In this document: in pieces, positions 1 to 46,766 of the stretch
How positions within the stretch are numbered: position 1 is the first letter of the stretch
Layout of the letters: every line of letters starts with the position of its first letter
Origin: a virus
Lineage: Duplodnaviria > Heunggongvirae > Uroviricota > Caudoviricetes
Strand: one strand, 5' to 3'
Length of the DNA stretch: 46,766 nucleotides
IMG/VR virus record: IMGVR_UViG_2877958089_000004
Translations under genes and position numbers: made by a program
Notes under the pieces: generated by a model
Database searches by the model: none
What the model was told of the DNA's origin: nothing
What the model saw: the letters and a program-made list of their open reading frames with translations, nothing else

Positions 1-933
1 ATGGACAACGACAAAATTGATCAACACAGCGACGAAATTGAAGTTGAGAGCGAAGAAAAAGAGCGCGGCAAAAAAATAGAAATAGATGAAGACCGACTCC
101 CCTCCCGGGCGATGGCAATTCATGAGCATATCCGCCAGGATGGTGAAAAAGAGCTGGAACGCGACGCAATGGCGCTACTGTGGTCAGCCATTGCGGCGGG
201 TCTGTCGATGGGCGCTTCGTTACTGGCAAAAGGGATATTTCATGTCGAACTGGAAGGTGTGCCGGGCAGCTTCTTACTGGAGAATCTCGGTTATACCTTT
301 GGTTTTATTATCGTCATAATGGCCCGCCAGCAATTATTTACCGAAAACACCGTGACTGCGGTACTACCCGTCATGCAAAAACCGACAATGAGCAACGTCG
401 GCTTACTTATGCGATTATGGGGCGTCGTGCTGCTGGGTAATATTCTCGGGACAGGTATTGCTGCATGGGCATTTGAATATATGCCTATCTTCAATGAAGA
501 AACTCGCGATGCATTTGTCAAAATCGGCATGGATGTGATGAAGAACACCCCCAGCGAGATGTTTGCCAACGCGATCATTTCCGGCTGGCTGATCGCCACT
601 ATGGTTTGGATGTTTCCTGCTGCGGGTGCGGCAAAGATTGTGGTGATTATATTGATGACCTGGCTTATTGCACTGGGTGACACCACCCACATCGTTGTCG
701 GTTCTGTTGAAATCCTCTATCTGGTGTTTAACGGCACGCTGCACTGGAGCGATTTCATCTGGCCCTTCGCACTACCTACTTTAGCGGGGAACATCTGCGG
801 CGGCACCTTTATCTTCGCGTTAATGAGTCATGCACAGATTCGTAACGACATGAGCAACAAGCGTAAAGCAGAAGCACGCCAAAAAGCAGAACGTGCGGAA
901 AACATTAAGAAAAATGATAAAAACCCAGCATAA
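1..933 (+). CDS. yfdC: Formate/nitrite transporter family inner membrane protein YfdC
   Basis: 310-aa ORF starting at window base 1; multi-TM protein recognised as E. coli YfdC; sits immediately upstream of argW as in E. coli K-12. Confidence 0.85.
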   Translation: MDNDKIDQHSDEIEVESEEKERGKKIEIDEDRLPSRAMAIHEHIRQDGEKELERDAMALLWSAIAAGLSMGASLLAKGIFHVELEGVPGSFLLENLGYTFGFIIVIMARQQLFTENTVTAVLPVMQKPTMSNVGLLMRLWGVVLLGNILGTGIAAWAFEYMPIFNEETRDAFVKIGMDVMKNTPSEMFANAIISGWLIATMVWMFPAAGAAKIVVIILMTWLIALGDTTHIVVGSVEILYLVFNGTLHWSDFIWPFALPTLAGNICGGTFIFALMSHAQIRNDMSNKRKAEARQKAERAENIKKNDKNPA

Positions 934-1008
934 ATGGCGAGGGTTTAAGCAATCGAGCGGCAGCGTACTTACCCCGCAGTCCATTAGCGGGTATACTCAT
1001 GCCGCATT

Positions 1009-1083
1009 GTCCTCTTAGTTAAATGGATATAACGAGCCCCTCCTAAGGGCTAATTGCAGGTTCGATTCCTGCAGGGGACACCA
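1009..1083 (+). tRNA. argW: tRNA-Arg (anticodon CCU)
   Basis: 75-nt sequence GTCCTCTTAGTTAAATGG...GGGGACACCA; D-arm, anticodon loop CCCCTCCTAAGGG with CCT anticodon, T-arm GGTTCGATTCC and 3' CCA are all readable. Confidence 0.9.
1069..1083. repeat. attL core: 15-bp direct repeat CTGCAGGGGACACCA (tRNA 3' end)
   Basis: Exact 15-bp copy recurs at 45062-45076, downstream of the torI-like gene. Confidence 0.8.
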
Positions 1084-1244
1084 TTTATCAGTTCGCTCCC
1101 ATCCGTACCAGTCCGCAAAATCCCCTGAATATCAAGCCTTCCGTAGATTAACAGTTCGTAATGGTTCGCGTCAGATCGTTGACAGCCGCACTGCATGACG
1201 GGTAAAAAGTGGATAAAATAATTTTACCCACCGGATTTTTACCC

Positions 1245-2402
1245 ATGCTCACCGTTAAGCAGATTGAAGCAGCAAAGCCGAAAGAAAAACCATACCGCCT
1301 TCTCGATGGTAATGGCCTGTACCTTTATGTCCCTGTATCAGGGAAAAAGGTATGGCAGCTTCGCTACAAGATTGACGGTAAGGAGAAAATCCTGACCGTA
1401 GGAAAATATCCGCTAATGACTTTGCAGGAGGCAAGAGATAAAGCATGGACCGCGAGGAAAGACATCTCGGTTGGCATCGATCCGGTAAAAGCGAAAAAGG
1501 CTTCGTCTAACAACAATTCCTTTAGTGCCATTTACAAGGAATGGTACGAGCACAAGAAGCAAGTCTGGTCAGTAGGCTATGCAACTGAACTTGCCAAAAT
1601 GTTTGATGACGACATTTTACCCATCATCGGCGGTCTTGAGATTCAGGATATTGAGCCGATGCAACTGCTGGAAGTAATCCGCAGATTTGAAGATCGCGGT
1701 GCAATGGAGCGAGCCAACAAAGCCCGCAGAAGATGCGGCGAGGTTTTCCGTTACGCCATTGTCACTGGTAGGGCTAAATATAACCCGGCACCTGACCTTG
1801 CTGACGCCATGAAGGGATACCGCAAGAAAAACTTCCCGTTTCTTCCTGCAGACCAGATCCCGGCATTTAACAAAGCACTGGCAACATTTTCAGGAAGCAT
1901 CGTATCGCTCATTGCGACCAAAGTTTTACGCTACACAGCCCTAAGAACGAAAGAGCTTCGTTCCATGCAATGGAAGAACGTCGATTTTGAAAACAGGATT
2001 ATCACTATCGACGCCAGTGTGATGAAGGGACGCAAGATTCATGTTGTCCCGATGTCGGACCAGGTGGTTGAACTTCTCACTACGCTAAGCTCAATCACCA
2101 AACCAGTATCAGAGTTTGTTTTTGCCGGGCGTAACGATAAGAAGAAGCCAATCTGCGAGAACGCGGTATTGCTTGTGATCAAACAAATCGGCTATGAGGG
2201 TCTGGAAAGCGGTCACGGATTCAGGCACGAATTCAGCACGATTATGAACGAGCACGAATGGCCTGCTGATGCTATTGAAGTGCAACTGGCACATGCCAAC
2301 GGCGGATCTGTGCGCGGGATTTACAACCATGCTCAGTATCTCGATAAACGCAGAGAAATGATGCAATGGTGGGCGGACTGGCTTGATGAAAAGCCTGAGT
2401 GA
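1245..2402 (+). CDS. intS: Tyrosine integrase, IntS/P4-like family
   Basis: 385-aa product from MLTVKQIEAAKPKEK...; recognised as the E. coli KplE1/CPS-53 IntS; an in-frame ATG at 1209 is an alternative start. Confidence 0.9.
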   Translation: MLTVKQIEAAKPKEKPYRLLDGNGLYLYVPVSGKKVWQLRYKIDGKEKILTVGKYPLMTLQEARDKAWTARKDISVGIDPVKAKKASSNNNSFSAIYKEWYEHKKQVWSVGYATELAKMFDDDILPIIGGLEIQDIEPMQLLEVIRRFEDRGAMERANKARRRCGEVFRYAIVTGRAKYNPAPDLADAMKGYRKKNFPFLPADQIPAFNKALATFSGSIVSLIATKVLRYTALRTKELRSMQWKNVDFENRIITIDASVMKGRKIHVVPMSDQVVELLTTLSSITKPVSEFVFAGRNDKKKPICENAVLLVIKQIGYEGLESGHGFRHEFSTIMNEHEWPADAIEVQLAHANGGSVRGIYNHAQYLDKRREMMQWWADWLDEKPE

Positions 2403-2553
2403 TCCACCTTAACAACTATCGAATAGCACAAAGCCTTGCAATCCAGTGCAAAGATTTGTGTGTCAGAGTTTTTCTCATCAACTACCGCAAGTATCGATCG
2501 ATTGAGACTTGGATGATAGACTTCATGCCTTTGATTATTAGCTGATAGAAGAA

Positions 2554-2916
2554 ATGTTAAAGCTATTTGCAAAGTACACCTCGATTGGTGTGCTGAACAC
2601 ACTTATACACTGGGTGGTTTTTGGTGTATGTATCTATGCCGCGCATACCAATCAGGCTCTGGCAAACTTCGCAGGTTTTGTTGTGGCTGTGAGTTTTAGC
2701 TTCTTCGCGAATGCAAAATTCACATTCAAAGCATCGACTACAACGATGCGCTACATGTTATATGTCGGGTTCATGGGAACACTGAGTGCAACTATTGGAT
2801 GGGCTGCTGATAGATGTTCACTTCCTCCAATTGTCACTCTCGTCACCTTCTCCGCCATCAGCCTGGTGTGCGGTTTCGTCTATTCAAAGTTCATTGTCTT
2901 TAGGGATGCGAAATGA
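2554..2916 (+). CDS. gtrA: GtrA-family bactoprenol-linked glucose translocase (flippase)
   Basis: 120-aa small 4-TM protein, first gene of a three-gene gtr operon next to the integrase. Confidence 0.85.
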
Positions 2917-3830
2917 AGATATCTCTTGTAGTTCCTGTCTTCAATGAAGAAGAAGCGATACCAATTTTTTATAAAACGGTACGTGAATTCGAAGAGTTGA
3001 AGCCATATGAAGTGGAAATTGTTTTCATAAATGATGGAAGCAAAGACGCTACGGAGTCAATTATTAATGCTATGGCTGTTTCAGATCCCCTAGTTGTTCC
3101 GCTGTCATTTACGCGCAACTTTGGTAAAGAACCAGCATTGTTTGCAGGGTTAGACCATGCAACTGGCGATGCCGTGATTCCAATTGATGTTGACCTGCAA
3201 GACCCGATTGAGGTCATTCCTCATCTTATTGAAAAGTGGCAGGCAGGTGCTGATATGGTGCTGGCAAAGCGTTCAGACCGCTCTACAGATGGACGTCTAA
3301 AGCGAAAAACTGCTGAGTGGTTCTATAAGCTCCACAATAAAATAAGCAACCCAACGATTGAAGAGAATGTTGGTGATTTCCGGTTAATGAGCCGTGAGGT
3401 TGTCGAAAATATCAAGCTTATGCCAGAGCGCAACCTTTTTATGAAAGGGGTACTGAGTTGGGTAGGAGGATCGACCGACATCGTCGAATATTCCCGCGCA
3501 GAACGTGTTGCTGGTAATTCAAAATTCAATGGATGGAAATTGTGGAATCTTGCGCTCGAAGGGATTACAAGCTTCTCAACATTTCCCCTGCGCATATGGA
3601 CTTATATCGGGTTAGTGGTAGCTGTCCTAGCATTTCTGTATGGCGCATGGATGATATTTGACACGCTCGCATTTGGAAATGCTGTACGAGGATACCCTTC
3701 ACTGCTGGTGTCCATTCTGTTTCTTGGAGGAATACAACTAATCGGTATAGGCGTGCTCGGAGAGTATATAGGACGTATCTACATTGAAACAAAATCAAGA
3801 CCTAAATATATTTTGAAGGCCAGAAAATGA
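2913..3830 (+). CDS. gtrB: GtrB bactoprenol glucosyltransferase (family 2 glycosyltransferase)
   Basis: 305 aa; N-terminal GT2 domain (VVPVFNEEE...DGSKD...DVDLQDP) with C-terminal TM segments; start overlaps the gtrA stop. Confidence 0.9.
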
Positions 3831-5257
3831 ATTTCAATTCTTTTTTTAAACAGCGAGTTACTATAATTATAGGATTGGCTTATGCATTGCCTATAGTTTT
3901 GAATGGCATCGATTACATTGATGATATGGGTAGGGCCATATCTGGGTATGGATGGAGTGACGACGGTAGATTTGTATCAACTTTATTAATGCAGATATTG
4001 TCATTTAGCGACAAAGTATTGCCACTTTTCCCTTATGCGACTATATTATCTGTAATAATAACATGCTTTTCAGGATTCATTATTTCAGAATTATTTTTCA
4101 AACATTCTAAATATAAATTTATTTTTTCTTTAGTGTTACTAACATCACCTTTTTTTCTTGAAAACCTATCATACAAGTATGATTCTCTACCTATGTCGCT
4201 TTCTGTTTTAATGGCAATAGTACCTTTTACATTATACAGAAATCATATATTTATCCCGATATCAATACTTTGTCTTGTTGCTGTATTGGGATTGTATCAG
4301 ACTACGTCTATGTTATATTTCGCCGTGACAATATGTATTATCATGTCTTCTGTATTAGACGGTAAAAATAAGACAGAATGTTTTAAATTAGCATGCAAGA
4401 CACTAGTGTCATTTGTTGTTGCATTTTTAATATATAAGTCATTAGTTCTTTTGCTAGCATTAAATGTTCCTCGCTCGCAATTTATAAGCATAAACAGCGA
4501 AATACTTAATTTATTAATAGAAAGAACAAAGCATTTCCATATAATGTTAAAGGCTCTTTTTGATAGTGGGTATTTTATTGCCTCAGCACCATTTGTAATT
4601 CTGTTTGCAATGTCTTTAGTTTATCTTCTGGCATTAAGAAAATCATTAACTATATTTTTCATTATAGTATTATGCTTTATGTCTTTGTTAATATTGACAA
4701 TGATGCCAAATATTTTGCTAAAGGAGATTTTTTACACAGCCAGAACTATGATTTGTTTTCCAGCAATTATTATTGCAATGCTTATAGTTATGGATCGATG
4801 TAAAATTGAAAACGTCAATAAGCTTTGCTTTATATTTGTTATATTATTAGTGAGTTACTCTTTTTCACTATCTGCAAAACTTGGGGCCGTAATAAAAAAT
4901 AACAATGAGGCTAGCAATTACTTTGCGGGAAGAATAACCTCTGATATCTCAACGATAGATTCGTCGGATACTTACAAAATTGTAATCTCTGGTAGAGTAC
5001 CGATTAGCGCTAAAAGCAAGCTATTATATAATGAAACTCCATTTTTAAATTGGCTTGCCCCTGTTTATGCTTCTGGTGGTTGGGGGTGGGGGGTCGTAGA
5101 TCTTTCAAGATATGCAGATTTCAAATGGCAGGAAAATGAAACATTTATCCTACAAAACAAATGCCATATTGCTCCATTATTTAGCAATAAATTTTATGCC
5201 ATAAGAAAGAAAGATAACGTATATATTATAGATTTTAACTACAAAGATTGCATATAG
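3827..5257 (+). CDS. Serotype-specific O-antigen glucosyltransferase (GtrC-type polytopic membrane protein)
   Basis: 476-aa highly hydrophobic protein, strongly AT-rich, third gene of the gtrAB operon, where the variable serotype-specific enzyme lies. Confidence 0.7.
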
Positions 5258-5262
5258 TAATA

Positions 5263-5308
5263 TGCCTACCCATTTATAATTTAAAACATTTTACGAATGG
5301 GTAGGCAG
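5263..5308. terminator. Hairpin between convergent gtrC and tailspike genes (possible bidirectional terminator)
   Basis: 12-bp inverted repeat TGCCTACCCATT / AATGGGTAGGCA with an AT-rich 22-nt loop, exactly between the two convergent stop codons. Confidence 0.45.
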
Positions 5309-5319
5309 CTATTAGGAGA

Positions 5320-7197
5320 TCAGTTAATCCTTATTTTTACAGCAGTTCCAGTTCTATATAACGCCCCAACACCGACACCGACACCGTAATTTTGCGGTGT
5401 ATCATCAGGCACATCCCTAAACACAAATCCTCTCAAAACATCTCCGCTATCGTATGCATAGTTATTAACATATGATCCTCCATTGACGCTCCTTGGTTTG
5501 TTAGATATAGAGTTATCTATTACTCTTGTTTCTGCGCCATCAGTATAAATAGAATACTGACCAGAGCAATCAACAAGCTGACCATCTATAGTAACTTTCC
5601 CTTTATTGTTAAGAACCTTAACAGCAGCAAGGCGCGGGCCATACATAGGGTAAGATGGATCTGGGGCATCGTTTGGGAATGTAGCATGAATAGTCCCATT
5701 AAAATATAAATCCATGTTGCTATTTGCTCCAAAAACCAATACTGCCGCATCATCATTTTTCAGGGAGCCGGCACCATTTATTTTCAACGAGCTAAATATA
5801 TTATTCACACCGTATCCAGATCCATCGCCAATAGCTACAATAGCGGCTCGTTTAAAAATATCAAACCACATACCTGTCATAGTTAACCATGACGTAGCGA
5901 CCATGTGAACACCTATACGACAATACTCTATTTTACCTCCAATAAACGAATTTCCGAAGTTTGGTCCACAAGCCACAGCCGCACCTCGATAATCATATAC
6001 ATCATCTTCGTCAAAATAAGTTTCCCCATGATAACCAATATCATTGAAATAGCAGCCTATGAAAATACTATCTGACAATGTAAATCGTGAAAGGATGCCA
6101 TTTTCTTTAAGAGTGGTAAACTGGCATAGTGTGACCCGCATTAAACCAGCCATATCAGAACGCAGACCAATTAATGCATCTCTAAAAACACAGGCCGTTA
6201 TCTCATGATTATGATAAGCAACTGTTTGCTGTGACCTGTCTCCATATTCAATACACGTGCAATTTGAAGCTGAGCCATCAATGTCAATATACGAAATAGA
6301 TGTCTGTTTTTTCTTTCTCACATCAACAATAGGATCTGCATATCCAATAGTATGGTCATCTGCTAGCTTAAGTGTAGATTTAAGATTAAAACCTGATGAA
6401 GAGTAAGCCCACGCAGATTTGATGCCTGTGAGAGCCTTGTTATCTTGCATAACTACAGGTGTCTTAATAAACAAATACCTGTCTACTAGCACCTCAACCC
6501 CATACGGACTGTTCAGAGCTTTATTTATTGGTATAGCGTTATCGGTTTCGGGACCTGGCTTAGCTCCGTAAAAAATCGCATTCAGAGGTCCATTGAAAGT
6601 CCCAGCATACAATCCATCCCTCACAACCTGACCTACCGCTCCAGTATTAATGACAATACCATCATCTGGATCTAGGTTTCGATTGCTGTAATATGTGAAA
6701 CGCCCCCCAGCTAAATCGCCAGTTTCGAATCCGTATTTCGCTATAATAATTGTTCCGTCTTCAAAATCATCTCCTGTTTCGGCAGCAATATCTACGTATC
6801 TGAATCCTAGTCCGCCAATAAGTGTATATCCATTTTCCCCTTCAATTAACCCCCTAAATTGATCTGGGTCATACTTAATTATGTTTGGATAGTAGAACTG
6901 CTGTGTACCATACGCATCATAAACAGCCATAGAATGGCCTTGCACAGTTACGAACTTGGCAATCTGTCCGTTATATACCGGATATCCAGCAGCATTAATG
7001 ATGATTGGTTGCGGAACAGGAACGTGAGAGCCGTCTTCGTTCTCCACATAAACCTGAATCTGGTTTTCAGGATTTACCGGGTCAGTGTCAATTTTACCGA
7101 TATAAATTTTGCCATTAGCTACGGCTTTAAAAGAACGCGCCATAGTGAAGAGTTGCGAAGGCATGCTTACCACAACATTTGCGGTGATATCTGACAT
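5320..7197 (-). CDS. Tailspike protein: P22-type head-binding N-terminus with a divergent receptor-binding domain
   Basis: N-terminus [46 protein letters not shown] closely matches the conserved P22/Sf6 tailspike head-binding domain; the rest differs from P22. Start placed at the ATG at 7197 with a GGAG RBS; the ORF track extends to 7245. Confidence 0.85.
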
Positions 7198-7318
7198 TTC
7201 ATTGCTCCAGACGAATGATATGATGCAACCATGAAGAGATTGCATACCGAAATGGTACTATTGAGTATTTATCCAGTAAGTTACGATGCCATTCCACCCA
7301 ACTGGTGAGGCATCAAGG

Positions 7319-7579
7319 ATGTACAGCAAATACGACGAGGCGCAGTTTCACTTGAGACTTCCGCATGAACTCCACGCGAAAATTAAACAGCGCGCGAAGA
7401 TGAATAACAGGTCGCTGAACTCAGAGATAATTGCAGCGATTGAAGAATCATTGGATAAACAAAGCTCTGCATCAGTTTACATTGACGATGCAGAGCGTAT
7501 GGCAGAACAACAATCGGATATGGTTAAGAAAATTGTCTTTGATACGCTCAAGAAGCTATATAAAAAAGACAGTAGCTAA
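7319..7579 (+). CDS. mnt: Mnt/Arc-family ribbon-helix-helix repressor
   Basis: 86 aa; FHLRLPHELHAKIKQRAKMNNRSLNSEII...AERMAEQQSDMVKKIVFDTLKKLYKK resembles P22 Mnt; lies between tailspike and gp16 homologues as in the P22 immI region. Confidence 0.7.
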   Translation: MYSKYDEAQFHLRLPHELHAKIKQRAKMNNRSLNSEIIAAIEESLDKQSSASVYIDDAERMAEQQSDMVKKIVFDTLKKLYKKDSS

Positions 7580-7596
7580 CCATCCGTGGCTTTCCG

Positions 7597-9930
7597 TTAC
7601 TTCTGGTTATCATCACTGTTCATCCAGTACATGATGCCTAGCCTTGATATGGTTTTCTTATCTGATTCTGGAAGTGAGTTGTAAAACGAGCGCCAAGCAG
7701 AAGAGCGTCTTACTGTTGTATCAACGATGCTTTCTGGTGCTTGTTTTACTGCCAGCCTTGCTGCTTTCTGGAATTCTGGTGAGCTAATTAGCTTTTCTGC
7801 AGATTCAATTGATTCAGCGCCGCCCATCGCCCTGATTTTGCTGGCGACTTTTGCCCCAATTTCTGACCCAGCAACAGCACCTACTGCACTGAACGGTCCT
7901 GACACAGTTGAACCAACCGCAGTGCCAATGCGTTGGGCATGGTTAGCAACAAATTCATTTGCCGCAGTGACGCGATTAAACCGTTTGACGAACTCGTTTA
8001 GTCTTCCTGTAGTTATCTCGTAAGATTTTGCATCTTTGATAGCCTTTGCGACCTTATATACATCGTTCAGACCTGACATAGTCTCTTTTGGTAAATGTCG
8101 GGCAAGATTGCGCATCTGCCCGTTTGCTAACATGTTTTGATACCAATCAGCAAACCCTGCAGGATTAAAATCAGCGCCACGTTTTCCGTTCGAAAGCATA
8201 TCCCGAAGACCTGTTCCCAGTAGCTCGGTTCTTAGCTTCCTGGACGGCGTGTTTTGCATCAATTCACGAAATCCTTTGGCATCGCCTTTCGACATTGCCT
8301 GTAGTGCTGTAGTTGCTTTGCGAGAAACATCACCGTTCAGCGTTCTGCCAGTTAGATTAATCATTTGCTCTTCCATGCTTTTTCGCATCTGAACAAGCCT
8401 CTGAGCAACTTCAAAATCACGTAATGCATTTGTCTCTGACAGCGCCGCCTTTTGATCATCGGCGAGCGAACCGTAAAGCCTCGATAAAGCAGCGCGATCA
8501 GCATCTTTATATGGTCCAGAATTCTTATGAAGTGCATCACCAACAAGTCGTCGTTGCTTATTGAGATTTGCATAAGTTAATGCGCCGTTCTTGCCTGGAT
8601 TAACTGCCCGAAAGACTCTCTTTTCAATAGGGTCAAGGTTTTTCATCCCGCCAAGATCTTCTGCCACCTGTTTGAGCATTGACCTTGTTGATGGCGCATC
8701 AATTTTTGCACCTGCAGGCATCGCCTTTTCAACATTGCGATAAAGCTGGTCGCTTCGTTTCATCAGCGCAGACATTCTTCCATTGACCGTATCAATAAAC
8801 TTGTCGCTCATACCAAGAGCATCTTTTGCACCGGAAACGCGATCAATTATCTCCCCCGCGCCCTGTGCTAGTTGCCTGATTGCTTCATTTTCCTGCACCC
8901 GTAGAGCAGAACCCGCACGGGACTTGATTGCTTGCTCAACTGCCTTGTATTGCTCGTTCCCGGAAAAGTGTGAAGGGAGTAATGAATCAACATTAAGCCT
9001 TTCAGCAGACTCCAGAACTTCAGCCTGAGGATTGATATCTAGTTCATCAAGCGATGAAGCGAGATTTGGCCTTTTTTGTGCTGCTACTGTGCGAACGACT
9101 TCCTCTGGGTTCCTCGTCGCAGGCGTCATTGGTACACCTTGTGCTACTCTTGCCTCTGCTGCATGAACCGCAGGATTTGTTGCTGCAGCGGAATGAACCG
9201 CAGGATTTGTTGCTGCAGCGGCATCACCGGAGAATGGTGATGTTTCTGTTGGCGAAGTGGTCGCTCTCTGTGCAGATGTTTTATTGCCACTAATTATATT
9301 TGATGCACCACGAACACCACGGGTAACGCCATTTATCAGGCCATGCGTAGCAATGTTAAGTCCGGCATTAATAGCGGCATTTTCGGCAAAATCACCCCGT
9401 TGATTCGCCGCGTCAGCGAGAGAACCAATGACCATGTTTCCAGCTACTCCTGCTCCAGGAACAAGATAACCGCCTATTGACTCTCCAGCTTGAGCGTAGG
9501 GGTCTGTCGGTCTGTCTACTGGGCGATAAACATCATCCAAAACCTTGGGGCCACCAAGCCCCTGGCTGATTGCATTAATCAGACTTGCGCCGCCCTGCAA
9601 CACGTCAAATGGTATGTTTACCAGACCTCGACCAGCCTGTTCTGCAATTTGCCCTGCACTTTGACCACCAGTGAGCCATTCTCCTGCACGCTGCATAAGT
9701 GATTTGTCTTGCTGAATGGTATCAGGAGATTGCCCTACTTCCTGCTGTTCTGTCTGCATTGAAGGCAATGGATAGGCATCATAGAAAGCTTGCTTAGCCT
9801 GCTCTGCATTTTCTCCGGCTTGCGGTGCCACGACTTCATTGAAGTATTGCTCCTGAGCCTGCGCTTTTTGTTCTGGTGCTAACGCCTGATACTGTGGAGA
9901 GGCGATAACATCTTTCCATGCTTTAGCCAT
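7597..9930 (-). CDS. DNA ejection/injection protein, P22 gp16-like
   Basis: 777-aa protein in the gp16 position (after gp20, before tailspike region); carries an internal 30-bp tandem duplication. Confidence 0.65.
9163..9221. repeat. In-frame 30-bp tandem duplication inside the gp16-like gene
   Basis: ATGAACCGCAGGATTTGTTGCTGCAGCGG occurs twice in tandem (encodes AATNPAVH twice). Confidence 0.8.
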
Positions 9931-11387
9931 TAATCACCCCATAGTGAAGAAAAGTTACTGCTGGCTGCTGGCTGTGATACCTGCTCAGATTGCGGCAATG
10001 TCTGCGACGAAGAAGAAGTTCCTCTGTCAACTGCTGAAATAACCCGCAAAGCATCATAAGCTCGACCAGAAGCAGCTTTCAGCGAATTGAACTGGTTTTC
10101 CATCTTCCGGCGCTTGGTATCAATGGTTTTTGTGGAATCACCAGGCTGAGGGAAATACATTTGATAATATTTTGACATTTCAGCAGGTACGATAGCTGCC
10201 CCTGTTTCCTGACGGAGTATTGCCATTATTGCGTCATTAGCATTAACAACGTATTGCTGCTCTGTTGGGCTGAGCGTTAAGTTAGCCAGCGTCCCATTAC
10301 CCAAAGCATTATTAATGATCGCCACTCGCTGTGGGCTAATCTGGCCTTTCAGTGTATCCATTGAATCAAGAGCATCCCTAACTCTGTATGCAAATCCAGC
10401 AGCTTTTTTAGCCCCTTCTGGCGACTTTTCCATGATCTTTTGAGCTGTTGGCAAAGCTATTGGACGAAACCCATCTCCAGATATTGGCTGGTTTAGTTTT
10501 CCCTGCTCTTCACTTCCGTCTGTGTAGTATTTTGTGACAGTGCCATCATCGTTTTCCCTAACACTCATTAATTTTTTGGCGTTTGTATTAATTCCAGCCG
10601 CTGCCGCAAATGCCGCCGCCCCCTCTGGATCCGCCTTTAACATTTGCGCGTACTGATTGTAATTCTGCATTGCTGCTGTTGGTGCATATGCTGACGTTAA
10701 CGCATTTGCTCGGCTAATATCCTGCCCTCTCGCCTGAAGTGCTTCGCCAGCCTGATTGCTGCGGATTGTCTCTGCCAGCCTGCCTCGGTCAATCTCACGA
10801 CCAGCCATCTTGTCCTGAACATTGAAGTAGTCAATCGGACCGAGAGCAGCCATTCCAAGGTGATCAACAAACTCACCAAATCCTGAAGGATTCTGCTGAT
10901 ACATCTGAGCAACGTTATTAGGGTCAACACCGACGCGAGTCAGTTCCTTGGCGTTGTTTTGCAGCCATGATTGCATTGCTTCTGGAGACGAGGCAGCAAG
11001 GCGTGCGCCAGCCGCTAAGGTGCCGATAGAATTGCGCTGGTCTTCATCAATGAATCCCATGCCTTTACGAACAGATTCAATCTGGTCTGGATATTGAGTA
11101 GCCAACTGACGCAAAGCACCGCGATCACCAGACGCATAAGCATTAGCGTATGCCTGCTGAAATTCTTTCTGCCGCTGAGCCTGCTTTTCCTGCTGAAAAA
11201 CACCCGCAATACCAGAAAGACCTTGCAAAGCTGTCAGCCCAACATTGTTAGCGCCTGAACGCTCAATATCATTGTTCTGCCTGATAAGCTGAAGCGTATT
11301 GCCGATGTCATTTACGCTCGGAGCGTTTGAGTTGACACCACCGATACCAGCCAACAATCCGCCATTTGTTCCTTGCCAAGTAGCCAT
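9930..11387 (-). CDS. DNA ejection protein, P22 gp20-like
   Basis: 485 aa (P22 gp20 is about 471 aa); position between gp7-like and gp16-like genes. Confidence 0.65.
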
Positions 11388-11396
11388 GATTACCCC

Positions 11397-12009
11397 TTAA
11401 AACAACGATCCAAGCAGGCCAAGTCCGCCGCCAATTGCCGCACCTAATCCAGTGCCAAGTCCGGGAACAATAGAGCCAAGAGCAGCGCCAGTCATAGCCC
11501 CTGAAGCTCCGCCGCTAATTGCTGTCTGAAGGCCTGATGGTTTATTGGCGTTAGCAGCGGCAAGTGCTGCGCTTTGCTGTGCAATGCTGCTCATGTTGTT
11601 GGCGTACGTCTGCCCGGCGTTTGCCTGACCTTGCAGCGCACCAAGCCCAACGTTTGCCAGATTGTTGTAATTGCTCATCTGATTTGATAACCAAGACTGA
11701 CCGAGTGTCGGAGCGATCGTAGCCAGTTGATTGCTTGTGGCTGTCGAACCAAGTCCACCCGTCGCCTCCGCAGCAGCAAGACTCTGGTAACGCGCCTGCC
11801 CTGCAAGGTCTTTATACTGCTGAGAGTTGTAATACTGATTAAGTGCCTGCCCCTGACCTTCTAAACTGGAAAGGTTCTGAAGCTGGTTAACATACTGCTC
11901 CGCAAGAGGCGTGAACGGAGCAAGGTTTTTCATGATCGTCTGCCACTGCTGATTTTGCAGATCTGCAGCATACTTCTGAGCTTCTGCTGCATACTTTGCG
12001 CTTTTATCA
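11397..12009 (-). CDS. Ejection protein, P22 gp7-like; 5' end lost in assembly gap (partial)
   Basis: Gly/Ala-rich C-terminus; the reading frame stays open upstream of the annotated ATG (…DKSAKYAAEAQKYAADLQNQQWQTI-MKNLAPF…) and runs into the N run at 12010. Confidence 0.6.
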
Positions 12010-12109
12010 NNNNNNNNNNNNNNNNNNNNNNNNNNNNNNNNNNNNNNNNNNNNNNNNNNNNNNNNNNNNNNNNNNNNNNNNNNNNNNNNNNNNNNNNNNN
12101 NNNNNNNNN
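12010..12109. other. Assembly gap (100 N)
   Basis: Run of exactly 100 N. Confidence 0.99.
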
Positions 12110-12452
12110 AGAGAATCCTTAGCGTTGTGGTGAATGCGGCTCAGCGCACGCGGGTTAAGGTTGAGGCTGACAGTCGACCTTCTGTGGATACCCACCCGCC
12201 TGGTGTGCAACCTTCGCCAGGCACCGGGAGGCACCCGGCACCACAACTTTATGCTGTGTGTAGTCCTGGCGGTACCAGTTTGTACCCTTGCTTCCGGCTG
12301 GTACCGTCCTTTTTTGCAAAACAGAGAAGAGCATCACCGGACGACGGGCTCATAACCCAATCCATCCGGGCGGCTGCCACCGCAGGTGTTCTTCTCTGTT
12401 TTGTGGAGAAACCAACCGACCTTGCAGGGTCGATATGATGAGGAGCAGCAAA

Positions 12453-12815
12453 ATGGCTAGCGAACGCAGTACTGATGTGCAGGCATTTATCGGGGAGCTG
12501 GACGGCGGCGTATTTGAAACCAAAATCGGCGCAGTTCTCAGTGAGGTCGCTTCCGGTGTGATGAACACGAAAACCAAAGGGAAGGTCTCACTCAATCTGG
12601 AAATCGAACCGTTTGATGAGAACCGTGTGAAAATCAAACACAAACTCTCATATGTTCGCCCAACTAACCGCGGGAAAATTTCCGAAGAAGACACCACCGA
12701 AACGCCGATGTATGTCAATCGCGGTGGTCGCCTGACTATTCTGCAGGAAGACCAGGGACAATTACTGACTCTTGCCGGTGAACCTGACGGAAAACTCCGC
12801 GCAGCAGGTCGTTAA
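12453..12815 (+). CDS. yfdP: YfdP-like hypothetical protein
   Basis: 120 aa from MASERSTDVQAFIGELDGG... with GAGGAG RBS 7 nt upstream; recognised as a homologue of E. coli K-12 CPS-53 YfdP. Confidence 0.7.
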   Translation: MASERSTDVQAFIGELDGGVFETKIGAVLSEVASGVMNTKTKGKVSLNLEIEPFDENRVKIKHKLSYVRPTNRGKISEEDTTETPMYVNRGGRLTILQEDQGQLLTLAGEPDGKLRAAGR

Positions 12816-12880
12816 TATCGTTCGTAATAAACTGATTATTTATCTCATCACTGAATATCTTTATATAGTGAGGACTTATT

Positions 12881-13705
12881 ATGTCTCAGAACTTAGACGC
12901 AACCGCAATTAATCAAATCCATGCCCTTATTTCTGCTCAGGGTGTTAATGAAATTATCAGTAAGATTGGTGCCGATGCTGTGGCATTGCCTGAGAATTTC
13001 CGCATTCATGATCTGGAAAAATTTAATTTAAATCGCTTCCGTTTCCGTGGTGCACTTTCCACTGCCAGCATCGATGATTTTACCCGTTATTCTAAAGATC
13101 TTGCAGATGAAGGCACCCGCTGCTTTATCGATGCCGATAATATGCGTGCCGTCAGTGTGCTTAACCTGGGTACTATTGATGAGCCAGGTCACGCAGATAA
13201 CACTGCCACTCTCAAACTGAAAAAGACAGCACCGTTCTCTGCTCTGTTGTCTGTTAACGGCGAGCGTAACTCCCAGAAGTCACTGGCAGAATGGATCGAA
13301 GACTGGGCCGACTACCTTGTGGGCTTTGATGCTAATGGTGACGCCATTCAAGCAACAAAAGCGGCTGCGGCAGTCCGTAAAATCACGATTGAAGCAAACC
13401 AGACCGCTGATTTTGAAGATAATGACTTCAGCGGCAAACGCTCCCTGATGGAGTCTGTCGAAGCGAAGACCAAAGACATTATGCCAGTGGCATTTGAATT
13501 TAAATGCGTTCCGTTTGAAGGTCTGAAAGAACGTCCGTTTAAATTACGCCTCAGCATTATCACTGGCGATCGTCCTGTACTGGTTCTGCGCATTATTCAG
13601 CTGGAAGCGGTGCAGGAAGAAATGGCTAACGAATTTCGTGATCTGCTTGTTGAGAAATTCAAAGACAGCAAAGTAGAAACCTTTATTGGTACTTTCACCG
13701 CCTGA
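12881..13705 (+). CDS. yfdQ: YfdQ-like protein (DUF2303 family)
   Basis: 274-aa ORF, same length and recognised similarity to K-12 CPS-53 YfdQ. Confidence 0.75.
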
Positions 13706-13718
13706 TTTCATTACTGCA

Positions 13719-13745
13719 AATGCCCCTGCGGGGGCATTTATGGAA
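13719..13745 (+). terminator. Hairpin downstream of yfdQ (possible intrinsic terminator)
   Basis: AAATGCCCCTGCGGGGGCATTTAT: GC stem GCCCC/GGGGC followed by a short T-rich tract. Confidence 0.45.
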
Positions 13746-13832
13746 ACGTAATTAACTCAATAATCACCGGATGGTGAGGGCTTCCTTTTACCAGAATTCA
13801 GCGCGGTGCAGTGCATATACGTGGAGAACAAA

Positions 13833-14369
13833 ATGTCATTTATTAAAACTTTTTCCGGGAAGCATTTTTATTATGACAAGATAAATAAAGACGACATCGA
13901 TATTAACGATATCGCGGTTTCCCTTTCAAATATCTGTCGCTTTGCCGGTCATCTTTCGCACTTCTACAGCGTCGCCCAACATGCGGTTCTTTGCAGCCAG
14001 CTGGTGCCGCAGGAATTTGCTTTTGAAGCGTTAATGCATGATGCAACAGAAGCGTATTGCCAGGACATTCCCGCACCACTGAAACGCCTTCTTCCTGACT
14101 ATAAACGGATGGAAGAAAAAATAGACGCCGTAATCCGTGAGAAATACGGGTTACCCCCAGTTATGAGTACACCCGTGAAATATGCCGATCTCATCATGCT
14201 GGCAACCGAACGCCGCGATCTCGGGCTTGATGATGGCTCTTTCTGGCCTGTACTGGAAGGCATCCCGGCAACAGAGATGTTCAACGTGATTCCACTGGCA
14301 CCGGGTCATGCCTACGGGATGTTTATGGAACGTTTTAACGATTTATCGGAGTTACGCAAATGCGCATGA
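13833..14369 (+). CDS. yfdR: HD-domain phosphohydrolase, YfbR-like 5'-deoxynucleotidase family (YfdR-like)
   Basis: 178 aa from MSFIKTFSGKHFYY...; HD motif region (…HSVAQHAVL…MHDATEAYCQDIP…); start at 13833 chosen over the upstream in-frame ATG at 13806 to match the 178-aa YfdR length. Confidence 0.75.
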   Translation: MSFIKTFSGKHFYYDKINKDDIDINDIAVSLSNICRFAGHLSHFYSVAQHAVLCSQLVPQEFAFEALMHDATEAYCQDIPAPLKRLLPDYKRMEEKIDAVIREKYGLPPVMSTPVKYADLIMLATERRDLGLDDGSFWPVLEGIPATEMFNVIPLAPGHAYGMFMERFNDLSELRKCA

Positions 14370-14722
14370 ATGTTTTCGAAATGGAAGGGTTTCTTCGCGG
14401 GAAATGTGTACCGCGAGATCTGAAAGTGAACGAAACAAATGCTGAGTACCTGTTACGTAAATTCGACGCGCTTGAAGCTAAATGTGCGGCACTGGAAAAC
14501 AAAATAATACCAGTGTCAGCTGAACTGCCACCAGCAAATGAAAGTGTTCTGTTATTTGATGCTAATGGAGAAGGCTGGCTGATTGGCTGGCGTTCTCTCT
14601 GGTACACCTGGGGACAAAAAGAAACCGGAGAATGGCAGTGGACATTTCAGGTCGGGGACCTTGAAAACGTCAATATCACTCACTGGGCAGTAATGCCAAA
14701 AGCACCGGAGGCTGGAGCATAA
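14360..14722 (+). CDS. yfdS: YfdS-like hypothetical protein
   Basis: 120-aa ORF overlapping the yfdR stop; N-terminal domain paralogous to the ORF at 41557-42102. Confidence 0.7.
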   Translation: MRMNVFEMEGFLRGKCVPRDLKVNETNAEYLLRKFDALEAKCAALENKIIPVSAELPPANESVLLFDANGEGWLIGWRSLWYTWGQKETGEWQWTFQVGDLENVNITHWAVMPKAPEAGA

Positions 14723-14729
14723 TGACCAC

Positions 14730-14829
14730 NNNNNNNNNNNNNNNNNNNNNNNNNNNNNNNNNNNNNNNNNNNNNNNNNNNNNNNNNNNNNNNNNNNNNNN
14801 NNNNNNNNNNNNNNNNNNNNNNNNNNNNN
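14730..14829. other. Assembly gap (100 N)
   Basis: Run of exactly 100 N. Confidence 0.99.
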
Positions 14830-15178
14830 GGCCAATCATTGCGCAGTACATCTGACCGTGGCGGAATTTGCGCGCAGCGAACGATGTGACGCACTGAACG
14901 GTGGTGTTAGTCAGAATGTATCGCCAGAACGCCAGCCCGATTTCCTTGCTGAATCCGCGAATCTCTGGCAGGTACATGGCGTGGCAATCGAATGTCAGCG
15001 GCTGAATCTCCTGATAGTAAACAATGCCGCCAAACTGCCCGTGCACGTTCACCTCAAAGTAACGGCAATCAGGTTTGTAGTCGTATCCATCACCGTTGTT
15101 GCTCCCGGCAATAATGTCAGGGTGATTTCCGACTGCTTCGATCAGGTCGATGTTTCGCGTTGGTTTGAATGTAATCAT
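14830..15178 (-). CDS. P22 gp14-like ejection/assembly protein; 3' end lost in assembly gap (partial)
   Basis: ORF starts [23 protein letters not shown]... at 15178 and runs into the N run; position directly downstream of the tail-needle gene as in P22. Confidence 0.55.
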
Positions 15179-15879
15179 CAGTCAATCAGCCCATGTAATC
15201 TAAGTGCTGTTTCAAGCGCCAGAATACGCTGCCGCGCCTGCTGCAAACCTGTTGCGAGAGCTGCGACTTCGGATTGCGTGTACGTAGTGCCGACAGTGTA
15301 TGACTGGTTTGCGTTGAATGAGCCAAGAAGTGGCGTACCTGTGGCTGCAGTCCATCCGGTATTTCTTGCTCCAACGACCTGAATTCCATCAACTGAATAT
15401 GATGTTTTTACATCCAGCGGTGACGCAAGAGACTGCGATTCTGTTACGGTTTTCGATACGTAATCACTCTTAATGCCAGAGACATCGTTTTCTACGTCAT
15501 CCAGTCTTTGGTCAACAGTGACCAGATGCGCCTGAATATCGACAACCTCATCCAGCAAGTAATCAACATCGCTACGCAGTACGACTATCTTCCCTTCGGC
15601 AGTTGTTAACCTGACCTCAAGGAGATTTATCGCTTTTGTGTTTGCGGAGATTCTTGCATCGTGGTCAGCCAGTTCGACATCCTGTTCATCGTTTTTCACC
15701 TGAGCATCGTAAGCGCCCTGACCAGCCTGATTTGCCTTCCCGGCAATTGCGCCGACATCAGCCCCCTGATTAATGACATACAGTAGGTAAGACTGGCTGA
15801 ATATATTGCGTGGAAGGATTGATGTATCGAGTCGTGTAGCCTGAATTGTTACCGGCTTATTGAGATTCGAATCCGCCAT
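15178..15879 (-). CDS. Tail needle protein, P22 gp26-like
   Basis: 233 aa (same length as P22 gp26), coiled-coil-rich, positioned between gp10 and gp14 homologues. Confidence 0.7.
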
Positions 15880-17297
15880 TACTCAATCCTTATCTGGCAG
15901 CCAGACAGAGTGACAGGTGACTTCGTGATAACGCGCAATTTGAAGCCGACATTTTTCCTGATGCGCCCGACTCGCTTCCACAAAACGCGTTTGTCGTAAA
16001 CGAATGGTTCATTCTGCTCAATCATCTGCTCACGCCCGTAATTGATGCCGTCAGTGGTTGCAGAGAGAAAAAGGCGGTCAGCATACTGCGCAACACCAGT
16101 TGAAGATTCAACTTCAAGGTCGAAAACTCTGCCGTTATCAGCTTTGAACAACGGAGTAAACAGCAGGTGTTCCTGTTGCTTGTCGTACTGGCTGCTGATG
16201 TCGAATTGCAATTTCCCGGTCACGGACTCCAGCTTATCGCCGCACGTTATCTGATTGCCTTCGTAAATGAAGTCGATAGCGCGGTACACATCGTCATACA
16301 GGCCTGTTTTCAGCACACACCATTGTGGGCCATTGGCGCTTGAAGATGCGTCGTACACGAGGACGTGGCGCGGAAGGTGGATAATCAGCAACTCATGAGC
16401 ATCAAATCGCAGCGATTCCATCACACCATCAGCCAGTTCATCAGCAGTGTAGGAGCGGAGGATTTTCTCAATGCTCGCGCTGGCGATTGGTGACACCTGA
16501 CCGGATCCGATGATGTATACAGACGGAGCACCTGTTGCCGGATTGCTGATGAACGCATAAGAATCAGCGAATGGCGTTTTGCAGTAAGTCCCGGCAATGC
16601 CTTTCTGCACCATCAGCGATGGCTGTGCAACATACAAAGCGGCACCAACGGTGGTTGCGCCAGTAAGGGAGAAATATTCAATAGTCGATGAACCAAAGCA
16701 GACGATGAAGTCTCGCCATGTGCCGATGCCGATGATGCCGTCAGGCTGCGATTCTGCGCGATATTGTGCGCTGTATCGGTCAGGATGTGATTCGTCTTCA
16801 AGGTCAGTGATAAACCATGAATCAGTGCCGTCTTTTGACCACGCATAACGCCCACGTAAGCGCGTAATGTCGCGGACTGAGCCTAACTCGTACTGTGTGA
16901 ATCCGCTGTCTGTAGGCCAGTTTGAGACTGTTTTAACCGTGCCATCATAGCGATACTCGACCAGTTGACCATTAACGCCTACCGCCTGAGATGTTCGACC
17001 ATGCGCCATTGATACACGACCACTTCCGGCAACATCACCGACTTCACTTTCGCCTTTGTACAGCTTGCCCCCACACACGCGATATACAGCACTCTGCGCC
17101 ATGTTGTACTCGACGCCGCGCGATATACCGTTCACATCAGAACGTTTGGCAATGCCCGGGAATGAGCGAAGATATCCGCTGCTGTTAAGGATTTCTTTGG
17201 GTGTAGCCAACATATTCACTGGCAGATAGTCGATATAGTCGGCGTTTCGAAAGTCTTTGCCGACACCTTTCATAAGCGGAAGTTGCTGAATCGGCAT
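15879..17297 (-). CDS. Tail accessory (tail hub) protein, P22 gp10-like
   Basis: 472 aa (same length as P22 gp10); synteny gp4-gp10-gp26. Confidence 0.7.
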
Positions 17298-17306
17298 TTA
17301 TTCACC

Positions 17307-17768
17307 TCACGCACTCGGATCATCTTTCTCGATGTAAAACCGATTCCACGTAAACGCGCTTTTGTTACCACTACCGCGAGGCATGTCATTTCGCCGCTCA
17401 AGTGGTGGTATTTTGGTTAAAGCGATACAGATTGTCTGATATGCACTGTCAGCAGCGGTAAGGAGAGCGTCTGACGGCTGAATGACGTTATCCATGCACA
17501 CTTGCACAGCGAGTTTCAAAGCTACGCCATCATTTGCCCATGCAGGGATACCTGAATCATCGTCCGGTAACGGCATGATGCCGTTTTCTGTATCAGCAAA
17601 CTGATACCCAAGCTCGATACCTTTAGCCTGCCATGCTGCCATCATGTCTTCGAGGTCATTAATGGCATCTTCAATTGCCTGAGGGTCAGCATCTGTCAAC
17701 GTGGCATTGGAATACAGCCCAGCTTTTCGTAAAGCCTTTAGAACGAGATCACCCTTCGTTTTCGCCAT
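17307..17768 (-). CDS. Head completion / tail accessory protein, P22 gp4-like
   Basis: 153-aa ORF directly downstream of the coat region, upstream of gp10. Confidence 0.6.
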   Translation of the reverse strand: MAKTKGDLVLKALRKAGLYSNATLTDADPQAIEDAINDLEDMMAAWQAKGIELGYQFADTENGIMPLPDDDSGIPAWANDGVALKLAVQVCMDNVIQPSDALLTAADSAYQTICIALTKIPPLERRNDMPRGSGNKSAFTWNRFYIEKDDPSA

Positions 17769-17937
17769 CTTCTTCCGCCTTAGCCACTTTTTTCTTCGTT
17801 GCGGTTTCTTCAGGAGTTTTTACCCAACCTTTTTTCAGGTGAGATTTAACTTCTTCGTCATCAACAATGATGTAATCGACAGCAAACTGACCACAGGTGA
17901 TCATGTTGCCAGGCTTATAGAGCATTGTTCGTGCCAT
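17749..17937 (-). CDS. Small hypothetical protein between coat and gp4-like genes
   Basis: 62-aa ORF from MARTMLYKPG... with GGGAGAAG RBS; lysine/glutamate-rich C-terminus. Confidence 0.4.
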   Translation of the reverse strand: MARTMLYKPGNMITCGQFAVDYIIVDDEEVKSHLKKGWVKTPEETATKKKVAKAEEDGENEG

Positions 17938-17948
17938 TGTCTTCTCCC

Positions 17949-17975
17949 AATAAAAATGGGGCCGAAGCCCCACAA
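17949..17975 (-). terminator. Intrinsic terminator just downstream of the coat gene
   Basis: On the minus strand GGGGCTTCGGCCCC hairpin followed by ATTTTTATT, placed right after the coat stop codon. Confidence 0.6.
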
Positions 17976-17978
17976 AAA

Positions 17979-19232
17979 TTACTGCCCGGCAATAACGATG
18001 CCCGTATATTCAGGAACAAGTACAGAGCAACCGTACAGAGTGGTGAAACGAGCAGTGGTTACGCCTTTGATGTGGTCGAAGGCATAAGACATGATCAGCG
18101 TAGCGCCCTGCTCGGTGGTTGCTGTCATTACCTGTGGACCCTGCCCAGTCGGGAACGCCAGTTTGCCGTACATCAGTTCAACAGAACCATCAGCCCAGAA
18201 CAGGTTAGCCGGTGCGGCATTTTTGTTGAGAATGGTGATTGCTGCTGATGCTGCCGGCTTGGCATCGACGTTTGCATATGGACGACTCGCAACATCGGCA
18301 TTTTCAACAGGGAGAATCTTTGGAGAGATTGTTACGGTAGTTCCGCTAACAGCCAGAACACGGAATACCTGCGGTTGCCCGGTGGTATCTTTTGTGATCT
18401 GGTGTACGGAATTCACACCGGCAATGGTGAACGCATCACCAACCTGCAAGCCAGATGCAGATACCGTAATAGTCCCCTGTCGGTTATCAACTGGCATACC
18501 ATTTGAATCTTTCGCTTCAACCTTGTGTTCAGGTTGGCCTGATACCGTCAAGGATTCAGCGCTTCCTTTCGGTAATCGACCAGAAATATCGGTCTTGTAG
18601 CTATCAAAGGAAGCAACCGGAGGGATCTGCGCTTTTTCGTATGCTGTCAGGGTTGCGCCCTGAGCATAGGCACGGTGACCAAGCTCGCCAGCAAGATCTT
18701 TGTAGTTGAAGGGGTTCCAGAAAGAGCGACGGTTGATACCCTGAGGCACACCAATCGCCGTCATGGTGGCATCAATGCCTGCCGCACAGTTCCACAAATC
18801 ACGGCCCTGTGTACCTGTGGTTGAGTCAGCCATCGTGATCACGTTAGTAGCACGCTGCGTGACCATGGAAATCAGGTCAGAGTCAATCTGTGCAGCAAGG
18901 CGCATACCTGCGGCGCGACCAGCTTCAGTTTTATGTTCCGGGTCACGCATTTCACGCGCATCCAGAGTGTACAGAATGTTTTTCGGCTCCTTGAACACAG
19001 AAGGAACAAGGCGCTGAACCAGTGCTGTTGGCGTTTTGCCGCTGAGGTCTAGGCCTTCCTCAATGTTCATGTGGTAATGCTGCGGACGATACAGAACATC
19101 ACCTGCTCGCTGCATTGCTGTATCACCGGGACGGAATTTTTTAGCGTTACGGGAAACTACGCAGGCGGCCTCAAAGCCTTCAACGTAGTTTTCGAACATG
19201 ATTTCAAGGTCTTTTGCTAATTGGTTAACCAT
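17979..19232 (-). CDS. Major capsid (coat) protein, P22 gp5-like
   Basis: 417 aa; follows the scaffold gene; C-terminal region (…NLFWADGS…) resembles the P22 coat protein. Confidence 0.8.
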   Translation of the reverse strand: MVNQLAKDLEIMFENYVEGFEAACVVSRNAKKFRPGDTAMQRAGDVLYRPQHYHMNIEEGLDLSGKTPTALVQRLVPSVFKEPKNILYTLDAREMRDPEHKTEAGRAAGMRLAAQIDSDLISMVTQRATNVITMADSTTGTQGRDLWNCAAGIDATMTAIGVPQGINRRSFWNPFNYKDLAGELGHRAYAQGATLTAYEKAQIPPVASFDSYKTDISGRLPKGSAESLTVSGQPEHKVEAKDSNGMPVDNRQGTITVSASGLQVGDAFTIAGVNSVHQITKDTTGQPQVFRVLAVSGTTVTISPKILPVENADVASRPYANVDAKPAASAAITILNKNAAPANLFWADGSVELMYGKLAFPTGQGPQVMTATTEQGATLIMSYAFDHIKGVTTARFTTLYGCSVLVPEYTGIVIAGQ

Positions 19233-19250
19233 GCTTAATGCTCCGATAGG

Positions 19251-20144
19251 TTATTTTTTTGCCTTTTTAGCGGCGAAATACGGCGTCCAGTCACCAGTTT
19301 CCAGCGCCTTGGCTTTCAGTTTGTCTAGGTTGTTGATTACTGCGCCGTTGCTACCCTTAACTGTCGGGGTTGTGGCTGCCGTGGTTTTTGCTTTTGGCAT
19401 GATTCTGGCCTTCGATTCGATACGTTCCAGCAGACGACCAATTGCTACGGGGTTGGTAGCTTCTGCCAGTTGCTTGCGCAGTTCAGCGTTGCGACCGAGT
19501 GCCAGAACAACGATTTCCGGCTTCTCTGACTCAAACAAGATCGCGTTTTGTGTCTCGATGGGGATTTCCTCGAGTACGGCCTGCTCAGCTTCCTGATAGC
19601 CAGGAACTTTGAGAGCCTTAACACGTTGCTGATATTTGGATAATCGCTCTTGATAGGCAGCCTGAAGCTCCTGCTCCTTCTGCTTGCGAGCCATCTCCTG
19701 TTGCTGGTACTTGCCGTTATCCTCTGCCCACTTAGCCATGCGTTGCTGATAGATTTCTTCATCGAAACCGATGTCCTCATCATCCAGTTTTGGCATTCGC
19801 GGTGGTTGAGTGATTACCGGCTGCTGCTCGACGGGTTTCTGAGACTGACGCATCAGCTCTTTCAGCTCGCGGTCTTTCTCTTTAATCGTCTTGCGCAGGT
19901 GTTTTACCAGTCCATGCTCTGCGCTATCTTCGCTGGTTGGCGAATCCAGCTTTTCTTCACCAAAGTAGAATTCCTGTTCTGATTCGTCGTCATCAGTTTC
20001 AGTAGCTTCCTCTGCATCATTGCCGGAGGACTCACTGCCATCTTCTGTTTCGACTTCTTCAGCCAGTTCGACATCATCAGGAATCTGCTCTGACGCGTCG
20101 GTTTCGATTTCAACTTCTGGTGTGTTTTCTGCCATCTGGTCCAT
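19251..20144 (-). CDS. Scaffolding protein, P22 gp8-like
   Basis: 297 aa, highly acidic/charged and helical; located between portal and coat. Confidence 0.75.
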   Translation of the reverse strand: MDQMAENTPEVEIETDASEQIPDDVELAEEVETEDGSESSGNDAEEATETDDDESEQEFYFGEEKLDSPTSEDSAEHGLVKHLRKTIKEKDRELKELMRQSQKPVEQQPVITQPPRMPKLDDEDIGFDEEIYQQRMAKWAEDNGKYQQQEMARKQKEQELQAAYQERLSKYQQRVKALKVPGYQEAEQAVLEEIPIETQNAILFESEKPEIVVLALGRNAELRKQLAEATNPVAIGRLLERIESKARIMPKAKTTAATTPTVKGSNGAVINNLDKLKAKALETGDWTPYFAAKKAKK

Positions 20145-20234
20145 TTGTTACCCCTGTTTACTCGATGTTCAGCCCATCGGAAGGCAATAGGGTGCCAGGC
20201 CTCATAAAGACAGCCATTGCACGTTATGGGTTAA

Positions 20235-22433
20235 TTACTGCTGTGGTTGTTGCCGGGTTGATTTTTGCAGGATGCTGCTGATGTCCATGCGCTGCGCATG
20301 GCCCTGTGCCTGACTTTTCAGGACAAGCTCTGCATCAGCACGGGCATTGTCTCCTTGCTGTTGCTGGAACTGTCCGAGCAGTTTCAGAGCCTCGCGGATA
20401 TCAGATTTCTGCTGGCTATCGGCAGATGCGAGTATTTTCACAACATTTGCCGCTGCAACCTGAGCATCAGTCTGTGCCTGGAATGCTTTAACCTGAATGG
20501 CTGCCTGTTCGTTCTGCGCTTTCTGCAATTCAGCCTGACCAGCAAGAAGCTGACCTTGCGCTGCAACCATAGCCGGATCTGGCTGACTGGCCTGTTGTTG
20601 TTTCGCCTGTTCAACCACCTGCTGTTCTTCAGGCGTTCTCGGCTTGATAACGCCAGACAGAAGCAACTGATTGCGGTTGTATTCTTTCAGATCGTCCATC
20701 CCTTCGCCGTCCATATTGTCGAGAATCATCGACGATACAAGGTCGTGCTTCGGCGTTCCTGGTGGGATAAGTGCCAGCATGGAAAGTAACGACTTAACCG
20801 TTGCATCACGGCGAGTAGCGAACGACTGACCGACATCGACAGTCACTTCATAGTTGCCCTGCGAAAGGTCATTAAGCGCGATAACCTGTCCTGTCTGACG
20901 GTCAACCACTTCACCAGTCATCAGCGCCACGTCATCGCTGCCGTCATCATTAACGATACGCATCGGCGTATCACTGCCATAGACCTCACGTGCCATAGAA
21001 AGCCACACGACGCCAGCGCGACGCATGGATTTAGCCATGTTGTCCATGTAGATATAGGACTGCGTATCCATCCGGTTAAAGATGCTATCAACGGTATCGG
21101 TGGCGACGTTGCTCGGCATGTTCTCAAGCTGCGACGCACCTGTAATTTGCTGAATAGCCGTTCCGGTGTACTGCAATAGCCCGGCAAGAGCTGGAGGCAT
21201 TTGTGTTGGAGGGGTCCAGCCAGCAACCTGAGCCTCTGAAATGACTGTTCCGTTTTTGTCCTTCTTGCTGGTCATAGGAAGAACTGCAGGTCTTTTCTTA
21301 TTCCTCTCTGCCCAGTGATTCATTAATGGACCGGGAATGAAATCAACATCCACGATAGGAATGCCATCACCGCCAGCCTGAGTAGCGTTATCTGCAATCA
21401 TGGAAACCATAAGGTTCTCAAGACGCTGTGCATCCATCGCTTTTGCAGCGTGGCCTTCGATTCGCTCCTGATTATCAACAAATGAGCGACGCCCATATAC
21501 CGGGATGAGAGGAATATGTTCACCCGGAATACGCTTCGGTTCTTCCAGCCATTCAGCGCCAGACAGAAGGCCGCAATAAACGCGGCGTTTCTTCACTGTC
21601 CGCTCGCCAATCAGTTCGAATGCGCCATCGGTCAGCTCGTCAACAACATCTTTGATTTGCTCTTCATCATAGATTGCCGTTTCTCCGCTAACAGGGTTGC
21701 GCCACGCCGTGAGCTTCACCTTCTCTATGCGAACTTCGTAGTAGCGTCCAACATAGATGGCATCGGGCGTTGACCAGTCATACTGAGTACCAGTGTCATC
21801 ACGAGAAAGGCTTGCTGCGATGGAATCAGGGTATTCAGCCTCGAACGCTTTAGGCGTCATGGAGAACATTTCCATAGCCCACATAGCATCAGAGCGGTCA
21901 TATTGCTTGCTGTCCTGATCAAAGAAGACGCATGTCGCTGGGTCGTAAACAGGGAGAAGGCTTATACGGCGTTGCTCGTTACTCGGATCCATTTCATCTT
22001 CGTAATCGGCACACATGCGGAAACAACCGAATCCGCCCGTTACGGCATCATCAAATGCGTTATCACACGCTTCGCCACCGGATGTTTCCTGATAGTCAGC
22101 GCGGAATTTGCCGTTCATTTTTTCGGCTAACGCTTCCGATGCCTTGTCATCCTTCGGCCTGAATTTAACGCTGATGCGATTCTGTCGATACTCGCCAATG
22201 ATGCGATCACATTCACGGGCAATCTTATTCAGTTCAAAGCGCGGGTAATGCTCAAACCTGCCTTCATCAAATGAGTAACCAGCGTTTGTGCTGCCTTCCC
22301 ACTGTGCGCCGGATACCCGGACGAAACGTTGAGCCTCAATAATCTGCTCACGCATATCCTGCGTTGCTGACCAGGCATTATCAAAGTTGCACAGCACCTT
22401 GCGATGCCAGTCAGTCATCTTTTTTTCTGCCAT
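20235..22433 (-). CDS. Portal protein, P22 gp1-like
   Basis: 732 aa; immediately downstream of the large terminase; Gln-rich C-terminal tail. Confidence 0.8.
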   Translation of the reverse strand: MAEKKMTDWHRKVLCNFDNAWSATQDMREQIIEAQRFVRVSGAQWEGSTNAGYSFDEGRFEHYPRFELNKIARECDRIIGEYRQNRISVKFRPKDDKASEALAEKMNGKFRADYQETSGGEACDNAFDDAVTGGFGCFRMCADYEDEMDPSNEQRRISLLPVYDPATCVFFDQDSKQYDRSDAMWAMEMFSMTPKAFEAEYPDSIAASLSRDDTGTQYDWSTPDAIYVGRYYEVRIEKVKLTAWRNPVSGETAIYDEEQIKDVVDELTDGAFELIGERTVKKRRVYCGLLSGAEWLEEPKRIPGEHIPLIPVYGRRSFVDNQERIEGHAAKAMDAQRLENLMVSMIADNATQAGGDGIPIVDVDFIPGPLMNHWAERNKKRPAVLPMTSKKDKNGTVISEAQVAGWTPPTQMPPALAGLLQYTGTAIQQITGASQLENMPSNVATDTVDSIFNRMDTQSYIYMDNMAKSMRRAGVVWLSMAREVYGSDTPMRIVNDDGSDDVALMTGEVVDRQTGQVIALNDLSQGNYEVTVDVGQSFATRRDATVKSLLSMLALIPPGTPKHDLVSSMILDNMDGEGMDDLKEYNRNQLLLSGVIKPRTPEEQQVVEQAKQQQASQPDPAMVAAQGQLLAGQAELQKAQNEQAAIQVKAFQAQTDAQVAAANVVKILASADSQQKSDIREALKLLGQFQQQQGDNARADAELVLKSQAQGHAQRMDISSILQKSTRQQPQQ

Positions 22434-22434
22434 A

Positions 22435-23850
22435 TCAACCTACACCACAAGGAATTGAGTAACTGGAATAGTCGGGTTGCGCAGCCGACTCCGGGCAATG
22501 CATACACATCATCAGCGCATCAGCCAGGTTAGGAGATGGAATACCGAGCTTCTGCTTCATTTCGACCTTAGTCATAAGCTCCAGCTTCCCGTTATTATTG
22601 AATTTGCGCTGAATCTGCGTCAGTTCTGCAAACAGCTTCTCCAGCATCTTCTCGCCTATCGCTTCTTTGTCGAAACTCAGCATGTCGTCTGGGTCTGCAT
22701 ACTCACCGTGAACAACCGCCCGATATGTCAGATACAGCCTGTCAGCCAGCGCGTAATAGAATTGCGCTCGCTTATTGCGAAACACATCGCCAATAGTGCG
22801 AACGTTGTCACCCTTTACGACTTCATCAGCCCATGCTCCGGCCTGATACGGCGCATCTTCATCGAATGGCGATTCGCTGCCTTTGAACATCGTGGCGGTG
22901 ATTTTCTTGCCGGAGAACGCTTCCGTTGTCTGTCTGCGTAGCCCGGCACCAACACCATCACCATCCCACAGGTAGTGGTCAGAGCCGTCTTCAATCGCCA
23001 GCGAAGTAGCCCAGTCAGCACCCTCGTTGATGTCCATCAGCAGACCTTCGGCAATGCGCTTAACTACCGAACCGTGACGCGATGCATAACCTTTAGCATC
23101 TGGCCCTGTATCTGACGGGTCATGTGCAGAAACAACCGCGCCTTTCGCTTTCCATCCGAGTTTCTTGTGCGCATCGGTTGCGGCTTCAAGCCATTCACGT
23201 TTGATGATTGCCATATCACTTGCGCTTACTGGCTCACCAAGCCAGATGTGACGATACAGTGTCGGATTTCTGCGTTTACACTCTTCCATCTCCAGACGGA
23301 GAACTTCAGGAAAATGCGGGTTGTCGGTGTAGTTCACCGTCAGCAGGCAAATATCATCGGGAGGATTTACAACGAATCGCTGATAGGTATCGTCGAGGAT
23401 GTTCTTCGGGTTAAAGCTCACCCATATTTCGGAAAACGGCTTGCGGATGGTTGGTATCAGGATGTCCCATGATTCCTTTGTTACCGCTTCCGCTTCTTCC
23501 ACCCAGCAGATATCAATGCCTTCTAGCGATTTAATCTTCGTTGGGTTGTTTTTTATGCCGTAGAACATGAATTCAGCATTCGTTCCGAGATGACGAATCA
23601 TTGAACGCTGAATTTCAAACTCAGCCGAATACCCTTCACGCTCGATGGTGTCTTCAAGCAACCGGATTACCGAATCGCTGATACTGTTTTGCAGTTCACG
23701 AGCGCAGAGAATACGCACAGGCTGCCGACGCGCCGCTTCAACAAGCAGCCTCGCAATTGCCCATGATTTACCGCTACCTCGACCGCCTTTGGCGACTTTG
23801 TAGCGATGCGCCTCAATGAACGGTTCAAAGATAGGATTAATCGAGGTCAT
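22435..23850 (-). CDS. Terminase large subunit
   Basis: 471 aa; Walker A motif KGGRGSGKS near the N-terminus; C-terminal nuclease-like region. Confidence 0.9.
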   Translation of the reverse strand: MTSINPIFEPFIEAHRYKVAKGGRGSGKSWAIARLLVEAARRQPVRILCARELQNSISDSVIRLLEDTIEREGYSAEFEIQRSMIRHLGTNAEFMFYGIKNNPTKIKSLEGIDICWVEEAEAVTKESWDILIPTIRKPFSEIWVSFNPKNILDDTYQRFVVNPPDDICLLTVNYTDNPHFPEVLRLEMEECKRRNPTLYRHIWLGEPVSASDMAIIKREWLEAATDAHKKLGWKAKGAVVSAHDPSDTGPDAKGYASRHGSVVKRIAEGLLMDINEGADWATSLAIEDGSDHYLWDGDGVGAGLRRQTTEAFSGKKITATMFKGSESPFDEDAPYQAGAWADEVVKGDNVRTIGDVFRNKRAQFYYALADRLYLTYRAVVHGEYADPDDMLSFDKEAIGEKMLEKLFAELTQIQRKFNNNGKLELMTKVEMKQKLGIPSPNLADALMMCMHCPESAAQPDYSSYSIPCGVG

Positions 23851-24269
23851 TTTCCGAATAGAGTGCTCATCGGTGATGTTTCAATCTGGATTGCGCCGCC
23901 GTCCTTACCGACAAGCTCGTTAGTTACCTTGTCGCCATACTTACGGGGATTCATTCTGGCCAGCGCCCATTTGCGGGTATCAACGCGAAGTCTTGCCTTT
24001 GCCACCTCAGCAGCATCTGGAATCGCAGTGTCAGCAATTTCGAATATCTCTTCGAAAATAGAATCAGCTCGTGCCTCAGTTGCCTTCGCGTACTTGTCGC
24101 GAAAATCCTCATGCTTTGCCAACCAGCGGAAAACAGTGGACTTATCCGGCATACCAGGACGCTTACATACTTTCAGCAAACTTTCGCCAGAAGAAAGCAA
24201 CGAGCAGATATCGTCAGCCACCTCCGGCATATAATCAGAGGGGCGACCAGCTTTTGGTTCAGTCGCCAT
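23847..24269 (-). CDS. Terminase small subunit
   Basis: 140-aa ORF directly upstream of and overlapping the large terminase; size matches Sf6-type small terminase. Confidence 0.7.
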   Translation of the reverse strand: MATEPKAGRPSDYMPEVADDICSLLSSGESLLKVCKRPGMPDKSTVFRWLAKHEDFRDKYAKATEARADSIFEEIFEIADTAIPDAAEVAKARLRVDTRKWALARMNPRKYGDKVTNELVGKDGGAIQIETSPMSTLFGK

Positions 24270-24276
24270 ATTTATC

Positions 24277-24468
24277 TCATTTAATTGTCATTTCTGGTCG
24301 TTGGCTCTTCATGCTTTCAATCAATGACTGCTCCAGCAATTCGAGTGTGCCAATCGCCTCACATACACTGATTTCACCATAATCATGGATGACGCTTTCC
24401 AGCCGCTCGTATAGCTCTTGAGTAATTGGGAATTTCTTCTCCTTACCCAAATTGATTACGCGGCTCAC
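24277..24468 (-). CDS. Hypothetical protein
   Basis: 63-aa ORF tightly packed upstream of the small terminase. Confidence 0.4.
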   Translation of the reverse strand: MSRVINLGKEKKFPITQELYERLESVIHDYGEISVCEAIGTLELLEQSLIESMKSQRPEMTIK

Positions 24469-24469
24469 A

Positions 24470-24712
24470 TCATGCTCCGGTGGTGAACAGGTCTAACGCT
24501 TCCTTCGATTTACGCACCGCTTCGATTGTGCGGGTCGTGATATCCGAATTAGCGCCGCCTGACTGGAAGTGAATTTTGAATAGCTCAAGCTTCAACTCGT
24601 CAGTACCAATGAACTGAAATGCTTCTTCTGCGGCTGCGTTCTGGTTCATGACCAGCTTGTAAATCTCTAACTGGAATTTCTGTTCTTCAGTCATGGGAAT
24701 AATCTCTGCCAT
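24470..24712 (-). CDS. Hypothetical protein
   Basis: 80-aa ORF; its stop abuts the start of the following ORF. Confidence 0.4.
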   Translation of the reverse strand: MAEIIPMTEEQKFQLEIYKLVMNQNAAAEEAFQFIGTDELKLELFKIHFQSGGANSDITTRTIEAVRKSKEALDLFTTGA

Positions 24713-25159
24713 TGTTGGCTCCGTTTATCCGTTAAAAGGGATATCAGTTAAGTTATCCCGTGTAGGGTATAAGCCATTGTCGAGACCACTCATTGAATGG
24801 TCTCTGCAATAACCGATGTCTTTCCATCAGTCCGCCACCACAAAGAATCTTTTTTGCCATAAGGCAGGAGGTTCATCTTTCAGTGGCTGCCAGTGTTATT
24901 TCCCCACTTACTGGCTTGGGTTGTTTCGCTGTACTGCCGTAACTGGTTGCCCAGAATAAATTCCGGTTTCATTATCAAGCCCACCCGTAGATAGGCTTTG
25001 TAATGAACTGGCTCTTATCTCAACGAAGCCCCTTACCGCGCGCCAGATGCTCAATATCAAGCATCAGCAATGAGATGTTTAATCTGGATTCACTCCAGAA
25101 GTGATCACCACCCTGTCTACAGAGCCAGATGTGAAGGATGATGAGTAAAATTATCGCTA

Positions 25160-25597
25160 TCATCGAAGGCATTGTGTCCTGATGTACTCCTGCAGGTAGT
25201 TAACCTGCGCGGTTATCCTGTCGATTCCACTTCGGAGACGGTAATAATTGAGTTCAGCATCTGCTGTAAGTCTTGGGCTTTCTCCATCGCCCATGCCGCT
25301 GGCTCCGGTCGTTGACTTTGCACAGGTGGCGGCGACTTGCAGGCGCTTACGACCAGCAGAAACATCAGCACGAAGACTTTCGATAGTCGCGTTTGCATCA
25401 GCAAGCTCCTTTGTGTATCTGGCGTCGAGTTCTGCTACATCACGTTGACGCTTCTGCATGTCAGCGATGATGGATGTGGCTTTATCGCGCTGTTCTTTAT
25501 AGGCGGTGGCGTTATCACGGTAATGATTAACAGCCCATGACAGACAGACGATGATGCAGATAACCAGAGCGGAGATAATCGCGGTTACTCTGCTCAT
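25160..25597 (-). CDS. Rz: i-spanin Rz
   Basis: 145 aa with N-terminal TM segment and coiled-coil periplasmic domain; directly follows the endolysin. Confidence 0.85.
25213..25404 (-). CDS. Rz1: o-spanin Rz1 (lipoprotein embedded in Rz in another frame)
   Basis: Embedded ORF with lipobox LVVSAC and Pro-rich region [14 protein letters not shown]; precise start uncertain. Confidence 0.75.
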
Positions 25598-26070
25598 ACC
25601 TCAATCTCTCTGACCGTTCCGCCAGCCTCTTTGAATTTTGCAATCAGGTTGTCAGCCTTATGCTCGAACTGACCATAACCAGCGCCCGGCAGTGAAGCCC
25701 AGATATTGCTGCAACGGTCGATAGCCTGACGAATATCACCGCGATCAATCATCGGCAAAGCGCCACGCTCCTTAATCTGCTGCAATGCCACAGCGTCCTG
25801 GCTTTTGGGAGAGAAGTCTTTCAGGCCAAGCTGCTTGCGGTAGGCATCCCACCAACGGGAAAGAAGCTGGTAGCGTCCGGCGGCTGTTGATTTGAGTTTG
25901 GGGTTTAGCGTGACAAGTTTGCGAGGGTGATCGGAGTAATCAGTGAATAGCTCTCCGCCAACAATGACGTCATAACCATGATTTCTGGTTTTCTGCCGTC
26001 CGTTATCAGTTCCCTCTGACCACGCCAGCATATCGAGGAACGCCTTACGTTGATTATTGATTTCCACCAT
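25594..26070 (-). CDS. R: Endolysin, lambda R-type lytic transglycosylase
   Basis: 158 aa, [39 protein letters not shown]... essentially matches lambda R. Confidence 0.95.
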
Positions 26071-26377
26071 CTTCTACTCCGGCTTTTTTAGCAGCGAAGC
26101 GTTTGATAAGCGAACCAATCGAGTCAGTACCGATGTAGCCGATAAACACGCTCGTTATATAAGCGAGATTGCTACTTAGTCCGGCGAAGTCGAGAAGGTC
26201 ACGAATGAACCAGGCGATAATGGCGCACATCGTTGCGTCGATTACTGTTTTTGTAAACGCACCGCCATTATATCTGCCGCGAAGGTACGCCATTGCAAAC
26301 GCAAGGATTGCCCCGATGCCTTGTTCCTTTGCCGCGAGAATGGCGGCTAACAGGTCATGTTTTTCTGGCATCTTCAT
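26054..26377 (-). CDS. S: Holin, lambda S-type (class I)
   Basis: 107 aa, [39 protein letters not shown]... with dual-start MKM motif as in lambda S107/S105. Confidence 0.95.
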
Positions 26378-26904
26378 GTCTTACCCCCAATAAGGGGATT
26401 TGCTCTATTTAATTAGGAATAAGGTCGATTACTGATAGAACAAATCCAGGCTACTGCGTTTAGTAATCAGATTTGTTCGTGACCGATATGCACGGGCAAA
26501 ACGGCAGGAGGTTGTTAGCGCGACCTCCTGTCACCCGCTTTCACGAAGATCATGTGTAGAAGGCCGCAGCATAACTATCACTGATGAATTCAGGACATCC
26601 AGTGGCTACGGCTCAGTTTGGATTGTGGCGACCGGTGCTGATCTCCGGTTTGCTGCAACTGCCTACAGCGGGCTACGTGGCCACACCGAATCCAGCGAAA
26701 GATTCTTGCCCTTACACATCAGCCTGTGCATTCACCACAACGATAAGAGCACTGCGCGGCACCTTTCACCAATTCCGCGAGGTCTGAGGGTTCAATGCTC
26801 TTACCTGTTGTGCAAACAAAAAAAGCCACCGTTGCAACTTAAGAGTCACTAACGGCAGCTTATGCGAATAGTGTTGCTCATTTGCTCAATGATGTCAACA
26901 CGTT

Positions 26905-27393
26905 CTACGCTACATGTTTAATTTTCTCTACACGTTTCCGGTTTTTAAACGCACTATCCAGAACCGGGTAAATCATAAACAACGAGGCATTGAGGATTTC
27001 GTCAACTTCCCGACGACAGGTTGCGAGCGATGGTTTTTGAATGCGCCCGCCGCCCCGGCATAACATCTTGCGAGGTCTTGCGACGCGATGATAGTAAGAT
27101 GCAATGGCGTGCTTGGAAGAACCGTGGGCGTAGTAGCTGAGGAGGATGCCAAAGGCTTTCTTGTCAATGTACATGACGGAATCGACGACCTGAGAAATCA
27201 ACATTCCATCATCATCATTGCACATCGGCCTTGTCATAACTCTTCCCGGCTCTACGCTCTCCATGAACTTCGCTATTACGCTGCTCATGCGCTTTTCAAG
27301 ACGACCTGAATAAACCCATGCTCCCCACAGTTCAAGCCAGCCATTCAGCCAATCGTGCTGCTCTTTGGTGAGGTTTAGTTCTCTTATGCTCAT
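26905..27393 (-). CDS. Putative late-gene antiterminator (Q-like)
   Basis: 162-aa ORF positioned between ninH/rusA and the lysis cassette, followed by a ~530 bp non-coding region before S; called by position, not by recognised motif. Confidence 0.55.
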   Translation of the reverse strand: MSIRELNLTKEQHDWLNGWLELWGAWVYSGRLEKRMSSVIAKFMESVEPGRVMTRPMCNDDDGMLISQVVDSVMYIDKKAFGILLSYYAHGSSKHAIASYYHRVARPRKMLCRGGGRIQKPSLATCRREVDEILNASLFMIYPVLDSAFKNRKRVEKIKHVA

Positions 27394-27578
27394 CGTCTTC
27401 CCCTCTTGCCCTGTTTGACCATCAGGACGCCGTTAACTATTACATGACGCTCGCCTTTGCTGTCTCGGTTGTACTTGAGCACCGTTCCTCTTGCGCAGGA
27501 AAGCATCCTCGCCACTTCGGTCTGATTGCCTCGTGTCTGGATAAGAAGCTCTGGTATCGTTTGAATTGTGGCGTTCAT
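27390..27578 (-). CDS. ninH: NinH-like protein
   Basis: 62 aa; IQTIPELLIQTRGNQTEVARMLSCARGTVLKYNRD resembles lambda NinH. Confidence 0.8.
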   Translation of the reverse strand: MNATIQTIPELLIQTRGNQTEVARMLSCARGTVLKYNRDSKGERHVIVNGVLMVKQGKRGRR

Positions 27579-27937
27579 ACGTTCTCCAGTTCGGTGATTT
27601 TTATTCCAAGCCTTCCGCCTGGTACTTTCACGCCACGAATTACGCGAATGTCATCGAATTGCTCGTCGTCTTCCGCAAATCCGGCGTGGATAAGGGAGTC
27701 GAGTAAACCTTTAAGAATGTTGTCGAGGTCGCGGCGGCGGGAGTCTGGAACGTCTGCGATGACTTTGATACGGAGCCGTGATTTGGTGAAAATATCTAAC
27801 TTGAGTTGGCGGATGATTTGCTGAACGTCTTTTCGGTATTTCTGGCCTTTATCGCTGATGTAGTATTGGCTTCCCCTTCTTCGCCAGTAGGTGTTCAGCG
27901 ACGGCGGGTATGGAAGCACAAACTGATATTCGTTCAT
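27575..27937 (-). CDS. rusA: RusA-family Holliday junction resolvase
   Basis: 120 aa with LPYPPSLNTYW and RRRDLDN motifs characteristic of RusA. Confidence 0.85.
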   Translation of the reverse strand: MNEYQFVLPYPPSLNTYWRRRGSQYYISDKGQKYRKDVQQIIRQLKLDIFTKSRLRIKVIADVPDSRRRDLDNILKGLLDSLIHAGFAEDDEQFDDIRVIRGVKVPGGRLGIKITELENV

Positions 27938-28224
27938 GGCTTAATCTTCCCCTCCTTCAGCAGTATCGCCTGCGTCCTGATCACGCCTTCGAGGTGGTAA
28001 AGTCTGGCGTCTTTGTTGTCGAGATTATGGGTGCGTCGGTCGATCTCCGCGTGGCAGTCACTACAAGCCCATGCACCGATCAGGTCGTCAGGCTTCATTC
28101 CAGTTCCGCAAATTCCAGCCATCCGGTAATGTGCCAGAACTGTAGTTTCAGGATTGCCATTGCATACGCCGTAAATACGTACCTGGCATTCTCTGCCGCG
28201 TGCTTCTTTGCGTAGATTAGCCAT
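27934..28224 (-). CDS. ybcO: YbcO-like protein (DUF1364, putative nuclease)
   Basis: 96 aa; GRECQVRIYGVCNGNPETTVLAH...CSDCHAEIDRRTH resembles DLP12 YbcO. Confidence 0.75.
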   Translation of the reverse strand: MANLRKEARGRECQVRIYGVCNGNPETTVLAHYRMAGICGTGMKPDDLIGAWACSDCHAEIDRRTHNLDNKDARLYHLEGVIRTQAILLKEGKIKP

Positions 28225-28946
28225 TAAGCAGCCTCCCCTGTTACTTTCAGCATTCCGTTATCGAGCAGCTTTCTGGTCAGCCACTGTTGACCACGCCCGG
28301 TGATTTTTGTGGTGAACGATATCTGTATTCCGTGATTTGTGTTGACCGCTGTTTCTTTTACGGTGAAATAGCCGCGATCCATATATTCCTGCATTGGCAC
28401 ATTTCGCCGGGAACCTGAAGCAATAAGGATTTTGTGATCACGCATCCACGCAAACAGTTTGTTTGGACCAATACCGACAACCTTTGCAAAGTTTCCAATC
28501 AAAATTCCGCTGGCCTCGCCAACGCGATCGGCAAACTCAACTTTAGGTGCGGCAATTGCGAGCTGGTTTTCCAGTTGCATTTTCTGCTCAGCAAGGTCAG
28601 CAGCAAGGCGCAACGCTTCCGGTAGCGTTTTGGGGATATTAACCGCAGCTTCTTCAAGCTCTCGCCAGCGGTCAACAAGGCGAGCGGTGAACTCTGGCGA
28701 CAACTGGGCAACAACGACAATACTGTCTCGCTTACCTTGTTCGCCCTCGAAGACGTAATGCTCGTACTGAACATTGAACCCTAAGTTATTGATTCTTTCG
28801 GAAACCTCAATTTGAGGAAGCCGGATAACACCATTTTTAGCCAGCGTTTCGATGGTACGTTTCACATTGTCATGACGCTTACCAACCAACTCAGCGATTT
28901 CAATGCTTGTCATTTTGATGGCATTGCCATTTATTAACTCATTCAT
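28224..28946 (-). CDS. Phage antirepressor-like protein (Rha N-terminal domain + KilAC C-terminal domain)
   Basis: 240 aa; N-terminal Rha-type region and C-terminal KilA-C/ANT-type region; sits in the nin region. Confidence 0.65.
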   Translation of the reverse strand: MNELINGNAIKMTSIEIAELVGKRHDNVKRTIETLAKNGVIRLPQIEVSERINNLGFNVQYEHYVFEGEQGKRDSIVVVAQLSPEFTARLVDRWRELEEAAVNIPKTLPEALRLAADLAEQKMQLENQLAIAAPKVEFADRVGEASGILIGNFAKVVGIGPNKLFAWMRDHKILIASGSRRNVPMQEYMDRGYFTVKETAVNTNHGIQISFTTKITGRGQQWLTRKLLDNGMLKVTGEAA

Positions 28947-29109
28947 CGTCTTCTTCCTCGTACATTGAGCTATTCGGATCGCTCATCAGCTCTGCGCAGC
29001 AATCGGAGCACACGTGAACTTCCAGCATATGCAGCTTCTGACCGCAATTAGCGCACGTTAAAGCCCGCTCGACGCTTTGTTGTTCGTAACTTCGATTTGG
29101 GTCAATCAC
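28939..29109 (-). CDS. ninF: NinF-like small zinc-binding protein
   Basis: 56-aa ORF (GTG start) ending …[44 protein letters not shown], close to lambda NinF; stop overlaps the downstream ATG (ATGAATGA). Confidence 0.6.
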
Positions 29110-29284
29110 CTTGTTTTCCTCGCACGTTCTCTAAGCCACCGGATATCCCACAGGTGAGCCGTGTAGTTGAAGGTTTTTACGTCAGATTCTTTTGGGATTG
29201 GCTTGGGTTTATTTCTGGAGCGTTTCGTTGGAAGGTATTTGCAGTTTTCGCAGATTATGTCGGTGATACTTCGTCGCTGTCGTC

Positions 29285-29815
29285 TCATGCCGCCCTCCTG
29301 GCGCCCTGCCCGATCGCCATCAATGCCGATTTGGATACGGTAGTAAACATCCGTCGAGGACTGATGAACGGTCGCCAAATCAGCAGCATTGAGCCTTTGC
29401 TGTTTCCCTTCTTCTCCAGCCCCGTCGATGGTTCGATAAAATTAATCCGTCCATCAGTGATAATGCGAACTTCGTCGACACTCTCCAGAGCCTTGCTGAA
29501 CCATCCGACTGACATATCCTCTGGCACAAGCATAACTACCGTCTGTCGCTGTTGTATGCTCTGCTCAGCGGCTTTTTCCACCCACGGCCTGATATTGCTG
29601 TACGGTGGGTTATTCCAGATTGCACCGTGGCTTATCCACTCAGAATTGAGTGCGTCGTCGGCCTCAGTTAGCCAGTGAGCGCACAGAGCATTTTTGTCGC
29701 TCGCAGCTGAATCCAGCCAGAATCCAAACTCAATATCCAGCGCATCAAAAAGCCAAAGCGGCGTTTGCCAGCAGTCTCTAACTTCTTTTGGTGTTTCTGA
29801 TTTATGCTTAATCAT
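29285..29815 (-). CDS. dam: Phage orphan DNA N6-adenine methyltransferase (Dam family)
   Basis: 176 aa with catalytic NPPY motif (…[11 protein letters not shown]…) and the N-terminal [12 protein letters not shown] region typical of phage Dam; no adjacent restriction endonuclease gene. Confidence 0.8.
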
Positions 29816-30340
29816 TCAACCCTCGCATATTGTCCGTGATATTTGTTGATAGCCTCACTGGCAACCAAACCAGCAAGCTCAAGATCTTCATAGAACCCAA
29901 AATGCAACCGGCCAAAATCTGTGCGCACTTGAACGGCCCATTTATTTTTTTTGCTTGTTCCATAAAACATTTTTTATTCCAGAACGGCTATTGCACTTAG
30001 TTTTCTGATTTCGGCTGTTTGCTATCCGGCTTGCCTCCCTAAGATTTTTTGGGGAATTGTCCAGCCTGTTTCCGTTAATATGGTCAATATTTTTCAATGG
30101 CATTCTTTTGTTGTGCAGCGCAAAAACAACTACGTGAACAAACATCTGAATGCCTGCAAAACACACCTGTCTATACCCAGATCCATTTATCGATGTTTTA
30201 ATTTCATCTCCGGCCCGGTGGCTGTGGTTGGGGTGTTTTAGCGAGTCCTTTTTGTACCTGACTGTATCTCCGTCTAAATACAGATAATCCTCAATAAGCC
30301 GATACCTATCTGACGCTGGCGTATTTGATTTGATAGTCAT
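29812..30340 (-). pseudogene. HNH (HNH_3) + AP2-domain endonuclease gene, frameshifted at a homopolymer
   Basis: HNH region (…HVVVFALHNKRMPLKNIDHINGNRLDNSPKNL…) ends in a stop inside an 8-nt T run (29945-29952); the AP2-like region (WAVQVRTDFGRLHFGFYEDLELAGLVASEAINKYHG) continues in the +1 frame to a stop overlapping the dam start. Confidence 0.7.
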
Positions 30341-30783
30341 GCAGCCTTCCCTTTTCGTTGTGACCATTCATACTCTCGCCGGGAGTCATCACTCCACCGC
30401 ACGTTGCGCTCTGAGCCGAACCAGAACATGATTTCGATAAGCTCAGTCATGTTGGCCTTTCGCATTTTGCTGGTACGCACGCCAAGCATGACAACGCCAC
30501 CGTCGATACCAGGCGCACTTCTTTGCTCCAGTTTTTTTGTCTTAAGCCACAGGGCAGTGAACAGATCTTTCCAGTCCTCCGGCGCAAGTCTCTTTCCATG
30601 CCAAAGCACCTGACGTGATACGTCCTGCAATAACGCCCACATAAGGCGGTTTTGAGGATTACTCCGCTTGGGTTCTTTAACGTGGACTTCGTGGGGTGAT
30701 TTGTCGTCGATGGGAAGTGAGAGTATTGCGTCTATGGCGTTGTTTCTGATTTCTTCGTTGCGAAGCATGTATATTTGCTTCAT
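30337..30783 (-). CDS. ninB: NinB/Orf-family recombination mediator
   Basis: 148 aa; …NPQNRLMWALLQDVSRQVLWHGKRLAPEDWKDLFTA… parallels lambda NinB. Confidence 0.85.
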   Translation of the reverse strand: MKQIYMLRNEEIRNNAIDAILSLPIDDKSPHEVHVKEPKRSNPQNRLMWALLQDVSRQVLWHGKRLAPEDWKDLFTALWLKTKKLEQRSAPGIDGGVVMLGVRTSKMRKANMTELIEIMFWFGSERNVRWSDDSRREYEWSQRKGKAA

Positions 30784-30785
30784 CG

Positions 30786-31028
30786 TTACTCCTTCACTTT
30801 GACTCCAGCGGCGCTTAGCTCTTTTCTCATGTCATCTCTGCGGTGGTAAGTCCCGCCAGAAGCGTCTATTCCATGAGATGGCCATTTAATTTCGATAGCT
30901 GCGCGAGACTTAACCCATGACTGCCAAGCAATCATCTTGATGGCCTGAACGTGAAGTTCTTCGCTGTTGTTAATAGACTCGAACTCTTCACCAAACCACT
31001 CCAAAAACTGCTTTCTTGATTCGTCCAT
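30786..31028 (-). CDS. Hypothetical protein
   Basis: 80-aa ORF tightly packed upstream of ninB. Confidence 0.45.
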   Translation of the reverse strand: MDESRKQFLEWFGEEFESINNSEELHVQAIKMIAWQSWVKSRAAIEIKWPSHGIDASGGTYHRRDDMRKELSAAGVKVKE

Positions 31029-31039
31029 ATCAATCCCCG

Positions 31040-31240
31040 TTATGACAGGTTAATTTTCACCCAGCCCTTCCCACGCACATTTGCAACAAGCCCTTTCTTT
31101 CTCAGGTATTGCATACGGCGATCGATGGTTTCGATATACATTCCATTGCTCCGCCATTTAAGCCAGATATCAAAAACAGGTGTTGGTCTTTCACTCAGCA
31201 TTGAAAGAATGTTTTGATCTAATTTTTCGTACTTGCTCAC
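31040..31240 (-). CDS. Hypothetical small protein
   Basis: 66-aa ORF whose start overlaps the stop of the upstream ORF. Confidence 0.45.
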   Translation of the reverse strand: MSKYEKLDQNILSMLSERPTPVFDIWLKWRSNGMYIETIDRRMQYLRKKGLVANVRGKGWVKINLS

Positions 31241-31578
31241 AAATACCCTCTCTCACTTAATCGCGCCCACGCTTCGTTAAACTCATCTCTGGTTGCGCCG
31301 GATTTTCTTTCTTCAAACATCATGCATTCGCTGATGTCTCCCCATGACTTTGGTCGCTTTTCAGCGAACAGATCATCCCATTCGAATACCCAGCGTCCTG
31401 ATTTTCGGTAGTGGTAAATGGTCAGCCATGTTGTGCTGTTCGCTGGATACCCATAGAGAACTTCGACTTTTTGATCACGGTCTTTATGCTTTTTCAGCAG
31501 GATAAAGCCAGCAACCAGCGAAGCTCCGGCAAGAATGATGATTGGAATTTGCCAGTCAGCCACACTTCCCTCTCCCAC
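31237..31578 (-). CDS. Hypothetical protein with N-terminal transmembrane segment
   Basis: 113 aa; hydrophobic segment IPIIILAGASLVAGFILL followed by a soluble domain. Confidence 0.45.
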   Translation of the reverse strand: MGEGSVADWQIPIIILAGASLVAGFILLKKHKDRDQKVEVLYGYPANSTTWLTIYHYRKSGRWVFEWDDLFAEKRPKSWGDISECMMFEERKSGATRDEFNEAWARLSERGYL

Positions 31579-31610
31579 AAATAAAAAGGCCTGCGATTAC
31601 CAGCAGGCCT

Positions 31611-32222
31611 TTATCTGTTTTTAACACGCTTTCGAGTCCTTTTAGATTTTTCCTTAAGATATTCCGCAAGTTTATCCTCATCATTATTAAATTGAGATAA
31701 AAGCTCATGCTCGCAATTAAGTGCTTTACTCGCATAAGTTCCATATAGTTTCTTTCTTGCTAGTGCTGCTATGAATGCTGCATCTTCTTTGCTATCGAAA
31801 TACCCTAACGATATTGTCTTATTTTTATAACCAACATAAGACTTCCACCTGCCAGTTGGCTTATACCAAGACACTCCAATTGCACCGGATGTGTTTAATC
31901 TATTCCCTACAATGTTTCTTGCATTCTGCTCTTCTGTTGCCAGTCTTAGATTTGAAATCCTATTGTCAAGTCTGTTCCCATTTACATGATCAATAAACTT
32001 AGGAGGCCATTTTTTGTATACATAGAACCAAGCAAGTCTATGCGCATAATACAAAACATTATTTATGCTAATGCATATATAACCACCACTAACACCTCCA
32101 GCAATACTACCTTTTACTCTTACTACTGAATTTGTTTTTAGCCATTTAAATATTCCTGTTTCTGAGTCATATGATAATGTTGACAGAAGCTCATCGTGAT
32201 CAATTAGTTTTTTTATTCGCAT
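31611..32222 (-). CDS. HNH (HNH_3) + AP2-domain homing endonuclease-like protein
   Basis: 203 aa; HNH region (…YAHRLAWFYVYKKWPPKFIDHVNGNRLDNRISNLRLAT…) followed by AP2-like region (GVSWYKPTGRWKSYVGYKNKTISLGYFDSKEDAAFIAALARKKLYG); locally AT-rich. Confidence 0.75.
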   Translation of the reverse strand: MRIKKLIDHDELLSTLSYDSETGIFKWLKTNSVVRVKGSIAGGVSGGYICISINNVLYYAHRLAWFYVYKKWPPKFIDHVNGNRLDNRISNLRLATEEQNARNIVGNRLNTSGAIGVSWYKPTGRWKSYVGYKNKTISLGYFDSKEDAAFIAALARKKLYGTYASKALNCEHELLSQFNNDEDKLAEYLKEKSKRTRKRVKNR

Positions 32223-32300
32223 AAAGAATATAATTAATAATATATACAGTAAGAACCATTAGTAACGATAACCCTGCTATTAGCTCAGTGACGTAGATGG

Positions 32301-33677
32301 TCATACGTCCGCCCCTTGTGCATATCGTCTGCCACGCGCAGCAGGTGCATTTGATGCTGTGCAAATCTGTCTGGCTTCATCCTGGTCACATGCAACAAAG
32401 TGTCCGTTGCAGAACCGCTGGTAAACCGTACCAAGCGAGCCAAAACGGTTTTTCGTCACGATGATTTCAGCAAATGGCGCGGCGCTACTGTTCTCGTCAT
32501 ATACCGCTTCCCGATAGAGCATGATGATTGAGTCTGCGTCCTGTTCAATGCTTCCTGAATCACGCAAATCTGCGTTTGTCGGGCGTTTGTTTGGTCGCTT
32601 CTCAACATCGCGCGAAAGCTGACTTAGGGAGATAACAGGCGTTTTCAGGTCTTTCGCCATCGCCTTCAGGCTTCCGGAGATGTGAGCAATTGCTAGGTCG
32701 TTGCGGTCTGCTTTCGGCTTCTCAATCAGGCCAAGATAATCCGCCATGATGAGTGACAGGTTTGGATTTTCCTGTTTGTGCCGTTCTGCGATTGAGCGTA
32801 TTTCTTCGACCGATAACCGCGAGGCATCGACCACCCATACATCCAAATCTGCAAGCTGACTCATGCCGTTAGCAACGCGCGCCCAGCCTTCGTCATCCAT
32901 CGATGCAGGATTTCGCAGTACGCTAACCGACATCCTCCCGGCGTTGGCAATGCTTCGCTCTGCAATCTGCAATGCGCTCATTTCCATTGAGAAAATCAAT
33001 ACCCCGCGCCGGACGTCAGAACCAGGAATAACGCGGCTTGCAACGCCTTCGGCAATCTTCAGCGCCAGTTCGGTTTTCCCCATACCAGGACGAGCGGCGA
33101 TAATCACCAGGTCTTCCGCGTTCATCCCTCCGGTGATGGCATCAAGTTCTTCGATTCCGGTCTTCAGGGTATCGGACTCTTCTCCGTTCCTCAGACGCCT
33201 GTCAAGCGTGTCAGTGTAGTCAGTGATGATTTCCCCTAACCGTACCGGTTTAACCTCGTCACGGGGCTTTCTGATGGCTGAGAGACGCTTTACAAGCTCA
33301 TCCATCGCCTGACTCGATGCGTCGATGGTTCCGCTCTGAATTGGTTCACGCATTTCATCCATGATTTCCAGCACCAGACGGCGGTGATAGTTATCCGCGA
33401 CCATTCCGGCATATCCCTTCAGGTTTGCGGCGCTCGGGCAGTTTTTGCTGGTCATCAGGATTGACGTGAAATGCTCCTCTCCGCACGCCTCGGCAACCAT
33501 CATCGCGTCGATTAGTTTTCTGTTTCGCGCCTGCTTGCGGATAACCTCGAAGGCTTTCCGGTAGAGCGGAATTGAAAACGCTTCCGGCTCAAGCGTTGCC
33601 AGAACGTCACTGGCAGTTGGTGTTAATCCACCAATCAGCAGGCCACCGATAACGCTCGCTTCGATATCCTGTCTCAT
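32301..33677 (-). CDS. Replicative DNA helicase (DnaB family; P22 gene 12-like)
   Basis: 458 aa; Walker A ([17 protein letters not shown]) and DnaB-type C-terminal region; follows the O-like initiator. Confidence 0.9.
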
Positions 33678-34621
33678 GCAATACCCCTGTCTGCAAACTT
33701 CCCTTCCCGTACTCCAGTTAACGAATCTTCCCTCAGCAGGTAATCAAAATCAGCTGTCCAGCCCGTGTCGTTGTCTCCGAAGTAAAACGGCTTGGCCTGA
33801 TGCACAAACGCCCTGACATACGCTCTGAAACCGTCCACGTTTGGCGTTTTCAGTTGCGGGATGATTTTCTTCAGGCGGCGTTTGCGTTTCTCGTTGACCG
33901 CAACAGCGTGTGGCAGTCTGTCACCGACTTCGGTGTTGTAGGCGTTCAGGAAGGATTCGTAGTCGATTCGTTCTGCCTTGCGACGTTCAGGTTTAACCTG
34001 CCCATCGCCTCCCCCATTGGGGGGTAGGGGGGTATTATTTATATTCTTGTTAATACCTTCTTGTTCATGATGTGCGGTTGTTTGTGCGGCTTCATGTGCG
34101 CTTTCATGTGCGGCATGTGCGCTGAAAGCCGCGCCATTACTGGCTTCGCCATGTGCGGCATCATGTGCGGTTGTTTGTGCGGCTTCATGTGCGGGTAAAT
34201 TGTCCATTTTTTGAGCATATTCATGGTAATTTGTGATGGTTATCACACGACCTTTTTGCTTCTCTCCATCAATGGAGATCATCCCCTCTTTCACAAAAAC
34301 CTGAAGCATCCGCTCAACCTGATCACGGCTTGCTGGCTTGCCATGTCTGTCGCATAACTGAAGACCTAAATCAGCTGCTGTCACAACCAGTTGACCGGGT
34401 TGCAGATGCCATTCATGACCTTTGAAATTCGCTTTGTATGGCTTTCTGGCGGCATTCAGGAGAAGGTTTTCCCACAGGGTGCGAAGATAAACATCTTTCG
34501 CCCATGACTGTTTCAGAATGCTCCGGTACAACGGAATGTAACCAGTTTTCTGGTTCTCCATCCTGTTGCTCCTGCGCTCGTGTGCGGCGCTGAAATCGTA
34601 GATTTTTGCTGTATTGCTCAT
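33674..34621 (-). CDS. Replication initiation protein (lambda O-like N-terminus)
   Basis: 315 aa; N-terminus [10 protein letters not shown] resembles lambda O MTNTAKILNF; the gene contains an iteron array (ori). Confidence 0.8.
34066..34194. repeat. Putative replication origin iterons inside the O-like gene
   Basis: 30-nt exact direct repeat TGTGCGGTTGTTTGTGCGGCTTCATGTGCG at 34071-34100 and 34165-34194, plus several shorter ATGTGCGG copies between them. Confidence 0.7.
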
Positions 34622-34623
34622 AA

Positions 34624-34896
34624 CTACCTGCCTTGACGAAAGACCTTAAGAACATCGTTAAACTGACTTACGGATATGTCTTCTTTGAGCAGCTTTTCCA
34701 GAAATGCGTTTGGAATGAACGTATATCCCTCCTCTTTTGGTAGAGACGGGAGCAACGCCCTAGCCTCAGCCTTCAGAAGCTCAGTTCTGGCAACTTTCAC
34801 AAAAGAGATTTGAGTTCTTTCATCAATGGAACGAAGGAAGCGCAAACGCTTGGCTTCTTTGTGTGTATCAGGTGGATTAAAGCCTTTGTTTCGCAT
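34624..34896 (-). CDS. Hypothetical protein between cII and the replication gene
   Basis: 90-aa ORF from MRNKGFNPPDTHKEAKRL... with GAGG RBS; the longer 181-aa frame overlaps cII and is rejected. Confidence 0.45.
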   Translation of the reverse strand: MRNKGFNPPDTHKEAKRLRFLRSIDERTQISFVKVARTELLKAEARALLPSLPKEEGYTFIPNAFLEKLLKEDISVSQFNDVLKVFRQGR

Positions 34897-34918
34897 ATAA
34901 TTACCTCGTTGGATGTTA

Positions 34919-35212
34919 TTAAAATTCCATCTGGATTTGTTCAGAACGCTCGGTTGCCGCCGGGCGTTTTTTATTGGTGAGAATCGAAGCAACTTGTCGT
35001 GCCAATCGAGCCATGTCGTCGTCGACGACACCCCATTCAAGAACAGCAAGCAGCATTGAGAACTTTGGAATCCAGTCCCTCTTCCACCTGCTGATCTGCG
35101 ACTTATCAACTCCCACAGCTTCCGCTGTCTTCTCAGTTCCAAGCATTGCGATTTTGTTAAGCAACGCACTCTCGATTCTTAGAGCCTCGTTGCGTTTGTT
35201 TGCACGAACCAT
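34919..35212 (-). CDS. cII: Transcriptional activator CII
   Basis: 97 aa, MVRANKRNEALRIESALLNKIAMLGTEKTAEAVGVDKSQISRWKRDWIPKF... essentially matches lambda CII; the upstream in-frame extension to 35299 is rejected. Confidence 0.95.
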   Translation of the reverse strand: MVRANKRNEALRIESALLNKIAMLGTEKTAEAVGVDKSQISRWKRDWIPKFSMLLAVLEWGVVDDDMARLARQVASILTNKKRPAATERSEQIQMEF

Positions 35213-35270
35213 ATGTAAGTATTTCCTTAACAAATAAGAAGTTATGCGCATCAACTTATGCGCGTTGTAT

Positions 35271-35314
35271 TCCCGCATTTCGGCGGGAATGAGGACCATG
35301 ACTGTTAAAGAGCG
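35271..35314 (-). promoter_or_regulatory. nutR-like site (boxA CGCTCTTTA plus boxB hairpin)
   Basis: On the minus-strand transcript: CGCTCTTTA, a 17-nt spacer, then hairpin UCCCGC-CGAAAU-GCGGGA; located between cro and cII. Confidence 0.65.
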
Positions 35315-35320
35315 GTGTTA

Positions 35321-35521
35321 CTATTTGTTTTTCTTGTTGCTTGGGAAAGGACGAACTTCCTCTCCAATCACACTGCCATCAGGCTTTACCGTAACCATAA
35401 TGTTACGGCCTGCCAGAATGGCCTTGCTGATAGCGCACTGGATTACACCAAAGTCACTGGCTGCTTTAGCCTGTCCATGGATTTTGGCGTAATCGGCAAG
35501 TGTCATTCGAATCATATGCAC
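35321..35521 (-). CDS. cro: Cro repressor
   Basis: 66 aa; ITLKDYA...QTKTAKDLGV.QSAINKAI.AGR...DGSV..EEV.PFPSNKK pattern of lambda Cro. Confidence 0.9.
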
Positions 35522-35546
35522 TCTCCGTTATTAACCATGAACAAAG

Positions 35547-35610
35547 AATACTACAGGTATTCAAAGCAATCAATACTCAGGGTATTTTTAGTTTAAGTAC
35601 CTTAGCTATT
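35547..35610. promoter_or_regulatory. OR operator cluster with divergent PR/PRM promoters
   Basis: Two 15-bp sites of form AATAC-N5-GTATT (AATACTACAGGTATT at 35547-35561; AATACTCAGGGTATT at 35572-35586), 25-bp spacing, plus a weaker third (35596-35610), between divergent cro and cI. Confidence 0.65.
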
Positions 35611-35621
35611 AGAATTAAGCT

Positions 35622-36338
35622 ATGGAAAATAAAAAATCACTGACGACAGAACAGCTCGAAGACGCTAAGCGGCTTAAGGCTTTGTATGAGTCAAAAAAGA
35701 AAGAATTGGGAATAACCCAATACTCAATCGCTGATGAACTGGGTATCACCCAAGGAGCGGTAGGGCATTATCTTAATGGCAGAAACGCGCTAAACGTTGA
35801 GGTCGCATCTGGTTTTGCACGTTTGTTGCAAGTCTCAATTGCTGATTTTAGCCAGTCAATTGCTGCCAAGGTTGCAGAACAGGCAGAAAGCCTTAAGAGC
35901 GATGCCAACGTAAGGTATGCAGGGGAATACAGAGCAGGAAAGAGGTATCCGGTGTTAAGCAGTATCCAGGCTGGCTCGTGGTGTGAAGCATGCGAACCAT
36001 ACACCATTAAAGACATAGATGTTTGGCTTGAGTCTGACGCGCATATTCAAGGCAATGCGTTCTGGCTTAAAGTGGAAGGTGATTCAATGACGGCACCGGT
36101 TGGGTTAAGCATTCCAGAGGGAACATTTGTTCTTTTCGATACCGGAAGGGAGGCGATCAACGGCAGCCTGGTCATAGCAAAACTTTCTGACTCTAACGAA
36201 GCAACATTCAAGAAGCTGATAATCGACGGCGGAAATAAATACCTCAAGGGACTTAACCCTGCATGGCCTCTCGTGCCAATCAATGGAAACTGCAAGATTA
36301 TAGGCGTTGCAATTGAGACAAAACTAAGGCTGGTTTGA
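35622..36338 (+). CDS. cI: CI-type prophage repressor (HTH + S24 LexA-like autopeptidase)
   Basis: 238 aa; N-terminal HTH (…ITQYSIADELGITQGAVGHYLNGR…), C-terminal S24 domain with Ser (…VEGDSMTAP…) and Lys (…ATFKKL…). Confidence 0.9.
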   Translation: MENKKSLTTEQLEDAKRLKALYESKKKELGITQYSIADELGITQGAVGHYLNGRNALNVEVASGFARLLQVSIADFSQSIAAKVAEQAESLKSDANVRYAGEYRAGKRYPVLSSIQAGSWCEACEPYTIKDIDVWLESDAHIQGNAFWLKVEGDSMTAPVGLSIPEGTFVLFDTGREAINGSLVIAKLSDSNEATFKKLIIDGGNKYLKGLNPAWPLVPINGNCKIIGVAIETKLRLV

Positions 36339-36357
36339 TCACGCAAGGGGGACGCTT

Positions 36358-36726
36358 ATGGTTGGAACCGCTATAGCAAGCTTTTTTGGGATGTTGGCAA
36401 TCTCAACAATTTACGGCTTAGCGCATGCTTTTATTGCGAAATCTCTATCAGAAAAAATAAGCCAGGCTTGGGCGCATAGATCAGCTCGTTTCATGATTCT
36501 AGTGGTCATAGCAATACAAGGGATATCTGCATTTATCCTCTATGGATCAAGCTTATACCTGTTGTATCAAGGCGCGACATTTACGCCTTACACCAGTGAT
36601 TACGGAACTCTATACGATGGTAGTGAAGACATCTCTATGGCTTGGATCGTCTTTGGTTTATCTATGGCCGTGTCTGTTGTAGCAGACATCATTAAGGTAA
36701 TTCTCGTCTTAACCTTCGCTGACTAA
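36358..36726 (+). CDS. Small polytopic membrane protein immediately downstream of cI
   Basis: 122 aa, 3-4 predicted TM helices; starts 19 bp after the cI stop on the same strand, upstream of the OL/PL operators. Confidence 0.5.
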   Translation: MVGTAIASFFGMLAISTIYGLAHAFIAKSLSEKISQAWAHRSARFMILVVIAIQGISAFILYGSSLYLLYQGATFTPYTSDYGTLYDGSEDISMAWIVFGLSMAVSVVADIIKVILVLTFAD

Positions 36727-36857
36727 ACCATAATCCCGGCAGCAATAGCTATCGGGATCCACTTCACATATCCCGCATAAAAATCACTGAACAAGCAGAC
36801 AGCGAAAAAATAAATATCCTTTGTATTCATTTGTTTATCATTATTTCATCAAAAATA

Positions 36858-36897
36858 AATACCTTGGGTATTTACACAATAAAATACCTACAGTATT
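36858..36897. promoter_or_regulatory. OL operator pair with PL promoter region
   Basis: AATACCTTGGGTATT (36858-36872) and AATACCTACAGTATT (36883-36897): same 15-bp motif and 25-bp spacing as OR. Confidence 0.6.
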
Positions 36898-36944
36898 CTT
36901 TAGCCATCAGCATGACGCTGGTAGCCAAACGGAACAGGTTGGCA

Positions 36945-36986
36945 GGCTCTTTAACAGTGATGGGATTGTCCCGCCGAAATGCGGGA
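36945..36986 (+). promoter_or_regulatory. nutL-like site (boxA GGCTCTTTA plus boxB hairpin)
   Basis: boxA-like GGCTCTTTA at 36945-36953 followed 15 nt later by TCCCGCCGAAATGCGGGA, identical to the boxB of nutR on its own transcript. Confidence 0.6.
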
Positions 36987-37386
36987 ACCAAAGAGTAGTT
37001 GGCTTTGGGATTGGATGAATGAGCAGGCTGATGCTCGACCAATGTATAAACAGCGCTCATGGCAAGCAGTAACCAATCTGCGCCTCAAGACAGCGTCACT
37101 GGTAGTGCGGGCGCTCTAACCAGTAAGCCGGAGTTCAGCACCGGCCATCCAATCGCCAAAGTCAATTCCATAGGCGTTATGCAGCCGCCACCATATTCAA
37201 GAAAGCTGCACAAGAGGTAGGAGGATTTATGTGAATACTTACATTCAGTTGAGAGATTAATTAAATAGAACTGATCGAGCAGAGTCCATGAAGGCTCATA
37301 AATGCTCTTCCATCCCCGTCTAATTGGCGGGGAAGGAAACCACTTTGTAATAAAAAAATTCCAAAGTTGTTTCATCGGAGGTCAAC

Positions 37387-37692
37387 ATGACAGTAGTCAT
37401 TACATATCTGGCTGACGATAACGCCAGAAATCGCCGCAGAGCACGCAGACAGGCTCAACGTGAACAGGCAATGCAAGAACAGCGACTGGCGCGAAAAATT
37501 GCGCTAAAGCTCTCTGGTTGCGTCAGAGCAGATAAAGCAGCATCACTCGGAAGCCTTCGCTGCAAGAAGGAAGAAGAAGTCGAGAGCAAACAGAACCGTA
37601 TTTACTACCGCAAGCCACGCAGTGAAATGGGTGTGACTTGCTCGGGCCGCCAGAAGCAACGCGGAAAATCAATTCCAGCTTATTACGATTGA
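37387..37692 (+). CDS. N: N-like transcription antitermination protein
   Basis: 101 aa; Arg-rich N-terminus (NARNRRRARRQAQREQ) and C-terminal …GVTCSGRQKQRGKSIP resembling lambda N …GITCSGRQKIKGKSIP. Confidence 0.75.
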   Translation: MTVVITYLADDNARNRRRARRQAQREQAMQEQRLARKIALKLSGCVRADKAASLGSLRCKKEEEVESKQNRIYYRKPRSEMGVTCSGRQKQRGKSIPAYYD

Positions 37693-37700
37693 GGTGAGAT

Positions 37701-38150
37701 ATGGAAGAACAAGCAAACAAGATTCTCGTAGAACTACTGCAAAAAGCCAGCAATGGAATAGACGCGGCTGTTTCATTCAGCCAAGCGCAGATTCCTGATG
37801 TTGTTCATCAGTTGCTGCTATGGAATATGGTTGACAGTCTGATTAAAACATTAATAGCCATTCTAACAATCCCACTGGTTTTCTGGTTTATGAAGAAGCA
37901 GTGCCAAAGAGTTGAGACAGGTAAAATCGGTGATGAAGGATACTCATGGGAGAGGGGAAATCCCAAATACAGGCCGACAATGGTTTGGGATAGCAAAGGA
38001 GATATTAACCTTCTTATCATGCCATTGGTTGGAGTTTTGACTCTGTGGGGGATTTTTATTATTGGTGTAGTAACCAATATGACTTGGTTAAAAATTTGGC
38101 TGGCCCCAAAACTTTACCTTATCGAATATGTAGCATCATTGGTTAAGTAA
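37701..38150 (+). CDS. Membrane protein downstream of N
   Basis: 149 aa with two strongly hydrophobic segments (LIKTLIAILTIPLVFWFM; LLIMPLVGVLTLWGIFIIGVV); GAGGTGAG RBS; first gene after N. Confidence 0.5.
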   Translation: MEEQANKILVELLQKASNGIDAAVSFSQAQIPDVVHQLLLWNMVDSLIKTLIAILTIPLVFWFMKKQCQRVETGKIGDEGYSWERGNPKYRPTMVWDSKGDINLLIMPLVGVLTLWGIFIIGVVTNMTWLKIWLAPKLYLIEYVASLVK

Positions 38151-38338
38151 TTTCAGGCCGCATAACCGTCCTTTATTTTTGGCATAAACAACAGAATAAA
38201 CATAGCACTGTGTATTCATTCCAACGAGTGAATACACGGAGCAATGTCGCTCGTAACTAAACAGGAGCCGACTTGTTCTGATTATTGGAAATCTTCTTTG
38301 CCCTCCAGTGTGAGGGCAATTTTTTTGATGGAGGATAT

Positions 38339-39307
38339 ATGAGTGAAGTAACAGATTTAGTTGTTATTGAAAAAGCAAATGCAATGACTGTATTTCAGTC
38401 TGCCGACCAGATTGAAGAAATCCTTCAAAAGGTTGAACGTGAAGTTATGTCCTTTGTGCCTGATATCACAACGGCAAAGGGCAGAAAGGAGATCGCTTCT
38501 CTGGCGTATAAAGTTGCGCAGACGAAAACATATCTCGATGGTCTTGGCAAAGACCTTGTTGCTGAACTGAAGGAAATTCCAAAGCTAATTGATGCTAACC
38601 GCAAGACAGTGCGTGATCGCCTTGATGAGCTGAAAGCCAAGGCGCGCCAGCCTCTTACTGATTATGAGGAAGAACAGGCGCGGATTAAAGCCGAAGAAGA
38701 AGCTAAGGCAGCAGCTGAAGCTCTCGCAAAGCAAATTGAGTCTGACCATGAAATAGCTATTTTGATGGATCGCGAATTTGACCGCCAAAGAGAAGAGGCA
38801 AGACTCAAAGCGGAGCAGGAAAAGCGAGAGCATGAAGAACGATTAAAAAGAGAAGCTGAAGAGAAAGCCAGAGCAGAAGCCGAAGCAAAGGCAAAAGCCG
38901 AAATTGAAGCAGCAGCAAGGCGAGAAGCAGAAGCTAAGGCCGCAGCGGAACGTGCAGAGCGTGAACGCATTGAAGCCGAGCAACGAGCACAGCGCGAAGC
39001 AAAAGAGGCAGCAGAACGAGCTGAAAGAGAGAAGCAGGCAGCAATTGAAGCAGAACGCAGAAAAGCACAGGAGGAGGCTGAACGAATCCGTCGCGAGGCT
39101 GAAGCAAAAGAGCAAGCCAGAATAGCAGAAGAAAAAAGAATCAAGGACGAAGAAGAGCGTAGAGCAAAGGATAAAGCTCACCGGAAAGAAGTAAATAACA
39201 AAATACTTGCTGACCTTATCAAGGTTGGCGCATCAGAAGATGTTGCTAAAAATATCATAACAGCCATCGTAAAAGGCGAAGTATTCGCAACAAAAATAAC
39301 CTACTAA
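38339..39307 (+). CDS. Hypothetical protein with long charged coiled-coil region
   Basis: 322 aa from MSEVTDLVVIEK... (GGAGG RBS); central ~150 aa of E/A/K/R-rich repeats; the upstream in-frame ATG at 38285 is rejected. Confidence 0.55.
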   Translation: MSEVTDLVVIEKANAMTVFQSADQIEEILQKVEREVMSFVPDITTAKGRKEIASLAYKVAQTKTYLDGLGKDLVAELKEIPKLIDANRKTVRDRLDELKAKARQPLTDYEEEQARIKAEEEAKAAAEALAKQIESDHEIAILMDREFDRQREEARLKAEQEKREHEERLKREAEEKARAEAEAKAKAEIEAAARREAEAKAAAERAERERIEAEQRAQREAKEAAERAEREKQAAIEAERRKAQEEAERIRREAEAKEQARIAEEKRIKDEEERRAKDKAHRKEVNNKILADLIKVGASEDVAKNIITAIVKGEVFATKITY

Positions 39308-39854
39308 TAAAACCAACATAAGGAACCACCCATGATTTACGCAATCGCGGGAGGCGCTCGCATGGGTGCCTTCCAACTAAATGAATCTTTACTTGAACGA
39401 ATCACCCGTAAATTACGTGACGGATGGAAAAGAGTTGAGGTCTTATTATGCGCAATGAAATAGCCATCAATCACCAGATGCTTCGTGCAGCACAAAACAA
39501 AGCAGTAATAGCCCGATTTATTGGTGATTCAAAAATGTGGCTTGAAGCAAATAAAGCGATGAAATCAGCTATCAACCTTCCGTGGTATCGCAGGAAATGA
39601 GTTTTACAGATAACTGGTCAGACGAAGAATTCATTCGTCAGATGAAAGAATTAATCGGTAACGAAGGAGATATTCATGTCACTTGCAACCACAGTGAAGG
39701 AGAGCAAGTTACAGAGACGCATGTACACGCAGAAAGCTCTCTGGTATCGCCATAATGGTGACCGCGAAGGAATGCGGGTATGCCTTAATTTGTCCCGAGT
39801 CGAAGTATTAAATCAGCGTTATTTCCTTGGGCCGTGTCCATTCTGAGGTGAATT

Positions 39855-40562
39855 ATGGATTTGAATAAATTCGATGAGCCATTCAGCCCTGAAGATATCG
39901 AATGGCGAATACAGCAAAGCGGTAAAACACGCGATGGCAAAGTGTGGGCTATGGTGCTGGCTTATGTCACGAACCGGGCAATCATGAAACGCCTGGACGA
40001 TGTTTGCGGCAAAGCAGGATGGCGCAATGAATACCGCGATATTCCCAACAACGGCGGCGTTGAATGCGGCATATCAATAAAGATTGATTCCGAATGGGTA
40101 ACCAAATGGGATGCTGCTGAAAACACGCAGGTAGAAGCCGTCAAAGGTGGTCGTTCCGGTGCAATGAAGCGCGCTGCCGTTCAGTGGGGAATCGGTCGGT
40201 ATCTGTATAACCTTGAGGAAGGTTTCGCACAAACATCTCTCGATAAAAAGCAGGGGTGGCACAGGGCAAAACTGAAGGATGGAACAGGATTTTACTGGCT
40301 CCCTCCATCACTGCCGGGATGGGCAATCCCAGCATCAGATAACAAACCATCACCAGAAAATACCAACCAGAAATCTCCATCGGTTGACTGCGAACAAATC
40401 CTGAAAGACTTCAGCGATTATGCGTCAACAGAAACTGACAAGAAAAAACTCATCGAGCGTTATCAGCGTGACTGGCAATTAATGGCTGGAAACGAGGAGG
40501 CGCAGGCTAAATGCGTTCAGGTAATGAGCATCAGAGTTAACGAGCTAAAACAGGCGGCATAA
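39855..40562 (+). CDS. Rad52/Sak-family single-strand annealing protein
   Basis: 235 aa; …RLDDVCGKAGWRNEYRDI…AMKRAAVQWGIGRYLYNL… pattern typical of Rad52/22 family; immediately followed by ssb. Confidence 0.7.
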   Translation: MDLNKFDEPFSPEDIEWRIQQSGKTRDGKVWAMVLAYVTNRAIMKRLDDVCGKAGWRNEYRDIPNNGGVECGISIKIDSEWVTKWDAAENTQVEAVKGGRSGAMKRAAVQWGIGRYLYNLEEGFAQTSLDKKQGWHRAKLKDGTGFYWLPPSLPGWAIPASDNKPSPENTNQKSPSVDCEQILKDFSDYASTETDKKKLIERYQRDWQLMAGNEEAQAKCVQVMSIRVNELKQAA

Positions 40563-41078
40563 ATGGCAAGCAGAGGCGTAAATAAGGTGATCATTATTGG
40601 TCGCCTTGGGCATGATCCAGAAATCAGATATTCACCATCAGGAACGGCATTTGCAAACCTTACAGTTGCTACGTCAGAACAATGGCGTGATAAGCAAACT
40701 GGAGAGCAAAAGGAGCAGACGGAGTGGCACCGTGTGGTAATGAGCGGGAAACTAGCAGAAATTGCCAGCGAGTACCTGCGAAAAGGCTCAGAGGTTTATC
40801 TTGAAGGCAAATTGCGGACAAGAAAATGGCAGGATCAAAGCGGACAGGATCGGTTCACTACCGAAATCATCGTGGGCGTTGGTGGAACCATGCAAATGCT
40901 TGGTGGCAAGCAAGGAGGCAATGAACAGTCTTCACCTCAGCGAAATAACGGTCAGCAACAAAGACAGCAACCTCAGCAGCAGGGAAATCACAGCGAACCA
41001 CCTATGGAGTTTGACGACGATATACCATTTGCGCCAGTAACTCTCCCCTTCCCTCGTCACGCTATTCACGCAATTTAA
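40563..41078 (+). CDS. ssb: Single-stranded DNA-binding protein with C-terminal extension
   Basis: 171 aa; OB-fold N-terminus ([23 protein letters not shown]…), Gly/Gln-rich linker, acidic tip …DDDIPF followed by 15 extra residues before the stop. Confidence 0.85.
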
Positions 41079-41091
41079 TCAGGAGAAAATC

Positions 41092-41385
41092 ATGCCAGCG
41101 CCTCTGTATGGTGCGGATGACCCGCGCCGATGTTCCGGCAATTCCGTATCGGAGGTGCTGGATAAATTCAGGAAAAACTACGACCGGATAATGTCGCTAC
41201 CGCAGGAAACGAAAGAGGAAAAGGAGCTTCGCCACTGCATATGGCTTGCAGAGAAAGAAGAACGCGAGCGAATTTACCAGACATCAATCCGACCATTCCG
41301 CAAAGCCACATATACCCACTTCCCTGAAATTGACCCGCGCCTGCGTAATTACCGCTCACGTTATGGCGCTATCAGTAATGACTGA
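41092..41385 (+). CDS. Hypothetical protein
   Basis: 97-aa ORF in the early-left operon. Confidence 0.45.
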
Positions 41386-41395
41386 GGAATTTACC

Positions 41396-41560
41396 ATGAG
41401 AGGACTTGCATACAATCCCGGCATTCTTCCGGCAGAAATGATTATTCGCCAACGCGTAAAGCCAATGCCATCGAGAGAGGAATTGCTTAAGAGAAATAGT
41501 TTCGGTTCTGTTAATGACAACAAATATCTGAATGCTATGTGGCGGAGTGGGAAGAAATGA
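41396..41560 (+). CDS. Small hypothetical protein
   Basis: 54-aa ORF with RBS; stop overlaps the next start (ATGA). Confidence 0.35.
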
Positions 41561-42102
41561 AACTAATGTCACTAATTGAGATGGATGGTTTTCTGAAAGG
41601 TAAATGCTTACCACGAGATTTAAAGGTTAACGAAACAAACGCTGAATATCTGGTGCGTAAATTTGCTGAAGCGGAGGCCAAGTGCGCGGCACTGGCGGTG
41701 GAGAATGCACTTGCTCGTAAAGCAGTTCAGGCATTCTGCGATGTTGTTGGCGACAACACCGAGGTTATCTGCGAGGAGGTAGGGAGAGATGGCGTTCTGG
41801 TTATTTTGGAGGCCATGAAAGTAACAGGAAATATGCCAGCCACCGACGCTTTCCTGGCTGAAATACGTGCGGAGGCACGCAACGAGGGGATTAACTACAC
41901 CGCAAGCCGCCTTGCTGCCGCTTTCAACCACGGATTTATCAATAAGTCTTTACGTGAAGTTTTCGACGTTACACGCATGATTCTGTCAGCGAAAGAAGAG
42001 TTGGCTAATGAACTGCACCCAATTGATGGCCTGTCCGGTGAATATGCGGAGAAATCCCTTGAAGAATGGGCGGAACAGATTCGCAAAGGAGTTCAGTCAT
42101 GA
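41557..42102 (+). CDS. Hypothetical protein with YfdS-like N-terminal domain
   Basis: 181 aa; N-terminal ~45 aa ([41 protein letters not shown]) paralogous to the YfdS-like ORF at 14360. Confidence 0.6.
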
Positions 42103-42332
42103 GCATCCGAACTGAACATGGATTTGGTCCGTCAACGGTCGAAGTCGAATGGCTTGATGATTGCCCTAAGTGCCAGCACGGCAAAGCCAAGGTAACAGGA
42201 TGGTCGGTAACCAAAGATTCTTTGTGGGCGGGTGATGAGGCCGTCTGTTCCAAATGCGGTCACAAAGGTGAAATCGATGCTGATGGAGAGAATGCCTGGG
42301 TGGAATGGGACGAAATCGAGGAGGCACAATGA
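42099..42332 (+). CDS. Small zinc-ribbon protein
   Basis: 77 aa with CPKC…(x27)…CSKC motif; ATGA start/stop overlaps on both sides. Confidence 0.5.
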   Translation: MSIRTEHGFGPSTVEVEWLDDCPKCQHGKAKVTGWSVTKDSLWAGDEAVCSKCGHKGEIDADGENAWVEWDEIEEAQ

Positions 42333-42868
42333 GCAACATCGACATCGATACACTGGCGCTGCGTGAGGCGGCAGAAGCAATAAAAATAGCAGCCACACCA
42401 CAAAAATTGCTGGCATTTCGTATGAAAGTCACACCTCAGGTTGTGCTGGCACTGCTGGATGAACGGGAAAGAAACCAGCAATACATCAAACGCCGCGACC
42501 AGGAGAACGAGGATATTGCGCTAACGGTAGGGAAGCTGCGCGTTGAGCTGGAAGGCAAAGACAAGCTGATTGCAGAGCTTAGAAAACAATGCGCTGAATG
42601 GGAGCGAAAAGCATTAAGCAACTTTGAAGAGTGTGCTGCGATGGCTGAACGTATCGAAAAGATGAGTAAGCAAAGTTGCGAAGCCCGGGAGCGTGATTTG
42701 TTTGAATCATGGGTAATGCATTCAATTTGTATCTCCAAATCGACGCTTGAAGGATTGCGTACCGAAACTGGATACCGTAACGCAACCTTATCAGGCACAG
42801 ACTTCAACCGCATGTGGGAACAATGGAAATCTATCCGCGCCGCTGGCATTCGCACTAAAGGAGAGTGA
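42329..42868 (+). CDS. Hypothetical protein
   Basis: 179-aa ORF from MSNIDIDTLALREAAE...; translationally coupled to neighbours. Confidence 0.5.
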   Translation: MSNIDIDTLALREAAEAIKIAATPQKLLAFRMKVTPQVVLALLDERERNQQYIKRRDQENEDIALTVGKLRVELEGKDKLIAELRKQCAEWERKALSNFEECAAMAERIEKMSKQSCEARERDLFESWVMHSICISKSTLEGLRTETGYRNATLSGTDFNRMWEQWKSIRAAGIRTKGE

Positions 42869-42869
42869 T

Positions 42870-43067
42870 ATGGACAAAAACACACCTGCTTACTGGAGTT
42901 TATCACTTGATACTGAATGCCCAAAATGCGGTCACAATTTCGATCTGCTTTGTGATGCTGATTTCTGGGAGTTTTCTGGAGCTAAACAGGCATGTGAAGA
43001 AATAAAAGGTTACGAAACATGCTGTCCAGAATGTAACCATGAATTTAAAACAGATTTTGTGTATTGA
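42870..43067 (+). CDS. Small zinc-ribbon protein
   Basis: 65 aa, CPKCGH…CCPECNH; AGGAG RBS. Confidence 0.5.
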   Translation: MDKNTPAYWSLSLDTECPKCGHNFDLLCDADFWEFSGAKQACEEIKGYETCCPECNHEFKTDFVY

Positions 43068-43077
43068 GGCATAACGA

Positions 43078-43944
43078 ATGACCACTTTTATTAAAGAACA
43101 ATTAATAGAGATGATTAAGCGCAATATAACGGTTATGGATCGTTATCCTGATTTAGTAACTGCACAAATGGATCTGGAAGTATACAAAATTGCGCTGGCA
43201 TCGCTGGAAGCAGAGCCTGTTCTGTATCAGTCCTGCACTCGCCCCACCTGGAATAGCGGTGTTCCGTGGACGGAATGGAAAGAACGAAGTCGTGAGTGCT
43301 ACGAAGACGATTTGCGCTTTACAGACACGCCTGACCATGCCGGTTGGATATACAAATGTCGAAAACTATATACCAATCCGCCAGCGCCGATAGCGTTGGA
43401 GGCTATTGAAAATGCAATTGAATACATTCGCAGTATCGCTTTTCACATAGATGAAGACGATTACCACGGCAAACATATTGCGTATTTCATGCGACAAGCA
43501 TTGGCCTGGCTGGAAGGGTATTCATGCAGCGACGACAGACTGGGTAAAGCCGAGAATCAAACAGTACACGGCAACCAGGCTGCCGAATCCAATCGCGGTA
43601 ATGAGTGGACCGGCAATCCTGATATTGATAACGCCATCATCATGCTCGGCATAGATACGGCGGAAAGTTACGATGATGACCGTATTGAGGCTGTTAAGGC
43701 TGTTTTGCGTAGACTGGCTGGCAACTCTCCGGTAACTCCGGGTGGTTGGATAAGCTGTAGTGATCGAATGCCGGAAGACACCAAAATGTTACTGGCATTT
43801 AGTCAAGGTGAAATCGTGGCCGCATATTGGAACTGGGTTGTAAATCCAATTGATTACAAAAAATATAGAGCTTTCACGTATTTATCAGGAAATATCTTGG
43901 ATGACGTAACTCACTGGATGCCGCTACCAGAGCCTCCACTTTGA
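43078..43944 (+). CDS. Hypothetical phage protein (DUF551-like C-terminus)
   Basis: 288-aa ORF; C-terminal region resembles the DUF551 domain common in lambdoid early regions. Confidence 0.5.
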   Translation: MTTFIKEQLIEMIKRNITVMDRYPDLVTAQMDLEVYKIALASLEAEPVLYQSCTRPTWNSGVPWTEWKERSRECYEDDLRFTDTPDHAGWIYKCRKLYTNPPAPIALEAIENAIEYIRSIAFHIDEDDYHGKHIAYFMRQALAWLEGYSCSDDRLGKAENQTVHGNQAAESNRGNEWTGNPDIDNAIIMLGIDTAESYDDDRIEAVKAVLRRLAGNSPVTPGGWISCSDRMPEDTKMLLAFSQGEIVAAYWNWVVNPIDYKKYRAFTYLSGNILDDVTHWMPLPEPPL

Positions 43945-44040
43945 AAGCGAAGCTTATACATATCTTTTACATCAGCAATCTATTGTTAATCTCCAATCAA
44001 TGTTACGTTGTCATCTCACTCATGCTTTGGAGGTAGTGAT

Positions 44041-44220
44041 ATGTCTTGTCCAAAATGCGGTTCTGGAAATATTGCAAAAGAAAAAACAATGCGTGGATGG
44101 TCTGGTGATTATGTGTGCTGCGATTGCGGATACAACGACTCTAAAGACGCATTTGGAGAGCGTGGTAAAAACGAGTTTGTTAAAATTAATAAAGAACGCG
44201 AAGGCAACGAAAAAAGCTAA
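44041..44220 (+). CDS. Small zinc-ribbon protein
   Basis: 59 aa, MSCPKCGSG…CCDCGY; GGAGG RBS. Confidence 0.45.
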   Translation: MSCPKCGSGNIAKEKTMRGWSGDYVCCDCGYNDSKDAFGERGKNEFVKINKEREGNEKS

Positions 44221-44283
44221 TTTATTTATTCATATATGAAAACAATGTAACCAATATTCGAATTGAAGAACTGAAAGAACACC

Positions 44284-44308
44284 AAGCCGCCTGATGGCGG
44301 TTTTTTAT
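44284..44308 (+). terminator. Intrinsic terminator within the early-left operon
   Basis: AGCCGCC-TGAT-GGCGG hairpin followed by TTTTTTATT. Confidence 0.55.
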
Positions 44309-44320
44309 TGGAGACAAGAA

Positions 44321-44665
44321 ATGTCAGATTTGGCTATGAAGGTTTTGAAATGGCAATCGACTGGCGATGTTGGCATCAGTAGCGCAACTCTTGCCTCAAT
44401 CGCATGTGGACTGAAAAAGAATATCTATGGTCATAGCTTCGGTGCTCCACATGACGCAGCCGATTTCCGACGATGCGTTGCGCTTGTCGAGCAGATTCCA
44501 GAAATCAGGGATTCATTCGACAAGGTTGCAAAGCGCGTTCCGGCATTCAAAGGAATCCTCAACGAATGGGATTCACTCGTTGCTCTGTTGAAGTCTGAAA
44601 TGAAGACGTACGGGAACAAAGCACCAGAGACTTACAGAAGAATCAGCGAGCTACGCAAGGACTAA
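44321..44665 (+). CDS. Hypothetical protein
   Basis: 114-aa ORF from MSDLAMKVLKWQSTG... Confidence 0.45.
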   Translation: MSDLAMKVLKWQSTGDVGISSATLASIACGLKKNIYGHSFGAPHDAADFRRCVALVEQIPEIRDSFDKVAKRVPAFKGILNEWDSLVALLKSEMKTYGNKAPETYRRISELRKD

Positions 44666-44720
44666 CCCGCCTCACACTCGATGAGGCATTTTCATTTATC
44701 AAGATATCCAGACCTACCAT

Positions 44721-44748
44721 CGCCGCATCAATGCGGTTTTTTTATTGC
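44721..44748 (+). terminator. Intrinsic terminator upstream of the torI-like gene
   Basis: CGCCGCATCAATGCGG hairpin followed by TTTTTTTATT. Confidence 0.55.
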
Positions 44749-44753
44749 CTGAT

Positions 44754-44769
44754 TTGCAGGTTCGATTCC
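44754..44769. repeat. 16-bp copy of the argW T-arm (TTGCAGGTTCGATTCC) upstream of the torI-like gene
   Basis: Exact match to tRNA positions 1054-1069; together with the attR core it makes up the tRNA 3' half, split by ~290 bp that contain the torI-like gene. Confidence 0.7.
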
Positions 44770-44788
44770 ATATTCGGAGATAGCACTC

Positions 44789-44989
44789 ATGCAACACGAA
44801 CTACAACCTGATTCACTGGTTGATTTGAAATTCATCATGGCTGATACTGGCTTCGGTAAAACCTTCATCTATGACCGGATTAAGTCCGGCGACCTGCCTA
44901 AAGCCAAAGTTATCCACGGACGAGCAAGATGGTTATATCGTGACCATTGTGAATTCAAAAATAAGCTCTTAAGCCGCGCCAATGGGTAA
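44789..44989 (+). CDS. torI: Excisionase / recombination directionality factor (TorI-like)
   Basis: 66 aa, MQHELQPDSLVDLKFIMADTGFGKTFIYDRIKSGDLPKAKVIHGRARWLYRD…; recognised as KplE1 TorI; last prophage gene before attR. Confidence 0.85.
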   Translation: MQHELQPDSLVDLKFIMADTGFGKTFIYDRIKSGDLPKAKVIHGRARWLYRDHCEFKNKLLSRANG

Positions 44990-45061
44990 AATAGCGGGTA
45001 AAATATTTCTCACATCTCAAAAACACCATTCCAATCAATCCCCTGCTGCCTCAAGTAGATG

Positions 45062-45076
45062 TCTGCAGGGGACACC
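45062..45076. repeat. attR core: 15-bp direct repeat CTGCAGGGGACACCA
   Basis: Identical to the 3' end of argW (1069-1083). Confidence 0.8.
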
Positions 45077-45518
45077 AGATACCCTTCAAACGAAATCTAC
45101 CTTCACCCCGTAAAAGATGGGTTTGGCAGCACACTTGCCTTATATCTACTCATTTTTACTGCAACAGGTTGAAATCTCAGCACTGTCAGAAAGCGCTGAT
45201 GACTAAACAGCCCTGAGCCGGGCGATGTAACCATCACACAGAATCCTGATAGCGAAATATGGCGTGACTCGATACTTCACTCCGCAATGCATTCCTTGAT
45301 GAATTCGCAGGACCGTGATACACGGGACAGGTCACTGAATGACGACAATGTCCTGGAAATCAGCGAACCGCGCATCTGAAGTACATTTGAGCGACTGTAC
45401 CAGAACATGAATGAGGCGTTTGGATTAGGCGATTATTAGCAGGGCTAAGCATTTTACTATTATTATTTTCCGGTTGAGGGATATAGAGCTATCGACAACA
45501 ACCGGAAAAAGTTTACGT

Positions 45519-46766
45519 CTATATTGCTGAAGGTACAGGCGTTTCCATAACTATTTGCTCGCGTTTTTTACTCAAGAAGAAAATGCCAAATAGCAACATC
45601 AGGCAGACAATACCCGAAATTGCGAAGAAAACTGTTTGGTAGCCTGCGTGGTCAAAGAGTATCCCAGTCGGCGTTGAAAGCAGCACAATCCCAAGCGAAC
45701 TGGCAATTTGAAAACCAATCAGAAAGATCGTCGACGACAGGCGCTTATCAAAGTTTGCCACGCTGTATTTGAAGACGGATATGACACAAAGTGGAACCTC
45801 AATGGCATGTAACAACTTCACTAATGAAATAATCCAGGGGTTAACGAACAGCGCGCAGGAAAGGATACGCAACGCCATAATCACAACTCCGATAAGTAAT
45901 GCATTTTTTGGCCCTACCCGATTCACAAAGAAAGGAATAATCGCCATGCACAGCGCTTCGAGTACCACCTGGAATGAGTTGAGATAACCATACAGGCGCG
46001 TTCCTACATCGTGTGATTCGAATAAACCTGAATAAAAGACAGGAAAAAGTTGTTGATCAAAAATGTTATAGAAAGACCACGTCCCCACAATAAATATGAC
46101 GAAAACCCAGAAGTTTCGATCCTTGAAAACTGCGATAAAATCCTCTTTTTTTACCCCTCCCGCATCTGCCGCTACGCACTGGTGATCCTTATCTTTAAAA
46201 CGCATGTTGATCATCATAAATACAGCGCCAAATAGCGAGACCAACCAGAAGTTGATATGGGGACTGATACTAAAAAATATGCCGGCAAAGAACGCGCCAA
46301 TAGCATAGCCAAAAGATCCCCAGGCGCGCGCTGTTCCATATTCGAAATGAAAATTTCGCGCCATTTTTTCGGTGAAGCTATCAAGCAAACCGCATCCCGC
46401 CAGATACCCCAAGCCAAAAAATAGCGCCCCCAGAATTAGACCTACAGAAAAATTGCTTTGCAGTAACGGTTCATAAACGTAAATCATAAACGGTCCGGTC
46501 AAGACCAGGATGAAACTCATACACCAGATGAGCGGTTTCTTCAGACCGAGTTTATCCTGAACGATGCCGTAGAACATCATAAATAGAATGCTGGTAAACT
46601 GGTTGACCGAATAAAGTGTACCTAATTCCGTCCCTGTCAACCCTAGATGTCCTTTCAGCCAAATAGCGTATAACGACCACCACAGCGACCAGGAAATAAA
46701 AAAGAGAAATGAGTAACTGGATGCAAAACGATAGTACGCATTTCTGAATGGAATATTCAGTGCCAT
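45519..46766 (-). CDS. cscB: Sucrose:H+ symporter, LacY-like MFS oligosaccharide permease
   Basis: 415-aa 12-TM protein starting at the last window base; recognised as CscB of the csc sucrose cluster; downstream genes lie outside the window. Confidence 0.8.
   Translation of the reverse strand: MALNIPFRNAYYRFASSYSFLFFISWSLWWSLYAIWLKGHLGLTGTELGTLYSVNQFTSILFMMFYGIVQDKLGLKKPLIWCMSFILVLTGPFMIYVYEPLLQSNFSVGLILGALFFGLGYLAGCGLLDSFTEKMARNFHFEYGTARAWGSFGYAIGAFFAGIFFSISPHINFWLVSLFGAVFMMINMRFKDKDHQCVAADAGGVKKEDFIAVFKDRNFWVFVIFIVGTWSFYNIFDQQLFPVFYSGLFESHDVGTRLYGYLNSFQVVLEALCMAIIPFFVNRVGPKNALLIGVVIMALRILSCALFVNPWIISLVKLLHAIEVPLCVISVFKYSVANFDKRLSSTIFLIGFQIASSLGIVLLSTPTGILFDHAGYQTVFFAISGIVCLMLLFGIFFLSKKREQIVMETPVPSAI

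Follow-up and report, generated by a model that had tools for sequence, protein, structure and literature searches.

Positions 1069-45077 of the window, the 46,766-nucleotide stretch of viral DNA analysed here, very probably represent a P22-like temperate prophage (Lederbergvirus-type, resembling Sf6, HK620 and CUS-3) inserted in the 3′ end of argW and carrying the IntS/TorI module in common with the CPS-53/KplE1 element of K-12. Judged by gene content, the prophage is ordinary and apparently intact. The nearest phage genomes are Lederbergviruses, with 93-97% identity, and they cover only 26-59% of each window half; the prophage is therefore a mosaic, in which the head genes are CUS-3-like, the terminase and recombination genes Sf6/HF4s-like and the immunity region that of HK620/HF4s.

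The integration target, argW tRNA-Arg(CCU) (1009..1083, + strand; ARAGORN, Rfam tRNA 63.4 bits), has its 3′ end regenerated by the prophage. The att core, CTGCAGGGGACACCA(T), occurs twice: as attL, CTGCAGGGGACACCAT (1069..1084, +), which matches exactly the 16-nt KplE1 core given in PMC2951348, and as attR, CTGCAGGGGACACCA (45063..45077, +), a repeat at which the homology to K-12 ends. These cores bear out the boundaries, 1069-45076, proposed in an earlier sequence-only reading. Just 5′ of torI, 16 nt of argW recur in a second copy, TTGCAGGTTCGATTCC (44754..44769, +), which K-12, Sf6, HK620, HF4s and GF131 have at the corresponding position; the CUS-3 record labels it 'att core', and the annotated pI promoter and cII site of HK620 overlap it.

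The gene intS (1245..2402, +) encodes a tyrosine integrase of 385 aa (Pfam Phage_integrase) matching K-12 IntS at 383/385 residues and 99% identical to the integrases of CUS-3, HF4s and Sf6. At the other end, torI (44789..44989, +) encodes a recombination directionality factor (excisionase) of 66 aa, identical to K-12 TorI at 66/66 positions and 100% identical to the Sf6 and HF4s homologues. Together with gtrA (2554-2916, +; 115/120 residues as in K-12 YfdG, 96%) and gtrB (2913-3830, +; 282/305 as in YfdH, 92%), these genes make up the argW, intS, gtrAB and torI module of CPS-53, as had been recognized from the sequence. In the nucleotide comparison, window positions 1-3832 correspond to K-12 yfdC..gtrB at 93.6%, and positions 44669-45077 to K-12 torI-attR at 93.9%. 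The wider description of the element as a CPS-53 relative was upheld only for these segments: the kinship amounts to ~3.2 kb (attL-intS-gtrAB plus torI-attR), that is, ~31% of CPS-53 and ~8% of the prophage, and the proposed alignment to CPS-53, Sf6, HK620 and CUS-3 otherwise yielded a P22-like mosaic. The rest of CPS-53 is without counterpart: yfdI, tfaS and yfdK-O were not matched in the comparison of K-12 with the window, and yfdPQRS is most likely misplaced there. Nor is the idea of a KplE1-type module on P22-like phages new. The HK620 GenBank record already remarks that the integrase resembles that of CPS-53, PMC2951348 describes conservation of the KplE1 recombination module across CUS-3, HK620, Sf6 and the APEC-O1 and UTI89 prophages, and the integration module common to such phages and CPS-53 has been known since 2001-2010.

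The head and packaging genes (14830..24269, −) show 95-100% protein identity and equal lengths in comparison with CUS-3. They comprise TerS (23847-24269; Pfam Sf6_terminase), TerL (22435-23850; ~99-100% identical to Sf6/HF4s over residues 1-453), the P22-type head set of portal (20235-22433), scaffold (19251-20144), coat (17979-19232), gp4 (17307-17768), gp10 (15879-17297) and gp26 needle (15178-15879), a 62-aa ORF (17749-17937) and gp14 (14830-15178), with Pfam matches to P22_portal, P22_CoatProtein, P22_Tail-4 and Phage_stabilise. PHROG and Pfam identify three ejection proteins on the same strand: gp7 (11397-12009), which aligns with approximately residues 29-230 of its CUS-3, HF4s and Sf6 homologues, gp20 (9930-11387; 485 aa) and gp16 (7597-9930; 777 aa). 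The C-terminal parts of gp20 and gp16 diverge from the reference phages, and both proteins match PHROG profiles end to end. The 3′ end of gp14 and the 5′ end of gp7 are lost in two N100 gaps (14730-14829 and 12010-12109, respectively).

The replication and immunity block (32301..36338) contains, on the − strand, the DnaB-like helicase P (32301-33677), O (33674-34621) and cII (34919-35299), each 99% identical to CUS-3, and cro (35321-35515). The repressor gene cI (35622-36338, +) encodes an HTH and a full S24 peptidase domain and agrees with HK620 cI at 237/238 residues; OR/PR/PRM, between cro and cI, has operators 100% identical to OR1-3 of HK620, and OL/nutL is nearly identical to that of HK620. 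The early-left operon (36358..44665, +) includes an hkaS-like membrane protein, OL/PL/nutL, N (37387-37692), cIII, kil, an Sf6 gene-33-like coiled-coil protein (38339-39307), a Rad52/Erf-like annealing protein (39855-40562), SSB (40563-41078), the anti-RecBCD protein Abc2 (41092-41385), DUF551 (43078-43944), Ead/Ea22 and small ORFs. Q and the nin region (26905..32222, −) were assigned from Pfam and the annotation of CUS-3 and GF131, and encompass HNH-AP2 (31611-32222), NinB (30337-30783), an HNH gene (29942-30367), Dam methylase (29285-29815), Roi/KilAC (28224-28946), NinH, RusA, DUF1364, NinF and NinE. The HNH gene (29942-30367) carries a +1 frameshift inside a poly-A run; it is non-essential, and the frameshift may be a sequencing error. 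The antiterminator Q (26905-27393), followed by a PR′-like promoter and a terminator, has 162 aa, is 85% identical to CUS-3 Q and is 10 aa shorter than the Q of CUS-3, Sf6 and HF4s; we read it as an allele and not as a truncation. The lysis cassette (25160..26377, −) consists of holin S (26054-26377), endolysin R (25594-26070) and Rz with embedded Rz1 (25160-25597), all full-length and 97-100% identical in comparison with CUS-3, HF4s and Sf6. A Mnt/Arc-family repressor gene (7319..7579, +; Pfam Repressor_Mnt and Arc; gene call in CP028309.1) is left as an immI remnant, with no ant gene beside it. A full set of lambda-like immunity, replication and lysis genes and of P22-like virion genes, as the sequence-only reading had it, was thus recovered at full length against CUS-3, HF4s and Sf6.

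The gtr genes (2554..5257, +) form a predicted complete three-gene O-antigen glucosylation cassette, in line with the serotype-converting function suggested before. The type-specific gtrC (3827-5257; 476 aa, ~30% GC) matches Pfam GtrII (7e-34) and a GtrC-like PHROG (8e-99), and its product proved unrelated to K-12 YfdI in a protein comparison. Next to it, on the opposite strand, lies the tailspike gene (5320..7197, −), a gp9 analogue of 625 aa. The P22 head-binding domain (PF09008) occupies approximately the first 113 of these residues (residues 17-129 of the 641-aa ORF queried). The remaining, receptor-binding domain is rare, with one homologue (40.7% identity) among 50,697 phage records and 16 clusters among 5.8 billion proteins; Foldseek matches were all beta-helix tailspikes, at low model confidence. 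The pair of gtrC and tailspike was found at ≥99% in 8 of 5,426 complete genomes. The O23 wzy-wzx cluster is complete in 19 of the 5,426, and all eight carriers of the pair are among them. The pairing is rare, and this association shows it to be specific to E. coli with the O23 O-antigen cluster, the window itself not giving the O-type of its source strain. The link to O23 formed no part of the sequence-only reading.

Between the two gaps, and separating gp14 from gp7, lies a 2,620-nt contig (12110-14729, +; 12010..14829 with the gaps) carrying CPS-53-like yfdP-yfdQ-yfdR-yfdS at 12434-14729. This block is most likely an assembly (scaffolding) artefact and not part of the prophage, a reading that goes beyond the earlier one. 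By homologue register only ~192 nt are missing at this very position, and gp14 lies directly beside gp7 in CUS-3, HF4s, Sf6, Sf101, HK620 and PM7. The contig is 100% identical to yfdPQRS of many genomes, including DLP12-like prophages at argU/intD in AMSCJX02 and the O23 strain CPww7, and yfdPQRS belongs to such other lambdoid prophages: across 10 further genomes it was in the early-left operon in 10, downstream of an S24 repressor in 9, upstream of the integrase wherever an integrase fell within the fetched flank, and among virion genes in none. The ends of the contig do not fall on gene boundaries, since it begins within upstream sequence of DLP12 type and breaks off 8 nt inside yfdT; its + strand orientation opposes the late operon, and no sequence common to the block and its window flanks was found. 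Its order and orientation are collinear with K-12, and it most likely came from a DLP12-like prophage and was put here because a K-12-like reference served to order the scaffold. The flanks recur in CP028309.1 (21.3 kb, 100% identity), where they break at the same points around a single N100 gap and yfdPQRS is absent; this comparison does not strictly exclude DNA at the junction since an N100 gap denotes an indefinite length. That indefinite length, the mosaicism of phage genomes and the scaffold as supplied would all agree with a genuine insertion (a moron or recombination product) giving a defective prophage, 44 kb or longer, whose late operon would be disrupted or polar. Given the contig ends, strand, position and lack of any natural context among virion genes, we consider this very improbable; such a genome would also exceed the P22 headful of ~43.5 kb. 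With the misplaced block removed, gp14 and gp7 abut with ~192 nt unsequenced, and the prophage measures ~41.4 kb, which fits a P22-like headful capacity.

The same segments common to both elements, at ~94% nucleotide identity, might suggest that CPS-53 is a deletion derivative of a phage of this type, the prophage being CPS-53 before decay. This is improbable: the genuine prophage sequence lacks homologues of the internal CPS-53 genes (tail-fibre assembly tfaS and yfdK; yfdL-O; yfdP-T), tail-fibre assembly genes are foreign to P22-like virion gene sets, and modules are exchanged horizontally, so that two elements with a common integration module need not be related by descent over their full length. 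That the prophage is cryptic and non-inducible despite its intact look, through point mutations, regulatory defects or a lesion hidden in a gap, is unlikely yet deserves more weight. Related argW and sbcB elements with the same tailspike and gtrC, in E10 and CPww7, are decayed remnants, one HNH gene is frameshifted, and a lesion or insertion could hide at the unsequenced gp14/gp7 junction. Against a cryptic state, the essential genes that are visible, gp14 and gp7 each being cut by a gap, are full-length, gene by gene, relative to viable or inducible phages (CUS-3, HF4s, Sf6) and 95-100% identical to isolated-phage homologues, the exceptions being Q (full-length over its own 162 aa, at 85% identity to CUS-3/HF4s/Sf6 Q) and the gp16/gp20 C-termini and tailspike receptor domain, which are divergent and have either an end-to-end PHROG match or no reference at all. 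The att cores, IntS and TorI are also intact, and the combination of a LexA-like cleavable repressor with the very operators that the viable phage HK620 carries makes inducibility of the prophage plausible.

For such an inducible prophage, a life cycle can be proposed after the established paradigm of P22, Sf6 and HK620. The HK620-type cI repressor would keep PL and PR off until RecA-stimulated self-cleavage via its S24 domain derepressed the early operons. Antitermination by N and Q would then turn on replication (O/P), lysis (S, R, Rz/Rz1) and virion genes. Excision at the 15/16-nt core would be carried out by IntS under the direction of TorI, and an Sf6-type terminase would package DNA by the headful. 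The trimeric tailspike on the virion would bind and cleave host O-antigen, and in the lysogen GtrABC would glucosylate it (seroconversion), blocking re-adsorption.

Compared with known systems, K-12 CPS-53/KplE1 agrees with the prophage in the argW site, the 16-nt core, the extra argW-like 16-mer, IntS (99%), TorI (100%), GtrA (96%) and GtrB (92%), and differs as a 10.2-kb remnant without repressor, replication, lysis or virion genes, with an unrelated gtrC (yfdI) and with tail-fibre and yfdK-T genes that have no genuine counterpart. CUS-3 (CP000711; prophage at argW in E. coli K1 RS218) covers 51-52% of each window half at 95-97% nucleotide identity and is alike in site, integrase (99%), head, portal, scaffold, coat, gp4 and gp10 genes (97-100%), O, P and cII (99%) and lysis genes (97-100%). 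By contrast, it has its own endosialidase tailspike, the O-acetyltransferase neuO in place of gtrABC, an ant/mnt immI region, different cI/cro immunity (42% identical), and other gp16/gp20 C-terminal parts, recombination genes and Q allele. HK620 (AF335538 / NC_002730) has the same attP/IntS/TorI module and P22-like architecture, identical OR1-3 (100%), and nearly the same cI (237/238) and OL/PL/nutL. It reaches only 26-37% nucleotide coverage, its replication genes differ, its head genes are Sf6/APSE-type and not CUS-3-type, it has the polymerase-like hkcF instead of a gtr cassette, and its tailspike, an O18A1-specific endo-N-acetylglucosaminidase, is a different one. The seroconverting Lederbergviruses are each close in other parts: the Shigella phage Sf6 in attP, integrase, TorI, TerL (~100% over residues 1-453) and Erf/SSB recombination genes (97-99%); coliphage HF4s in gtrABC beside int (GtrA 98%, GtrB 93%) and identical cI/cro; coliphage Sf101 in the virion half, for which it is the closest phage by nucleotide sequence (54% covered, 95.5% identity), despite a different integrase and the sbcB site; and coliphage Kapi1 as an argW-integrating phage with O-antigen modification. 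Each of the four has another tailspike receptor domain and another O-antigen modifier, namely oac in Sf6 and Sf101 and a different gtrC in HF4s.

The prophage lies in the argW tRNA gene of an E. coli chromosome. The window begins with yfdC (1-933) and argW (tRNA-Arg CCU, 1009-1083), the only non-coding RNA detected by an Rfam scan of the window, and continues through an insert of ~44 kb to cscB (45519-46766). The insert is bounded by the att core CTGCAGGGGACACCAT at 1069-1084 and by CTGCAGGGGACACCA at 45063-45077, the right core comprising 15 of the 16 nt and the 16th base belonging to the host flank. These bounds coincide with the prophage coordinates proposed in the sequence-only reading, and the core is the same as the 16-nt core of KplE1/CPS-53, the cryptic prophage remnant of K-12 (PMC2951348). 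To the right of attR (window 45078-46766; locus L030, 12442-19134) stands a group of sucrose genes, which in the matching GenBank record CP028309.1 comprises cscB, cscK, cscA and cscR and leads on to a truncated dsdX of 72 aa and then to dsdA. The corresponding place in K-12 is occupied by dsdC-dsdX, and the region is the known variable argW-dsdCXA island.

The integrase and recombination directionality factor (RDF) genes are uncoupled. intS (1245-2402) lies 161 nt from the left core, and the RDF gene torI (44789-44989) 74 nt from attR, at the other end of the prophage. The KplE1 recombination module is described with this arrangement, its intS having its own promoter overlapping attL (Panis et al., PMC2951348). 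The leader between attL and intS is almost identical to that of K-12, as are IntS (383/385 residues) and TorI (66/66). Both are 99-100% identical to the characterised proteins, and excision is predicted to depend on them. The 16 nt TTGCAGGTTCGATTCC, which directly precede the att core in argW (1054-1069), are repeated at 44754-44769 just upstream of torI, so that torI lies between two segments that are contiguous at the argW 3' end. This second copy is common to K-12, Sf6, HK620, HF4s, HZ41 and GF131; the pI promoter and cII-binding site annotated in HK620 overlap with it. The CUS-3 record labels this repeat, and not the KplE1 core, as the att core, and therefore stops before torI.

Comparison of the K-12 region with the window by blastn yielded three collinear blocks: yfdC-argW-intS-gtrAB (window 1-3832, 93.6% identity), yfdP-yfdS (12434-14729, 97.8%) and torI-attR (44669-45077, 93.9%). 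The contig carrying yfdPQRS is nearer to CPS-53 than are the truly orthologous flanks on either side. GtrA and GtrB are identical to their K-12 counterparts at 115 of 120 and 282 of 305 residues; together with the IntS and TorI values, this bears out the claimed match of the integration module to CPS-53. None of the other CPS-53 genes (yfdI, tfaS, yfdK-O and yfdT) was found in the window by blastn of the K-12 region. Kinship with CPS-53, as originally proposed, thus stands for the integration/gtrAB module and falls for the rest, the remaining genes being absent and yfdPQRS very probably an assembly artefact. To judge from the sequence, CPS-53 is tied to the prophage only through this exchangeable module, and not through the whole genome.

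The yfdPQRS block (12110-14729, 2,620 nt) is enclosed by N100 runs at 12010-12109 and 14730-14829. It encodes YfdP, YfdQ, YfdR and YfdS on the plus strand, inside the minus-strand late operon; YfdQ and YfdS are 99% identical to K-12. An IS element at this position was rejected, the ORFs being yfdP/Q/R/S and matching K-12. The block is placed exactly between gp14, cut after residue 116, and gp7, which starts near residue 29. These two genes are adjacent in CUS-3, HF4s, Sf6, Sf101, HK620 and strain PM7, and in the register of phages with this adjacency just ~192 nt are missing from the window. The block is 100% identical to DNA of many E. coli genomes, and in AMSCJX02 and in the O23 strain CPww7 it sits in a DLP12-like prophage beside intD/argU. 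In all ten further genomes inspected, yfdPQRS belongs to an early-left operon, with an S24 repressor upstream of it in nine, and it lies upstream of the integrase wherever the integrase falls inside the fetched flank. A search for repeats tying the contig to its flanks found none other than 121 nt that match an early-left gene at 74%. The block ends 8 nt into yfdT; this gene, which could have explained the contig break, was searched for in the window and is absent.

A GenBank record retrieved by look-up of the gp20 protein, CP028309.1, agrees without a mismatch (100% identity) with window 1-12009 plus 14830-24107. Both breakpoints recur in it, joined by a single N100 gap of undefined length and without yfdPQRS, and the remainder of the window is collinear with its right-hand part. 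A literature search returned no paper citing CP028309, and the record is absent from the RefSeq complete-genome collection. The placement of the block in the window copies the gene order and orientation of K-12. From these comparisons we infer with high confidence that the block is a contig of another prophage, slotted in by reference-guided scaffolding. A second P22-like copy as the cause of the gp14/gp7 break would be consistent with the data but is not proven; CPww7 and CUS-3 differ little over the missing 192 nt. With the block removed, the prophage measures 10,941 + ~192 + 30,248 = ~41.4 kb. A P22-type headful is ~43.5 kb, which the prophage fits without the block and would not fit with it. 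The case illustrates how ordering a scaffold on a reference can insert a look-alike contig into a prophage, making the element appear broken, or closer kin to the reference remnant.

With 12010-14829 set aside, the order and orientation of the late genes match those of CUS-3, HF4s, Sf6 and Sf101, in the P22-type succession terS-terL-portal-scaffold-coat-gp4-gp10-gp26-gp14-gp7-gp20-gp16-(immI)-tailspike. The hallmark families are present (P22 portal, coat, gp4, gp10, gp7, gp20, gp16 and tailspike head-binding domain: PF16510, PF11651, PF11650, PF11134, PF25688, PF16928, PF26808 and PF09008), and the gene calls of CP028309.1 likewise bear the P22 portal, coat, gp4, gp10, gp7, gp20 and gp16 families. 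TerS belongs to the Sf6 terminase small-subunit family (PF20901). Scripted sequence comparisons took in CUS-3, HF4s, Sf6, K-12 and CP028309.1. Against CUS-3, full length and identities of 95-100% hold for TerL, portal, scaffold, coat, gp4, gp10 and gp26; TerL is also ~99-100% identical to that of Sf6 and HF4s over residues 1-453, and gp20 and gp16 match PHROG profiles over their full length. Also complete is the lambdoid early region, with cI/cro/cII, N, O/P, nin, Q and S-R-Rz. Identity to CUS-3 is 99% for O, P and cII; the Erf/Rad52-like protein, SSB and Abc2 are 97-99% identical to those of Sf6, and N is 98% identical to that of HF4s; holin, endolysin and Rz/Rz1 are 97-100% identical to their counterparts in CUS-3, HF4s and Sf6. 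The full sets of lambda-like immunity, replication and lysis genes and of P22-like virion genes, claimed from inspection of the sequence, were thereby confirmed by ORF comparison with these three phages and by Pfam and PHROG assignments.

The immunity region is, by sequence, of HK620 type. The cI repressor is identical to HK620 cI at 237 of 238 residues and carries an HTH and a complete Peptidase_S24 domain, the sequence between cI and cro is 100% identical to the OR1-3/PR annotated in HK620, and OL/PL/nutL is nearly identical to that of HK620 and HF4s. The prophage thus contains a repressor predicted from its S24 domain to be SOS-cleavable, together with the cognate operators. Q (162 aa, 85% identical to CUS-3 Q) was considered as a truncated protein; it is better described as an allele, since it aligns end to end over its 162 aa and has a PR'-like promoter (TTGACA) and a terminator downstream. 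All essential genes that can be seen are full-length, with gp14 and gp7 cut by the assembly gaps. The only visible lesion is in a nin-region HNH gene (29942-30367), where a poly-A run of A8, against A7 in strain GF131, causes a frameshift that reduces the product from 175 to 141 aa; this gene is dispensable, and the extra A may be a homopolymer sequencing error. On these grounds the prophage looks complete and is plausibly inducible.

Two genes of the HNH homing-endonuclease type occur in the nin region (29942-30367 and 31611-32222), one of them with an AP2 DNA-binding domain. Such genes are typical selfish inserts of lambdoid early-right operons. Between gp16 and the tailspike, an orphan repressor gene of the Mnt/Arc family (7319-7579) stands without an ant gene, a layout shared with Sf101, and appears to be what is left of the P22 immI region.

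The serotype-converting cassette anticipated by the sequence-only reading was recognised as a predicted three-gene set (2554-5257), with gtrA encoding a flippase (PF04138), gtrB a bactoprenol glucosyltransferase (GT2) and gtrC (3827-5257, ~30% GC) a clear member of the serotype-specific GtrII/GtrC family, unrelated to K-12 YfdI. The neighbouring tailspike (5320-7197, minus strand, 625 aa) has a P22 head-binding domain, to which its PDB sequence matches are confined. Its receptor-binding part is rare: 50,697 phage records contain one homologue, at 40.7% identity, and 5.8 billion proteins yield 16 clusters. Ten receptor-domain homologues bear varied N-terminal adaptors (P22 head-binding, T7 tail-fibre N-terminus and TSP1/gp66-type), which indicates that phages with unrelated tail architectures have exchanged a single rare receptor domain. 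The AlphaFold model of the tailspike is poor (mean pLDDT 54), and its Foldseek matches, exclusively beta-helix tailspikes and depolymerases at TM 0.2-0.3, give a weak indication of its fold.

The gtrC-tailspike pair was detected at an identity of at least 99% in 8 of 5,426 complete genomes, and all eight are among the 19 of these genomes with a complete O23 wzy-wzx cluster. This constitutes strong associative evidence that the phage would use the O23 O-antigen as receptor and that the Gtr cassette would modify it, the mechanism following the paradigm set by Sf6, P22 and Shigella flexneri (PMC7685785). We lean slightly towards a pair, not characterised before, that serves receptor binding and seroconversion on E. 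coli O23: the tailspike would bind and cleave the O23 O-antigen, and the low-GC GtrC would glucosylate it in lysogens. If so, the pair would define a P22-like phage specific for O23 and perhaps an O23 subtype not yet recognised. The rare pair keeps strictly to genomes with the O23 cluster, which yields a testable receptor assignment that could serve O23 typing reagents or host-range engineering. The pair (window 3827-7197; loci L013 and L014) also occurs in decayed remnants, an argW prophage in E10 and a P22-like one at sbcB-dacD in CPww7, indicating that the module has moved between integration sites.

The nearest phage records (Sf101, phiv205-1, CUS-3, Kapi1, HZ41, HF4s, Sf6 and HK620) are all Lederbergviruses, each covering 26-59% of a half-window at 93-97% identity; the best single records, to be set against the whole-genome nucleotide similarity by which ICTV delimits genera, reach 51-59% per half at 95-97%. 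Among the complete E. coli genomes searched, none contained at least 80% of either half, which together with the partial phage coverage points to a new mosaic combination, its sequence being already in GenBank as CP028309.1. The O23-associated tailspike/GtrC pair is the sole mildly novel element of a prophage that belongs to a well-described kind, P22-like argW prophages with the KplE1 module being textbook mosaics. The link between CPS-53 and P22-like phages through the integration module is already published: the HK620 record itself likens its integrase to that of CPS-53, in RefSeq the proteins of Sf6 and HK620 go under the names IntS and TorI, and Kapi1, with the same attP, also integrates at argW and modifies the O-antigen.

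Follow-up and report, generated by a model that had tools for sequence, protein, structure and literature searches.

What does the three-gene set that lies between an argW-linked integrase gene and a convergent tailspike gene do for its bacterial host, and on which glycan would it act? The window, i.e., the whole 46,766-nucleotide stretch of caudoviral DNA analysed here (IMG/VR record IMGVR_UViG_2877958089_000004), was initially annotated as carrying a gtrABC O-antigen glucosylation cassette, with a conserved gtrA and gtrB and a variable third gene. In our judgment, with a probability of about 0.8, the region encodes a three-component extracytoplasmic glucosylation system, which a P22-like prophage at argW carries as cargo for lysogenic conversion. 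This reading draws on gene content, family membership, fold, a conserved motif, and linkage to the tailspike and to Escherichia coli genomes of serogroup O23. The gene set itself is an ordinary prophage O-antigen glucosylation cassette with an uncharacterised third-gene variant.

Gene content and prophage setting

Re-reading of the ORF list bore out the initial annotation in every detail of ORF position and order, as well as in the 476-residue size of the third product (Table 1). The three plus-strand genes form one operon between argW-intS and the convergent tailspike gene, as is characteristic of Gtr systems. Both the gtrA/gtrB and the gtrB/third-gene junctions are 4-nt ATGA stop/start overlaps, indicative of translational coupling, and gtrA begins 151 bp past the end of intS.

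Table 1. Coordinates of the cassette and its neighbouring features in the window.
Feature	Position	Strand	Description
argW	1009-1083	+	tRNA-Arg(CCT), found by ARAGORN
attL core	1069-1083		last 15 nt of argW, CTGCAGGGGACACCA
intS	1245-2402	+	tyrosine integrase, 385 aa from the RefSeq start; the mechanical ORF starts at GTG 1209
intS-gtrA spacer	2403-2553	+	contains the probable gtr promoter; aligned to K-12, HF4s, SfI, SfII, SfV and P22
gtrA	2554-2916	+	120-aa small membrane protein, putative undecaprenyl-phosphate-glucose flippase; PF04138, PHROG 2224
gtrB	2913-3830	+	305-aa GT2 bactoprenol (undecaprenyl-phosphate) glucosyltransferase; PF00535, PHROG 34335/841
third gene, gtrC type	3827-5257	+	476 aa; GT-C membrane glycosyltransferase (~1-377) and soluble C-terminal alpha/beta domain (~378-476)
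hairpin	5263-5307		between the convergent third-gene and tailspike stops; found by folding
tailspike gene	5320-7245	-	convergent; head-binding domain ~6850-7245, receptor-binding part 5320 to ~6850
excisionase gene	44789-44989		TorI/AlpA-like, upstream of attR; PHROG 66
attR core	45063-45077	+	copy of the argW 3' end; found by repeat search

The first two products belong to the families expected of such a cassette. GtrA matches PF04138 (1.5e-13, 51.4 bits, cut-off 26.1) and, over its full length, PHROG 2224 (2e-70); it has a GRAVY of +0.90 and is 97.5% identical to its HF4s counterpart, 95.8% to YfdG of K-12, 90-91% to the Shigella phage proteins and 78% to that of P22. GtrB matches PF00535 (9e-31, 107.5 bits, cut-off 23.3) and PHROG 34335/841 (1e-178), and its identities are 92.7% to HF4s, 92.5% to YfdH, 91-93% to SfI, SfII, SfIV and SfV, and 89% to P22. 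Thus, the initial description of gtrA and gtrB as conserved holds. The identity of GtrB to the P22 and Shigella enzymes suggests that its donor sugar would be glucose. Neither GtrA nor the third protein nor the tailspike is represented by a model in NCBIfam.

The prophage shares its att site, integrase and gene order with the K-12 element CPS-53 (KpLE1; argW-intS-yfdG-yfdH-yfdI). Positions 1-3832 of the window align to yfdC-argW-intS-yfdG-yfdH at 93.6% DNA identity, while at the other end positions 44669-45077 are 93.9% identical to the torI-attR region of CPS-53, where the attR remnant is annotated as pawZ. IntS, with the Pfam domains Phage_integrase, Phage_int_M and Arm-DNA-bind_3, is 99.5% identical to K-12 IntS and 99.2% to the HF4s integrase. 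No long att repeat was found, the 15-nt core alone being common to both ends; a second match, of 16 nt, pairs position 1054 with position 44754 inside the prophage upstream of xis. The two elements differ in that tailspike and virion genes have been lost from CPS-53, whereas the window keeps a P22-like virion module. They differ also in the third gene: DNA homology to CPS-53 ends exactly at the gtrB/third-gene junction, and YfdI, a protein of 443 aa, has no Pfam match, in contrast to the third protein of the window, a member of PF14264 whose best BLASTP alignment to YfdI (E 2.2 over 57 residues) gives no indication of orthology. The cassette therefore follows intS as in CPS-53, as had been noted initially, but the parallel extends to position and gtrAB and not to the third protein.

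Phage relatives show the same arrangement with characteristic differences. In P22, gtrA, gtrB and gtrC precede a terminator and then a convergent tailspike gene, an order that the window shares with a putative terminator; however, attP of P22 separates int from gtrA and thereby places int and gtr at opposite ends of the P22 prophage, whereas attP of the window lies upstream of int. In SfI, SfII, SfIV and SfV, gtrAB and the upstream spacer are ~84% identical in DNA to the window; the Shigella phages have attP annotated or placed between int and gtrA, and next to the cassette they carry genes for tail fibres instead of a P22-type tailspike. HF4s, a Lederbergvirus of E. coli 4s, has an identical layout (xis-int-gtrA-gtrB-gtrC followed by a minus-strand tailspike gene), but its third protein, of 410 aa, belongs to DUF6056 (PF19528) rather than PF14264, and its tailspike is unrelated to that of the window. 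By description rather than by sequence, the prophage gtr clusters of the O77 group (O17/O44/O73/O106) follow the same principle in a different serogroup, adding a glucose side-branch to a particular E. coli O-antigen backbone and thereby diversifying a serogroup (PMC7685785). Kapi1, a P22-like, O-antigen-modifying coliphage that uses argW, was considered as a model and rejected, since its modifying gene has not been assigned; its authors found no CDS annotated as O-antigen-modifying and limited homology to known seroconversion proteins.

Downstream of the operon, the hairpin has a 13-bp core stem (UGCCUACCCAUUU, 5263-5275 pairing with 5295-5307) and folds at -23.7 kcal/mol on the plus strand (z -4.8) and at -21.5 kcal/mol on the minus strand (z -4.1). 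No U-tract lies beside it on either strand. We regard it as a putative terminator, P22 having an annotated gtr terminator at the equivalent position.

The third protein as a predicted GT-C glucosyltransferase

The third gene has a GC content of 0.309 (GC3 0.268), compared with 0.449 for gtrA, 0.430 for gtrB and 0.466 for the whole window, and its product has a GRAVY of +0.72 (+0.98 for residues 1-377 and -0.23 for residues 378-476), in agreement with the strong AT-richness and hydrophobicity first attributed to it. AT-richness is shared by all third genes examined (GC 0.28-0.38; 0.32-0.33 in the Shigella phages). With the composition of the third gene, 7.5% of codons would be expected to be stops, so that a frame of 476 codons would stay open by chance with a probability of ~7e-17.

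Comparison with known Gtr enzymes identifies the protein as PF14264 kin of SfII GtrII and P22 GtrC. Residues 24-316 match Glucos_trans_II (PF14264) at profile positions 4-316 of 317, with an E-value of 7e-34 and 117.8 bits, above the Pfam gathering threshold of 30; SfII GtrII scores 106.6 bits and P22 GtrC 117.0 bits. The match to PHROG 4829 ('GtrC-like') has an E-value of 8e-99. P22 GtrC (GtrC family I) is the closest characterised protein, at 24% identity over 451 aa (E 8e-28), and the sole characterised third enzyme detectable by BLAST; similarity to YfdI, GtrI, GtrII, GtrIV, GtrV and HF4s GtrC is not significant, and the third proteins of K-12, HF4s, SfI, SfIV and SfV belong to other Pfam families or to none. 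The gene is thus the variable element of the cassette, as proposed at the outset, and would be its specificity determinant. Relatives of the PF14264 type are numerous (1208 clusters at 50% identity, E<=1e-3), but the closest full-length ones are only 38-39% identical, and no sequenced phage carries one closer than 27.6%.

An AlphaFold run on an 80-sequence alignment gave a high-confidence model with a GT-C fold (a single-sequence run gave a pLDDT of 40). Conservation among relatives is complete at D33 and nearly complete at D32 and R36; in the predicted model these residues come directly past the first membrane helix (residues 3-26), which is followed by a helix at 31-39. Thus, the third gene combines features of the Gtr type: it is variable and AT-rich, and it encodes a polytopic GT-C protein whose first periplasmic loop contains an acidic motif. 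There is no solved structure of GtrC type for PF14264; a search of PDB sequences returned nothing even at E<=10, and Foldseek found no BFVD viral structure at E<=0.001.

The label GtrC has been given to non-homologous proteins, and Salmonella 'GtrC family II' was later shown to be an acetyltransferase; the third gene might by the same token be a mislabelled acyltransferase or other membrane protein. We consider this effectively refuted in silico. PF14264 is the sole Pfam match and lies well above its cut-off, no Acyl_transf_3 domain was matched at E<=0.01, the fold is GT-C, and the first-loop acidic motif is conserved.

The proposed mechanism, which extends to enzymatic activity, sugar, acceptor, linkage, expression and exclusion, follows by analogy the general gtr model of Shigella and Salmonella (PMC7685785, PMC2909390). 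On the cytoplasmic side of the inner membrane, GtrB would load undecaprenyl phosphate with glucose taken from UDP-glucose, and GtrA would flip the resulting undecaprenyl-phosphate-glucose to the periplasmic side. There, the third protein would use D32-D33 of its first periplasmic loop to glucosylate a single, specific sugar within the O-antigen repeat; ligation of the O-antigen to lipid A-core would come afterwards. In P22, the target of GtrC is the galactose of the Salmonella O-antigen (PMC3688519).

Promoter, expression and phase variation

The intS-gtrA spacer appears to supply the operon with a promoter of its own, which is conserved with the mapped Pgtr of P22. The promoter stretch is the conserved part of the spacer in the alignment to K-12, HF4s, SfI, SfII, SfV and P22; it contains an extended -10 element, TGaTAGACT, at 2514-2522 and the single GATC of the spacer (2496-2499), the counterpart of P22 GATC-4, which lies at -33 from the mapped start (PMC2909390). 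By analogy with P22, transcription is predicted to start near 2529. This proposal derives from the alignment, since a simple consensus sigma-70 scan flagged nothing in the intS-gtrA spacer; consensus promoter and terminator matches were no more numerous than in shuffled sequence, and a hairpin near intS (2426-2461) was not significant (z -1.0).

In P22, expression is governed by a phase switch. Its signature upstream of gtrA consists of two pairs of GATC sites, four in all, with which three OxyR half-sites overlap (PMC2909390), and this signature occurs in 43 of 59 Salmonella gtr operons (PMC3688519). A Dam/OxyR switch of this kind would yield mixed populations of modified and unmodified cells, and the conservation with P22 of the promoter-proximal GATC and the -10 region speaks for it. 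Nevertheless, it is very improbable here. The spacer has just the one GATC at 2496, with another at 2401 within the intS stop codon, and no OxyR half-site with at least 8 of 10 matches was found in the spacer, whereas the same scan of P22 recovers the GATC pairs at 2085/2098 and 2149/2162 together with the half-sites at 2086, 2118 and 2150, 32 bp apart. Operons with one GATC and without an OxyR site did not phase-vary (PMC2909390), and the spacer of the window resembles that of the Shigella phages, whose gtr operons have no known phase variation (PMC3688519). With the switch absent, expression is therefore predicted to be non-phase-variable.

Whether the cassette has any effect at all in its host is a separate matter, on which the state of the surrounding prophage bears. 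The prophage has undergone rearrangement, its gene 7-like and gene 14-like genes are truncated, and its sister copies carry an IS3 in the tailspike gene or deletions; it is probably defective. In such a setting the cassette could be intact but silent, through H-NS or a weak promoter, or a leftover that brings no detectable LPS change. An AT-rich gene of 31% GC may be silenced by H-NS, the sigma-70 consensus scan was empty in the spacer, and K-12, which presumably makes no O-antigen, retains an intact yfdGHI. Furthermore, some Salmonella gtr operons showed modification only under constitutive expression, and some showed none (PMC3688519). We nonetheless consider an inert cassette unlikely, given that all three ORFs are intact in 8/8 genomes whereas the neighbouring phage genes decay differently, that the extended -10 block is conserved with an experimentally mapped promoter, and that an open frame of this length at 31% GC cannot last by chance. 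The intact cassette amid varied decay suggests selection for it. Cargo that has been kept describes it better than does component of a functional phage.

Association with the tailspike and serogroup O23

Of 5426 complete E. coli genomes, eight carry the third gene, and exactly the same eight carry the tailspike's receptor-binding part. All eight are among the 20 genomes with an O23 wzy, the other 12 of which, 13TMH22 and MS1050 included, lack the module; one of them, CPWW7, was independently typed as O23:H16 (PMC10060365). NCBIfam has no model for the O23 Wzy or Wzx, so that the name 'O23 family' derives from RefSeq annotation and from the published SerotypeFinder result for CPWW7. It should be noted that the eight genomes probably represent about two independent acquisitions, not eight. 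The window has no rfb locus, and its own serogroup is accordingly suggested, as O23, by near-identical genomes, which match positions 1-7587 at 99.8% (E10 in one piece). The O23 gene cluster encodes four glycosyltransferases.

The tailspike matches Head_binding (PF09008) over residues 17-129, and its receptor-binding part has a sole phage relative, at 40.7% identity; likeness to other P22-like phages returns near position 6893. A second prophage, located at sbcB-dacD, contains the block 2345-7211 at 98.8% identity, so the module is found in two different prophage backbones and at two chromosomal sites. Loci of the 37-39% identical relatives in E. coli and Citrobacter have the same order of gtrA, gtrB and third gene, followed by an opposite-strand gene that encodes a tailspike domain in Citrobacter and has no Pfam match on record in E. 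coli. The occurrence in the same eight genomes points to the tailspike as the functional partner of the third gene.

These observations bear on the identity of the acceptor. The O23 association is equally strong for the tailspike and for the third gene and thus cannot separate the two; it could stem from host range set by the tailspike alone, with the third gene hitch-hiking. The sugar could then be attached to another glycan, such as the LPS core, enterobacterial common antigen or capsule. GT2/GtrA/GT-C systems decorate many kinds of glycan (PMC11127046, PMC7389260), and two Salmonella GtrC families, with no O-antigen substrate seen, caused no visible LPS change (Davies et al., PMC3688519), so that membership of the family is no guarantee of O-antigen activity. 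Both characterised PF14264 members examined, SfII GtrII and P22 GtrC, do act on O-antigen, however (PMC3688519). In addition, the third gene occupies the tailspike-side slot that gtrABC takes in P22 and HF4s, and it travels with the receptor-binding part across two phage backbones. The same slot contains receptor-modifying genes in other P22-like phages, such as oac in Sf6 and neuO in CUS-3. Action on a target other than the O23 repeat unit is, in our opinion, quite improbable.

The acceptor is most likely the O23 O-antigen, and the third protein most likely an uncharacterised, O23-specific glucosyltransferase. Glucosylation would then block the adjacent O23-specific tailspike, protecting lysogens from superinfection and altering the antigen. 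We give about even odds to a further reading, in which a portable module specific for O23, made up of the third gene plus the adjacent receptor-binding domain, splits O23 into glucosylated (8/20) and unglucosylated chemotypes; the conserved gtrB and the tailspike head-binding domain would act as its recombination arms.

Although the kind of system is well known and a new mechanism is not expected, several features are new here, namely the co-occurrence with the tailspike and O23, the mobility between two backbones, the missing phase switch, and an intact cassette in a defective-looking prophage. The allele is carried by no sequenced phage and is tied to a single serogroup, and our literature search found no description of a prophage gtr role for O23. 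O-antigen diversity stems in large part from prophage gtr cassettes, which bear on serotyping, on vaccine and phage-therapy targeting, and on resistance to O-antigen-specific phages; among the members of serogroup O23 are ST453 O23:H16 strains isolated from pigs, from poultry and from human urine, and some of these carry mcr-1. If the cassette is active, in silico O-typing by wzx/wzy alone would miss a structural difference in ~40% of O23 genomes, and the paired tailspike would be an O23-specific binding or cleaving reagent whose activity is expected to be blocked by the cassette. If the portable-module reading is true, the acceptor of the third protein would be the first assigned to any PF14264 member from E. 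coli, and the enzyme would either account for a glucose branch of the O23 structure as published or reveal an O23 sub-factor not yet described.

Composition and relationships of the cassette

The three open reading frames that the initial annotation had read as an O-antigen glucosylation cassette (2554–5257) were recovered with exactly the same coordinates, and the analysis supports both that observation and the way it was interpreted: this is a textbook gtrABC cassette. It lies 151 bp behind an integrase gene whose product is 99.5% identical to K-12 IntS, and its genes are joined by ATGA stop/start overlaps at both the gtrA/gtrB and the gtrB/third-gene junctions. GC content is 0.45 in gtrA, 0.43 in gtrB and 0.31 in the third gene (GC3 0.27), at whose base composition an open frame of 476 codons would arise by chance with a probability of ~7e-17. 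As described initially, the third gene is AT-rich and its product highly hydrophobic (GRAVY +0.98 over residues 1–377); residues 378–476 form a hydrophilic tail.

Features of the cassette, its surroundings and the prophage ends
Feature	Coordinates	Strand	Remarks
yfdC	1–933		formate/nitrite transporter family; E. coli chromosome at window start
argW	1009–1083		tRNA-Arg(CCT), after yfdC
attL	1069–1083		argW 3′ end
intS	1245–2402		from RefSeq start (mechanical ORF from 1209); Pfam integrase domains
gtrA	2554–2916	+	120 aa
gtrB	2913–3830	+	305 aa
Third gene (gtrC type)	3827–5257	+	476 aa
P22-type tailspike	5320–7245	−	convergent; head-binding domain, residues 17–129
Gene 7-like ejection gene	11397–11933	−	lacks first ~50 codons; flanks yfdP–yfdS fragment
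Gene 14-like gene	14552–15178	−	3′ end (C-terminus) replaced; flanks yfdP–yfdS fragment
Excisionase gene	44789–44989		TorI/AlpA-like; precedes attR
attR	45063–45077		15-mer identical to attL

GtrA matches PF04138 and PHROG 2224, while GtrB matches GT2 (PF00535) and PHROG GtrB families. Their conservation was borne out in pairwise comparisons: GtrA is 97.5% identical to its HF4s counterpart, 95.8% to K-12 YfdG, about 91% to Shigella GtrA and 78% to P22 GtrA, and GtrB is 92–93% identical to YfdH and the GtrB proteins of SfI/II/IV/V, and 89% to that of P22. The third protein matches PF14264 (‘Glucos_trans_II’, 117.8 bits; cut-off 30) and PHROG 4829 (‘GtrC-like’). Pairwise, it is 24% identical to P22 GtrC over 451 aa (E 8e-28) and has no significant similarity to YfdI, HF4s GtrC, GtrI, GtrII, GtrIV or GtrV. 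The name ‘GtrC’ spans several lineages: in a Pfam scan of the compared third enzymes, PF14264 comprised the window's protein, SfII GtrII and P22 GtrC, HF4s GtrC fell into DUF6056, GtrI and GtrIV gave weak matches only, to other GT-C-like families, and YfdI and GtrV gave none. DNA homology with the K-12 CPS-53 remnant (93.6%) covers 1–3832 and breaks off precisely where gtrB meets the third gene, which, together with the lack of significant similarity, rules out a yfdI homologue. The likeness to CPS-53 thus holds for position and gtrAB, but not for the third gene.

In a 5.8-billion-protein collection the third protein forms one cluster at 99% identity (135 members), and the next relatives, from Citrobacter, Aeromonas, Proteus and E. 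coli, are at 39%. An exhaustive HMMER search returned 1208 clusters (50% identity) at E<=1e-3, the closest full-length one being 38% identical; among sequenced phages no close copy was found, the best being 27.6% (Cronobacter phage ENT47670). By sequence, the third gene thus represents a distinct uncharacterised lineage within a large, well-known family. The 37–39% relatives in E. coli and Citrobacter share a layout of gtrA (120 aa), gtrB (305 aa), a third gene (474 aa) and an opposite-strand gene, which has a tailspike domain in Citrobacter and no Pfam match on record in the E. coli loci.

Control of expression

The last ~100 bp of the intS–gtrA spacer (2457–2553) align with the spacers of K-12, HF4s, SfI, SfII, SfV and P22, P22 giving by far the most divergent row. 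Conservation peaks in a segment that contains a single GATC (2496–2499) and TGaTAGACT (2514–2522). Because GATC-4 of P22 sits at position −33 relative to the mapped P22 start (PMC2909390), the gtr start site would, by analogy, lie near 2529, seven bases past an extended −10. Phase variation of the P22 type requires four GATC sites in two pairs and three OxyR half-sites (PMC2909390, PMC3688519). A scan that recovered this signature in P22 found neither such GATC pairs nor OxyR half-sites upstream of gtrA in the window, with GATC at 2401 and 2496 only. Operons with one GATC did not phase-vary (PMC2909390), and Shigella gtr is not known to do so (PMC3688519); expression is therefore predicted not to be phase-variable by a Dam/OxyR-type mechanism.

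A strong hairpin (−23.7 kcal/mol, z −4.8), in whose core stem 5263–5275 pairs with 5295–5307, lies between the two convergent stop codons, at a position matching that of the annotated gtr terminator in P22. Since it lacks a U-tract, it is only a putative terminator.

Tailspike, O23 and the state of the prophage

The third gene occurs in 8 of 5426 complete E. coli genomes, and the receptor-binding part of the tailspike (5320–6850) in exactly the same 8. The latter has no Pfam domain and a single phage relative, Escherichia phage GaoY1-9D from avian pathogenic E. coli (40.7% identity). In carrier strain E10, wzy and wzx of the O-antigen cluster are annotated ‘O23 family’; the full-length E10-type wzy is present in only 20 genomes, among them all eight carriers. 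Another carrier, CPWW7, was typed O23:H16 ST453 with SerotypeFinder (PMC10060365). The probability of this distribution, ~1e-20, stands only at face value because the eight genomes are not independent, and the two genomic contexts of the module are, in our opinion, a better argument for linkage to O23. From these data we infer that tailspike and third enzyme are both specific for the O23 O-antigen. The tailspike alone could also produce the association, its distribution being identical to that of the third gene. Novelty is confined to an uncharacterised allele of PF14264, linked to O23 and to one tailspike. The E10 O23 cluster (L011 17204–24046) also contains wzy, wzx, galE/gne and four annotated glycosyltransferase genes (GT2, GT32, unclassified and GT4); these four, with WecA, predict a five-sugar unit.

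In four genomes the module lies at argW behind intS; in four pig-associated genomes it is found beside dacD, at the end of another P22-like prophage, where no integrase adjoins and the neighbouring immunity genes differ. The block common to both contexts (2345–7211, 98.8% identity) extends from the final 58 nt of intS through the spacer, gtrABC and the hairpin and includes the complete tailspike. The stretch from 3833 to ~6890 is unique relative to other P22-like phages, and since this stretch is flanked by conserved gtrB and the conserved head-binding domain, exchange through homologous recombination would be favoured. In strain 2-1 (L002 5413–10863), this gtrABC–tailspike block (98.8% identical) ends the P22-like prophage of the sbcB–dacD interval; the terminal 58 nt of intS persist there without an adjoining integrase, which suggests import from a phage of the argW type. 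The strain 2-1 prophage further encodes ant, arc and a Rap1a/Tai-family immunity gene. In the window, a Mnt/Arc-type ribbon-helix-helix repressor gene (7286–7579, +) directly follows the tailspike, and ant, present in P22 and the strain 2-1 prophage, is absent here.

Given the positions of attL and attR, attP is upstream of int, which therefore remains adjacent to gtrABC once the phage has integrated, as it does in CPS-53. The xis-int-gtrABC order recurs in HF4s, whereas P22 and the Shigella phages have attP between int and gtrA. Within the prophage, immediately upstream of the excisionase gene, a second match (44754–44769, 16 nt) to 1054–1069 (argW T-arm region, ATTGCAGGTTCGATTCC-like) could be coincidental or a relic of a former att site.

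In its virion module the prophage resembles P22, Sf101 and CUS-3 (~95% identity), but the module is interrupted: a 2.3-kb fragment (12434–14729, +), 97.8% identical to K-12 CPS-53 yfdP-yfdQ-yfdR-yfdS, lies inside the minus-strand operon between the truncated gene 7-like and gene 14-like genes, which are contiguous and in normal order in DETEC-P829. For this reason the prophage is probably defective; it may derive from two tandem argW prophages that underwent deletions. Sister argW prophages decay independently: the DETEC-P829 copy (L017 16826–18527) has an IS3 inside the tailspike and a truncation after the capsid gene, and the E10 copy (L001 10663–12354) has internal deletions of ejection and needle genes. 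In both, gtrABC is intact and annotated functional, a pattern consistent with the cassette having been kept as useful cargo, like that of CPS-53.

Candidate active site and proposed mechanism

No PDB chain matched the third protein by sequence, and a single-sequence structure model was useless; an AlphaFold model built with an 80-relative alignment was very confident (pLDDT 95.8, pTM 0.94). All 80 relatives have D33 and R306, and D32, R36, W43, R48, P108, N113, D119, Y157 and Q158 are nearly invariant. K8 and R10 stand at the N-terminus. In the model, D32-D33-x-x-R36 falls in a short helix (31–39) immediately past the first membrane helix (3–26). Because GT-C enzymes have their catalytic acidic motif in the first extracytoplasmic loop, D32/D33 are, by analogy, the candidate catalytic residues, facing the periplasm.

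With the components and the families they belong to established, the accepted Gtr model (PMC7685785, PMC2909390) would apply by homology at every biochemical step. GtrB would use UDP-glucose to form Und-P-glucose, GtrA would flip this across the inner membrane, and the third protein, as the GT-C enzyme, would transfer glucose to a specific O-unit residue in the periplasm. The outcome would be an altered antigen and protection from phages that use the unmodified O-antigen, the obvious candidate for exclusion being the phage's own putatively O23-specific tailspike.

Follow-up and report, generated by a model that had tools for sequence, protein, structure and literature searches.

A P22-like prophage tailspike with an uncharacterized receptor-binding domain, predicted to be specific for Escherichia coli O23 and linked to a gtrABC cassette

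The tailspike gene described here encodes a head-binding domain of the P22 type followed by a long C-terminal region of different sequence, and it lies next to a gtr cassette. This raises the questions of which surface polysaccharide the C-terminal region recognizes and of how closely it is tied to the neighboring genes. The window (the whole 46,766-nucleotide stretch of viral DNA that was analyzed) contains, in plus-strand order, yfdC, int, gtrA, gtrB, gtrC, the tailspike gene in convergent orientation, a gene for an Arc/Mnt-family repressor, and genes for ejection proteins resembling gp7, gp20, and gp16. The tailspike gene occupies 5320-7197 on the minus strand (an earlier note on this DNA gave no strand) and consists of 625 codons and a stop. 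The open reading frame extends from 5320 to 7245, and the ATG at 7197 is the biologically sensible start, since a GGAG motif lies 8 nt upstream and the alignment with all homologues begins there; with this start the length of 625 residues claimed in the earlier note is correct. In the databases the identical protein is E. coli WP_249926476.1, and CP028309.1 is one record that encodes it. Near the C-terminus, the hexanucleotide repeat GGTGTC GGTGTC GGTGTT (5368-5385, minus strand) has one unit more than in all 623-residue alleles and accounts for a Gly-Val insertion, most likely through replication slippage.

The surroundings of the gene are those of a P22-like prophage. The repressor gene (mnt, 7286-7579, plus strand) is divergent from the tailspike gene, and a gene for an Arc/Mnt repressor is the usual immI-region neighbor of the tailspike. 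The tailspike gene is found after the ejection proteins and immI (mnt/arc) and beside the conversion genes and the integrase, which is the gene position in P22-like phages. In the 99.8%-identical locus of E. coli strain E10 a tRNA-Arg gene (argW) is annotated between int and yfdC, and with the attachment site read from that locus the tailspike belongs to a P22-like (Lederbergvirus-type) prophage at tRNA-Arg argW.

Residues 1-115 (6853-7197, minus strand) constitute a P22-type head-binding domain, the virion adaptor. Pfam profile PF09008 (Head_binding) matches residues 1-113 over all 113 profile positions (E 4.3e-67, 224 bits against a cut-off of 24), and when the protein was compared with all PDB sequences using phmmer, residues 1-115 matched Sf6 gp14 (7sg7) with an E-value of 1e-63; the only other matches were to P22 tailspike constructs and, weakly, to WceF, and all were N-terminal. 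Over the first 115 residues the identity is 101/115 (88%) to Sf6 gp14 and 84/115 (73%) to P22 gp9, in agreement with the close resemblance to the P22 and Sf6 head-binding domains that had been proposed from the sequence. Docking on the tail hub is the known role of this domain in P22 and Sf6, and from the 73-88% identity residues 1-115 would be expected to dock the present spike in the same way.

The similarity ends abruptly. Residues 116-122 (GLIEGEN; 6832-6852, minus strand) form a linker and, judged from the limits of homology, a recombination junction: here other P22-like spikes stop matching, and a spike with a PF18668 adaptor starts matching at position 6831. At the DNA level, other P22-like phages and 1,135 E. 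coli genomes are homologous to the gene only up to about nucleotide 305-357. The receptor-binding module (RBD) that follows comprises residues 123-625 (5323-6831, minus strand). We found no match to residues 116-625 in PDB, Pfam, PHROG, or NCBIfam, and in a tblastn search of 50,697 phage records 182 of the 183 matching records align to the N-terminal adaptor only. Neither this search nor phmmer against PDB revealed homology to the RBDs of P22, Sf6, HK620, or CUS-3 beyond residue ~134. The P22-like alignment thus ends at about residue 115-134, and the remaining ~510 residues diverge from the P22 RBD, as the earlier note had stated.

Relatives of the RBD are few. Among 5.8 billion proteins, searched by indexed words, only 17 clusters were recovered; 1.84 billion representatives, searched exhaustively with a profile, yielded 8 sequences with E<=1e-30 and 25 with E<=1e-10; and a scan of IMG/VR with the alignment of the RBD family returned no relatives; the RBD family is a small, unannotated beta-helix family. 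The tailspike used as a query by itself matches neither PF12708 nor PF13229; among 40 members of the family, 15 match PF12708 and 14 match PF13229, and the family-profile alignment places a helix-cap motif of the PF12708 type at residues 206-230 (6508-6582, minus strand). When the family profile was compared with PDB, GH55, AlgE, GH28, and tailspikes were matched through this cap motif only, and no glycoside hydrolase family can therefore be assigned. The Sf6 RBD matches the family profile at an E-value of only 0.02, likewise on the cap motif.

Members of this family are joined to a variety of N-termini. Three recognized ones other than PF09008 are PF18668, in ~47-kb siphoviruses and in a temperate siphovirus-type prophage, the PF03906 T7 fibre domain, in a T7-like podovirus, and that of a Nouzillyvirus spike; further homologues have N-terminal regions with no adaptor-type Pfam match. 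Together with the break in DNA homology within the gene, the presence of the same RBD on other N-terminal domains bears out the modular exchange that had been suggested. The sole protein of an isolated phage with sequence homology to the RBD is a 717-residue protein of Escherichia phage GaoY1-9D (Drexlerviridae, Nouzillyvirus), which is 41% identical over RBD residues 147-625 and differs in having a siphovirus adaptor; it is annotated as hypothetical, and we found no mention of GaoY1-9D in the literature. Given an identity of 41%, the two proteins probably differ in specificity. A further homologue, of 724 residues (51% identity; L017 6001-9370), is a prophage spike adjoining an Acyl_transf_3 gene, and is a second spike of the family paired with an O-antigen-modifying enzyme, of other chemistry.

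To describe the fold we used an AF2 model of residues 116-625, built as a single chain from a 40-sequence alignment (pLDDT 88.3, pTM 0.85), which supersedes an earlier model of the full-length protein based on 18 sequences (pLDDT 60.8). In the model, a long right-handed parallel beta-helix is flanked by two smaller parts, a subdomain on its N-terminal side and a short domain on its C-terminal side. Foldseek searches of PDB place CBA120 TSP2, the Klebsiella K2 depolymerase Depo32, and the Sf6 tailspike at the top, with a probability of 1.0, TMq values of 0.5-0.57, and identities of 12-15%, and the matches in BFVD are all to tailspikes or depolymerases at no more than 16% identity. The RBD is thus modeled as a tailspike-depolymerase fold with no sequence-level relation to the P22, Sf6, HK620, and CUS-3 domains, which is the outcome of the structural comparison that the earlier note had proposed as a check. 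We also considered whether the RBD is nearly identical to a characterized tailspike, and this is ruled out: the nearest structures are only 12-15% identical, and matches to PDB and phage sequences are confined to the N-terminal domain.

Conservation across the family points to a defined set of polar residues. In the 40 aligned sequences, which extend down to ~17-20% identity, D376, K422, and E424 are strictly conserved, and almost the same holds for D292, N385, and D446. Five of these (D376, N385, K422, E424, and D446) are encoded between 5860 and 6072 on the minus strand, with the codons of D376 at 6070-6072, E424 at 5926-5928, and D446 at 5860-5862. From their conservation, all six are candidate catalytic or substrate-groove residues.

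The distribution of the gene points to a receptor. The full tailspike gene is present in 8 of 5,426 complete E. coli genomes. The galF-gnd locus of strain E10 carries Wzy and Wzx annotated as 'O23 family', and a BLAST search showed the O23 wzy-wzx segment to be complete in 19 of the 5,426 genomes, among which are all eight tailspike carriers. The hypergeometric probability of this overlap is 4e-21, or 1.2e-5 if just two independent acquisitions are counted; the eight carrier genomes are phylogenetically non-independent, and two to three independent acquisitions are the most that can be demonstrated. The carriers belong to two prophage lineages at two attachment sites, one at argW with IntS and ~99.7% nucleotide identity to the window, and one on the dacD side of sbcB-dacD with ~99.0% identity, whose immI region and ejection genes are different. 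Their hosts come from several countries. The best reading of this host association is that the receptor of the RBD is the E. coli O23 O-antigen; the genomic association supports the earlier proposal of a polysaccharide receptor, either O-antigen or capsule, and its identity as O23 is what we infer from the eight of eight carriers. We found no characterized receptor-binding protein for serogroup O23. In the SpikeHunter survey, carried out in silico, one cluster of prophage tailspikes was linked to E. coli O23 and Salmonella O51 (PMC10370184), which is the same kind of inference from a prophage spike to host O23, and this may be the same protein cluster as the tailspike described here; the survey makes no mention of a gtr linkage or a cassette.

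An alternative explanation for the association is that it arises from clonal relatedness and that the target is a capsular (K) polysaccharide or another shared surface glycan. Restriction of the carriers to two prophage lineages limits their independence and favors this explanation, as does the occurrence of capsule depolymerases (Depo32, K2-2 TSP, and DpK2) among the beta-helix spikes of the same fold found with Foldseek; furthermore, receptor-binding protein subtypes that span several O-groups are known and suggest K-antigen receptors (PMC10408124). Nonetheless, we regard a capsular target as quite unlikely, in view of the confinement of all eight carriers to the 19 O23 genomes in spite of their different countries and two attachment sites, and of the tight linkage of the RBD to a gtr cassette, a modifier of the O-antigen rather than of capsule. 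In E10, moreover, the O23 cluster comes after a colanic-acid locus of the ordinary kind, and that position thus holds no group-1 capsule locus.

The RBD is probably a glycoside hydrolase, a view that rests on the predicted fold, the conserved residues, and an O23 cluster with no acidic-sugar pathway. In E10 this cluster contains only glycosyltransferases, wzx, wzy, and galE/gne, with no dedicated acidic-sugar or uronic-acid pathway evident, and a published review names GlcNAc and GalNAc as constituents of the O23 unit; both the gene content of the cluster and these sugars favor a hydrolase over a lyase. It is conceivable that the beta-helix binds the O23 O-antigen non-catalytically, as an adhesin-type spike, or that it acts by lyase or esterase chemistry. 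This would fit the lack of any sequence match to glycoside hydrolase families, with the cap motif alone aligning to solved enzymes, and the catalytic residues are a matter of conjecture. The invariance of D376, K422, and E424 and the near-invariance of D292, N385, and D446 are however the pattern of enzymatic spikes, the nearest structural matches by Foldseek are all enzymes, and the sugars and gene content of O23 speak against a lyase, so that non-catalytic binding or a different chemistry appears unlikely.

We next turn to the gtr genes. The cassette consists of gtrA (2554-2916; PF04138), gtrB (2913-3830; GT2), and gtrC (3827-5257), all on the plus strand, with gtrA and gtrB as its conserved partners, and Pfam matches on an identical locus show the three to form a single O-antigen glucosylation operon. 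The gtrC product is a serotype-specific glucosyltransferase of 476 residues (PF14264; phrog_4829, E 8e-99) that shares no more than 28% identity with any GtrC of the 50,697 phage records, and it is an uncharacterized allele. The gtrC gene has a GC content of 0.31, compared with 0.48 for positions 7600-45000 of the window. The gtrC and tailspike genes converge with a gap of 62 nt, which contains an 11-bp perfect inverted repeat, GCCTACCCATT and AATGGGTAGGC, separated by a 21-nt loop (5264-5306). The repeat is possibly a bidirectional terminator; a consensus terminator scan made no call at this position.

Phase-variable gtr operons typically have four GATC sequences in a Dam/OxyR layout. We looked for this signature upstream of gtrA (2400-2501 in the window) and rejected it, as there is one GATCGATC (2494-2501) and one further GATC only, rather than four. 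Many gtr operons are phase-variable, and that of the Salmonella phage BTP1 is not (PMC4413052).

The suggested link between the tailspike and the adjacent gtr cassette receives support from two observations. Of the 5,426 genomes, the eight with the tailspike RBD are also the ones, and the only ones, that have the gtrC allele, and gtrABC and the RBD part of the tailspike gene lie in one 4.29-kb block of DNA (2554-6831) that is recovered as a single continuous blastn alignment. This alignment, of 4,287 bp, starts exactly where gtrA does (2554), reaches residue ~122 of the tailspike (6831), and is 91.3% identical to contigs of a siphovirus-type prophage; in the second P22-like prophage, at the dacD site, the block is 98.8% identical. 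The siphovirus-type prophage adjoins cusSR, encodes a 638-residue spike with a PF18668 adaptor, and has genes for a tail terminator, an Ig-domain major tail protein, a tape measure, and an NlpC/P60 protein. The continuity of the alignment indicates that the RBD and gtrABC are a transferable unit with breakpoints at functional boundaries.

Two further features of the cusSR prophage (L013 1-14339, L014, L015) are an S24 peptidase gene beyond gtrA and tail genes that are distant from those of isolated phages (Enterobacter phage CobraSix matches less than 10% of the query, at 84% identity).

The pairing of RBD and gtrC is not absolute, since an 87%-identical spike (P0004, in a cluster that includes Citrobacter sedlakii and E. 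coli) adjoins a GtrC that is only 37% identical (L007 9918-11348). At that locus gtrA, gtrB, and the spike are 88-89% identical at the DNA level, which, set beside the 37% for GtrC, indicates replacement of gtrC alone within the cassette. We propose tentatively, and at slightly less than even odds, that recognition of one O-antigen by the RBD and its masking by gtrABC are combined in a single 4.3-kb 'lock-and-key' cassette that moves intact between podovirus-type and siphovirus-type prophages, its breakpoints coinciding precisely with the adaptor/RBD junction and the start of gtrA. If this is true, a phage acquiring a new host specificity would gain the matching superinfection exclusion in the same recombination event.

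Whether the spike is still used by the prophage in the window is a separate matter. The backbone of this prophage is shared by no complete E. coli genome, the best match covering 60%, and it differs from those of both the argW and the dacD carrier lineages. Between the genes for gp14-like and gp7-like ejection proteins (11397-15178) there is a 2.6-kb block of genes on the opposite strand, encoding a DUF2303 protein (12881-13705), a YfbR-like protein (13806-14369), and a DUF551 protein (14360-14722); none of the complete E. coli genomes has the same gene order here. The gp7-like protein is without the first ~53 profile positions, and the gp14-like protein matches only positions 2-116 of 151. 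With both genes truncated, as read from their profile matches, the prophage is probably defective, and the spike may no longer be used here.

This truncation by the 2.6-kb insert lends some weight to the view that the tailspike gene is decaying within a cryptic prophage and has no current function. In three of the eight carrier genomes, NZ_LR882057.1 (L006 7001-10208), NZ_CP116106.1, and NZ_CP182282.1, an IS3-family element interrupts the tailspike gene at about nucleotide 381, shortly past the head-binding domain, splitting it at the adaptor/RBD junction, and the E10 prophage has large deletions. The open reading frame in the window is nevertheless full length with a ribosome-binding site, and the tailspike is at least 99% identical across lineages, with ~130 database sequences, and we consider decay very improbable; moreover, it bears on present use of the protein and not on its identity.

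Taken together, we favor the interpretation, to which we give a probability of about 0.72, that this protein is an O23-binding and O23-hydrolyzing beta-helix tailspike of a P22-like prophage, that the coupled gtrABC genes mask the same receptor, and that the two are exchanged as one cassette. With the spike docked through its head-binding domain, the RBD would recognize the O23 O-antigen and hydrolyze it endolytically, so that the virion works its way down to the outer membrane. In the lysogen, the convergent gtrABC genes would add glucose to the same O-antigen, and this glucosylation would both block re-adsorption and shield the lysogen's LPS from its own spike. A precedent is provided by BTP1 of Salmonella, for which experiments have shown that GtrC confers protection both from the phage's own tailspike and from superinfection (PMC4413052). 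The RBD and gtrABC would be inherited and exchanged as one 4.3-kb cassette across prophage morphotypes.

The tailspike is of the Lederbergvirus type with an uncharacterized RBD subtype and a predicted specificity for O23, and in this respect it follows the standard account of modular tailspikes; the assignment to O23 and the RBD-gtr cassette go beyond the earlier note. A candidate O23-specific tailspike is a possible source of serotyping probes, engineered host ranges, and depolymerase reagents, and co-transfer of an RBD with gtr genes across morphotypes would be a natural example of how the specificities of host range and lysogenic conversion stay matched.

Among known systems, the P22 gp9 tailspike, an endorhamnosidase, and the HK620 tailspike, an endo-N-acetylglucosaminidase acting on O18A1, share the same architecture and role and a PF09008 adaptor that is 73% identical in P22 and ~84% identical in HK620, but their RBDs are unrelated in sequence, the similarity ending at about residue 115-134. 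The Sf6 endorhamnosidase gp14 (PDB 2vbk, 7sg7) is closer in several ways: it is 623 rather than 625 residues long, its head-binding domain is 88% identical, its gene adjoins an integrase and an O-antigen-modification gene, and its RBD is a beta-helix (TMq 0.53). It differs in that the RBD is only 12% identical structurally with no sequence match, the modification gene is oac, encoding an acetyltransferase, rather than gtrABC, and the hosts are S. flexneri Y/X rather than E. coli O23. The best Foldseek match, TSP2 of the Kuttervirus CBA120 (O157-specific; 5w6p, 6w4q; E 2e-8, TMq at most 0.57), is likewise a beta-helix and an O-antigen hydrolase, an activity that is predicted for the present protein, but it is 14% identical, has another adaptor, belongs to a lytic myovirus with four spikes, and acts on another O-antigen. 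For the relationship between spike and gtr genes the nearest parallel is BTP1, also a P22-like prophage, in which an adjacent gtr gene modifies the O-antigen receptor (PMC4413052), as we suggest to be the case here. The BTP1 RBD is P22-like. In the present locus GtrC is a glucosyltransferase of the PF14264 family, and the tailspike and gtrC genes are both novel alleles.

What the first reader, a model, noticed from the sequence alone, without database searches (positions are those of the whole stretch)
28224..28946. Rha/KilAC antirepressor-like gene in the nin region while the immI region is reduced to an orphan mnt
Between tailspike and gp16, where P22 carries mnt-arc-ant, only an Mnt-like RHH gene remains (7319-7579); no arc or ant is present there. 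A Rha+KilAC antirepressor-like protein is instead encoded in the nin region. The target of the orphan Mnt-like repressor is therefore unclear.
Basis: partly seen in the sequence, partly recalled or inferred. Interest (0 to 1): 0.4.

Follow-up and report, generated by a model that had tools for sequence, protein, structure and literature searches.

The report
Ordinary roi gene plus orphan Mnt repressor
The flagged gene is roi, a common gene of lambda-like phages that has nothing to do with the missing arc-ant genes; the lone Mnt repressor keeps its own conserved binding site beside its own promoter, an arrangement already described in many P22-like phages.

Summary

**roi.** Gene 28224-28946 (-) encodes a 240-aa Rha + KilAC protein. 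It is roi: 100% identical to phage N7, 98.8% to CUS-3 Roi and 88% to the studied HK022 Roi. It sits in the usual ninF-roi-ybcO-rusA-ninH-Q order, with start and stop overlapping its neighbours, so there is no room for its own promoter or operator. About 18% of complete E. coli genomes carry it.

**mnt.** Between tailspike and gp16 only mnt remains (7319-7579, +; 49% identical to P22 Mnt). No arc or ant occurs anywhere in the window. The literature already describes this "mnt-only ant moron" in phages L, ST64T and ST104. Sf101 and IME10 have the same module.

**No link between them.**
- IME10 and Sf101 have this Mnt but no roi.
- CUS-3 has roi and ant together.

**The Mnt target.** A 15-bp palindrome (7244-7258) lies 2 bp upstream of the Pmnt -35, exactly where P22 has Omnt. 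It is conserved across genera, changes together with the Mnt recognition strand, and occurs only once in the window.

Mnt most likely regulates its own promoter. Both parts of the finding are already known, so interest is low.

The parts
28224..28946 (-). roi: 240-aa protein with an N-terminal Rha domain and a C-terminal KilAC/ANT domain
   Evidence: Pfam. 100% aa identity to phage N7, 99.2% to Stx2 phage 86 Roi, 98.75% to CUS-3 Roi and 88.4% to HK022 Roi. PHROG 63.
28939..29109 (-). ninF; its stop overlaps the roi ATG (GACGATGAATGA), so roi has no upstream intergenic space
   Evidence: Pfam NinF; sequence.
27934..28224 (-). ybcO/hkbD (DUF1364 putative nuclease); its start overlaps the roi stop
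   Evidence: Pfam YbcO 1.4e-43; same order in CUS-3.
28782..28794 (-). IHF consensus match (AATCAATAACTTA) inside roi; the only one between 27 and 31 kb
   Evidence: Regex scan. The relevance rests on my recollection that HK022 Roi binds its own gene next to an IHF site. Function was not tested.
7319..7579 (+). Orphan mnt-like gene: 86-aa ribbon-helix-helix repressor with the Mnt tetramerisation tail
   Evidence: Pfam; PDB 1mnt and 1qey. Identical in IME10 and 96.5% in Sf101. dN/dS 0.09-0.15.
7244..7258 (.). Putative Mnt operator: imperfect 15-bp palindrome ATACCGAAATGGTAC (consensus GTACCNAAANGGTAC), positional homologue of P22 Omnt
   Evidence: Same 2-bp offset from the Pmnt -35 as in P22. 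Conserved in Escherichia, Buttiauxella, Citrobacter and Serratia loci and in phage JEP4. The only TACC-N5-GGTA in the window. Changes together with the recognition strand.
7261..7287 (+). Pmnt homologue: -35 TTGAGT (7261-7266), 15-nt spacer, -10 TACGAT (7282-7287)
   Evidence: Present at the same place in every orphan locus, with a 17-nt spacer outside this subgroup, and aligned with P22 Pmnt. Promoter activity was not tested.
7285..7314 (.). Invariant inverted repeat GATGCC-N18-GGCATC between the Pmnt -10 and the mnt ribosome-binding site; role unknown
   Evidence: Identical arms in 8 diverse orphan loci with no covariation.
5320..7197 (-). Tailspike gene (P22 gp9-type head-binding domain); its real start at 7197 is 47 bp from the operator
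   Evidence: Pfam Head_binding; MSDITANVV start. The tailspike gene is the left neighbour of the operator in 71 of the 72 IMG/VR loci that have an identifiable left neighbour.
7597..9930 (-). gp16 DNA-transfer protein gene, convergent with mnt (17-bp gap)
   Evidence: Similarity to Sf101 and HK620 gene 16.
35622..36338 (+). CI/C2-type prophage repressor (HTH + S24 self-cleaving peptidase); SOS induction would need no antirepressor
   Evidence: Pfam Peptidase_S24 and HTH_3.

Best explanation
Two unrelated, ordinary modules of a P22-like prophage integrated at argW.

(1) Gene 28224-28946 is roi, a delayed-early nin-region gene. It would be transcribed from PR only after the prophage repressor has gone and N antitermination has occurred. 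It is translationally coupled to ninF and ybcO. It is a two-domain regulator: an Rha-type DNA-binding N-terminus and a KilAC C-terminus. In HK022 the protein binds DNA and interferes with lytic growth when IHF is absent. It is neither the replacement for P22 Ant nor a target of Mnt.

(2) The ant moron has been reduced to mnt plus its control region. The Mnt-like tetramer most likely binds the single palindrome at 7244-7258. That site abuts the -35 of its own promoter and lies 47 bp upstream of the tailspike gene. This forms a self-contained autoregulatory unit expressed from the prophage.

Shown here: identities, gene order, absence of arc and ant, a single conserved operator that changes with the recognition strand, and purifying selection on mnt.

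Inferred: that Mnt binds this site, the sign of the autoregulation, and when roi is expressed.
For: roi:
- Domain hits.
- 88-100% identity to named Roi proteins, including the experimentally studied HK022 protein.
- Same ninF-roi-hkbD-rus-ninH-Q order as CUS-3, and the same region in HK97 and HK140.
- Overlapping start and stop codons and no LexA box nearby.
- Found in 971 of 5426 complete E. coli genomes, always flanked by NinF and DUF1364 in the listed rows.

Independence from immI:
- CUS-3 has roi plus ant plus two mnt genes.
- Stx phages carry separate ant genes next to roi.
- IME10 and Sf101 have this Mnt without roi.

mnt:
- The palindrome has the same 2-bp offset from the Pmnt -35 as P22 Omnt.
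- It is conserved in loci chosen by protein similarity from five genera.
- Three specificity classes pair a recognition strand with a half-site: PHFNFRMP with GGTCCAC, PQFNLRLP with AGACCAC, and AQFHLRLP with GTACC.
- All 44 distinct Mnt proteins found next to this operator carry QFHLRL or QLHLRL.
- There is one site per window and one per locus.
- dN/dS is 0.09-0.15, and the ORF is intact in 75 of the 82 operator-bearing loci with enough downstream sequence.

Literature: mnt-only ant morons are described in ST64T, ST104 and L (PMC2629481; 10.1101/2020.10.05.325894).
Against: - No binding or expression data exist for this Mnt class.
- In this subgroup the Pmnt spacer is only 15 nt, which is a poor promoter geometry.
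- An operator centred near -48 does not by itself explain either repression or activation. In P22 the stimulation of Pmnt is thought to come from silencing the overlapping Pant, which is degenerate here (8/12 against 11/12 consensus matches).
- The operator always sits directly before the tailspike gene (71 of 72 loci with an identifiable left neighbour), which hints at a role beyond autoregulation.
- For roi, the databases call the family 'anti-repressor' (PHROG 63, PGAP), and P1 Ant, a real antirepressor, shares the KilAC domain. An antirepressor activity cannot be excluded by sequence.
Confidence: 0.75

Rival explanations
1. Roi is the functional substitute for the lost P22 Ant. On this view it is an antirepressor that moved to the nin region and remains under Mnt control.
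For: The KilAC/ANT and Rha domains carry 'antirepressor' labels. arc and ant are missing from immI.
Against: - There is no similarity to P22 Ant (E 0.1).
- No operator-like site lies near roi, and roi has no upstream intergenic DNA.
- Roi coexists with a P22-type Ant in CUS-3.
- An identical orphan Mnt occurs in IME10 with no Roi at all.
- roi also occurs in phages that never had an immI region, such as HK97, HK022 and Stx phages.
Confidence: 0.02
2. Roi is a lytic-phase modulator that acts in trans, independently of Mnt. It might work as an antirepressor on co-resident prophage repressors, or as an AriS-like damper of the SOS response through its KilAC domain.
For: In Listeria AriS the KilAC domain alone inhibits the SOS response, and pRha+KilAC is listed as one AriS-like architecture (PMC9043618). 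P1 Ant also carries a KilAC domain; this comes from the discussion in that paper and from my own knowledge.
Against: [quoted passage not shown]
- Homologues occur in phage ICP1 and in Salmonella phages such as f18SE and vB_SenS-Ent2. To my knowledge these are virulent phages with no repressor to counteract.
- Similarity to the Firmicute proteins is about 30-39%, so transferring their function is weak.
Confidence: 0.15
3. The orphan Mnt controls tailspike transcription. It would do so either by repressing a weak remnant of Pant that now reads straight into gene 9, or by blocking non-antiterminated read-through into gene 9 in the lysogen.
For: - The operator lies 46-63 bp upstream of the tailspike start in most of the 71 IMG/VR loci where the tailspike is the left neighbour; a few have a gap of about 600 bp.
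- The positional homologue of Pant survives as ATGGCA-17-AATACT, 8/12 consensus matches, with the operator just downstream.
- The literature notes that the P22 ant moron affects tailspike level (PMC2629481).
Against: - The leftward promoter is no better than background. The standard scan finds none at 9/12 or above, and it is not conserved across subgroups.
- Q-modified polymerase should pass a bound repressor.
- Adjacency to gene 9 may simply be what a single ancestral arc-ant deletion left behind.
Confidence: 0.15
4. The orphan mnt is a functionless relic of a decayed immI region.
For: arc, ant and a strong Pant are gone. The phage L authors raise this possibility. The Pmnt spacer here is only 15 nt.
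Against: - dN/dS is 0.09-0.15.
- The ORF is intact in 75 of the 82 operator-bearing loci with enough downstream sequence.
- The recognition strand is invariant in 44 distinct proteins.
- The operator palindrome is kept across genera while its flanks diverge.
- The module is in 224-407 of 5426 E. coli genomes.
Confidence: 0.08

Closest known systems
Roi of coliphage HK022 (and HK97, CUS-3 and Stx-phage Roi)
   Same: 88-100% aa identity over the full length. Same Rha+KilAC architecture. Same place in the nin region between ninF and ybcO/hkbD. An IHF consensus lies inside the gene.
   Different: Nothing of substance. It is a new allele in a P22-like prophage. Binding to its own gene and the IHF-dependent phenotype were not tested here.
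P22 immI region (mnt-arc-ant, Omnt/Oarc, Pant/Pmnt, sar)
   Same: mnt is in the same place and orientation between genes 16 and 9. It has an RHH domain plus the Mnt tetramerisation tail. A palindromic operator lies 2 bp from the Pmnt -35.
   Different: There is no arc, ant or sar. Pant is degenerate. The operator sequence differs (GTACC half-sites instead of GGTCCAC), and so do the recognition residues (Q-H-R instead of H-N-R).
mnt-only 'ant morons' of phages L, ST64T, ST104, ST160, Gally, Sf101 and IME10
   Same: Same reduced arrangement. Sf101 and IME10 share the very same module (96.5-100% Mnt identity).
   Different: L, ST160 and Gally use a different operator class (AGACCAC) and keep the ant terminator hairpin before gene 9. 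L, ST160 and Gally also carry one or two extra ORFs between mnt and gene 16; the window has none.
AriS-like dual-function regulators (Listeria phi10403S)
   Same: A variable N-terminal regulatory domain (AntA/B, Bro-N or pRha) joined to a C-terminal KilAC domain.
   Different: The similarity is distant. SOS inhibition has been shown only for Listeria proteins, and the genomic position differs.

Membership tests
Roi (HK022-type nin-region DNA-binding protein) | Full-length sequence similarity to HK022 Roi | tested here: met
   88.4% over 240 aa; 98.75% to CUS-3 Roi; 99.2% to Stx2 phage 86 Roi.
Roi (HK022-type nin-region DNA-binding protein) | Located between P and Q in the nin region | tested here: met
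   Order ninF-roi-ybcO-rusA-ninH-Q, identical to CUS-3.
Roi (HK022-type nin-region DNA-binding protein) | IHF site within or next to the Roi binding site inside the gene | tested here: inconclusive
   One WATCAANNNNTTR match at 28782-28794. The published site could not be read because PMC178163 is not held.
Roi (HK022-type nin-region DNA-binding protein) | Binds DNA; blocks lytic growth on IHF-deficient hosts | not testable with these tools
   Needs an experiment.
P22-type antirepressor Ant (immI) | Homology to P22 Ant | tested here: not met
   tblastn best E 0.07-0.11 over 37 aa. Pfam reports only the ANT/KilAC and Rha families above their curated cut-offs, so no P22 antirepressor family was found.
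P22-type antirepressor Ant (immI) | Transcribed from Pant under Mnt and Arc operators between genes 16 and 9 | tested here: not met
   The gene is in the nin operon with no upstream gap, and there is no operator nearby.
P22-type antirepressor Ant (immI) | Binds and inactivates the C2/CI repressor | not testable with these tools
   Needs an experiment.
AriS-like KilAC regulators | N-terminal AntA/B, Bro-N or pRha domain plus C-terminal KilAC domain | tested here: met
   Pfam Phage_pRha 12-99 and ANT 126-228; architecture list in PMC9043618.
AriS-like KilAC regulators | KilAC domain inhibits the SOS response | not testable with these tools
   Needs an experiment.
Mnt repressor family | Ribbon-helix-helix N-domain plus C-terminal Mnt tetramerisation coiled coil | tested here: met
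   Pfam Arc and Repressor_Mnt; PDB 1mnt at 7.5e-19 and 1qey at 4.4e-8.
Mnt repressor family | Palindromic operator abutting the -35 of Pmnt | tested here: met
   7244-7258, 2 bp from TTGAGT as in P22. Binding itself was not tested.
Mnt repressor family | P22 Omnt sequence specificity | tested here: not met
   No match to AGGTCCACGGTGGACCT with up to 3 mismatches. The recognition strand is AQFHLRLP instead of PHFNFRMP.
Mnt repressor family | Represses Pant, and so arc-ant | tested here: not met
   No arc or ant. The Pant homologue is degenerate at 8/12.

The most novel reading that the evidence does not exclude
The orphan Mnt and its operator are not a relic. They would be a conserved stand-alone switch placed directly in front of the tailspike gene. 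On this reading Mnt made in the lysogen keeps tailspike expression off, by repressing a residual promoter or blocking read-through, or it guards the prophage in trans. Three operator/recognition-strand specificity classes would have evolved for this purpose.
Probability: 0.15. Interest if true: 0.4.

Novelty: already known. Interest (0 to 1): 0.12.

Why it matters
It matters little. roi is a long-named gene found in roughly a fifth of complete E. coli genomes, and mnt-only ant morons have been described since 2008.

There are two modest gains:
- The 'antirepressor' label on roi should not be read as a relocated P22 Ant.
- Orphan Mnt proteins keep a matching operator and are under purifying selection. 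This makes the published question of whether mnt is a relic or has a new function testable with a simple binding and reporter experiment.

Tried and rejected
- **P22 Omnt search.** Allowing up to 3 mismatches, there were no hits. This Mnt class has a different specificity.
- **Window operator search.** With up to 3 mismatches there were 11 hits against 10 expected by chance, and none between 27 and 31 kb.
- **LexA-box search.** Hit counts were at chance level and nothing lay near roi.
- **Promoter and terminator scan of 7000-7800.** Nothing above background.
- **RNA hairpin idea for GATGCC-N18-GGCATC.** The arms are invariant and show no covariation, and the 5' arm overlaps the -10, so it is probably not part of the mnt mRNA. 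It remains unexplained.
- **Structure of Roi.** PDB sequence search gave no hits. The single-sequence AlphaFold model was useless (pLDDT 41), so no fold search was run.
- **Clerget and Boccard 1996 (PMC178163).** Not held. Details of Roi binding therefore rest on citations in other papers and on my memory.
- **The search for related loci with the Mnt alignment.** It returned only near-identical loci, so there is no unbiased census across all Mnt classes.
- **Repeats inside roi.** Nothing interpretable.
- **Apparent yfdP-S insertion that truncates gp7 and gp14.** Rejected as real, because it is flanked by two runs of 100 N.

Full report
**Setting.** The window is a P22-like (Lederbergvirus-type) prophage integrated at tRNA-Arg(CCT) (1009-1083). 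Host genes flank it: a formate/nitrite-transporter family gene (1-933) and a LacY-family gene (45519-46766). The integrase and gtrA-gtrB-gtrII genes follow the tRNA. The late genes run on the minus strand from about 24.3 kb down to the tailspike gene (5320-7197). The cro-cII-replication-nin-Q genes run on the minus strand from about 35.5 to 26.9 kb. The CI-like repressor (35622-36338) and the early-left genes are on the plus strand.

**Observation check.** The ORF at 28224-28946 (-) encodes 240 aa. It has a Phage_pRha domain (residues 12-99, E 6.3e-9) and an ANT/KilAC domain (126-228, E 7.7e-33). Its neighbours are NinF, YbcO, RusA and a Dam methylase, so it lies in the nin region.

Between the tailspike gene and gp16 (7597-9930) the only gene is 7319-7579 (+). 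It has Arc-type RHH and Repressor_Mnt domains, is 48.8% identical to P22 Mnt, and matches PDB 1mnt and 1qey. tblastn with P22 Arc, P22 Ant, CUS-3 Ant, JEP4 KilA and JEP4 Rha finds nothing anywhere in the window. The flanking gaps of 121 and 17 bp cannot hold an arc gene. One correction: the listed tailspike ORF is over-extended, and the real start is 7197 (MSDITANVV).

**What the nin gene is.** It is roi.
- The protein is 100% identical to the 'DNA-binding protein' of phage N7 and 99.2% identical to Roi of Stx2 phage 86.
- It is 98.75% identical to CUS-3 Roi and 88.4% identical over its full length to Roi of HK022, the protein that was studied experimentally.
- The DNA is 95-97% identical to the same region of HK140, N7 and HK97.
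- CUS-3, another P22-like phage, has the identical order ninF-roi-hkbD(ybcO)-rus-ninH-Q.
- The gene is in 971 of 5426 complete E. coli genomes at 80% coverage or more. In the listed rows it is flanked by NinF and DUF1364 and is named 'phage antirepressor KilAC domain-containing protein' by PGAP.

The roi ATG lies inside the last codons of ninF (GACGATGAATGA), and the ybcO start overlaps the roi stop. There is therefore no upstream intergenic DNA for a promoter or operator, and no LexA box is nearby. By established lambdoid biology the nin operon is read from PR after N antitermination, which happens only once the repressor is already gone.

Papers that cite Clerget and Boccard (1996) describe Roi as a DNA-binding protein implicated in, or inhibiting, lytic growth in IHF mutants. 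The original paper could not be read. One IHF consensus lies inside the gene at 28782-28794.

The KilAC domain has one experimentally shown activity in the papers found and read here: inhibition of the SOS response by Listeria AriS. That study lists pRha+KilAC as one of the AriS-like architectures.

Full-length homologues occur in Salmonella phages such as f18SE and vB_SenS-Ent2, and partial ones in Vibrio phage ICP1. To my knowledge these are virulent phages with no repressor to counteract.

**Is roi linked to the state of immI?** No.
- CUS-3 carries roi together with a P22-type ant and two mnt genes.
- Stx phages carry separate ant genes next to roi.
- HK022 and HK97 have roi and no immI region.
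- IME10, whose Mnt is 100% identical to the window protein and lies in the same orphan arrangement, has no Roi, Ant or Arc homologue in its whole genome.
- Sf101 (Mnt 96.5% identical) has a ninF-ninG-ninH-phosphatase-Q nin region without roi.

**What the orphan mnt is.** The arrangement is already known. Villafane et al. [quoted passage not shown] Annotated phages with mnt directly beside the tailspike gene include L, ST160, Gally, JEP4, Sf101 and IME10. The tailspike-start/mnt module of the window is in 224 complete E. coli genomes at 80% coverage or more, and in 407 at any coverage, out of 5426.

**The target of Mnt.** In the 121-bp gap there is an imperfect 15-bp palindrome, ATACCGAAATGGTAC (7244-7258). 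It is followed after 2 bp by TTGAGT, then 15 nt, then TACGAT. In P22, Omnt (GGTCCACCGTGGACC) is followed after 2 bp by the Pmnt -35 TTGAGA, and the two regions align column for column.

Loci chosen only by Mnt protein similarity keep the palindrome while the flanks diverge. These come from Escherichia sp., E. coli, Buttiauxella, Citrobacter and Serratia, plus phage JEP4. The consensus is GTACCNAAANGGTAC, and Buttiauxella has a perfect copy.

The operator changes together with the DNA-reading beta strand:

| Phages | Recognition strand | Operator half-site |
|---|---|---|
| P22, epsilon34 (CUS-3's second Mnt shares the strand; its operator was not examined) | PHFNFRMP | GGTCCAC |
| L, ST160, Gally | PQFNLRLP | AGACCAC |
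| window, Sf101, IME10, JEP4 | AQFHLRL(P/T) | GTACC |

A pattern scan of IMG/VR with the operator plus the start of Pmnt returned 80 loci.
- In 71 of the 72 loci with an identifiable left neighbour, the tailspike N-terminus lies to the left of the operator and Mnt lies 76-88 bp to its right. The tailspike start is 46-63 bp away in most and about 600 bp away in a few.
- None of the 80 has arc or ant between the operator and the tailspike gene.
- All 44 distinct accompanying Mnt proteins carry QFHLRL or QLHLRL.
- The ORF is intact in 75 of the 82 operator-bearing loci with enough downstream sequence (this count also includes JEP4 and the five genome-derived loci).
- dN/dS is 0.09-0.15.

TACC-N5-GGTA occurs only once in the 46.8-kb window, against 0.11 expected by chance. 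It also occurs once per locus in relatives that carry KilA/Rha-type genes on the other side of mnt. Relaxed searches find nothing near roi.

The positional homologue of Pant has decayed from 11/12 consensus matches in P22 to 8/12 or fewer, and it is not conserved between subgroups. The standard promoter scan finds nothing there.

**Mechanism.** The best-supported reading is that Mnt is a functional, prophage-expressed tetrameric repressor whose only site is next to its own promoter. That makes it a self-contained autoregulatory unit left behind after arc-ant was lost.

Binding, and whether the effect is positive or negative, are inferred. Three points leave room for a second role in tailspike transcription, as the literature has suggested for P22. 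The spacer is only 15 nt. The operator sits near -48. The operator is constantly next to gene 9. I rate that second role at about 0.15. A pure relic is unlikely given the selection signals.

The prophage repressor has an S24 self-cleavage domain, so SOS induction needs no antirepressor.

**Verdict.** Both halves of the finding are real, but both are known and they are unrelated to each other. The finding is of low interest. The only small addition is the operator/recognition-strand covariation, which shows that orphan Mnt proteins are still working DNA-binding proteins.

Noticed in passing
window 12010-12109, 12110-14729, 14730-14829: Two runs of exactly 100 N flank a 2,620-bp piece that is 100% identical to the CPS-53/KpLE1 segment yfdP-yfdQ-yfdR-yfdS. 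The piece sits between gp14 and gp7 on the opposite strand. This looks like a scaffolding mis-join, not an insertion. The apparent truncations of gp7 (starts at residue 29 of IME10 gp7) and gp14 (ends at residue 117) are gap artefacts.
   Followed up: yes
window 7285-7314: An inverted repeat GATGCC-N18-GGCATC lies between the Pmnt -10 and the mnt ribosome-binding site. Its arms are invariant in all orphan-mnt loci examined, including those with a different Mnt operator class, and it is absent from P22. There is no covariation, so an RNA hairpin cannot be told apart from a protein-binding site. On the late (minus) transcript it would form a hairpin just before the tailspike gene.
   Followed up: partly
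window 5320-7245: The mechanical tailspike ORF starts 16 codons too early, at 7245. The conserved start MSDITANVV with a GGAG ribosome-binding site is at 7197. This widens the mnt-tailspike gap to 121 bp.
   Followed up: yes
window 7319-7579; RefSeq records of P22, Sf101, ST160, epsilon34: Mnt homologues are widely mislabelled 'partition protein ATPase' in RefSeq phage records and in PHROG 795. This is an annotation error that hides orphan mnt genes.
   Followed up: partly
L006 (JEP4) 2770-4690; L014 4308-6467; L015; about 18 IMG/VR loci such as L021, L031, L061; L035 carries a P22-type Ant where the others have the Rha/Bro-like gene: A subgroup with the same Mnt/operator class carries KilA-type and Rha/Bro-type antirepressor-like genes on the gp16 side of mnt. 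One locus has a P22-type Ant. These genes converge on mnt and have their own extra RHH regulators. The Mnt operator is not found at their control region.
   Followed up: partly
window 29942-30367 and 31611-32222: Two HNH endonuclease genes lie in the replication/nin region, and the second has an added AP2 domain. They look like homing-endonuclease insertions.
   Followed up: no
window 1009-5257: The prophage sits at argW, the CPS-53 site. The order is int, then gtrA, gtrB and a GtrII-type glucosyltransferase, directly followed by the tailspike gene. This is an O-antigen modification cassette.
   Followed up: no
window 29285-29815: A phage Dam-type N6-adenine methyltransferase gene lies in the nin region, upstream of ninE, ninF and roi.
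   Followed up: no

What the first reader, a model, noticed from the sequence alone, without database searches (positions are those of the whole stretch)
29812..30340. HNH-AP2 endonuclease gene broken by a single-base homopolymer indel
The HNH part ends in a stop inside an 8-nt T run (29945-29952) and the AP2-like DNA-binding part continues in the +1 frame; a run of 7 or 10 would give one continuous ~175-aa ORF. This is either a sequencing error, a real inactivating mutation, or a slippery-run expression switch.
Basis: seen in the sequence. Interest (0 to 1): 0.45.

Follow-up and report, generated by a model that had tools for sequence, protein, structure and literature searches.

The report
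Frameshifted homing endonuclease gene in prophage
A selfish phage nuclease gene in an E. coli prophage has really gained one extra A in a run of seven, cutting off its DNA-binding domain; this is a heritable inactivating mutation seen in many independent assemblies, not a sequencing error or a programmed frameshift, and it is ordinary decay of a mobile gene.

Summary
On the minus strand, a 132-aa HNH ORF (30340->29942) stops at TAA directly after an A8 run (T8 at 29945-29952). The homologous C-terminal domain continues in the +1 frame to 29812, and A7 or A10 would restore a 175/176-aa ORF.

It is not a sequencing error. The exact 132-aa product is called on at least 24 contigs from independent NCBI and Illumina-derived Logan assemblies. 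Two assemblies are 100% identical to the window over 6.4 kb.

It is not a conserved recoding site:
- The in-frame A7 allele is about 50 times commoner (1362 vs 26 index blocks).
- All 57 loci in three unbiased collections are A7 (51) or A6 (6).
- Homologs at 31-75% identity are single ORFs that cannot encode the run.
- No stimulatory RNA structure or Rfam element is present.
- Published E. coli reporters show no deletion slippage on poly(A) up to A8.

The gene behaves as a free-standing HNH/AP2-fold homing endonuclease cassette between ninB and a Dam-like methylase. It is optional, and nearly invariant (pi <=0.009) beside a highly divergent ninB (pi about 0.3-0.4). Alleles at every stage of decay exist. 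A8 occurs on at least 6 gene haplotypes, so the run is a recurrent indel hotspot. Low interest; already-known kind.

The parts
29942..30340 (-). 5' part of the broken gene: a 132-codon ORF plus TAA stop. It encodes the N-terminal region and the complete HNH (His-Me finger) nuclease core, plus only the first strand of the C-terminal DNA-binding domain.
   Evidence: ORF list and translation. Pfam HNH_3 PF13392 at residues 67-110, 43.3 bits against a cut-off of 24.8. The same start is annotated in RefSeq for the intact allele WP_052167194.1. The upstream in-frame ATG at 30367 (141 aa) lies inside ninB and is called in only one assembly.
29945..29952 (-). Homopolymer run: A8 in the sense strand (T8 on plus). 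It is the site of the +1 insertion relative to the in-frame A7 allele.
   Evidence: Relatives carry A7 (intact) or A6.
29942..29944 (-). Premature TAA stop created by the frameshift, directly after the run.
29812..29970 (-). A 52-codon ORF in the +1 frame. Its part 3' of the run (29812-29941) is the orphaned remainder of the AP2-fold domain (strands 2-3 and the helix).
   Evidence: The alignment with single-ORF homologs runs across the break. In the AF2 model of P0001 (98% identical to the in-silico A7 product), the strands are 127-130, 135-142 and 145-152 and the helix is 155-173, so the break falls between strand 1 and strand 2.
29970..29975 (-). Second, shorter run (A6 in sense) about 20 nt upstream of the main run. 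It is A5 in two relatives that also carry A6 at the main run.
   Evidence: L003 and L037 carry A5 + A6.
30337..30340 (-). ATGA overlap: the ninB stop and the HNH start. This is the left edge of the cassette.
   Evidence: The diversity drop begins here.
29812..29815 (-). ATGA overlap: the HNH stop and the methylase start. The last ~23 nt of the HNH ORF double as the methylase leader with a GAGGG Shine-Dalgarno.
   Evidence: and the alignment with empty junctions.
30337..30783 (-). Flanking gene ninB (recombination protein NinB).
   Evidence: Annotation of identical or near-identical loci.
29285..29815 (-). Flanking gene for a phage Dam-like N-6-adenine methyltransferase.
   Evidence: PF05869 Dam.

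Best explanation
This is a real, heritable loss-of-function allele of a free-standing HNH homing-endonuclease gene in the nin region of a lambdoid E. coli prophage. The intact gene (175 aa, A7 run) encodes an N-terminal HNH nuclease core and a C-terminal AP2-fold DNA-binding domain. Replication slippage added one A (A7 -> A8). Translation then stops after Lys132, between the first and second strands of the DNA-binding domain. The product keeps the catalytic core but has lost the module expected to give target recognition, so homing activity is most likely abolished. The run is an indel hotspot that has been hit repeatedly and in both directions (A8 and A6 alleles). This is the degeneration phase of the usual homing-endonuclease cycle of invasion, decay and loss. 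Shown here: the frameshift, its reality and recurrence, the domain architecture, the cassette behaviour, and the lack of conservation of the run. Inferred: slippage as the cause, loss of activity of the truncated protein, and homing as the mode of spread.
For: (1) The allele is real. The exact 132-aa product occurs on at least 24 contigs (26 index blocks), including Logan assemblies of five separate read sets and the complete genome CP028309.1. All 17 A8 sequences in hand, counting the window, carry A8. L006 and L008 are 100% identical to the window over 6.4 kb. (2) It is a minority allele derived from an in-frame gene. The exact 175-aa A7 product is in 1362 blocks / 663 contigs. Unbiased censuses give 31 A7 / 3 A6 / 0 A8 in RefSeq complete E. 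coli (10 of the 34 loci checked at sequence level, 7 A7 and 3 A6; the rest from match-span arithmetic), 13/2/0 in IMG/VR and 7/1/0 in metagenomes. The nearest A7 relative (E. coli GF131) differs from the window by 8 mismatches plus this single gap in 5562 nt. (3) The run is a hotspot. A8 is found on at least 6 gene haplotypes and about 12 local contexts, with A7 counterparts on the same backgrounds. (4) The gene is a known kind of nuclease. HNH_3 scores above its cut-off. Homologs carry PF00847 AP2. The AF2 model has pLDDT 89.5 with a three-strand-plus-helix C-terminal domain. Foldseek puts I-HmuI on top (prob 0.99) and plant AP2 domains at prob 1.00. (5) It behaves as a mobile cassette. One search matched 1550 E. 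coli genomes, but only 32 cover >=80% of the query and only 34 listed records carry the gene, so nearly all matches lack it; the two gene-less junctions fetched (L032, L033) have methylase and ninB adjacent. Diversity is pi <=0.009 across HNH against about 0.3-0.4 in ninB and 0.014-0.034 in the methylase beyond its first ~50 nt. (6) Other decay states exist: IS100 insertion, an A5+A6 double deletion, a 120-aa truncation and a 14-codon deletion remnant. (7) There is a direct precedent. ICP1 gp115/gp116 is an HNH/AP2 pair split by a frameshift and read as an inactivated homing endonuclease gene (PMC10448857).
Against: No experiment shows that the 132-aa product is inactive. All 17 A8 alleles still keep the 52-codon tail ORF open. 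However, they are so young (0-4 substitutions per gene) that this has no power either way. The count of independent A8 origins is uncertain. The local tree is mosaic, and intragenic recombination between co-resident lambdoid prophages could move one A8 onto other haplotypes. Low-level full-length protein from rare slippage cannot be excluded. Homing itself (site-specific cleavage of the empty junction) is inferred, not shown.
Confidence: 0.85

Rival explanations
1. Sequencing or assembly error: the true run is A7 and the gene is intact.
For: Homopolymers are classic error sites. No A8 was found among 34 RefSeq complete E. coli loci, 15 IMG/VR loci or 8 metagenome loci.
Against: The identical A8 allele is present in at least 24 contigs from independent projects and read sets, including short-read-derived assemblies. 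Twelve of the places share the window's own gene context. The allele also sits in different prophage backgrounds. An 8-nt run is well within short-read consensus accuracy (established knowledge).
Confidence: 0.02
2. Recoding. The A8 allele still makes full-length endonuclease, either by transcriptional slippage (loss of one A in the mRNA) or by +1 ribosomal frameshifting on AAA-AAA-UAA. The run would then throttle expression of a potentially toxic nuclease.
For: A/T runs can support RNA polymerase slippage, and 8A is productive in some bacteria (PMC1088944). A stop codon directly after a Lys-codon run is a plausible pause site (inference). The tail ORF is intact in all 17 A8 alleles.
Against: The site is not conserved. 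About 98% of alleles are in-frame A7. Homologs at 31-75% identity are single ORFs whose residues cannot encode the run. A8 alleles are tip variants 0-4 substitutions from A7 alleles. In E. coli reporters, host RNA polymerase gave no detectable deletion-type rescue on poly(A) up to A8 (PMC6260861), and selection against runs typically starts at 9 nt. There is no downstream structure (z = -0.36) and no Rfam frameshift element. I saw no strong Shine-Dalgarno-like stimulator upstream of the run when reading the sequence. A -1 slip on A-AAA-AAA leads into the wrong frame.
Confidence: 0.05
3. DNA-level phase variation. The run is a contingency locus that switches the endonuclease ON (A7) and OFF (A6/A8) reversibly, with adaptive value for the prophage or its host.
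For: Run length is polymorphic (6, 7, 8) among near-identical alleles. A8 appears on several haplotypes and backgrounds, implying repeated events.
Against: Seven to eight A:T pairs is, from my own knowledge, shorter than typical high-rate phase-variation tracts. The run is not conserved in homologs. The A6 alleles examined carry second lesions (IS100, or a second frameshift), so they look like dead ends rather than switches. Frequencies of about 2% A8 and about 10% A6 fit neutral decay of a dispensable selfish gene.
Confidence: 0.06
4. Functional split gene. The HNH-only 132-aa protein, possibly together with the separately translated 52-aa fragment, retains a useful activity such as non-specific nicking or a defence or packaging role.
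For: The catalytic core is intact. The 52-codon ORF starts with ATG and is called by gene finders in several assemblies.
Against: The break lies inside the three-stranded sheet of the DNA-binding domain, so neither piece holds a complete domain. Reading the sequence upstream of ATG 29970, I see only a weak ribosome-binding site. The allele is a rare, young variant.
Confidence: 0.02

Closest known systems
HNH-AP2 homing endonucleases (Magnani et al. 2004, as cited in PMC10448857 and PMC5714182; His-Me finger 'group 2' HNH_3 proteins, structural archetype I-HmuI, PDB 1u3e)
   Same: An N-terminal HNH_3 nuclease core plus a C-terminal AP2-fold DNA-binding domain. The gene is small and free-standing in a phage genome and is optional at a fixed intergenic site. 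I-HmuI is the best structural match, and plant AP2 domains match the tail.
   Different: The tail is too divergent for the Pfam AP2 model. No cleavage site or activity is known for this gene. The window's copy is frameshifted.
ICP1 phage gp115/gp116 (IPA-HNH homing endonuclease gene split by a frameshift; PMC10448857)
   Same: An HNH part and an AP2 part lie in adjacent ORFs that fuse into the expected architecture. The authors interpreted the pair as an inactivated homing endonuclease gene. The same paper shows nuclease genes sitting at boundaries of genetic exchange, as seen here at the ninB/HNH edge.
   Different: The host and phage are different (Vibrio phage ICP1) and the HNH subfamily is divergent. 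Here the cause can be pinned to a single extra A in a homopolymer, and in-frame sister alleles are available.
Homing-endonuclease life cycle of invasion, degeneration and loss (recalled from the literature, Goddard & Burt 1999; not re-read here)
   Same: Empty sites, intact copies, frameshifted copies, IS-disrupted copies and a deletion remnant all coexist at one site across E. coli prophages.
   Different: That model was described for intron-borne genes in yeast mitochondria. Here the gene is free-standing in temperate phages, where recombination between co-resident prophages also moves alleles.
Programmed transcriptional slippage sites (Thermus dnaX A9, Shigella mxiE T9, IS elements with A9/A8; PMC1088944)
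   Same: An A/T homopolymer sits at the junction of two ORFs whose fusion gives the full-length protein.
   Different: The run here is not conserved and is shorter than the usual threshold. It needs a deletion slip on poly(A), and in-frame alleles dominate.

Membership tests
HNH_3 / His-Me finger endonuclease (PF13392) | Significant match to the family profile above the curated cut-off | tested here: met
   42.6-43.3 bits against a cut-off of 24.8, residues 67-110, full profile 2-46/46.
HNH_3 / His-Me finger endonuclease (PF13392) | Conserved catalytic and metal-binding residues of the beta-beta-alpha-Me motif | tested here: met
   H71, D88, H89, N97, N101 and N110 (P0001 numbering) are invariant across 16 homologs and present in the window's 132-aa product. 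The top structural match is I-HmuI.
AP2 DNA-binding domain (PF00847) | Match to the Pfam AP2 profile | tested here: not met
   No AP2 hit at E<=0.1 for the fused protein or for the tail. The in-window paralog scores 28.7 bits, below the cut-off of 33.3. Ten of the 55 homologs listed carry a precomputed PF00847 call; those with near-full query coverage include P0011 (42% identity, 91% coverage), P0020, P0021 and P0029.
AP2 DNA-binding domain (PF00847) | Three-stranded antiparallel sheet packed on one helix | tested here: met
   AF2 model with mean pLDDT 89.5: strands 127-130, 135-142 and 145-152, helix 155-173. Foldseek matches TEM1 AP2 (7et5, rmsd 1.8 over 51, prob 1.00) and WRI1 (7wq5, prob 1.00), although E-values are above 0.001.
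Homing endonuclease gene (free-standing) | Presence/absence polymorphism at one precise genomic site | tested here: met
   One search matched 1550 E. coli genomes; only 32 cover >=80% of the query and only 34 listed records carry the gene, so nearly all lack it. The two gene-less junctions fetched and aligned (L032, L033) have ninB and the methylase adjacent.
Homing endonuclease gene (free-standing) | Element much less diverged than its flanks (recent horizontal spread) | tested here: met
   pi <=0.009 in HNH, about 0.3-0.4 in ninB, and 0.014-0.034 in the methylase beyond its first ~50 nt. The gene differs by 0-4 in 388 nt across four ninB types.
Homing endonuclease gene (free-standing) | Site-specific cleavage of the empty allele and gene conversion | not testable with these tools
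   Needs in vitro cleavage and co-infection assays.
Programmed frameshift / transcriptional slippage site | Shift site and two-ORF arrangement conserved among homologs | tested here: not met
   A7 in-frame alleles are about 50 times commoner. All distant homologs are single ORFs, and their residues at this position (e.g. QKGKW, KSKAW, LNKW) cannot encode the run.
Programmed frameshift / transcriptional slippage site | Stimulatory element, or run length sufficient for the host polymerase | tested here: not met
   The downstream fold has z = -0.36 and there is no Rfam hit. The literature gives no deletion slippage on poly(A) up to A8 for E. coli RNA polymerase and a typical threshold of 9 nt.
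Phase-variable contingency locus | Tract-length polymorphism among closely related strains | tested here: met
   A6, A7 and A8 are found in near-identical genes.
Phase-variable contingency locus | High-frequency reversible switching within a clone | not testable with these tools
   Needs read-level heterogeneity or fluctuation assays. A tract of 7-8 A:T is short for this, from my own knowledge.

The most novel reading that the evidence does not exclude
The A7/A8 (and A6) run could be a functional stochastic switch for a prophage-borne homing endonuclease. Lysogens would toggle the nuclease off, avoiding cleavage of co-resident lambdoid prophages that carry the empty ninB-methylase site. They would toggle it back on by reversion, or leak full-length enzyme by rare slippage, which would explain why A8 recurs on many backgrounds with an intact tail ORF.
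Probability: 0.07. Interest if true: 0.5.

Novelty: already known. Interest (0 to 1): 0.15.

Why it matters
Practically, it settles an annotation question. The two ORFs at 29812-30340 should be annotated as one frameshifted pseudogene of an HNH/AP2-type homing endonuclease, and the extra base should not be 'corrected' as an error. Biologically, it is a tidy but unsurprising illustration of a selfish nuclease gene decaying after spreading through lambdoid prophages. The short homopolymer acts as the weakest point and is hit repeatedly. The locus could serve as a small natural system for the homing-endonuclease life cycle in temperate phages, because empty, intact, frameshifted, IS-disrupted and deleted states are all available in public genomes. 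It does not open a new question.

Tried and rejected
1. Sequencing error. Rejected by exact-protein look-ups and by locus comparison.

2. Conserved recoding. Rejected by allele frequencies, by the homolog alignment, and by the absence of an RNA structure or Rfam hit.

3. INPHARED phage collection, blastn 'distant' mode with the whole gene: no match. The gene is seen only in prophages, IMG/VR contigs and metagenomes.

4. GTDB species-representative genomes, pattern scan: no match.

5. Looking up NZ_CP028309.1 in the E. coli collection: not held. The source organism of the window is therefore inferred as E. coli only from NCBI protein names and identical contigs.

6. A6, A9 and A10 products on the window's haplotype: absent from the 15-billion-protein collection.

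7. Single versus multiple origin of A8. The Fitch count is 13 run-length changes (all states: A6, A7, A8) on a 1.6-kb neighbour-joining tree. I do not take this at face value, because the flanks are mosaic and intragenic recombination is possible. Only 'more than one origin' is claimed. It rests mainly on L016, whose distinguishing substitutions start 13 nt after the run, and on A7/A8 pairs on several backgrounds.

8. Selection on the tail in A8 alleles: no power, because divergence is too low.

9. An ungapped mismatch count gave inflated numbers for some loci because of indels. It was used only for run lengths.

Full report
**Observation**

The feature lies on the minus strand. The plus strand carries exactly eight T at 29945-29952. 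In sense orientation the ORF from ATG 30340 reads ...SGIKNVLWNKQKK and ends at a TAA (29944-29942) that directly follows the A8 run. The +1 frame continues ...[44 protein letters not shown] to the TGA at 29812-29814. In-silico runs of 7 or 10 give continuous ORFs of 175 or 176 aa, and 6, 9 or 11 do not. The run is the only 8-mer homopolymer in the window, against 5.95 +/- 3.0 expected from shuffles. Its existence is therefore not remarkable in itself. What matters is that homology to single-ORF relatives crosses it.

**What the gene is**

- The 5' part matches Pfam HNH_3 well above its cut-off (43 bits vs 24.8).
- Pfam AP2 is not detected in the tail at E<=0.1.
- Ten of the 55 homologs listed carry precomputed PF00847 (AP2) plus PF13392 calls. 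Four of them (P0011, P0020, P0021, P0029) align over 91-98% of the query at 36-42% identity.
- The 16-sequence alignment shows the tail motif SGIKNVxWxK...KWxVxI...GxFxDLELAxLVAxEARxKYHGQFAR conserved through the break.
- An AlphaFold2 model of P0001, which is 98% identical to the in-silico A7 product, has mean pLDDT 89.5. It shows an HNH core followed by three strands (127-130, 135-142, 145-152) and a helix (155-173).
- Foldseek against the PDB puts the HNH homing endonuclease I-HmuI first (prob 0.99). It matches the tail to the plant AP2 domains of TEM1 and WRINKLED1 (prob 1.00, rmsd 1.8-3.1). All E-values are above 0.001.
- The frameshift falls between strand 1 and strand 2 of that domain. 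The 132-aa product therefore keeps the nuclease core and loses the DNA-binding module.
- HNH + AP2 is a described class of homing endonucleases in phages, cyanobacteria and protists (PMC10448857 and PMC5714182, citing Magnani 2004 and Wessler 2005).

**Genomic context**

The window here is the nin region of a lambdoid prophage. The gene order is DnaB-type helicase, an intact 203-aa HNH_3/AP2 paralog (31611-32222, minus strand), three small genes, ninB, this gene, a Dam-like methylase, ninE, ninF, an antirepressor, ybcO, rusA, ninH and Q. Locus L008 is 100% identical to window 26942-33340.

The gene is joined to both neighbours by ATGA overlaps (30337-30340 and 29812-29815).

It is optional. 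One search matched 1550 of 5426 complete E. coli genomes, but only 32 cover at least 80% of the query and only 34 listed records carry the gene. The two gene-less junctions I fetched (L032, L033) have the methylase and ninB adjacent. The junction alignment shows two things:
- The last ~23 nt of the ORF are the methylase leader, with its GAGGG Shine-Dalgarno.
- One 'empty' site (L032) holds a 14-codon remnant that looks like a deletion between CTATCAA repeats at the two gene ends.

Across 30 HNH-bearing sequences, nucleotide diversity is about 0.3-0.4 in ninB (0.56 in the outermost bin). It collapses to <=0.009 through the HNH gene and the first 50 nt of the methylase, then returns to 0.014-0.034. 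This is the signature of a recently spreading mobile cassette at a boundary of genetic exchange.

**Is the extra base real?**

Yes.
- The exact 132-aa product is on record in 26 index blocks. Twenty-four contigs were read, and ten places were fetched in several prophage contexts. They include NCBI drafts, three Logan assemblies of public read sets and the complete genome CP028309.1.
- A second 132-aa variant (P0065) is on six more contigs, two of them Logan assemblies.
- The 141-aa start variant is on one contig.
- All 17 A8 sequences in hand, counting the window, carry A8 at the DNA level.
- L006 and L008 are 100% identical to the window over 6.4 kb, and 11 further places share that context.

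**Is it the normal state of the gene?**

No.
- The exact in-frame 175-aa product is in 1362 index blocks / 663 contigs, about 50 times more than the A8 product.
- Three unbiased samples contain no A8 at all:

| Collection | Loci | A7 | A6 | A8 |
|---|---|---|---|---|
| RefSeq complete E. coli | 34 | 31 | 3 | 0 |
| IMG/VR viral contigs | 15 | 13 | 2 | 0 |
| Metagenome contigs | 8 | 7 | 1 | 0 |

- In the RefSeq set, 10 of the 34 loci were checked at sequence level (7 A7, 3 A6). The rest are inferred from match-span arithmetic.
- The nearest A7 relative, E. coli GF131, differs from the window by 8 mismatches and this one gap in 5562 nt.
- Homologs at 31-75% identity are single ORFs of 159-233 aa. 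Their residues at this position cannot encode an A run. The run is therefore a lineage-specific accident of Lys/Asn codons, not a conserved signal.

**Recurrence**

A8 is found on at least six gene haplotypes. Two of them also occur with A7. It sits next to at least four ninB types, and A7 partners exist on the same backgrounds. A parsimony count on the local tree gives 13 run-length changes across all states. That number is inflated by mosaicism and possible intragenic recombination. More than one origin is still likely, because L016's distinguishing substitutions begin 13 nt after the run.

The A6 alleles fall into at least two lineages, and both carry a second lesion:
- an IS100 insertion (L004, L005; L046 and L055 are grouped with them only by an identical mismatch profile, and the insertion was not checked there);
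- a second one-base deletion in the A6 run at 29970-29975 (L003, L037).

A 120-aa truncation (L047) and the deletion remnant (L032) complete a decay series.

**Recoding and switch hypotheses**

- The needed event is +1 at the ribosome, or loss of one A in the mRNA. A -1 slip on A-AAA-AAA enters the wrong frame.
- The 95 nt downstream fold no better than shuffles (z = -0.36). Rfam finds nothing in 29300-30900.
- In E. coli GFP reporters, host RNA polymerase showed no detectable activity on runs shorter than eight A. It gave no deletion-type rescue on the poly(A) runs tested, against 10% on T8 (PMC6260861).
- Genome statistics place the usual slippage threshold at nine (PMC1088944).
- Together with the non-conservation of the site, this leaves programmed recoding improbable. 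Trace full-length product cannot be excluded.
- Reversible DNA-level switching is possible in principle, because an A8 run reverts more readily than random sequence. Nothing indicates selection for it.

**Comparison with known systems, and verdict**

The closest precedent is phage ICP1 gp115/gp116. This is an HNH ORF followed by an AP2 ORF that fuse into the expected architecture, and the authors read it as a homing endonuclease gene inactivated by a frameshift (PMC10448857). The present case is the same phenomenon in an E. coli lambdoid prophage, with the causal base identified and in-frame sister alleles at hand.

It is a real, recurrent, most likely inactivating +1 insertion in a degenerating selfish gene. 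It is already known in kind, and the truncated protein is already deposited under NCBI accessions. Interest is low.

Noticed in passing
window 31611-32222 (-): A second, intact HNH_3 + AP2-like endonuclease gene (203 aa) lies 1.3 kb upstream in the same nin region, just after the DnaB-type helicase gene. It is only about 28% identical to the broken gene. Other loci carry up to three such HNH genes at different nin-region junctions (e.g. L011, L019).
   Followed up: partly
window 29812-30783; alignment of 30 sequences: There is a sharp trough in nucleotide diversity. ninB has pi of about 0.3-0.4. The HNH gene and the first ~50 nt of the methylase have pi <=0.009. The rest of the methylase has 0.014-0.034. 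The HNH cassette marks a boundary between a hypervariable and a conserved module.
   Followed up: yes
L032:714-753 (E. coli E2); repeats at window ~30330-30337 and ~29846-29853: One 'empty' ninB-methylase junction contains ATGACTATCAA|CAAATATCACGG...TGA. This is a 14-codon remnant consistent with deletion of the whole HNH gene between 7-bp CTATCAA direct repeats near its two ends.
   Followed up: partly
window 29970-29975 (T6 on +, A6 in sense): A second short run lies about 20 nt upstream of the main one. It is A5 in L003 and L037, which also carry A6 at the main run. That makes two independent one-base deletions in one allele lineage.
   Followed up: partly
whole window: Homopolymers of 8 or more are depleted: 1 observed against 5.95 +/- 3.0 expected from dinucleotide-preserving shuffles. 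The single survivor is the mutant run in the broken gene.
   Followed up: no
window 30337-30340 and 29812-29815: ATGA stop/start overlaps join ninB to HNH and HNH to the methylase. In the A8 allele HNH translation ends 127 nt before the methylase start, so any translational coupling to the methylase would be lost. The methylase keeps its own GAGGG Shine-Dalgarno.
   Followed up: no
window 29812-30340 vs the INPHARED phage collection: The gene has no blastn match, even in 'distant' mode, in 50,697 deposited phage genomes. It does occur in 15 IMG/VR contigs and in hundreds of prophage-bearing E. coli assemblies, so it appears confined to uncultured or integrated temperate phages.
   Followed up: no
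L004, L005 (E. coli 503440 / 503829): In these two strains an IS21-family IS100kyp element has been inserted into the 5' part of the same HNH gene, which also carries A6. L046 and L055 show the same A6 run and the same mismatch profile and probably belong to this lineage, but the insertion was not checked there.
   Followed up: partly

What the first reader, a model, noticed from the sequence alone, without database searches (positions are those of the whole stretch)
31611..32222. Second, intact HNH-AP2 endonuclease in an AT-rich insert between helicase and nin genes
The nin/replication region carries two paralogous HNH_3 + AP2 genes, this intact one and the frameshifted one at 29812-30340. 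The intact copy is markedly AT-rich relative to its neighbours, consistent with a recently acquired selfish element.
Basis: partly seen in the sequence, partly recalled or inferred. Interest (0 to 1): 0.4.

Follow-up and report, generated by a model that had tools for sequence, protein, structure and literature searches.

The report
Mobile HNH-AP2 nuclease gene in prophage
This is an ordinary, already catalogued selfish nuclease gene (a free-standing HNH-AP2 homing-endonuclease cassette, the same one as in phage HK022 and several Shiga-toxin phages) inserted at one fixed spot, inside a tiny terminator module just after the replication genes of an E. coli P22-like prophage.

Summary
Window 31611-32222 (-) is an intact 203-aa ORF with an HNH_3 domain, an AP2 DNA-binding domain and all family-invariant catalytic residues. 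It lies in a ~657-bp insert of 33.5% GC (window mean 46.6%). The same cassette (98-99.8% identical) occurs in 126 of 5426 complete E. coli genomes, in phage HK022 (gp57) and in Stx phages 1717, PA28 and SH2026Stx1. It always interrupts the same ~77-bp ninA/tR2 terminator module, whatever gene lies upstream (two DnaB-type helicases, or lambda ren) or downstream. The uninterrupted module is about 20 times more common (~2870 places, 1976 genomes), and one empty allele (strain SK1402) has the same flanks as the window. One correction: the two HNH genes share only 33% protein identity. They are independent insertions of the same family, not a recent duplication. Copy 2 is broken only by one extra A (A8 vs A7), seen in none of 34 other genomes. 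Homing activity and the target site are inferred, not shown. The gene is already in public records as an HNH or homing endonuclease, so novelty and interest are low.

The parts
31611..32222 (-). Intact HNH-AP2 endonuclease gene (203 aa). HNH motif residues 58-102 = nt 31917-32051; predicted general-base His79 = nt 31986-31988; AP2 domain residues 114-161 = nt 31740-31883; C-terminal basic helices.
   Evidence: (invariant H61, D78, H79, N87, R93, N103 all present).
31614..32272 (.). The inserted cassette (~657 bp, GC 0.335), absent from empty-site alleles. The left boundary is ambiguous by ~9 nt (32273-32281) because of imperfect microhomology ATA(G/A)CAGG / ATAAAGG at the two ends.
   Evidence: Alignments with the empty alleles SK1402 and Nil2 and with filled alleles in four backgrounds; BLAST break points at query 615/1273; composition.
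32200..32304 (-). Hybrid micro-ORF ninA' (34 aa, [34 protein letters not shown]). Its ATG (32304) overlaps the helicase stop (ATGA). The first ~23-32 nt are the native ninA 5' end and the rest is cassette sequence. It overlaps the HNH start codon by 23 nt in another frame.
   Evidence: Annotated as a separate small CDS in HK022 (HK022_56) and SH2026Stx1 (gp28).
31575..31612 (-). tR2 intrinsic terminator (10-bp stem AAAGGCCTGC/GCAGGCCTTT, 8-nt loop, T tract), kept intact immediately 3' of the HNH stop codon. In empty alleles it lies inside the 25-27-codon ninA ORF.
   Evidence: Terminator scan; annotated 'tR2 terminator' and 'ninA' in phage Nil2; alignment.
32301..33677 (-). DnaB-type replicative helicase: upstream neighbour and presumed source of read-through transcription (early right operon). 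Not part of the mobile unit.
   Evidence: Pfam DnaB_C 9.4e-78. In other phages the upstream gene is replaced by HK022 P or lambda ren.
31237..31578 (-). Downstream neighbour (phrog_5903, unknown function). Not part of the mobile unit; differs between cassette-bearing phages.
29812..30340 (-). Second HNH-AP2 gene (copy 2), frameshifted by an extra A at 29945-29952. An independent cassette inserted between ninB and dam. Its first 9 codons (30314-30340) are dam's native first 9 codons.
29777..29815 (-). Replacement N-terminus of dam ([13 protein letters not shown]), supplied by the 3' end of the copy-2 cassette. Native alleles read MTIKSNTPAHDK before the shared DCWQTP.

Best explanation
The gene is a free-standing homing-endonuclease gene (HEG) of the HNH-AP2 family, carried on a ~657-bp AT-rich cassette. 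The cassette sits inside the short ninA/tR2 module that links the replication genes to the nin region in lambdoid phages.

Shown by sequence:
- The cassette occupies one fixed point, after about the first 8-10 codons of the ninA micro-ORF and immediately 5' of the tR2 hairpin.
- It is present in about 5% of such modules.
- It is nearly identical across phages whose flanking genes are unrelated.
- It keeps every conserved catalytic residue.

Inferred:
- It has no promoter of its own. It is transcribed by read-through from the early-right (pR) operon, ahead of tR2, so it is silent in the lysogen and made early after induction or infection without needing antitermination at tR2.
- It has no Shine-Dalgarno sequence, so it is probably translated by coupling to the ninA' micro-ORF, which is itself coupled to the helicase by an ATGA overlap.
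- The AP2 domain positions the HNH nuclease on an uninterrupted ninA/tR2 module of a co-infecting or co-resident lambdoid phage. The nuclease nicks or cuts there.
- Recombinational repair (phage Rad52/Erf-type, NinB and RusA functions are encoded in the same prophage) copies the cassette in, using the short conserved ninA and tR2 arms or longer flanks.
- The filled allele is immune because the insertion splits the sequence GAGCT(T/A)(G/A)TAACAGGCCTGC.

Copy 2 is a second, distantly related HEG of the same family that did the same thing at the 5' end of dam.
For: - Domains, fold and catalytic residues.
- Presence/absence: cassette in 126 of 5426 genomes (138 places), intact module at ~2870 places in 1976 genomes.
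- Empty allele with the same flanks, SK1402.
- Identical junctions downstream of three unrelated genes: this helicase, HK022 P and lambda-type ren.
- Right junction present in 126 of 126 cassette-bearing genomes; full left junction in 109 of 124.
- Cassette 98.2-99.8% identical everywhere, while the next protein relative is a 62% chimera and the others are 50% or less.
- GC 0.335 and GC3 0.245.
- Decayed copies, as expected late in a HEG life cycle: split ORFs and an IS1203 insertion.
- No minus-strand promoter in the cassette, and tR2 retained 3' of the gene.
- A different occupant in phage TL-2011a uses a different point, upstream of the ninA ATG, so the intra-ninA point is specific to this cassette.
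- Phage PA28's depositors already call the gene 'homing endonuclease'.
- HNH+AP2 is a described HEG family, and AP2 domains favour GC-rich DNA (PMC10448857, citing Magnani et al. 2004).
Against: - No nuclease activity, cleavage site or biased inheritance has been shown for this protein, here or in any paper I found.
- The conserved arms are short (23-32 nt left, ~55 nt right), so plain homologous recombination at this conserved linker could spread the cassette passively.
- Among the four alleles aligned, the flanking polymorphisms show no co-conversion pattern.
- Some genomes appear to hold both filled and empty modules. This is expected if the gene is silent in lysogens, but it does not support efficient homing.
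- AP2 scores below Pfam's gathering threshold, although the fold match makes up for this.
Confidence: 0.65

Rival explanations
1. Passive cargo: the cassette moves between lambdoid phages only by ordinary homologous recombination at the conserved ninA and tR2 sequences, which are classic mosaic 'linker' boundaries. The nuclease does not drive its own spread. It may cut elsewhere, for example to stimulate recombination generally or to damage competing phages.
For: The ninA/tR2 module is conserved at 95-100% identity in ~2870 places next to many different genes, so it is a natural crossover point. The same junction region accepts other cargo, such as the 89-aa ORF in TL-2011a. A chimeric HNH gene (L013) shows that these genes recombine. 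The literature notes 'sporadic HNH nuclease genes' in lambdoid phages without assigning roles (PMC12315714).
Against: The insertion point lies inside the module, not at its edges, and splits it in the same way in every background. The composition is strongly foreign. The nuclease motif is fully conserved and about 90% of sampled copies are intact, which fits selection on nuclease-driven spread.
Confidence: 0.22
2. A domesticated phage function: an HNH protein that assists terminase in DNA packaging (HK97 gp74 type), or a defence or superinfection-exclusion nuclease that benefits the prophage or host.
For: HNH proteins are known packaging cofactors in some phages (Kala et al. 2014, cited in PMC12315714). 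A weak PADLOC hit exists, but only to a model named 'homing endonuclease' (E=7.6e-4).
Against: The gene lies in the early operon, about 12 kb or more from the packaging genes. The host phage is P22-like, and the same cassette sits in siphovirus HK022 and in podoviral Stx phages with different packaging systems. About 95% of otherwise similar phages lack it, so it is dispensable. Its architecture is HNH_3+AP2, not the small terminase-associated HNH. There is no defence-system match.
Confidence: 0.05
3. A DNA-binding regulator: the AP2 domain is the functional part, for example binding at the GC-rich tR2 stem to modulate termination, and the nuclease is vestigial.
For: The AP2 domain is well modelled and resembles sequence-specific plant AP2/ERF domains. 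The gene abuts a terminator. Phage and satellite proteins have co-opted HEG DNA-binding domains as repressors (PMC10448857).
Against: All invariant HNH residues (D78-H79, N87, N103 and others) are retained in this protein and across 55 aligned relatives. The distribution is sporadic, as for a parasite, not conserved as for a regulator.
Confidence: 0.04
4. The two HNH genes of this prophage arose by a recent duplication within the genome (a literal reading of 'paralogous copies').
For: Both hit HNH_3 and phrog_99 and have the same orientation 1.3 kb apart.
Against: They share only 33% protein identity over 129 aa. They differ in GC (0.34 vs 0.42). They have different insertion sites, each with its own empty alleles, and different distributions: 126 vs 34 genomes, and copy 2 is absent from phage records.
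Confidence: 0.01

Closest known systems
HK022 gp57 (HK022_57) and the 'HNH / homing endonuclease' genes of Stx phages 1717, PA28, SH2026Stx1 and Stx2a_WGPS4/6; RefSeq WP_015980142.1
   Same: It is the same gene. The 657-bp cassette is 98.6-99.8% identical, with the same 612-bp ORF, the same ninA' micro-ORF upstream and the same tR2 hairpin downstream.
   Different: Only the surrounding phage differs. Here it is a P22-like prophage with a DnaB-type helicase; HK022 is a siphovirus with its own P gene; PA28 has lambda-type O-P-ren. I found no experimental work on any of these copies.
HNH-AP2 homing endonuclease family (Magnani et al. 2004, as cited in PMC10448857; 'IPA-HNH' HEGs of vibriophage ICP1)
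   Same: An N-terminal HNH nuclease plus a C-terminal AP2 DNA-binding domain. The genes are free-standing in phage genomes, next to essential replication genes, sporadically distributed, and include frameshifted copies (one search compared).
   Different: This protein matches the canonical HNH_3 profile strongly, whereas the ICP1 genes do not. It is only 50% or less identical to other family members in the protein database. Its site is a terminator/micro-ORF module rather than a protein-coding target.
I-HmuI (phage SPO1 intron-encoded HNH homing endonuclease, PDB 1U3E)
   Same: It is the best solved-structure match for the N-terminal beta-sheet plus the beta-beta-alpha-metal nuclease half (Foldseek prob 1.00, 109 columns; weak sequence match E=0.35).
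   Different: I-HmuI is intron-encoded, uses different C-terminal DNA-binding modules (no AP2) and shares only 19% identity. From general knowledge it is a nicking enzyme. Whether this protein nicks or cuts both strands is unknown.
T4-type free-standing HEGs (SegG, SegE, MobE): intronless homing and marker exclusion
   Same: A stand-alone nuclease gene between or within genes, spread by cleavage of the HEG-less allele and recombinational repair in mixed infections (references listed in PMC10448857). This is the mechanism proposed here.
   Different: The nuclease families differ (GIY-YIG for Seg), and those are lytic phages. Here the carriers are temperate lambdoid phages and the gene should be silent in the prophage state.
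Phage epsilon34 gene 31 (in-frame fusion of an eaE-like N-terminus to an HNH homing endonuclease; PMC2629481)
   Same: It parallels copy 2 of this window, whose ORF starts with the first 9 codons of the gene it invaded, dam (one search compared).
   Different: The target gene and operon differ. Copy 2 also brings a replacement N-terminus that restores dam.

Membership tests
HNH (His-Me finger) endonucleases, Pfam HNH_3 (PF13392) | Profile match above the curated threshold | tested here: met
   57.8 bits against a cut-off of 24.8, E=8.2e-16, full-length domain 1-46/46; phrog_99 at 6.7e-72.
HNH (His-Me finger) endonucleases, Pfam HNH_3 (PF13392) | Conserved catalytic His (general base) and metal-ligand Asn/His residues | tested here: met
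   D78-H79, N87, N103 (plus H61, R93) are invariant across 55 aligned relatives and present in this protein. Their catalytic roles are assigned by analogy, not measured.
HNH (His-Me finger) endonucleases, Pfam HNH_3 (PF13392) | Beta-beta-alpha-metal fold | tested here: met
   The AF2 model (pLDDT 89.5) has strands 76-79 and 92-95 followed by helix 97-101. Its best nuclease match is I-HmuI 1U3E (prob 1.00). This is a predicted structure only.
HNH (His-Me finger) endonucleases, Pfam HNH_3 (PF13392) | Metal-dependent DNA nicking or cleavage | not testable with these tools
   Needs purified protein.
AP2 DNA-binding domain (PF00847) | Profile match above the curated threshold | tested here: not met
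   28.7 bits against a cut-off of 33.3 (E=1.6e-6). The precomputed Pfam annotation of the near-identical cluster representative P0001 does list PF00847.
AP2 DNA-binding domain (PF00847) | Three-stranded sheet packed on a helix, superposable on solved AP2/ERF domains | tested here: met
   Model strands 117-120, 125-132 and 135-142 plus helix 145-163. TEM1 AP2 rmsd 1.1-1.5 A over 48-55 columns with prob 1.00; AtERF1 TMt 0.70. Sequence match to WRI1 at E=3.3e-3.
Free-standing homing endonuclease gene (HEG) | Presence/absence polymorphism at one site among close relatives, with clean empty-site alleles | tested here: met
   138 filled places against ~2870 intact modules. SK1402 is an empty allele with the same flanks.
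Free-standing homing endonuclease gene (HEG) | Same insertion point in genomes whose flanking genes are otherwise unrelated, meaning horizontal spread independent of the flanks | tested here: met
   Identical junctions after this helicase, HK022 P and ren. Right junction 126/126 genomes, left junction 109/124.
Free-standing homing endonuclease gene (HEG) | The insertion disrupts the recognition or cleavage site so that the carrier is immune | tested here: inconclusive
   The insertion splits the ninA/tR2 sequence, but the recognition site is unknown.
Free-standing homing endonuclease gene (HEG) | Enzyme cleaves the HEG-less allele; nuclease-dependent super-Mendelian inheritance with co-conversion of flanks | not testable with these tools
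   Needs biochemistry and phage crosses. The four-allele flank comparison was uninformative.
Free-standing homing endonuclease gene (HEG) | Degenerating copies in some lineages (HEG life cycle) | tested here: met
   Split or truncated copies in strains 350, MS 196-1 and LR882978, and an IS1203 insertion. Copy 2 is frameshifted here.
Terminase-associated HNH packaging factor (HK97 gp74 type) | Gene adjacent to the terminase/portal genes, and required by phages of that packaging type | tested here: not met
   It is located in the early-right operon between the helicase and the nin genes. It is present in only about 5% of sites and in phages with different packaging systems.

The most novel reading that the evidence does not exclude
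The cassette may be a homing endonuclease whose natural target is not a protein-coding gene but the ninA/tR2 intrinsic-terminator module, a ~77-bp 'universal linker' shared by otherwise unrelated lambdoid replication and nin modules. The AP2 domain would read the GC-rich terminator stem. By cutting there, the element could hop between phages that share nothing else. It would also place itself ahead of the terminator, gaining antitermination-independent early expression, and would create a recombination hotspot that helps to generate the well-known mosaic boundary between replication and nin regions, including in Shiga-toxin phages. A related design point: both HNH cassettes in this prophage hijack the first ~9-10 codons and the translational coupling of the ORF they invade.
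Probability: 0.35. Interest if true: 0.4.

Novelty: already known. Interest (0 to 1): 0.2.

Why it matters
It matters little beyond annotation hygiene. The gene is already in public records (HK022 gp57; 'HNH/homing endonuclease' in Stx phages; RefSeq WP_015980142.1), and HNH-AP2 homing endonucleases are a described family.

What this check adds is a precise, quantified description of the insertion site: inside the ninA/tR2 module, at about 5% occupancy, with identical junctions in at least three unrelated upstream contexts. It also corrects the idea that the two HNH genes are recent duplicates.

If the enzyme does target the terminator module, HK022 and lambda-type phages would give an easy genetic system for studying homing in temperate phages and its contribution to mosaicism at the replication/nin boundary of Stx phages.

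Tried and rejected
1. Degenerate duplicate of the target. I asked whether the cassette's 5' part is a diverged copy of the ninA/tR2 sequence. By hand count it matches 17 of 34 positions, but 8 of those are the shared junction microhomology and the remainder is about 35%, not above chance. Dropped.

2. Programmed frameshift joining ninA' to HNH at the A7 run (32208-32214). The HNH frame is +1 relative to ninA', not -1, and the ATG at 32222 is the first start after a stop. Dropped.

3. A third HNH gene between Q and holin, as in GF131. It is absent from the window, which has a different Q/holin segment.

4. Defence-system membership. PADLOC gave only a marginal hit, to a model itself named 'homing endonuclease'. 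NCBIfam gave nothing.

5. Origin in another species. The one-genome-per-species scan found the close form only in E. coli. The protein search found a gap from 98% or more straight to a 62% chimera and then 50% or less. No donor lineage was identified.

6. Co-conversion signal in the last 150 nt of the helicase. HNH+ SH2026Stx1 and HNH- Nil2 are identical there, so this was uninformative.

7. The junction as a generic insertion hotspot. The TL-2011a occupant uses a different point, upstream of the ninA ATG.

8. Literature on this specific cassette. I found none, only generic remarks on sporadic, apparently mobile HNH genes in lambdoid phages.

Full report

Yes. ORF 31611..32222 on the minus strand encodes 203 aa from the first ATG after a stop.
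- Pfam gives HNH_3 at E=8.2e-16 (57.8 bits, cut-off 24.8; residues 58-102). AP2 scores E=1.6e-6 (28.7 bits, below the 33.3-bit cut-off; residues 114-161).
- PHROGs places the whole protein in phrog_99 'HNH endonuclease' (6.7e-72).
- Because AP2 was sub-threshold, I modelled the protein with 54 homologues (AlphaFold2, mean pLDDT 89.5, pTM 0.75) and searched the PDB.
- Residues ~117-163 superpose on plant AP2/ERF domains (TEM1 rmsd 1.1-1.5 A, prob 1.00; AtERF1 GCC-box domain TMt 0.70). The N-terminal half matches the HNH homing endonuclease I-HmuI (prob 1.00, 109 columns).
- In the 55-sequence alignment the invariant columns are Y18, G23, H61, R62, L63, W65, P73, D78, H79, N87, R93, N103 and A148. 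All are present here, so the nuclease motif looks intact.

The AT-richness is also real.
- The insert has GC 0.335 against a window mean of 0.466 (z = -2.9).
- Only the gtrABC serotype-conversion genes at the other end of the prophage are lower.
- GC3 is 0.245, against 0.562 for the neighbouring helicase.

**2. What is the window?**

It is an E. coli P22-like prophage. It carries integrase, gtrABC and a tailspike at the left end, and P22-type portal, coat and gp10 genes. Its nearest complete-genome relative across this region is E. coli GF131, at 99.8% over 2 kb.

**3. Insert boundaries and empty sites**

Many public records match the 2-kb query in two abutting pieces, leaving out window ~31615-32272.
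- E. coli SK1402 has the same helicase and the same three downstream genes, with nothing in between.
- Phage Nil2 has the same helicase, and its depositors annotated the junction as a 25-codon 'ninA' ORF containing the 'tR2 terminator'.
- In gene orientation the empty site reads ATGACCATCTACATCACTGAGCT(T/A)(G/A)TAACAGGCCTGCTGGTAATCGCAGGCCTTTTTATTTGGGGGAGAGGGAAGTG.
- In the window the first ~23-32 nt are retained. These run from the ninA ATG at 32304, which overlaps the helicase stop as ATGA. About 657 bp of AT-rich DNA follow.
- The complete tR2 hairpin resumes immediately after the HNH stop codon (…AGATAA|AGGCCTGCTGG…).
- The two ends share an imperfect 7-9-nt microhomology, ATA(G/A)CAGG and ATAAAGG, so the boundary is ambiguous by that much.
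- The terminator scan independently calls the hairpin at 31612-31585 (10-bp stem, T tract). It finds no minus-strand promoter inside the cassette.

**4. Distribution**
- The 657-bp cassette is in 126 of 5426 complete E. coli genomes (138 places, 98.2-99.8% identity).
- It is in 19 phage records, including HK022 (99.8%; genes HK022_56 and HK022_57), Stx2 phage 1717, PA28 (annotated 'homing endonuclease'), SH2026Stx1 and Stx2a_WGPS4/6.
- The uninterrupted 77-bp module is found at 2874 places in 1976 genomes. Of these, 1877 genomes have at least 80% coverage. Occupancy is therefore about 5%.
- The flanks vary. Upstream is this DnaB-type helicase (window, SH2026Stx1), the different HK022 P gene, or lambda-type ren (PA28). 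The downstream genes differ too.
- In every background, homology starts exactly at the ninA ATG and resumes at tR2.
- An 80-nt probe across the right junction is fully covered in 126 genomes, that is, in all carriers. A 77-nt probe across the left junction is covered in 109 of 124, under features annotated either 'replicative DNA helicase' or 'protein ren'.
- A different small gene in phage TL-2011a is inserted upstream of the ninA ATG and leaves the module intact. The intra-ninA point is therefore specific to this cassette.
- Some copies are decaying: split HNH/AP2 ORFs, truncations and an IS1203 insertion.
- At the protein level this form is a tight cluster (521 member sequences at 90% or more). 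The next relative, at 62%, is itself a chimera (see section 7), and everything else is 50% or less.
- Among one genome per species, only E. coli has the close form.

**5. How it most likely works**

The sequence shows a site-specific, sporadically distributed, compositionally foreign cassette with an intact HNH-AP2 gene, moving independently of its flanks. That is the population signature of a free-standing homing endonuclease gene.

The following steps are inferred.
- Transcription is by read-through from the early-right operon. The gene lies upstream of tR2, so it should be made early and without antitermination at tR2, and should be silent in the repressed prophage.
- There is no Shine-Dalgarno sequence before the ATG (upstream sequence ACTGTATATATTATTAATTATATTCTTT).
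- The ATG lies inside the 34-codon ninA' ORF. That ORF has an AAGGGG upstream and an ATGA overlap with the helicase. Translational coupling is therefore plausible.
- The target is probably the uninterrupted ninA/tR2 module itself, because it is the only sequence common to all contexts.
- The insertion splits that sequence, which would make carriers immune.
- AP2 domains favour GC-rich DNA (PMC10448857, citing Magnani et al. 2004), and the tR2 stem is the only GC-rich element in the module. This link is speculative.
- Repair would use phage recombination functions. A Rad52-family protein, NinB and RusA are annotated in the near-identical GF131 prophage.

None of the cleavage, immunity or biased-inheritance steps has been tested. 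I found no paper on this gene. The Casjens-laboratory survey only remarks on 'sporadic HNH nuclease genes' and their 'apparent mobility' in lambdoid phages (PMC12315714).

**6. Rivals**
- **Passive spread.** The main rival is spread by ordinary recombination at this highly conserved linker, with the nuclease doing something else. It cannot be excluded without experiments. It fits less well with an insertion point inside the module and with the well-preserved nuclease motif.
- **Packaging-cofactor or defence role.** This is unlikely. The gene is in the wrong location, is dispensable in ~95% of relatives, occurs in phages with different packaging systems, and has no defence-system match.
- **Pure DNA-binding regulator.** This is unlikely given the conserved catalytic residues.

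**7. The second copy and the 'paralogue' claim**

The gene at 29812-30340 is real and broken.
- Compared with GF131's intact 528-bp gene, it has one extra A in a homopolymer (A8 vs A7 at 29945-29952). It is otherwise 100% identical over 571 nt.
- All 34 complete genomes that carry it show a one-base gap relative to the window, and the top hits are annotated as intact genes.
- The frameshift is therefore private to this sequence or is a homopolymer sequencing error.

It is not a duplicate of copy 1.
- The two proteins share 33% identity over 129 aa.
- GC differs (0.42 vs 0.34).
- Copy 2 has its own insertion site between ninB and dam. Hundreds of genomes have ninB and dam directly adjacent, and copy 2 has no match in the phage-record collection.

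Its junctions are instructive.
- The ORF begins with dam's own first nine codons (MTIKSNTPA).
- The cassette ends with a diverged replacement start for dam ([13 protein letters not shown], then the shared DCWQTP…).
- The native alleles read MTIKSNTPAHDK-DCWQTP. About 1,335 genomes lose homology exactly at dam codon 14.
- This resembles the eaE-HNH in-frame fusion noted in phage epsilon34 (PMC2629481). It also mirrors copy 1's takeover of the first ninA codons.

The 62% relative of copy 1 (Logan contig, locus L013) is a chimera.
- The ninA' ORF and the first ~250 nt of the gene are identical to this cassette.
- The remainder is a different, GC-richer HNH-AP2 gene that abuts rusA.
- The intervening nin genes are absent.
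- This is either recombination between two HNH genes or an assembly artefact.

**8. Comparison with what is known, and verdict**

The gene is the same as HK022 gp57 and as the HNH or homing endonuclease genes of several Stx phages. It belongs by domain content and predicted fold to the described HNH-AP2 homing endonuclease family. Its HEG membership is met on all the comparative-genomic criteria and untested on the biochemical ones.

Novelty is 'already known'. The fixed ninA/tR2 insertion site and its ~5% occupancy are, as far as my searches went, not described in the literature, but they are a modest addition. Interest is 0.2.

Noticed in passing
window 29777-29815 and 30314-30340 (minus strand): HNH copy 2 starts with dam's native first 9 codons. 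Its cassette ends with a diverged replacement N-terminus for dam, so the invaded gene stays intact. The 91-nt probe that covers this replacement N-terminus is at least 80% covered in 42 genomes, while ~1,335 others lose homology exactly at dam codon 14.
   Followed up: yes
window 29945-29952: The copy-2 frameshift is a single extra A (A8 vs A7). None of the 34 complete E. coli genomes that carry this gene has it, so it may be a homopolymer sequencing error rather than real decay. Copy 1 also has an A7 run at codons 3-5 (32208-32214).
   Followed up: partly
L013 3920-4516 (Logan SRR10380363 contig): A chimeric HNH gene. The ninA' ORF and the first ~250 nt are identical to the copy-1 cassette, then the sequence switches to a different GC-richer HNH-AP2 gene that overlaps rusA, with all nin genes in between missing. 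This looks like a deletion by recombination between two HNH genes, or an assembly chimera.
   Followed up: partly
L005 15009-15500 (E. coli GF131); window 26393-26905 is the corresponding gap: The closest relative's prophage has a third HNH endonuclease gene between the Q antiterminator and holin. The window has a different Q/holin segment and lacks it.
   Followed up: no
L004 1581-1850 and 1847-4018 (phage TL-2011a): An unrelated 89-aa ORF is inserted between the helicase stop and the ninA ATG. In the same phage, the DnaB-type helicase carries an intein-like insertion in its P-loop (GMGK|…HN|TELALK).
   Followed up: no
window 32282-32304 and 31556-31612; empty alleles L001 ~2060-2135, L003 1500-1577: The ninA micro-ORF (25-27 codons) is chained by overlaps. 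Its ATG overlaps the helicase stop, the tR2 hairpin lies inside its coding sequence, and in empty alleles its stop overlaps the next gene's GTG. It is conserved at 95-100% identity at ~2870 places next to many different genes, so it is a candidate recombination 'linker'.
   Followed up: partly
window 2554-5257: The gtrA/gtrB/gtrC O-antigen glucosylation genes, next to the integrase, are the only part of the window more AT-rich than the HNH cassette (GC down to 0.28).
   Followed up: partly
L008 2315-3850 (E. coli strain 350): A decayed copy of the cassette: the HNH and AP2 parts are annotated as separate fragments, and an IS1203 element has replaced the upstream replication genes.
   Followed up: no
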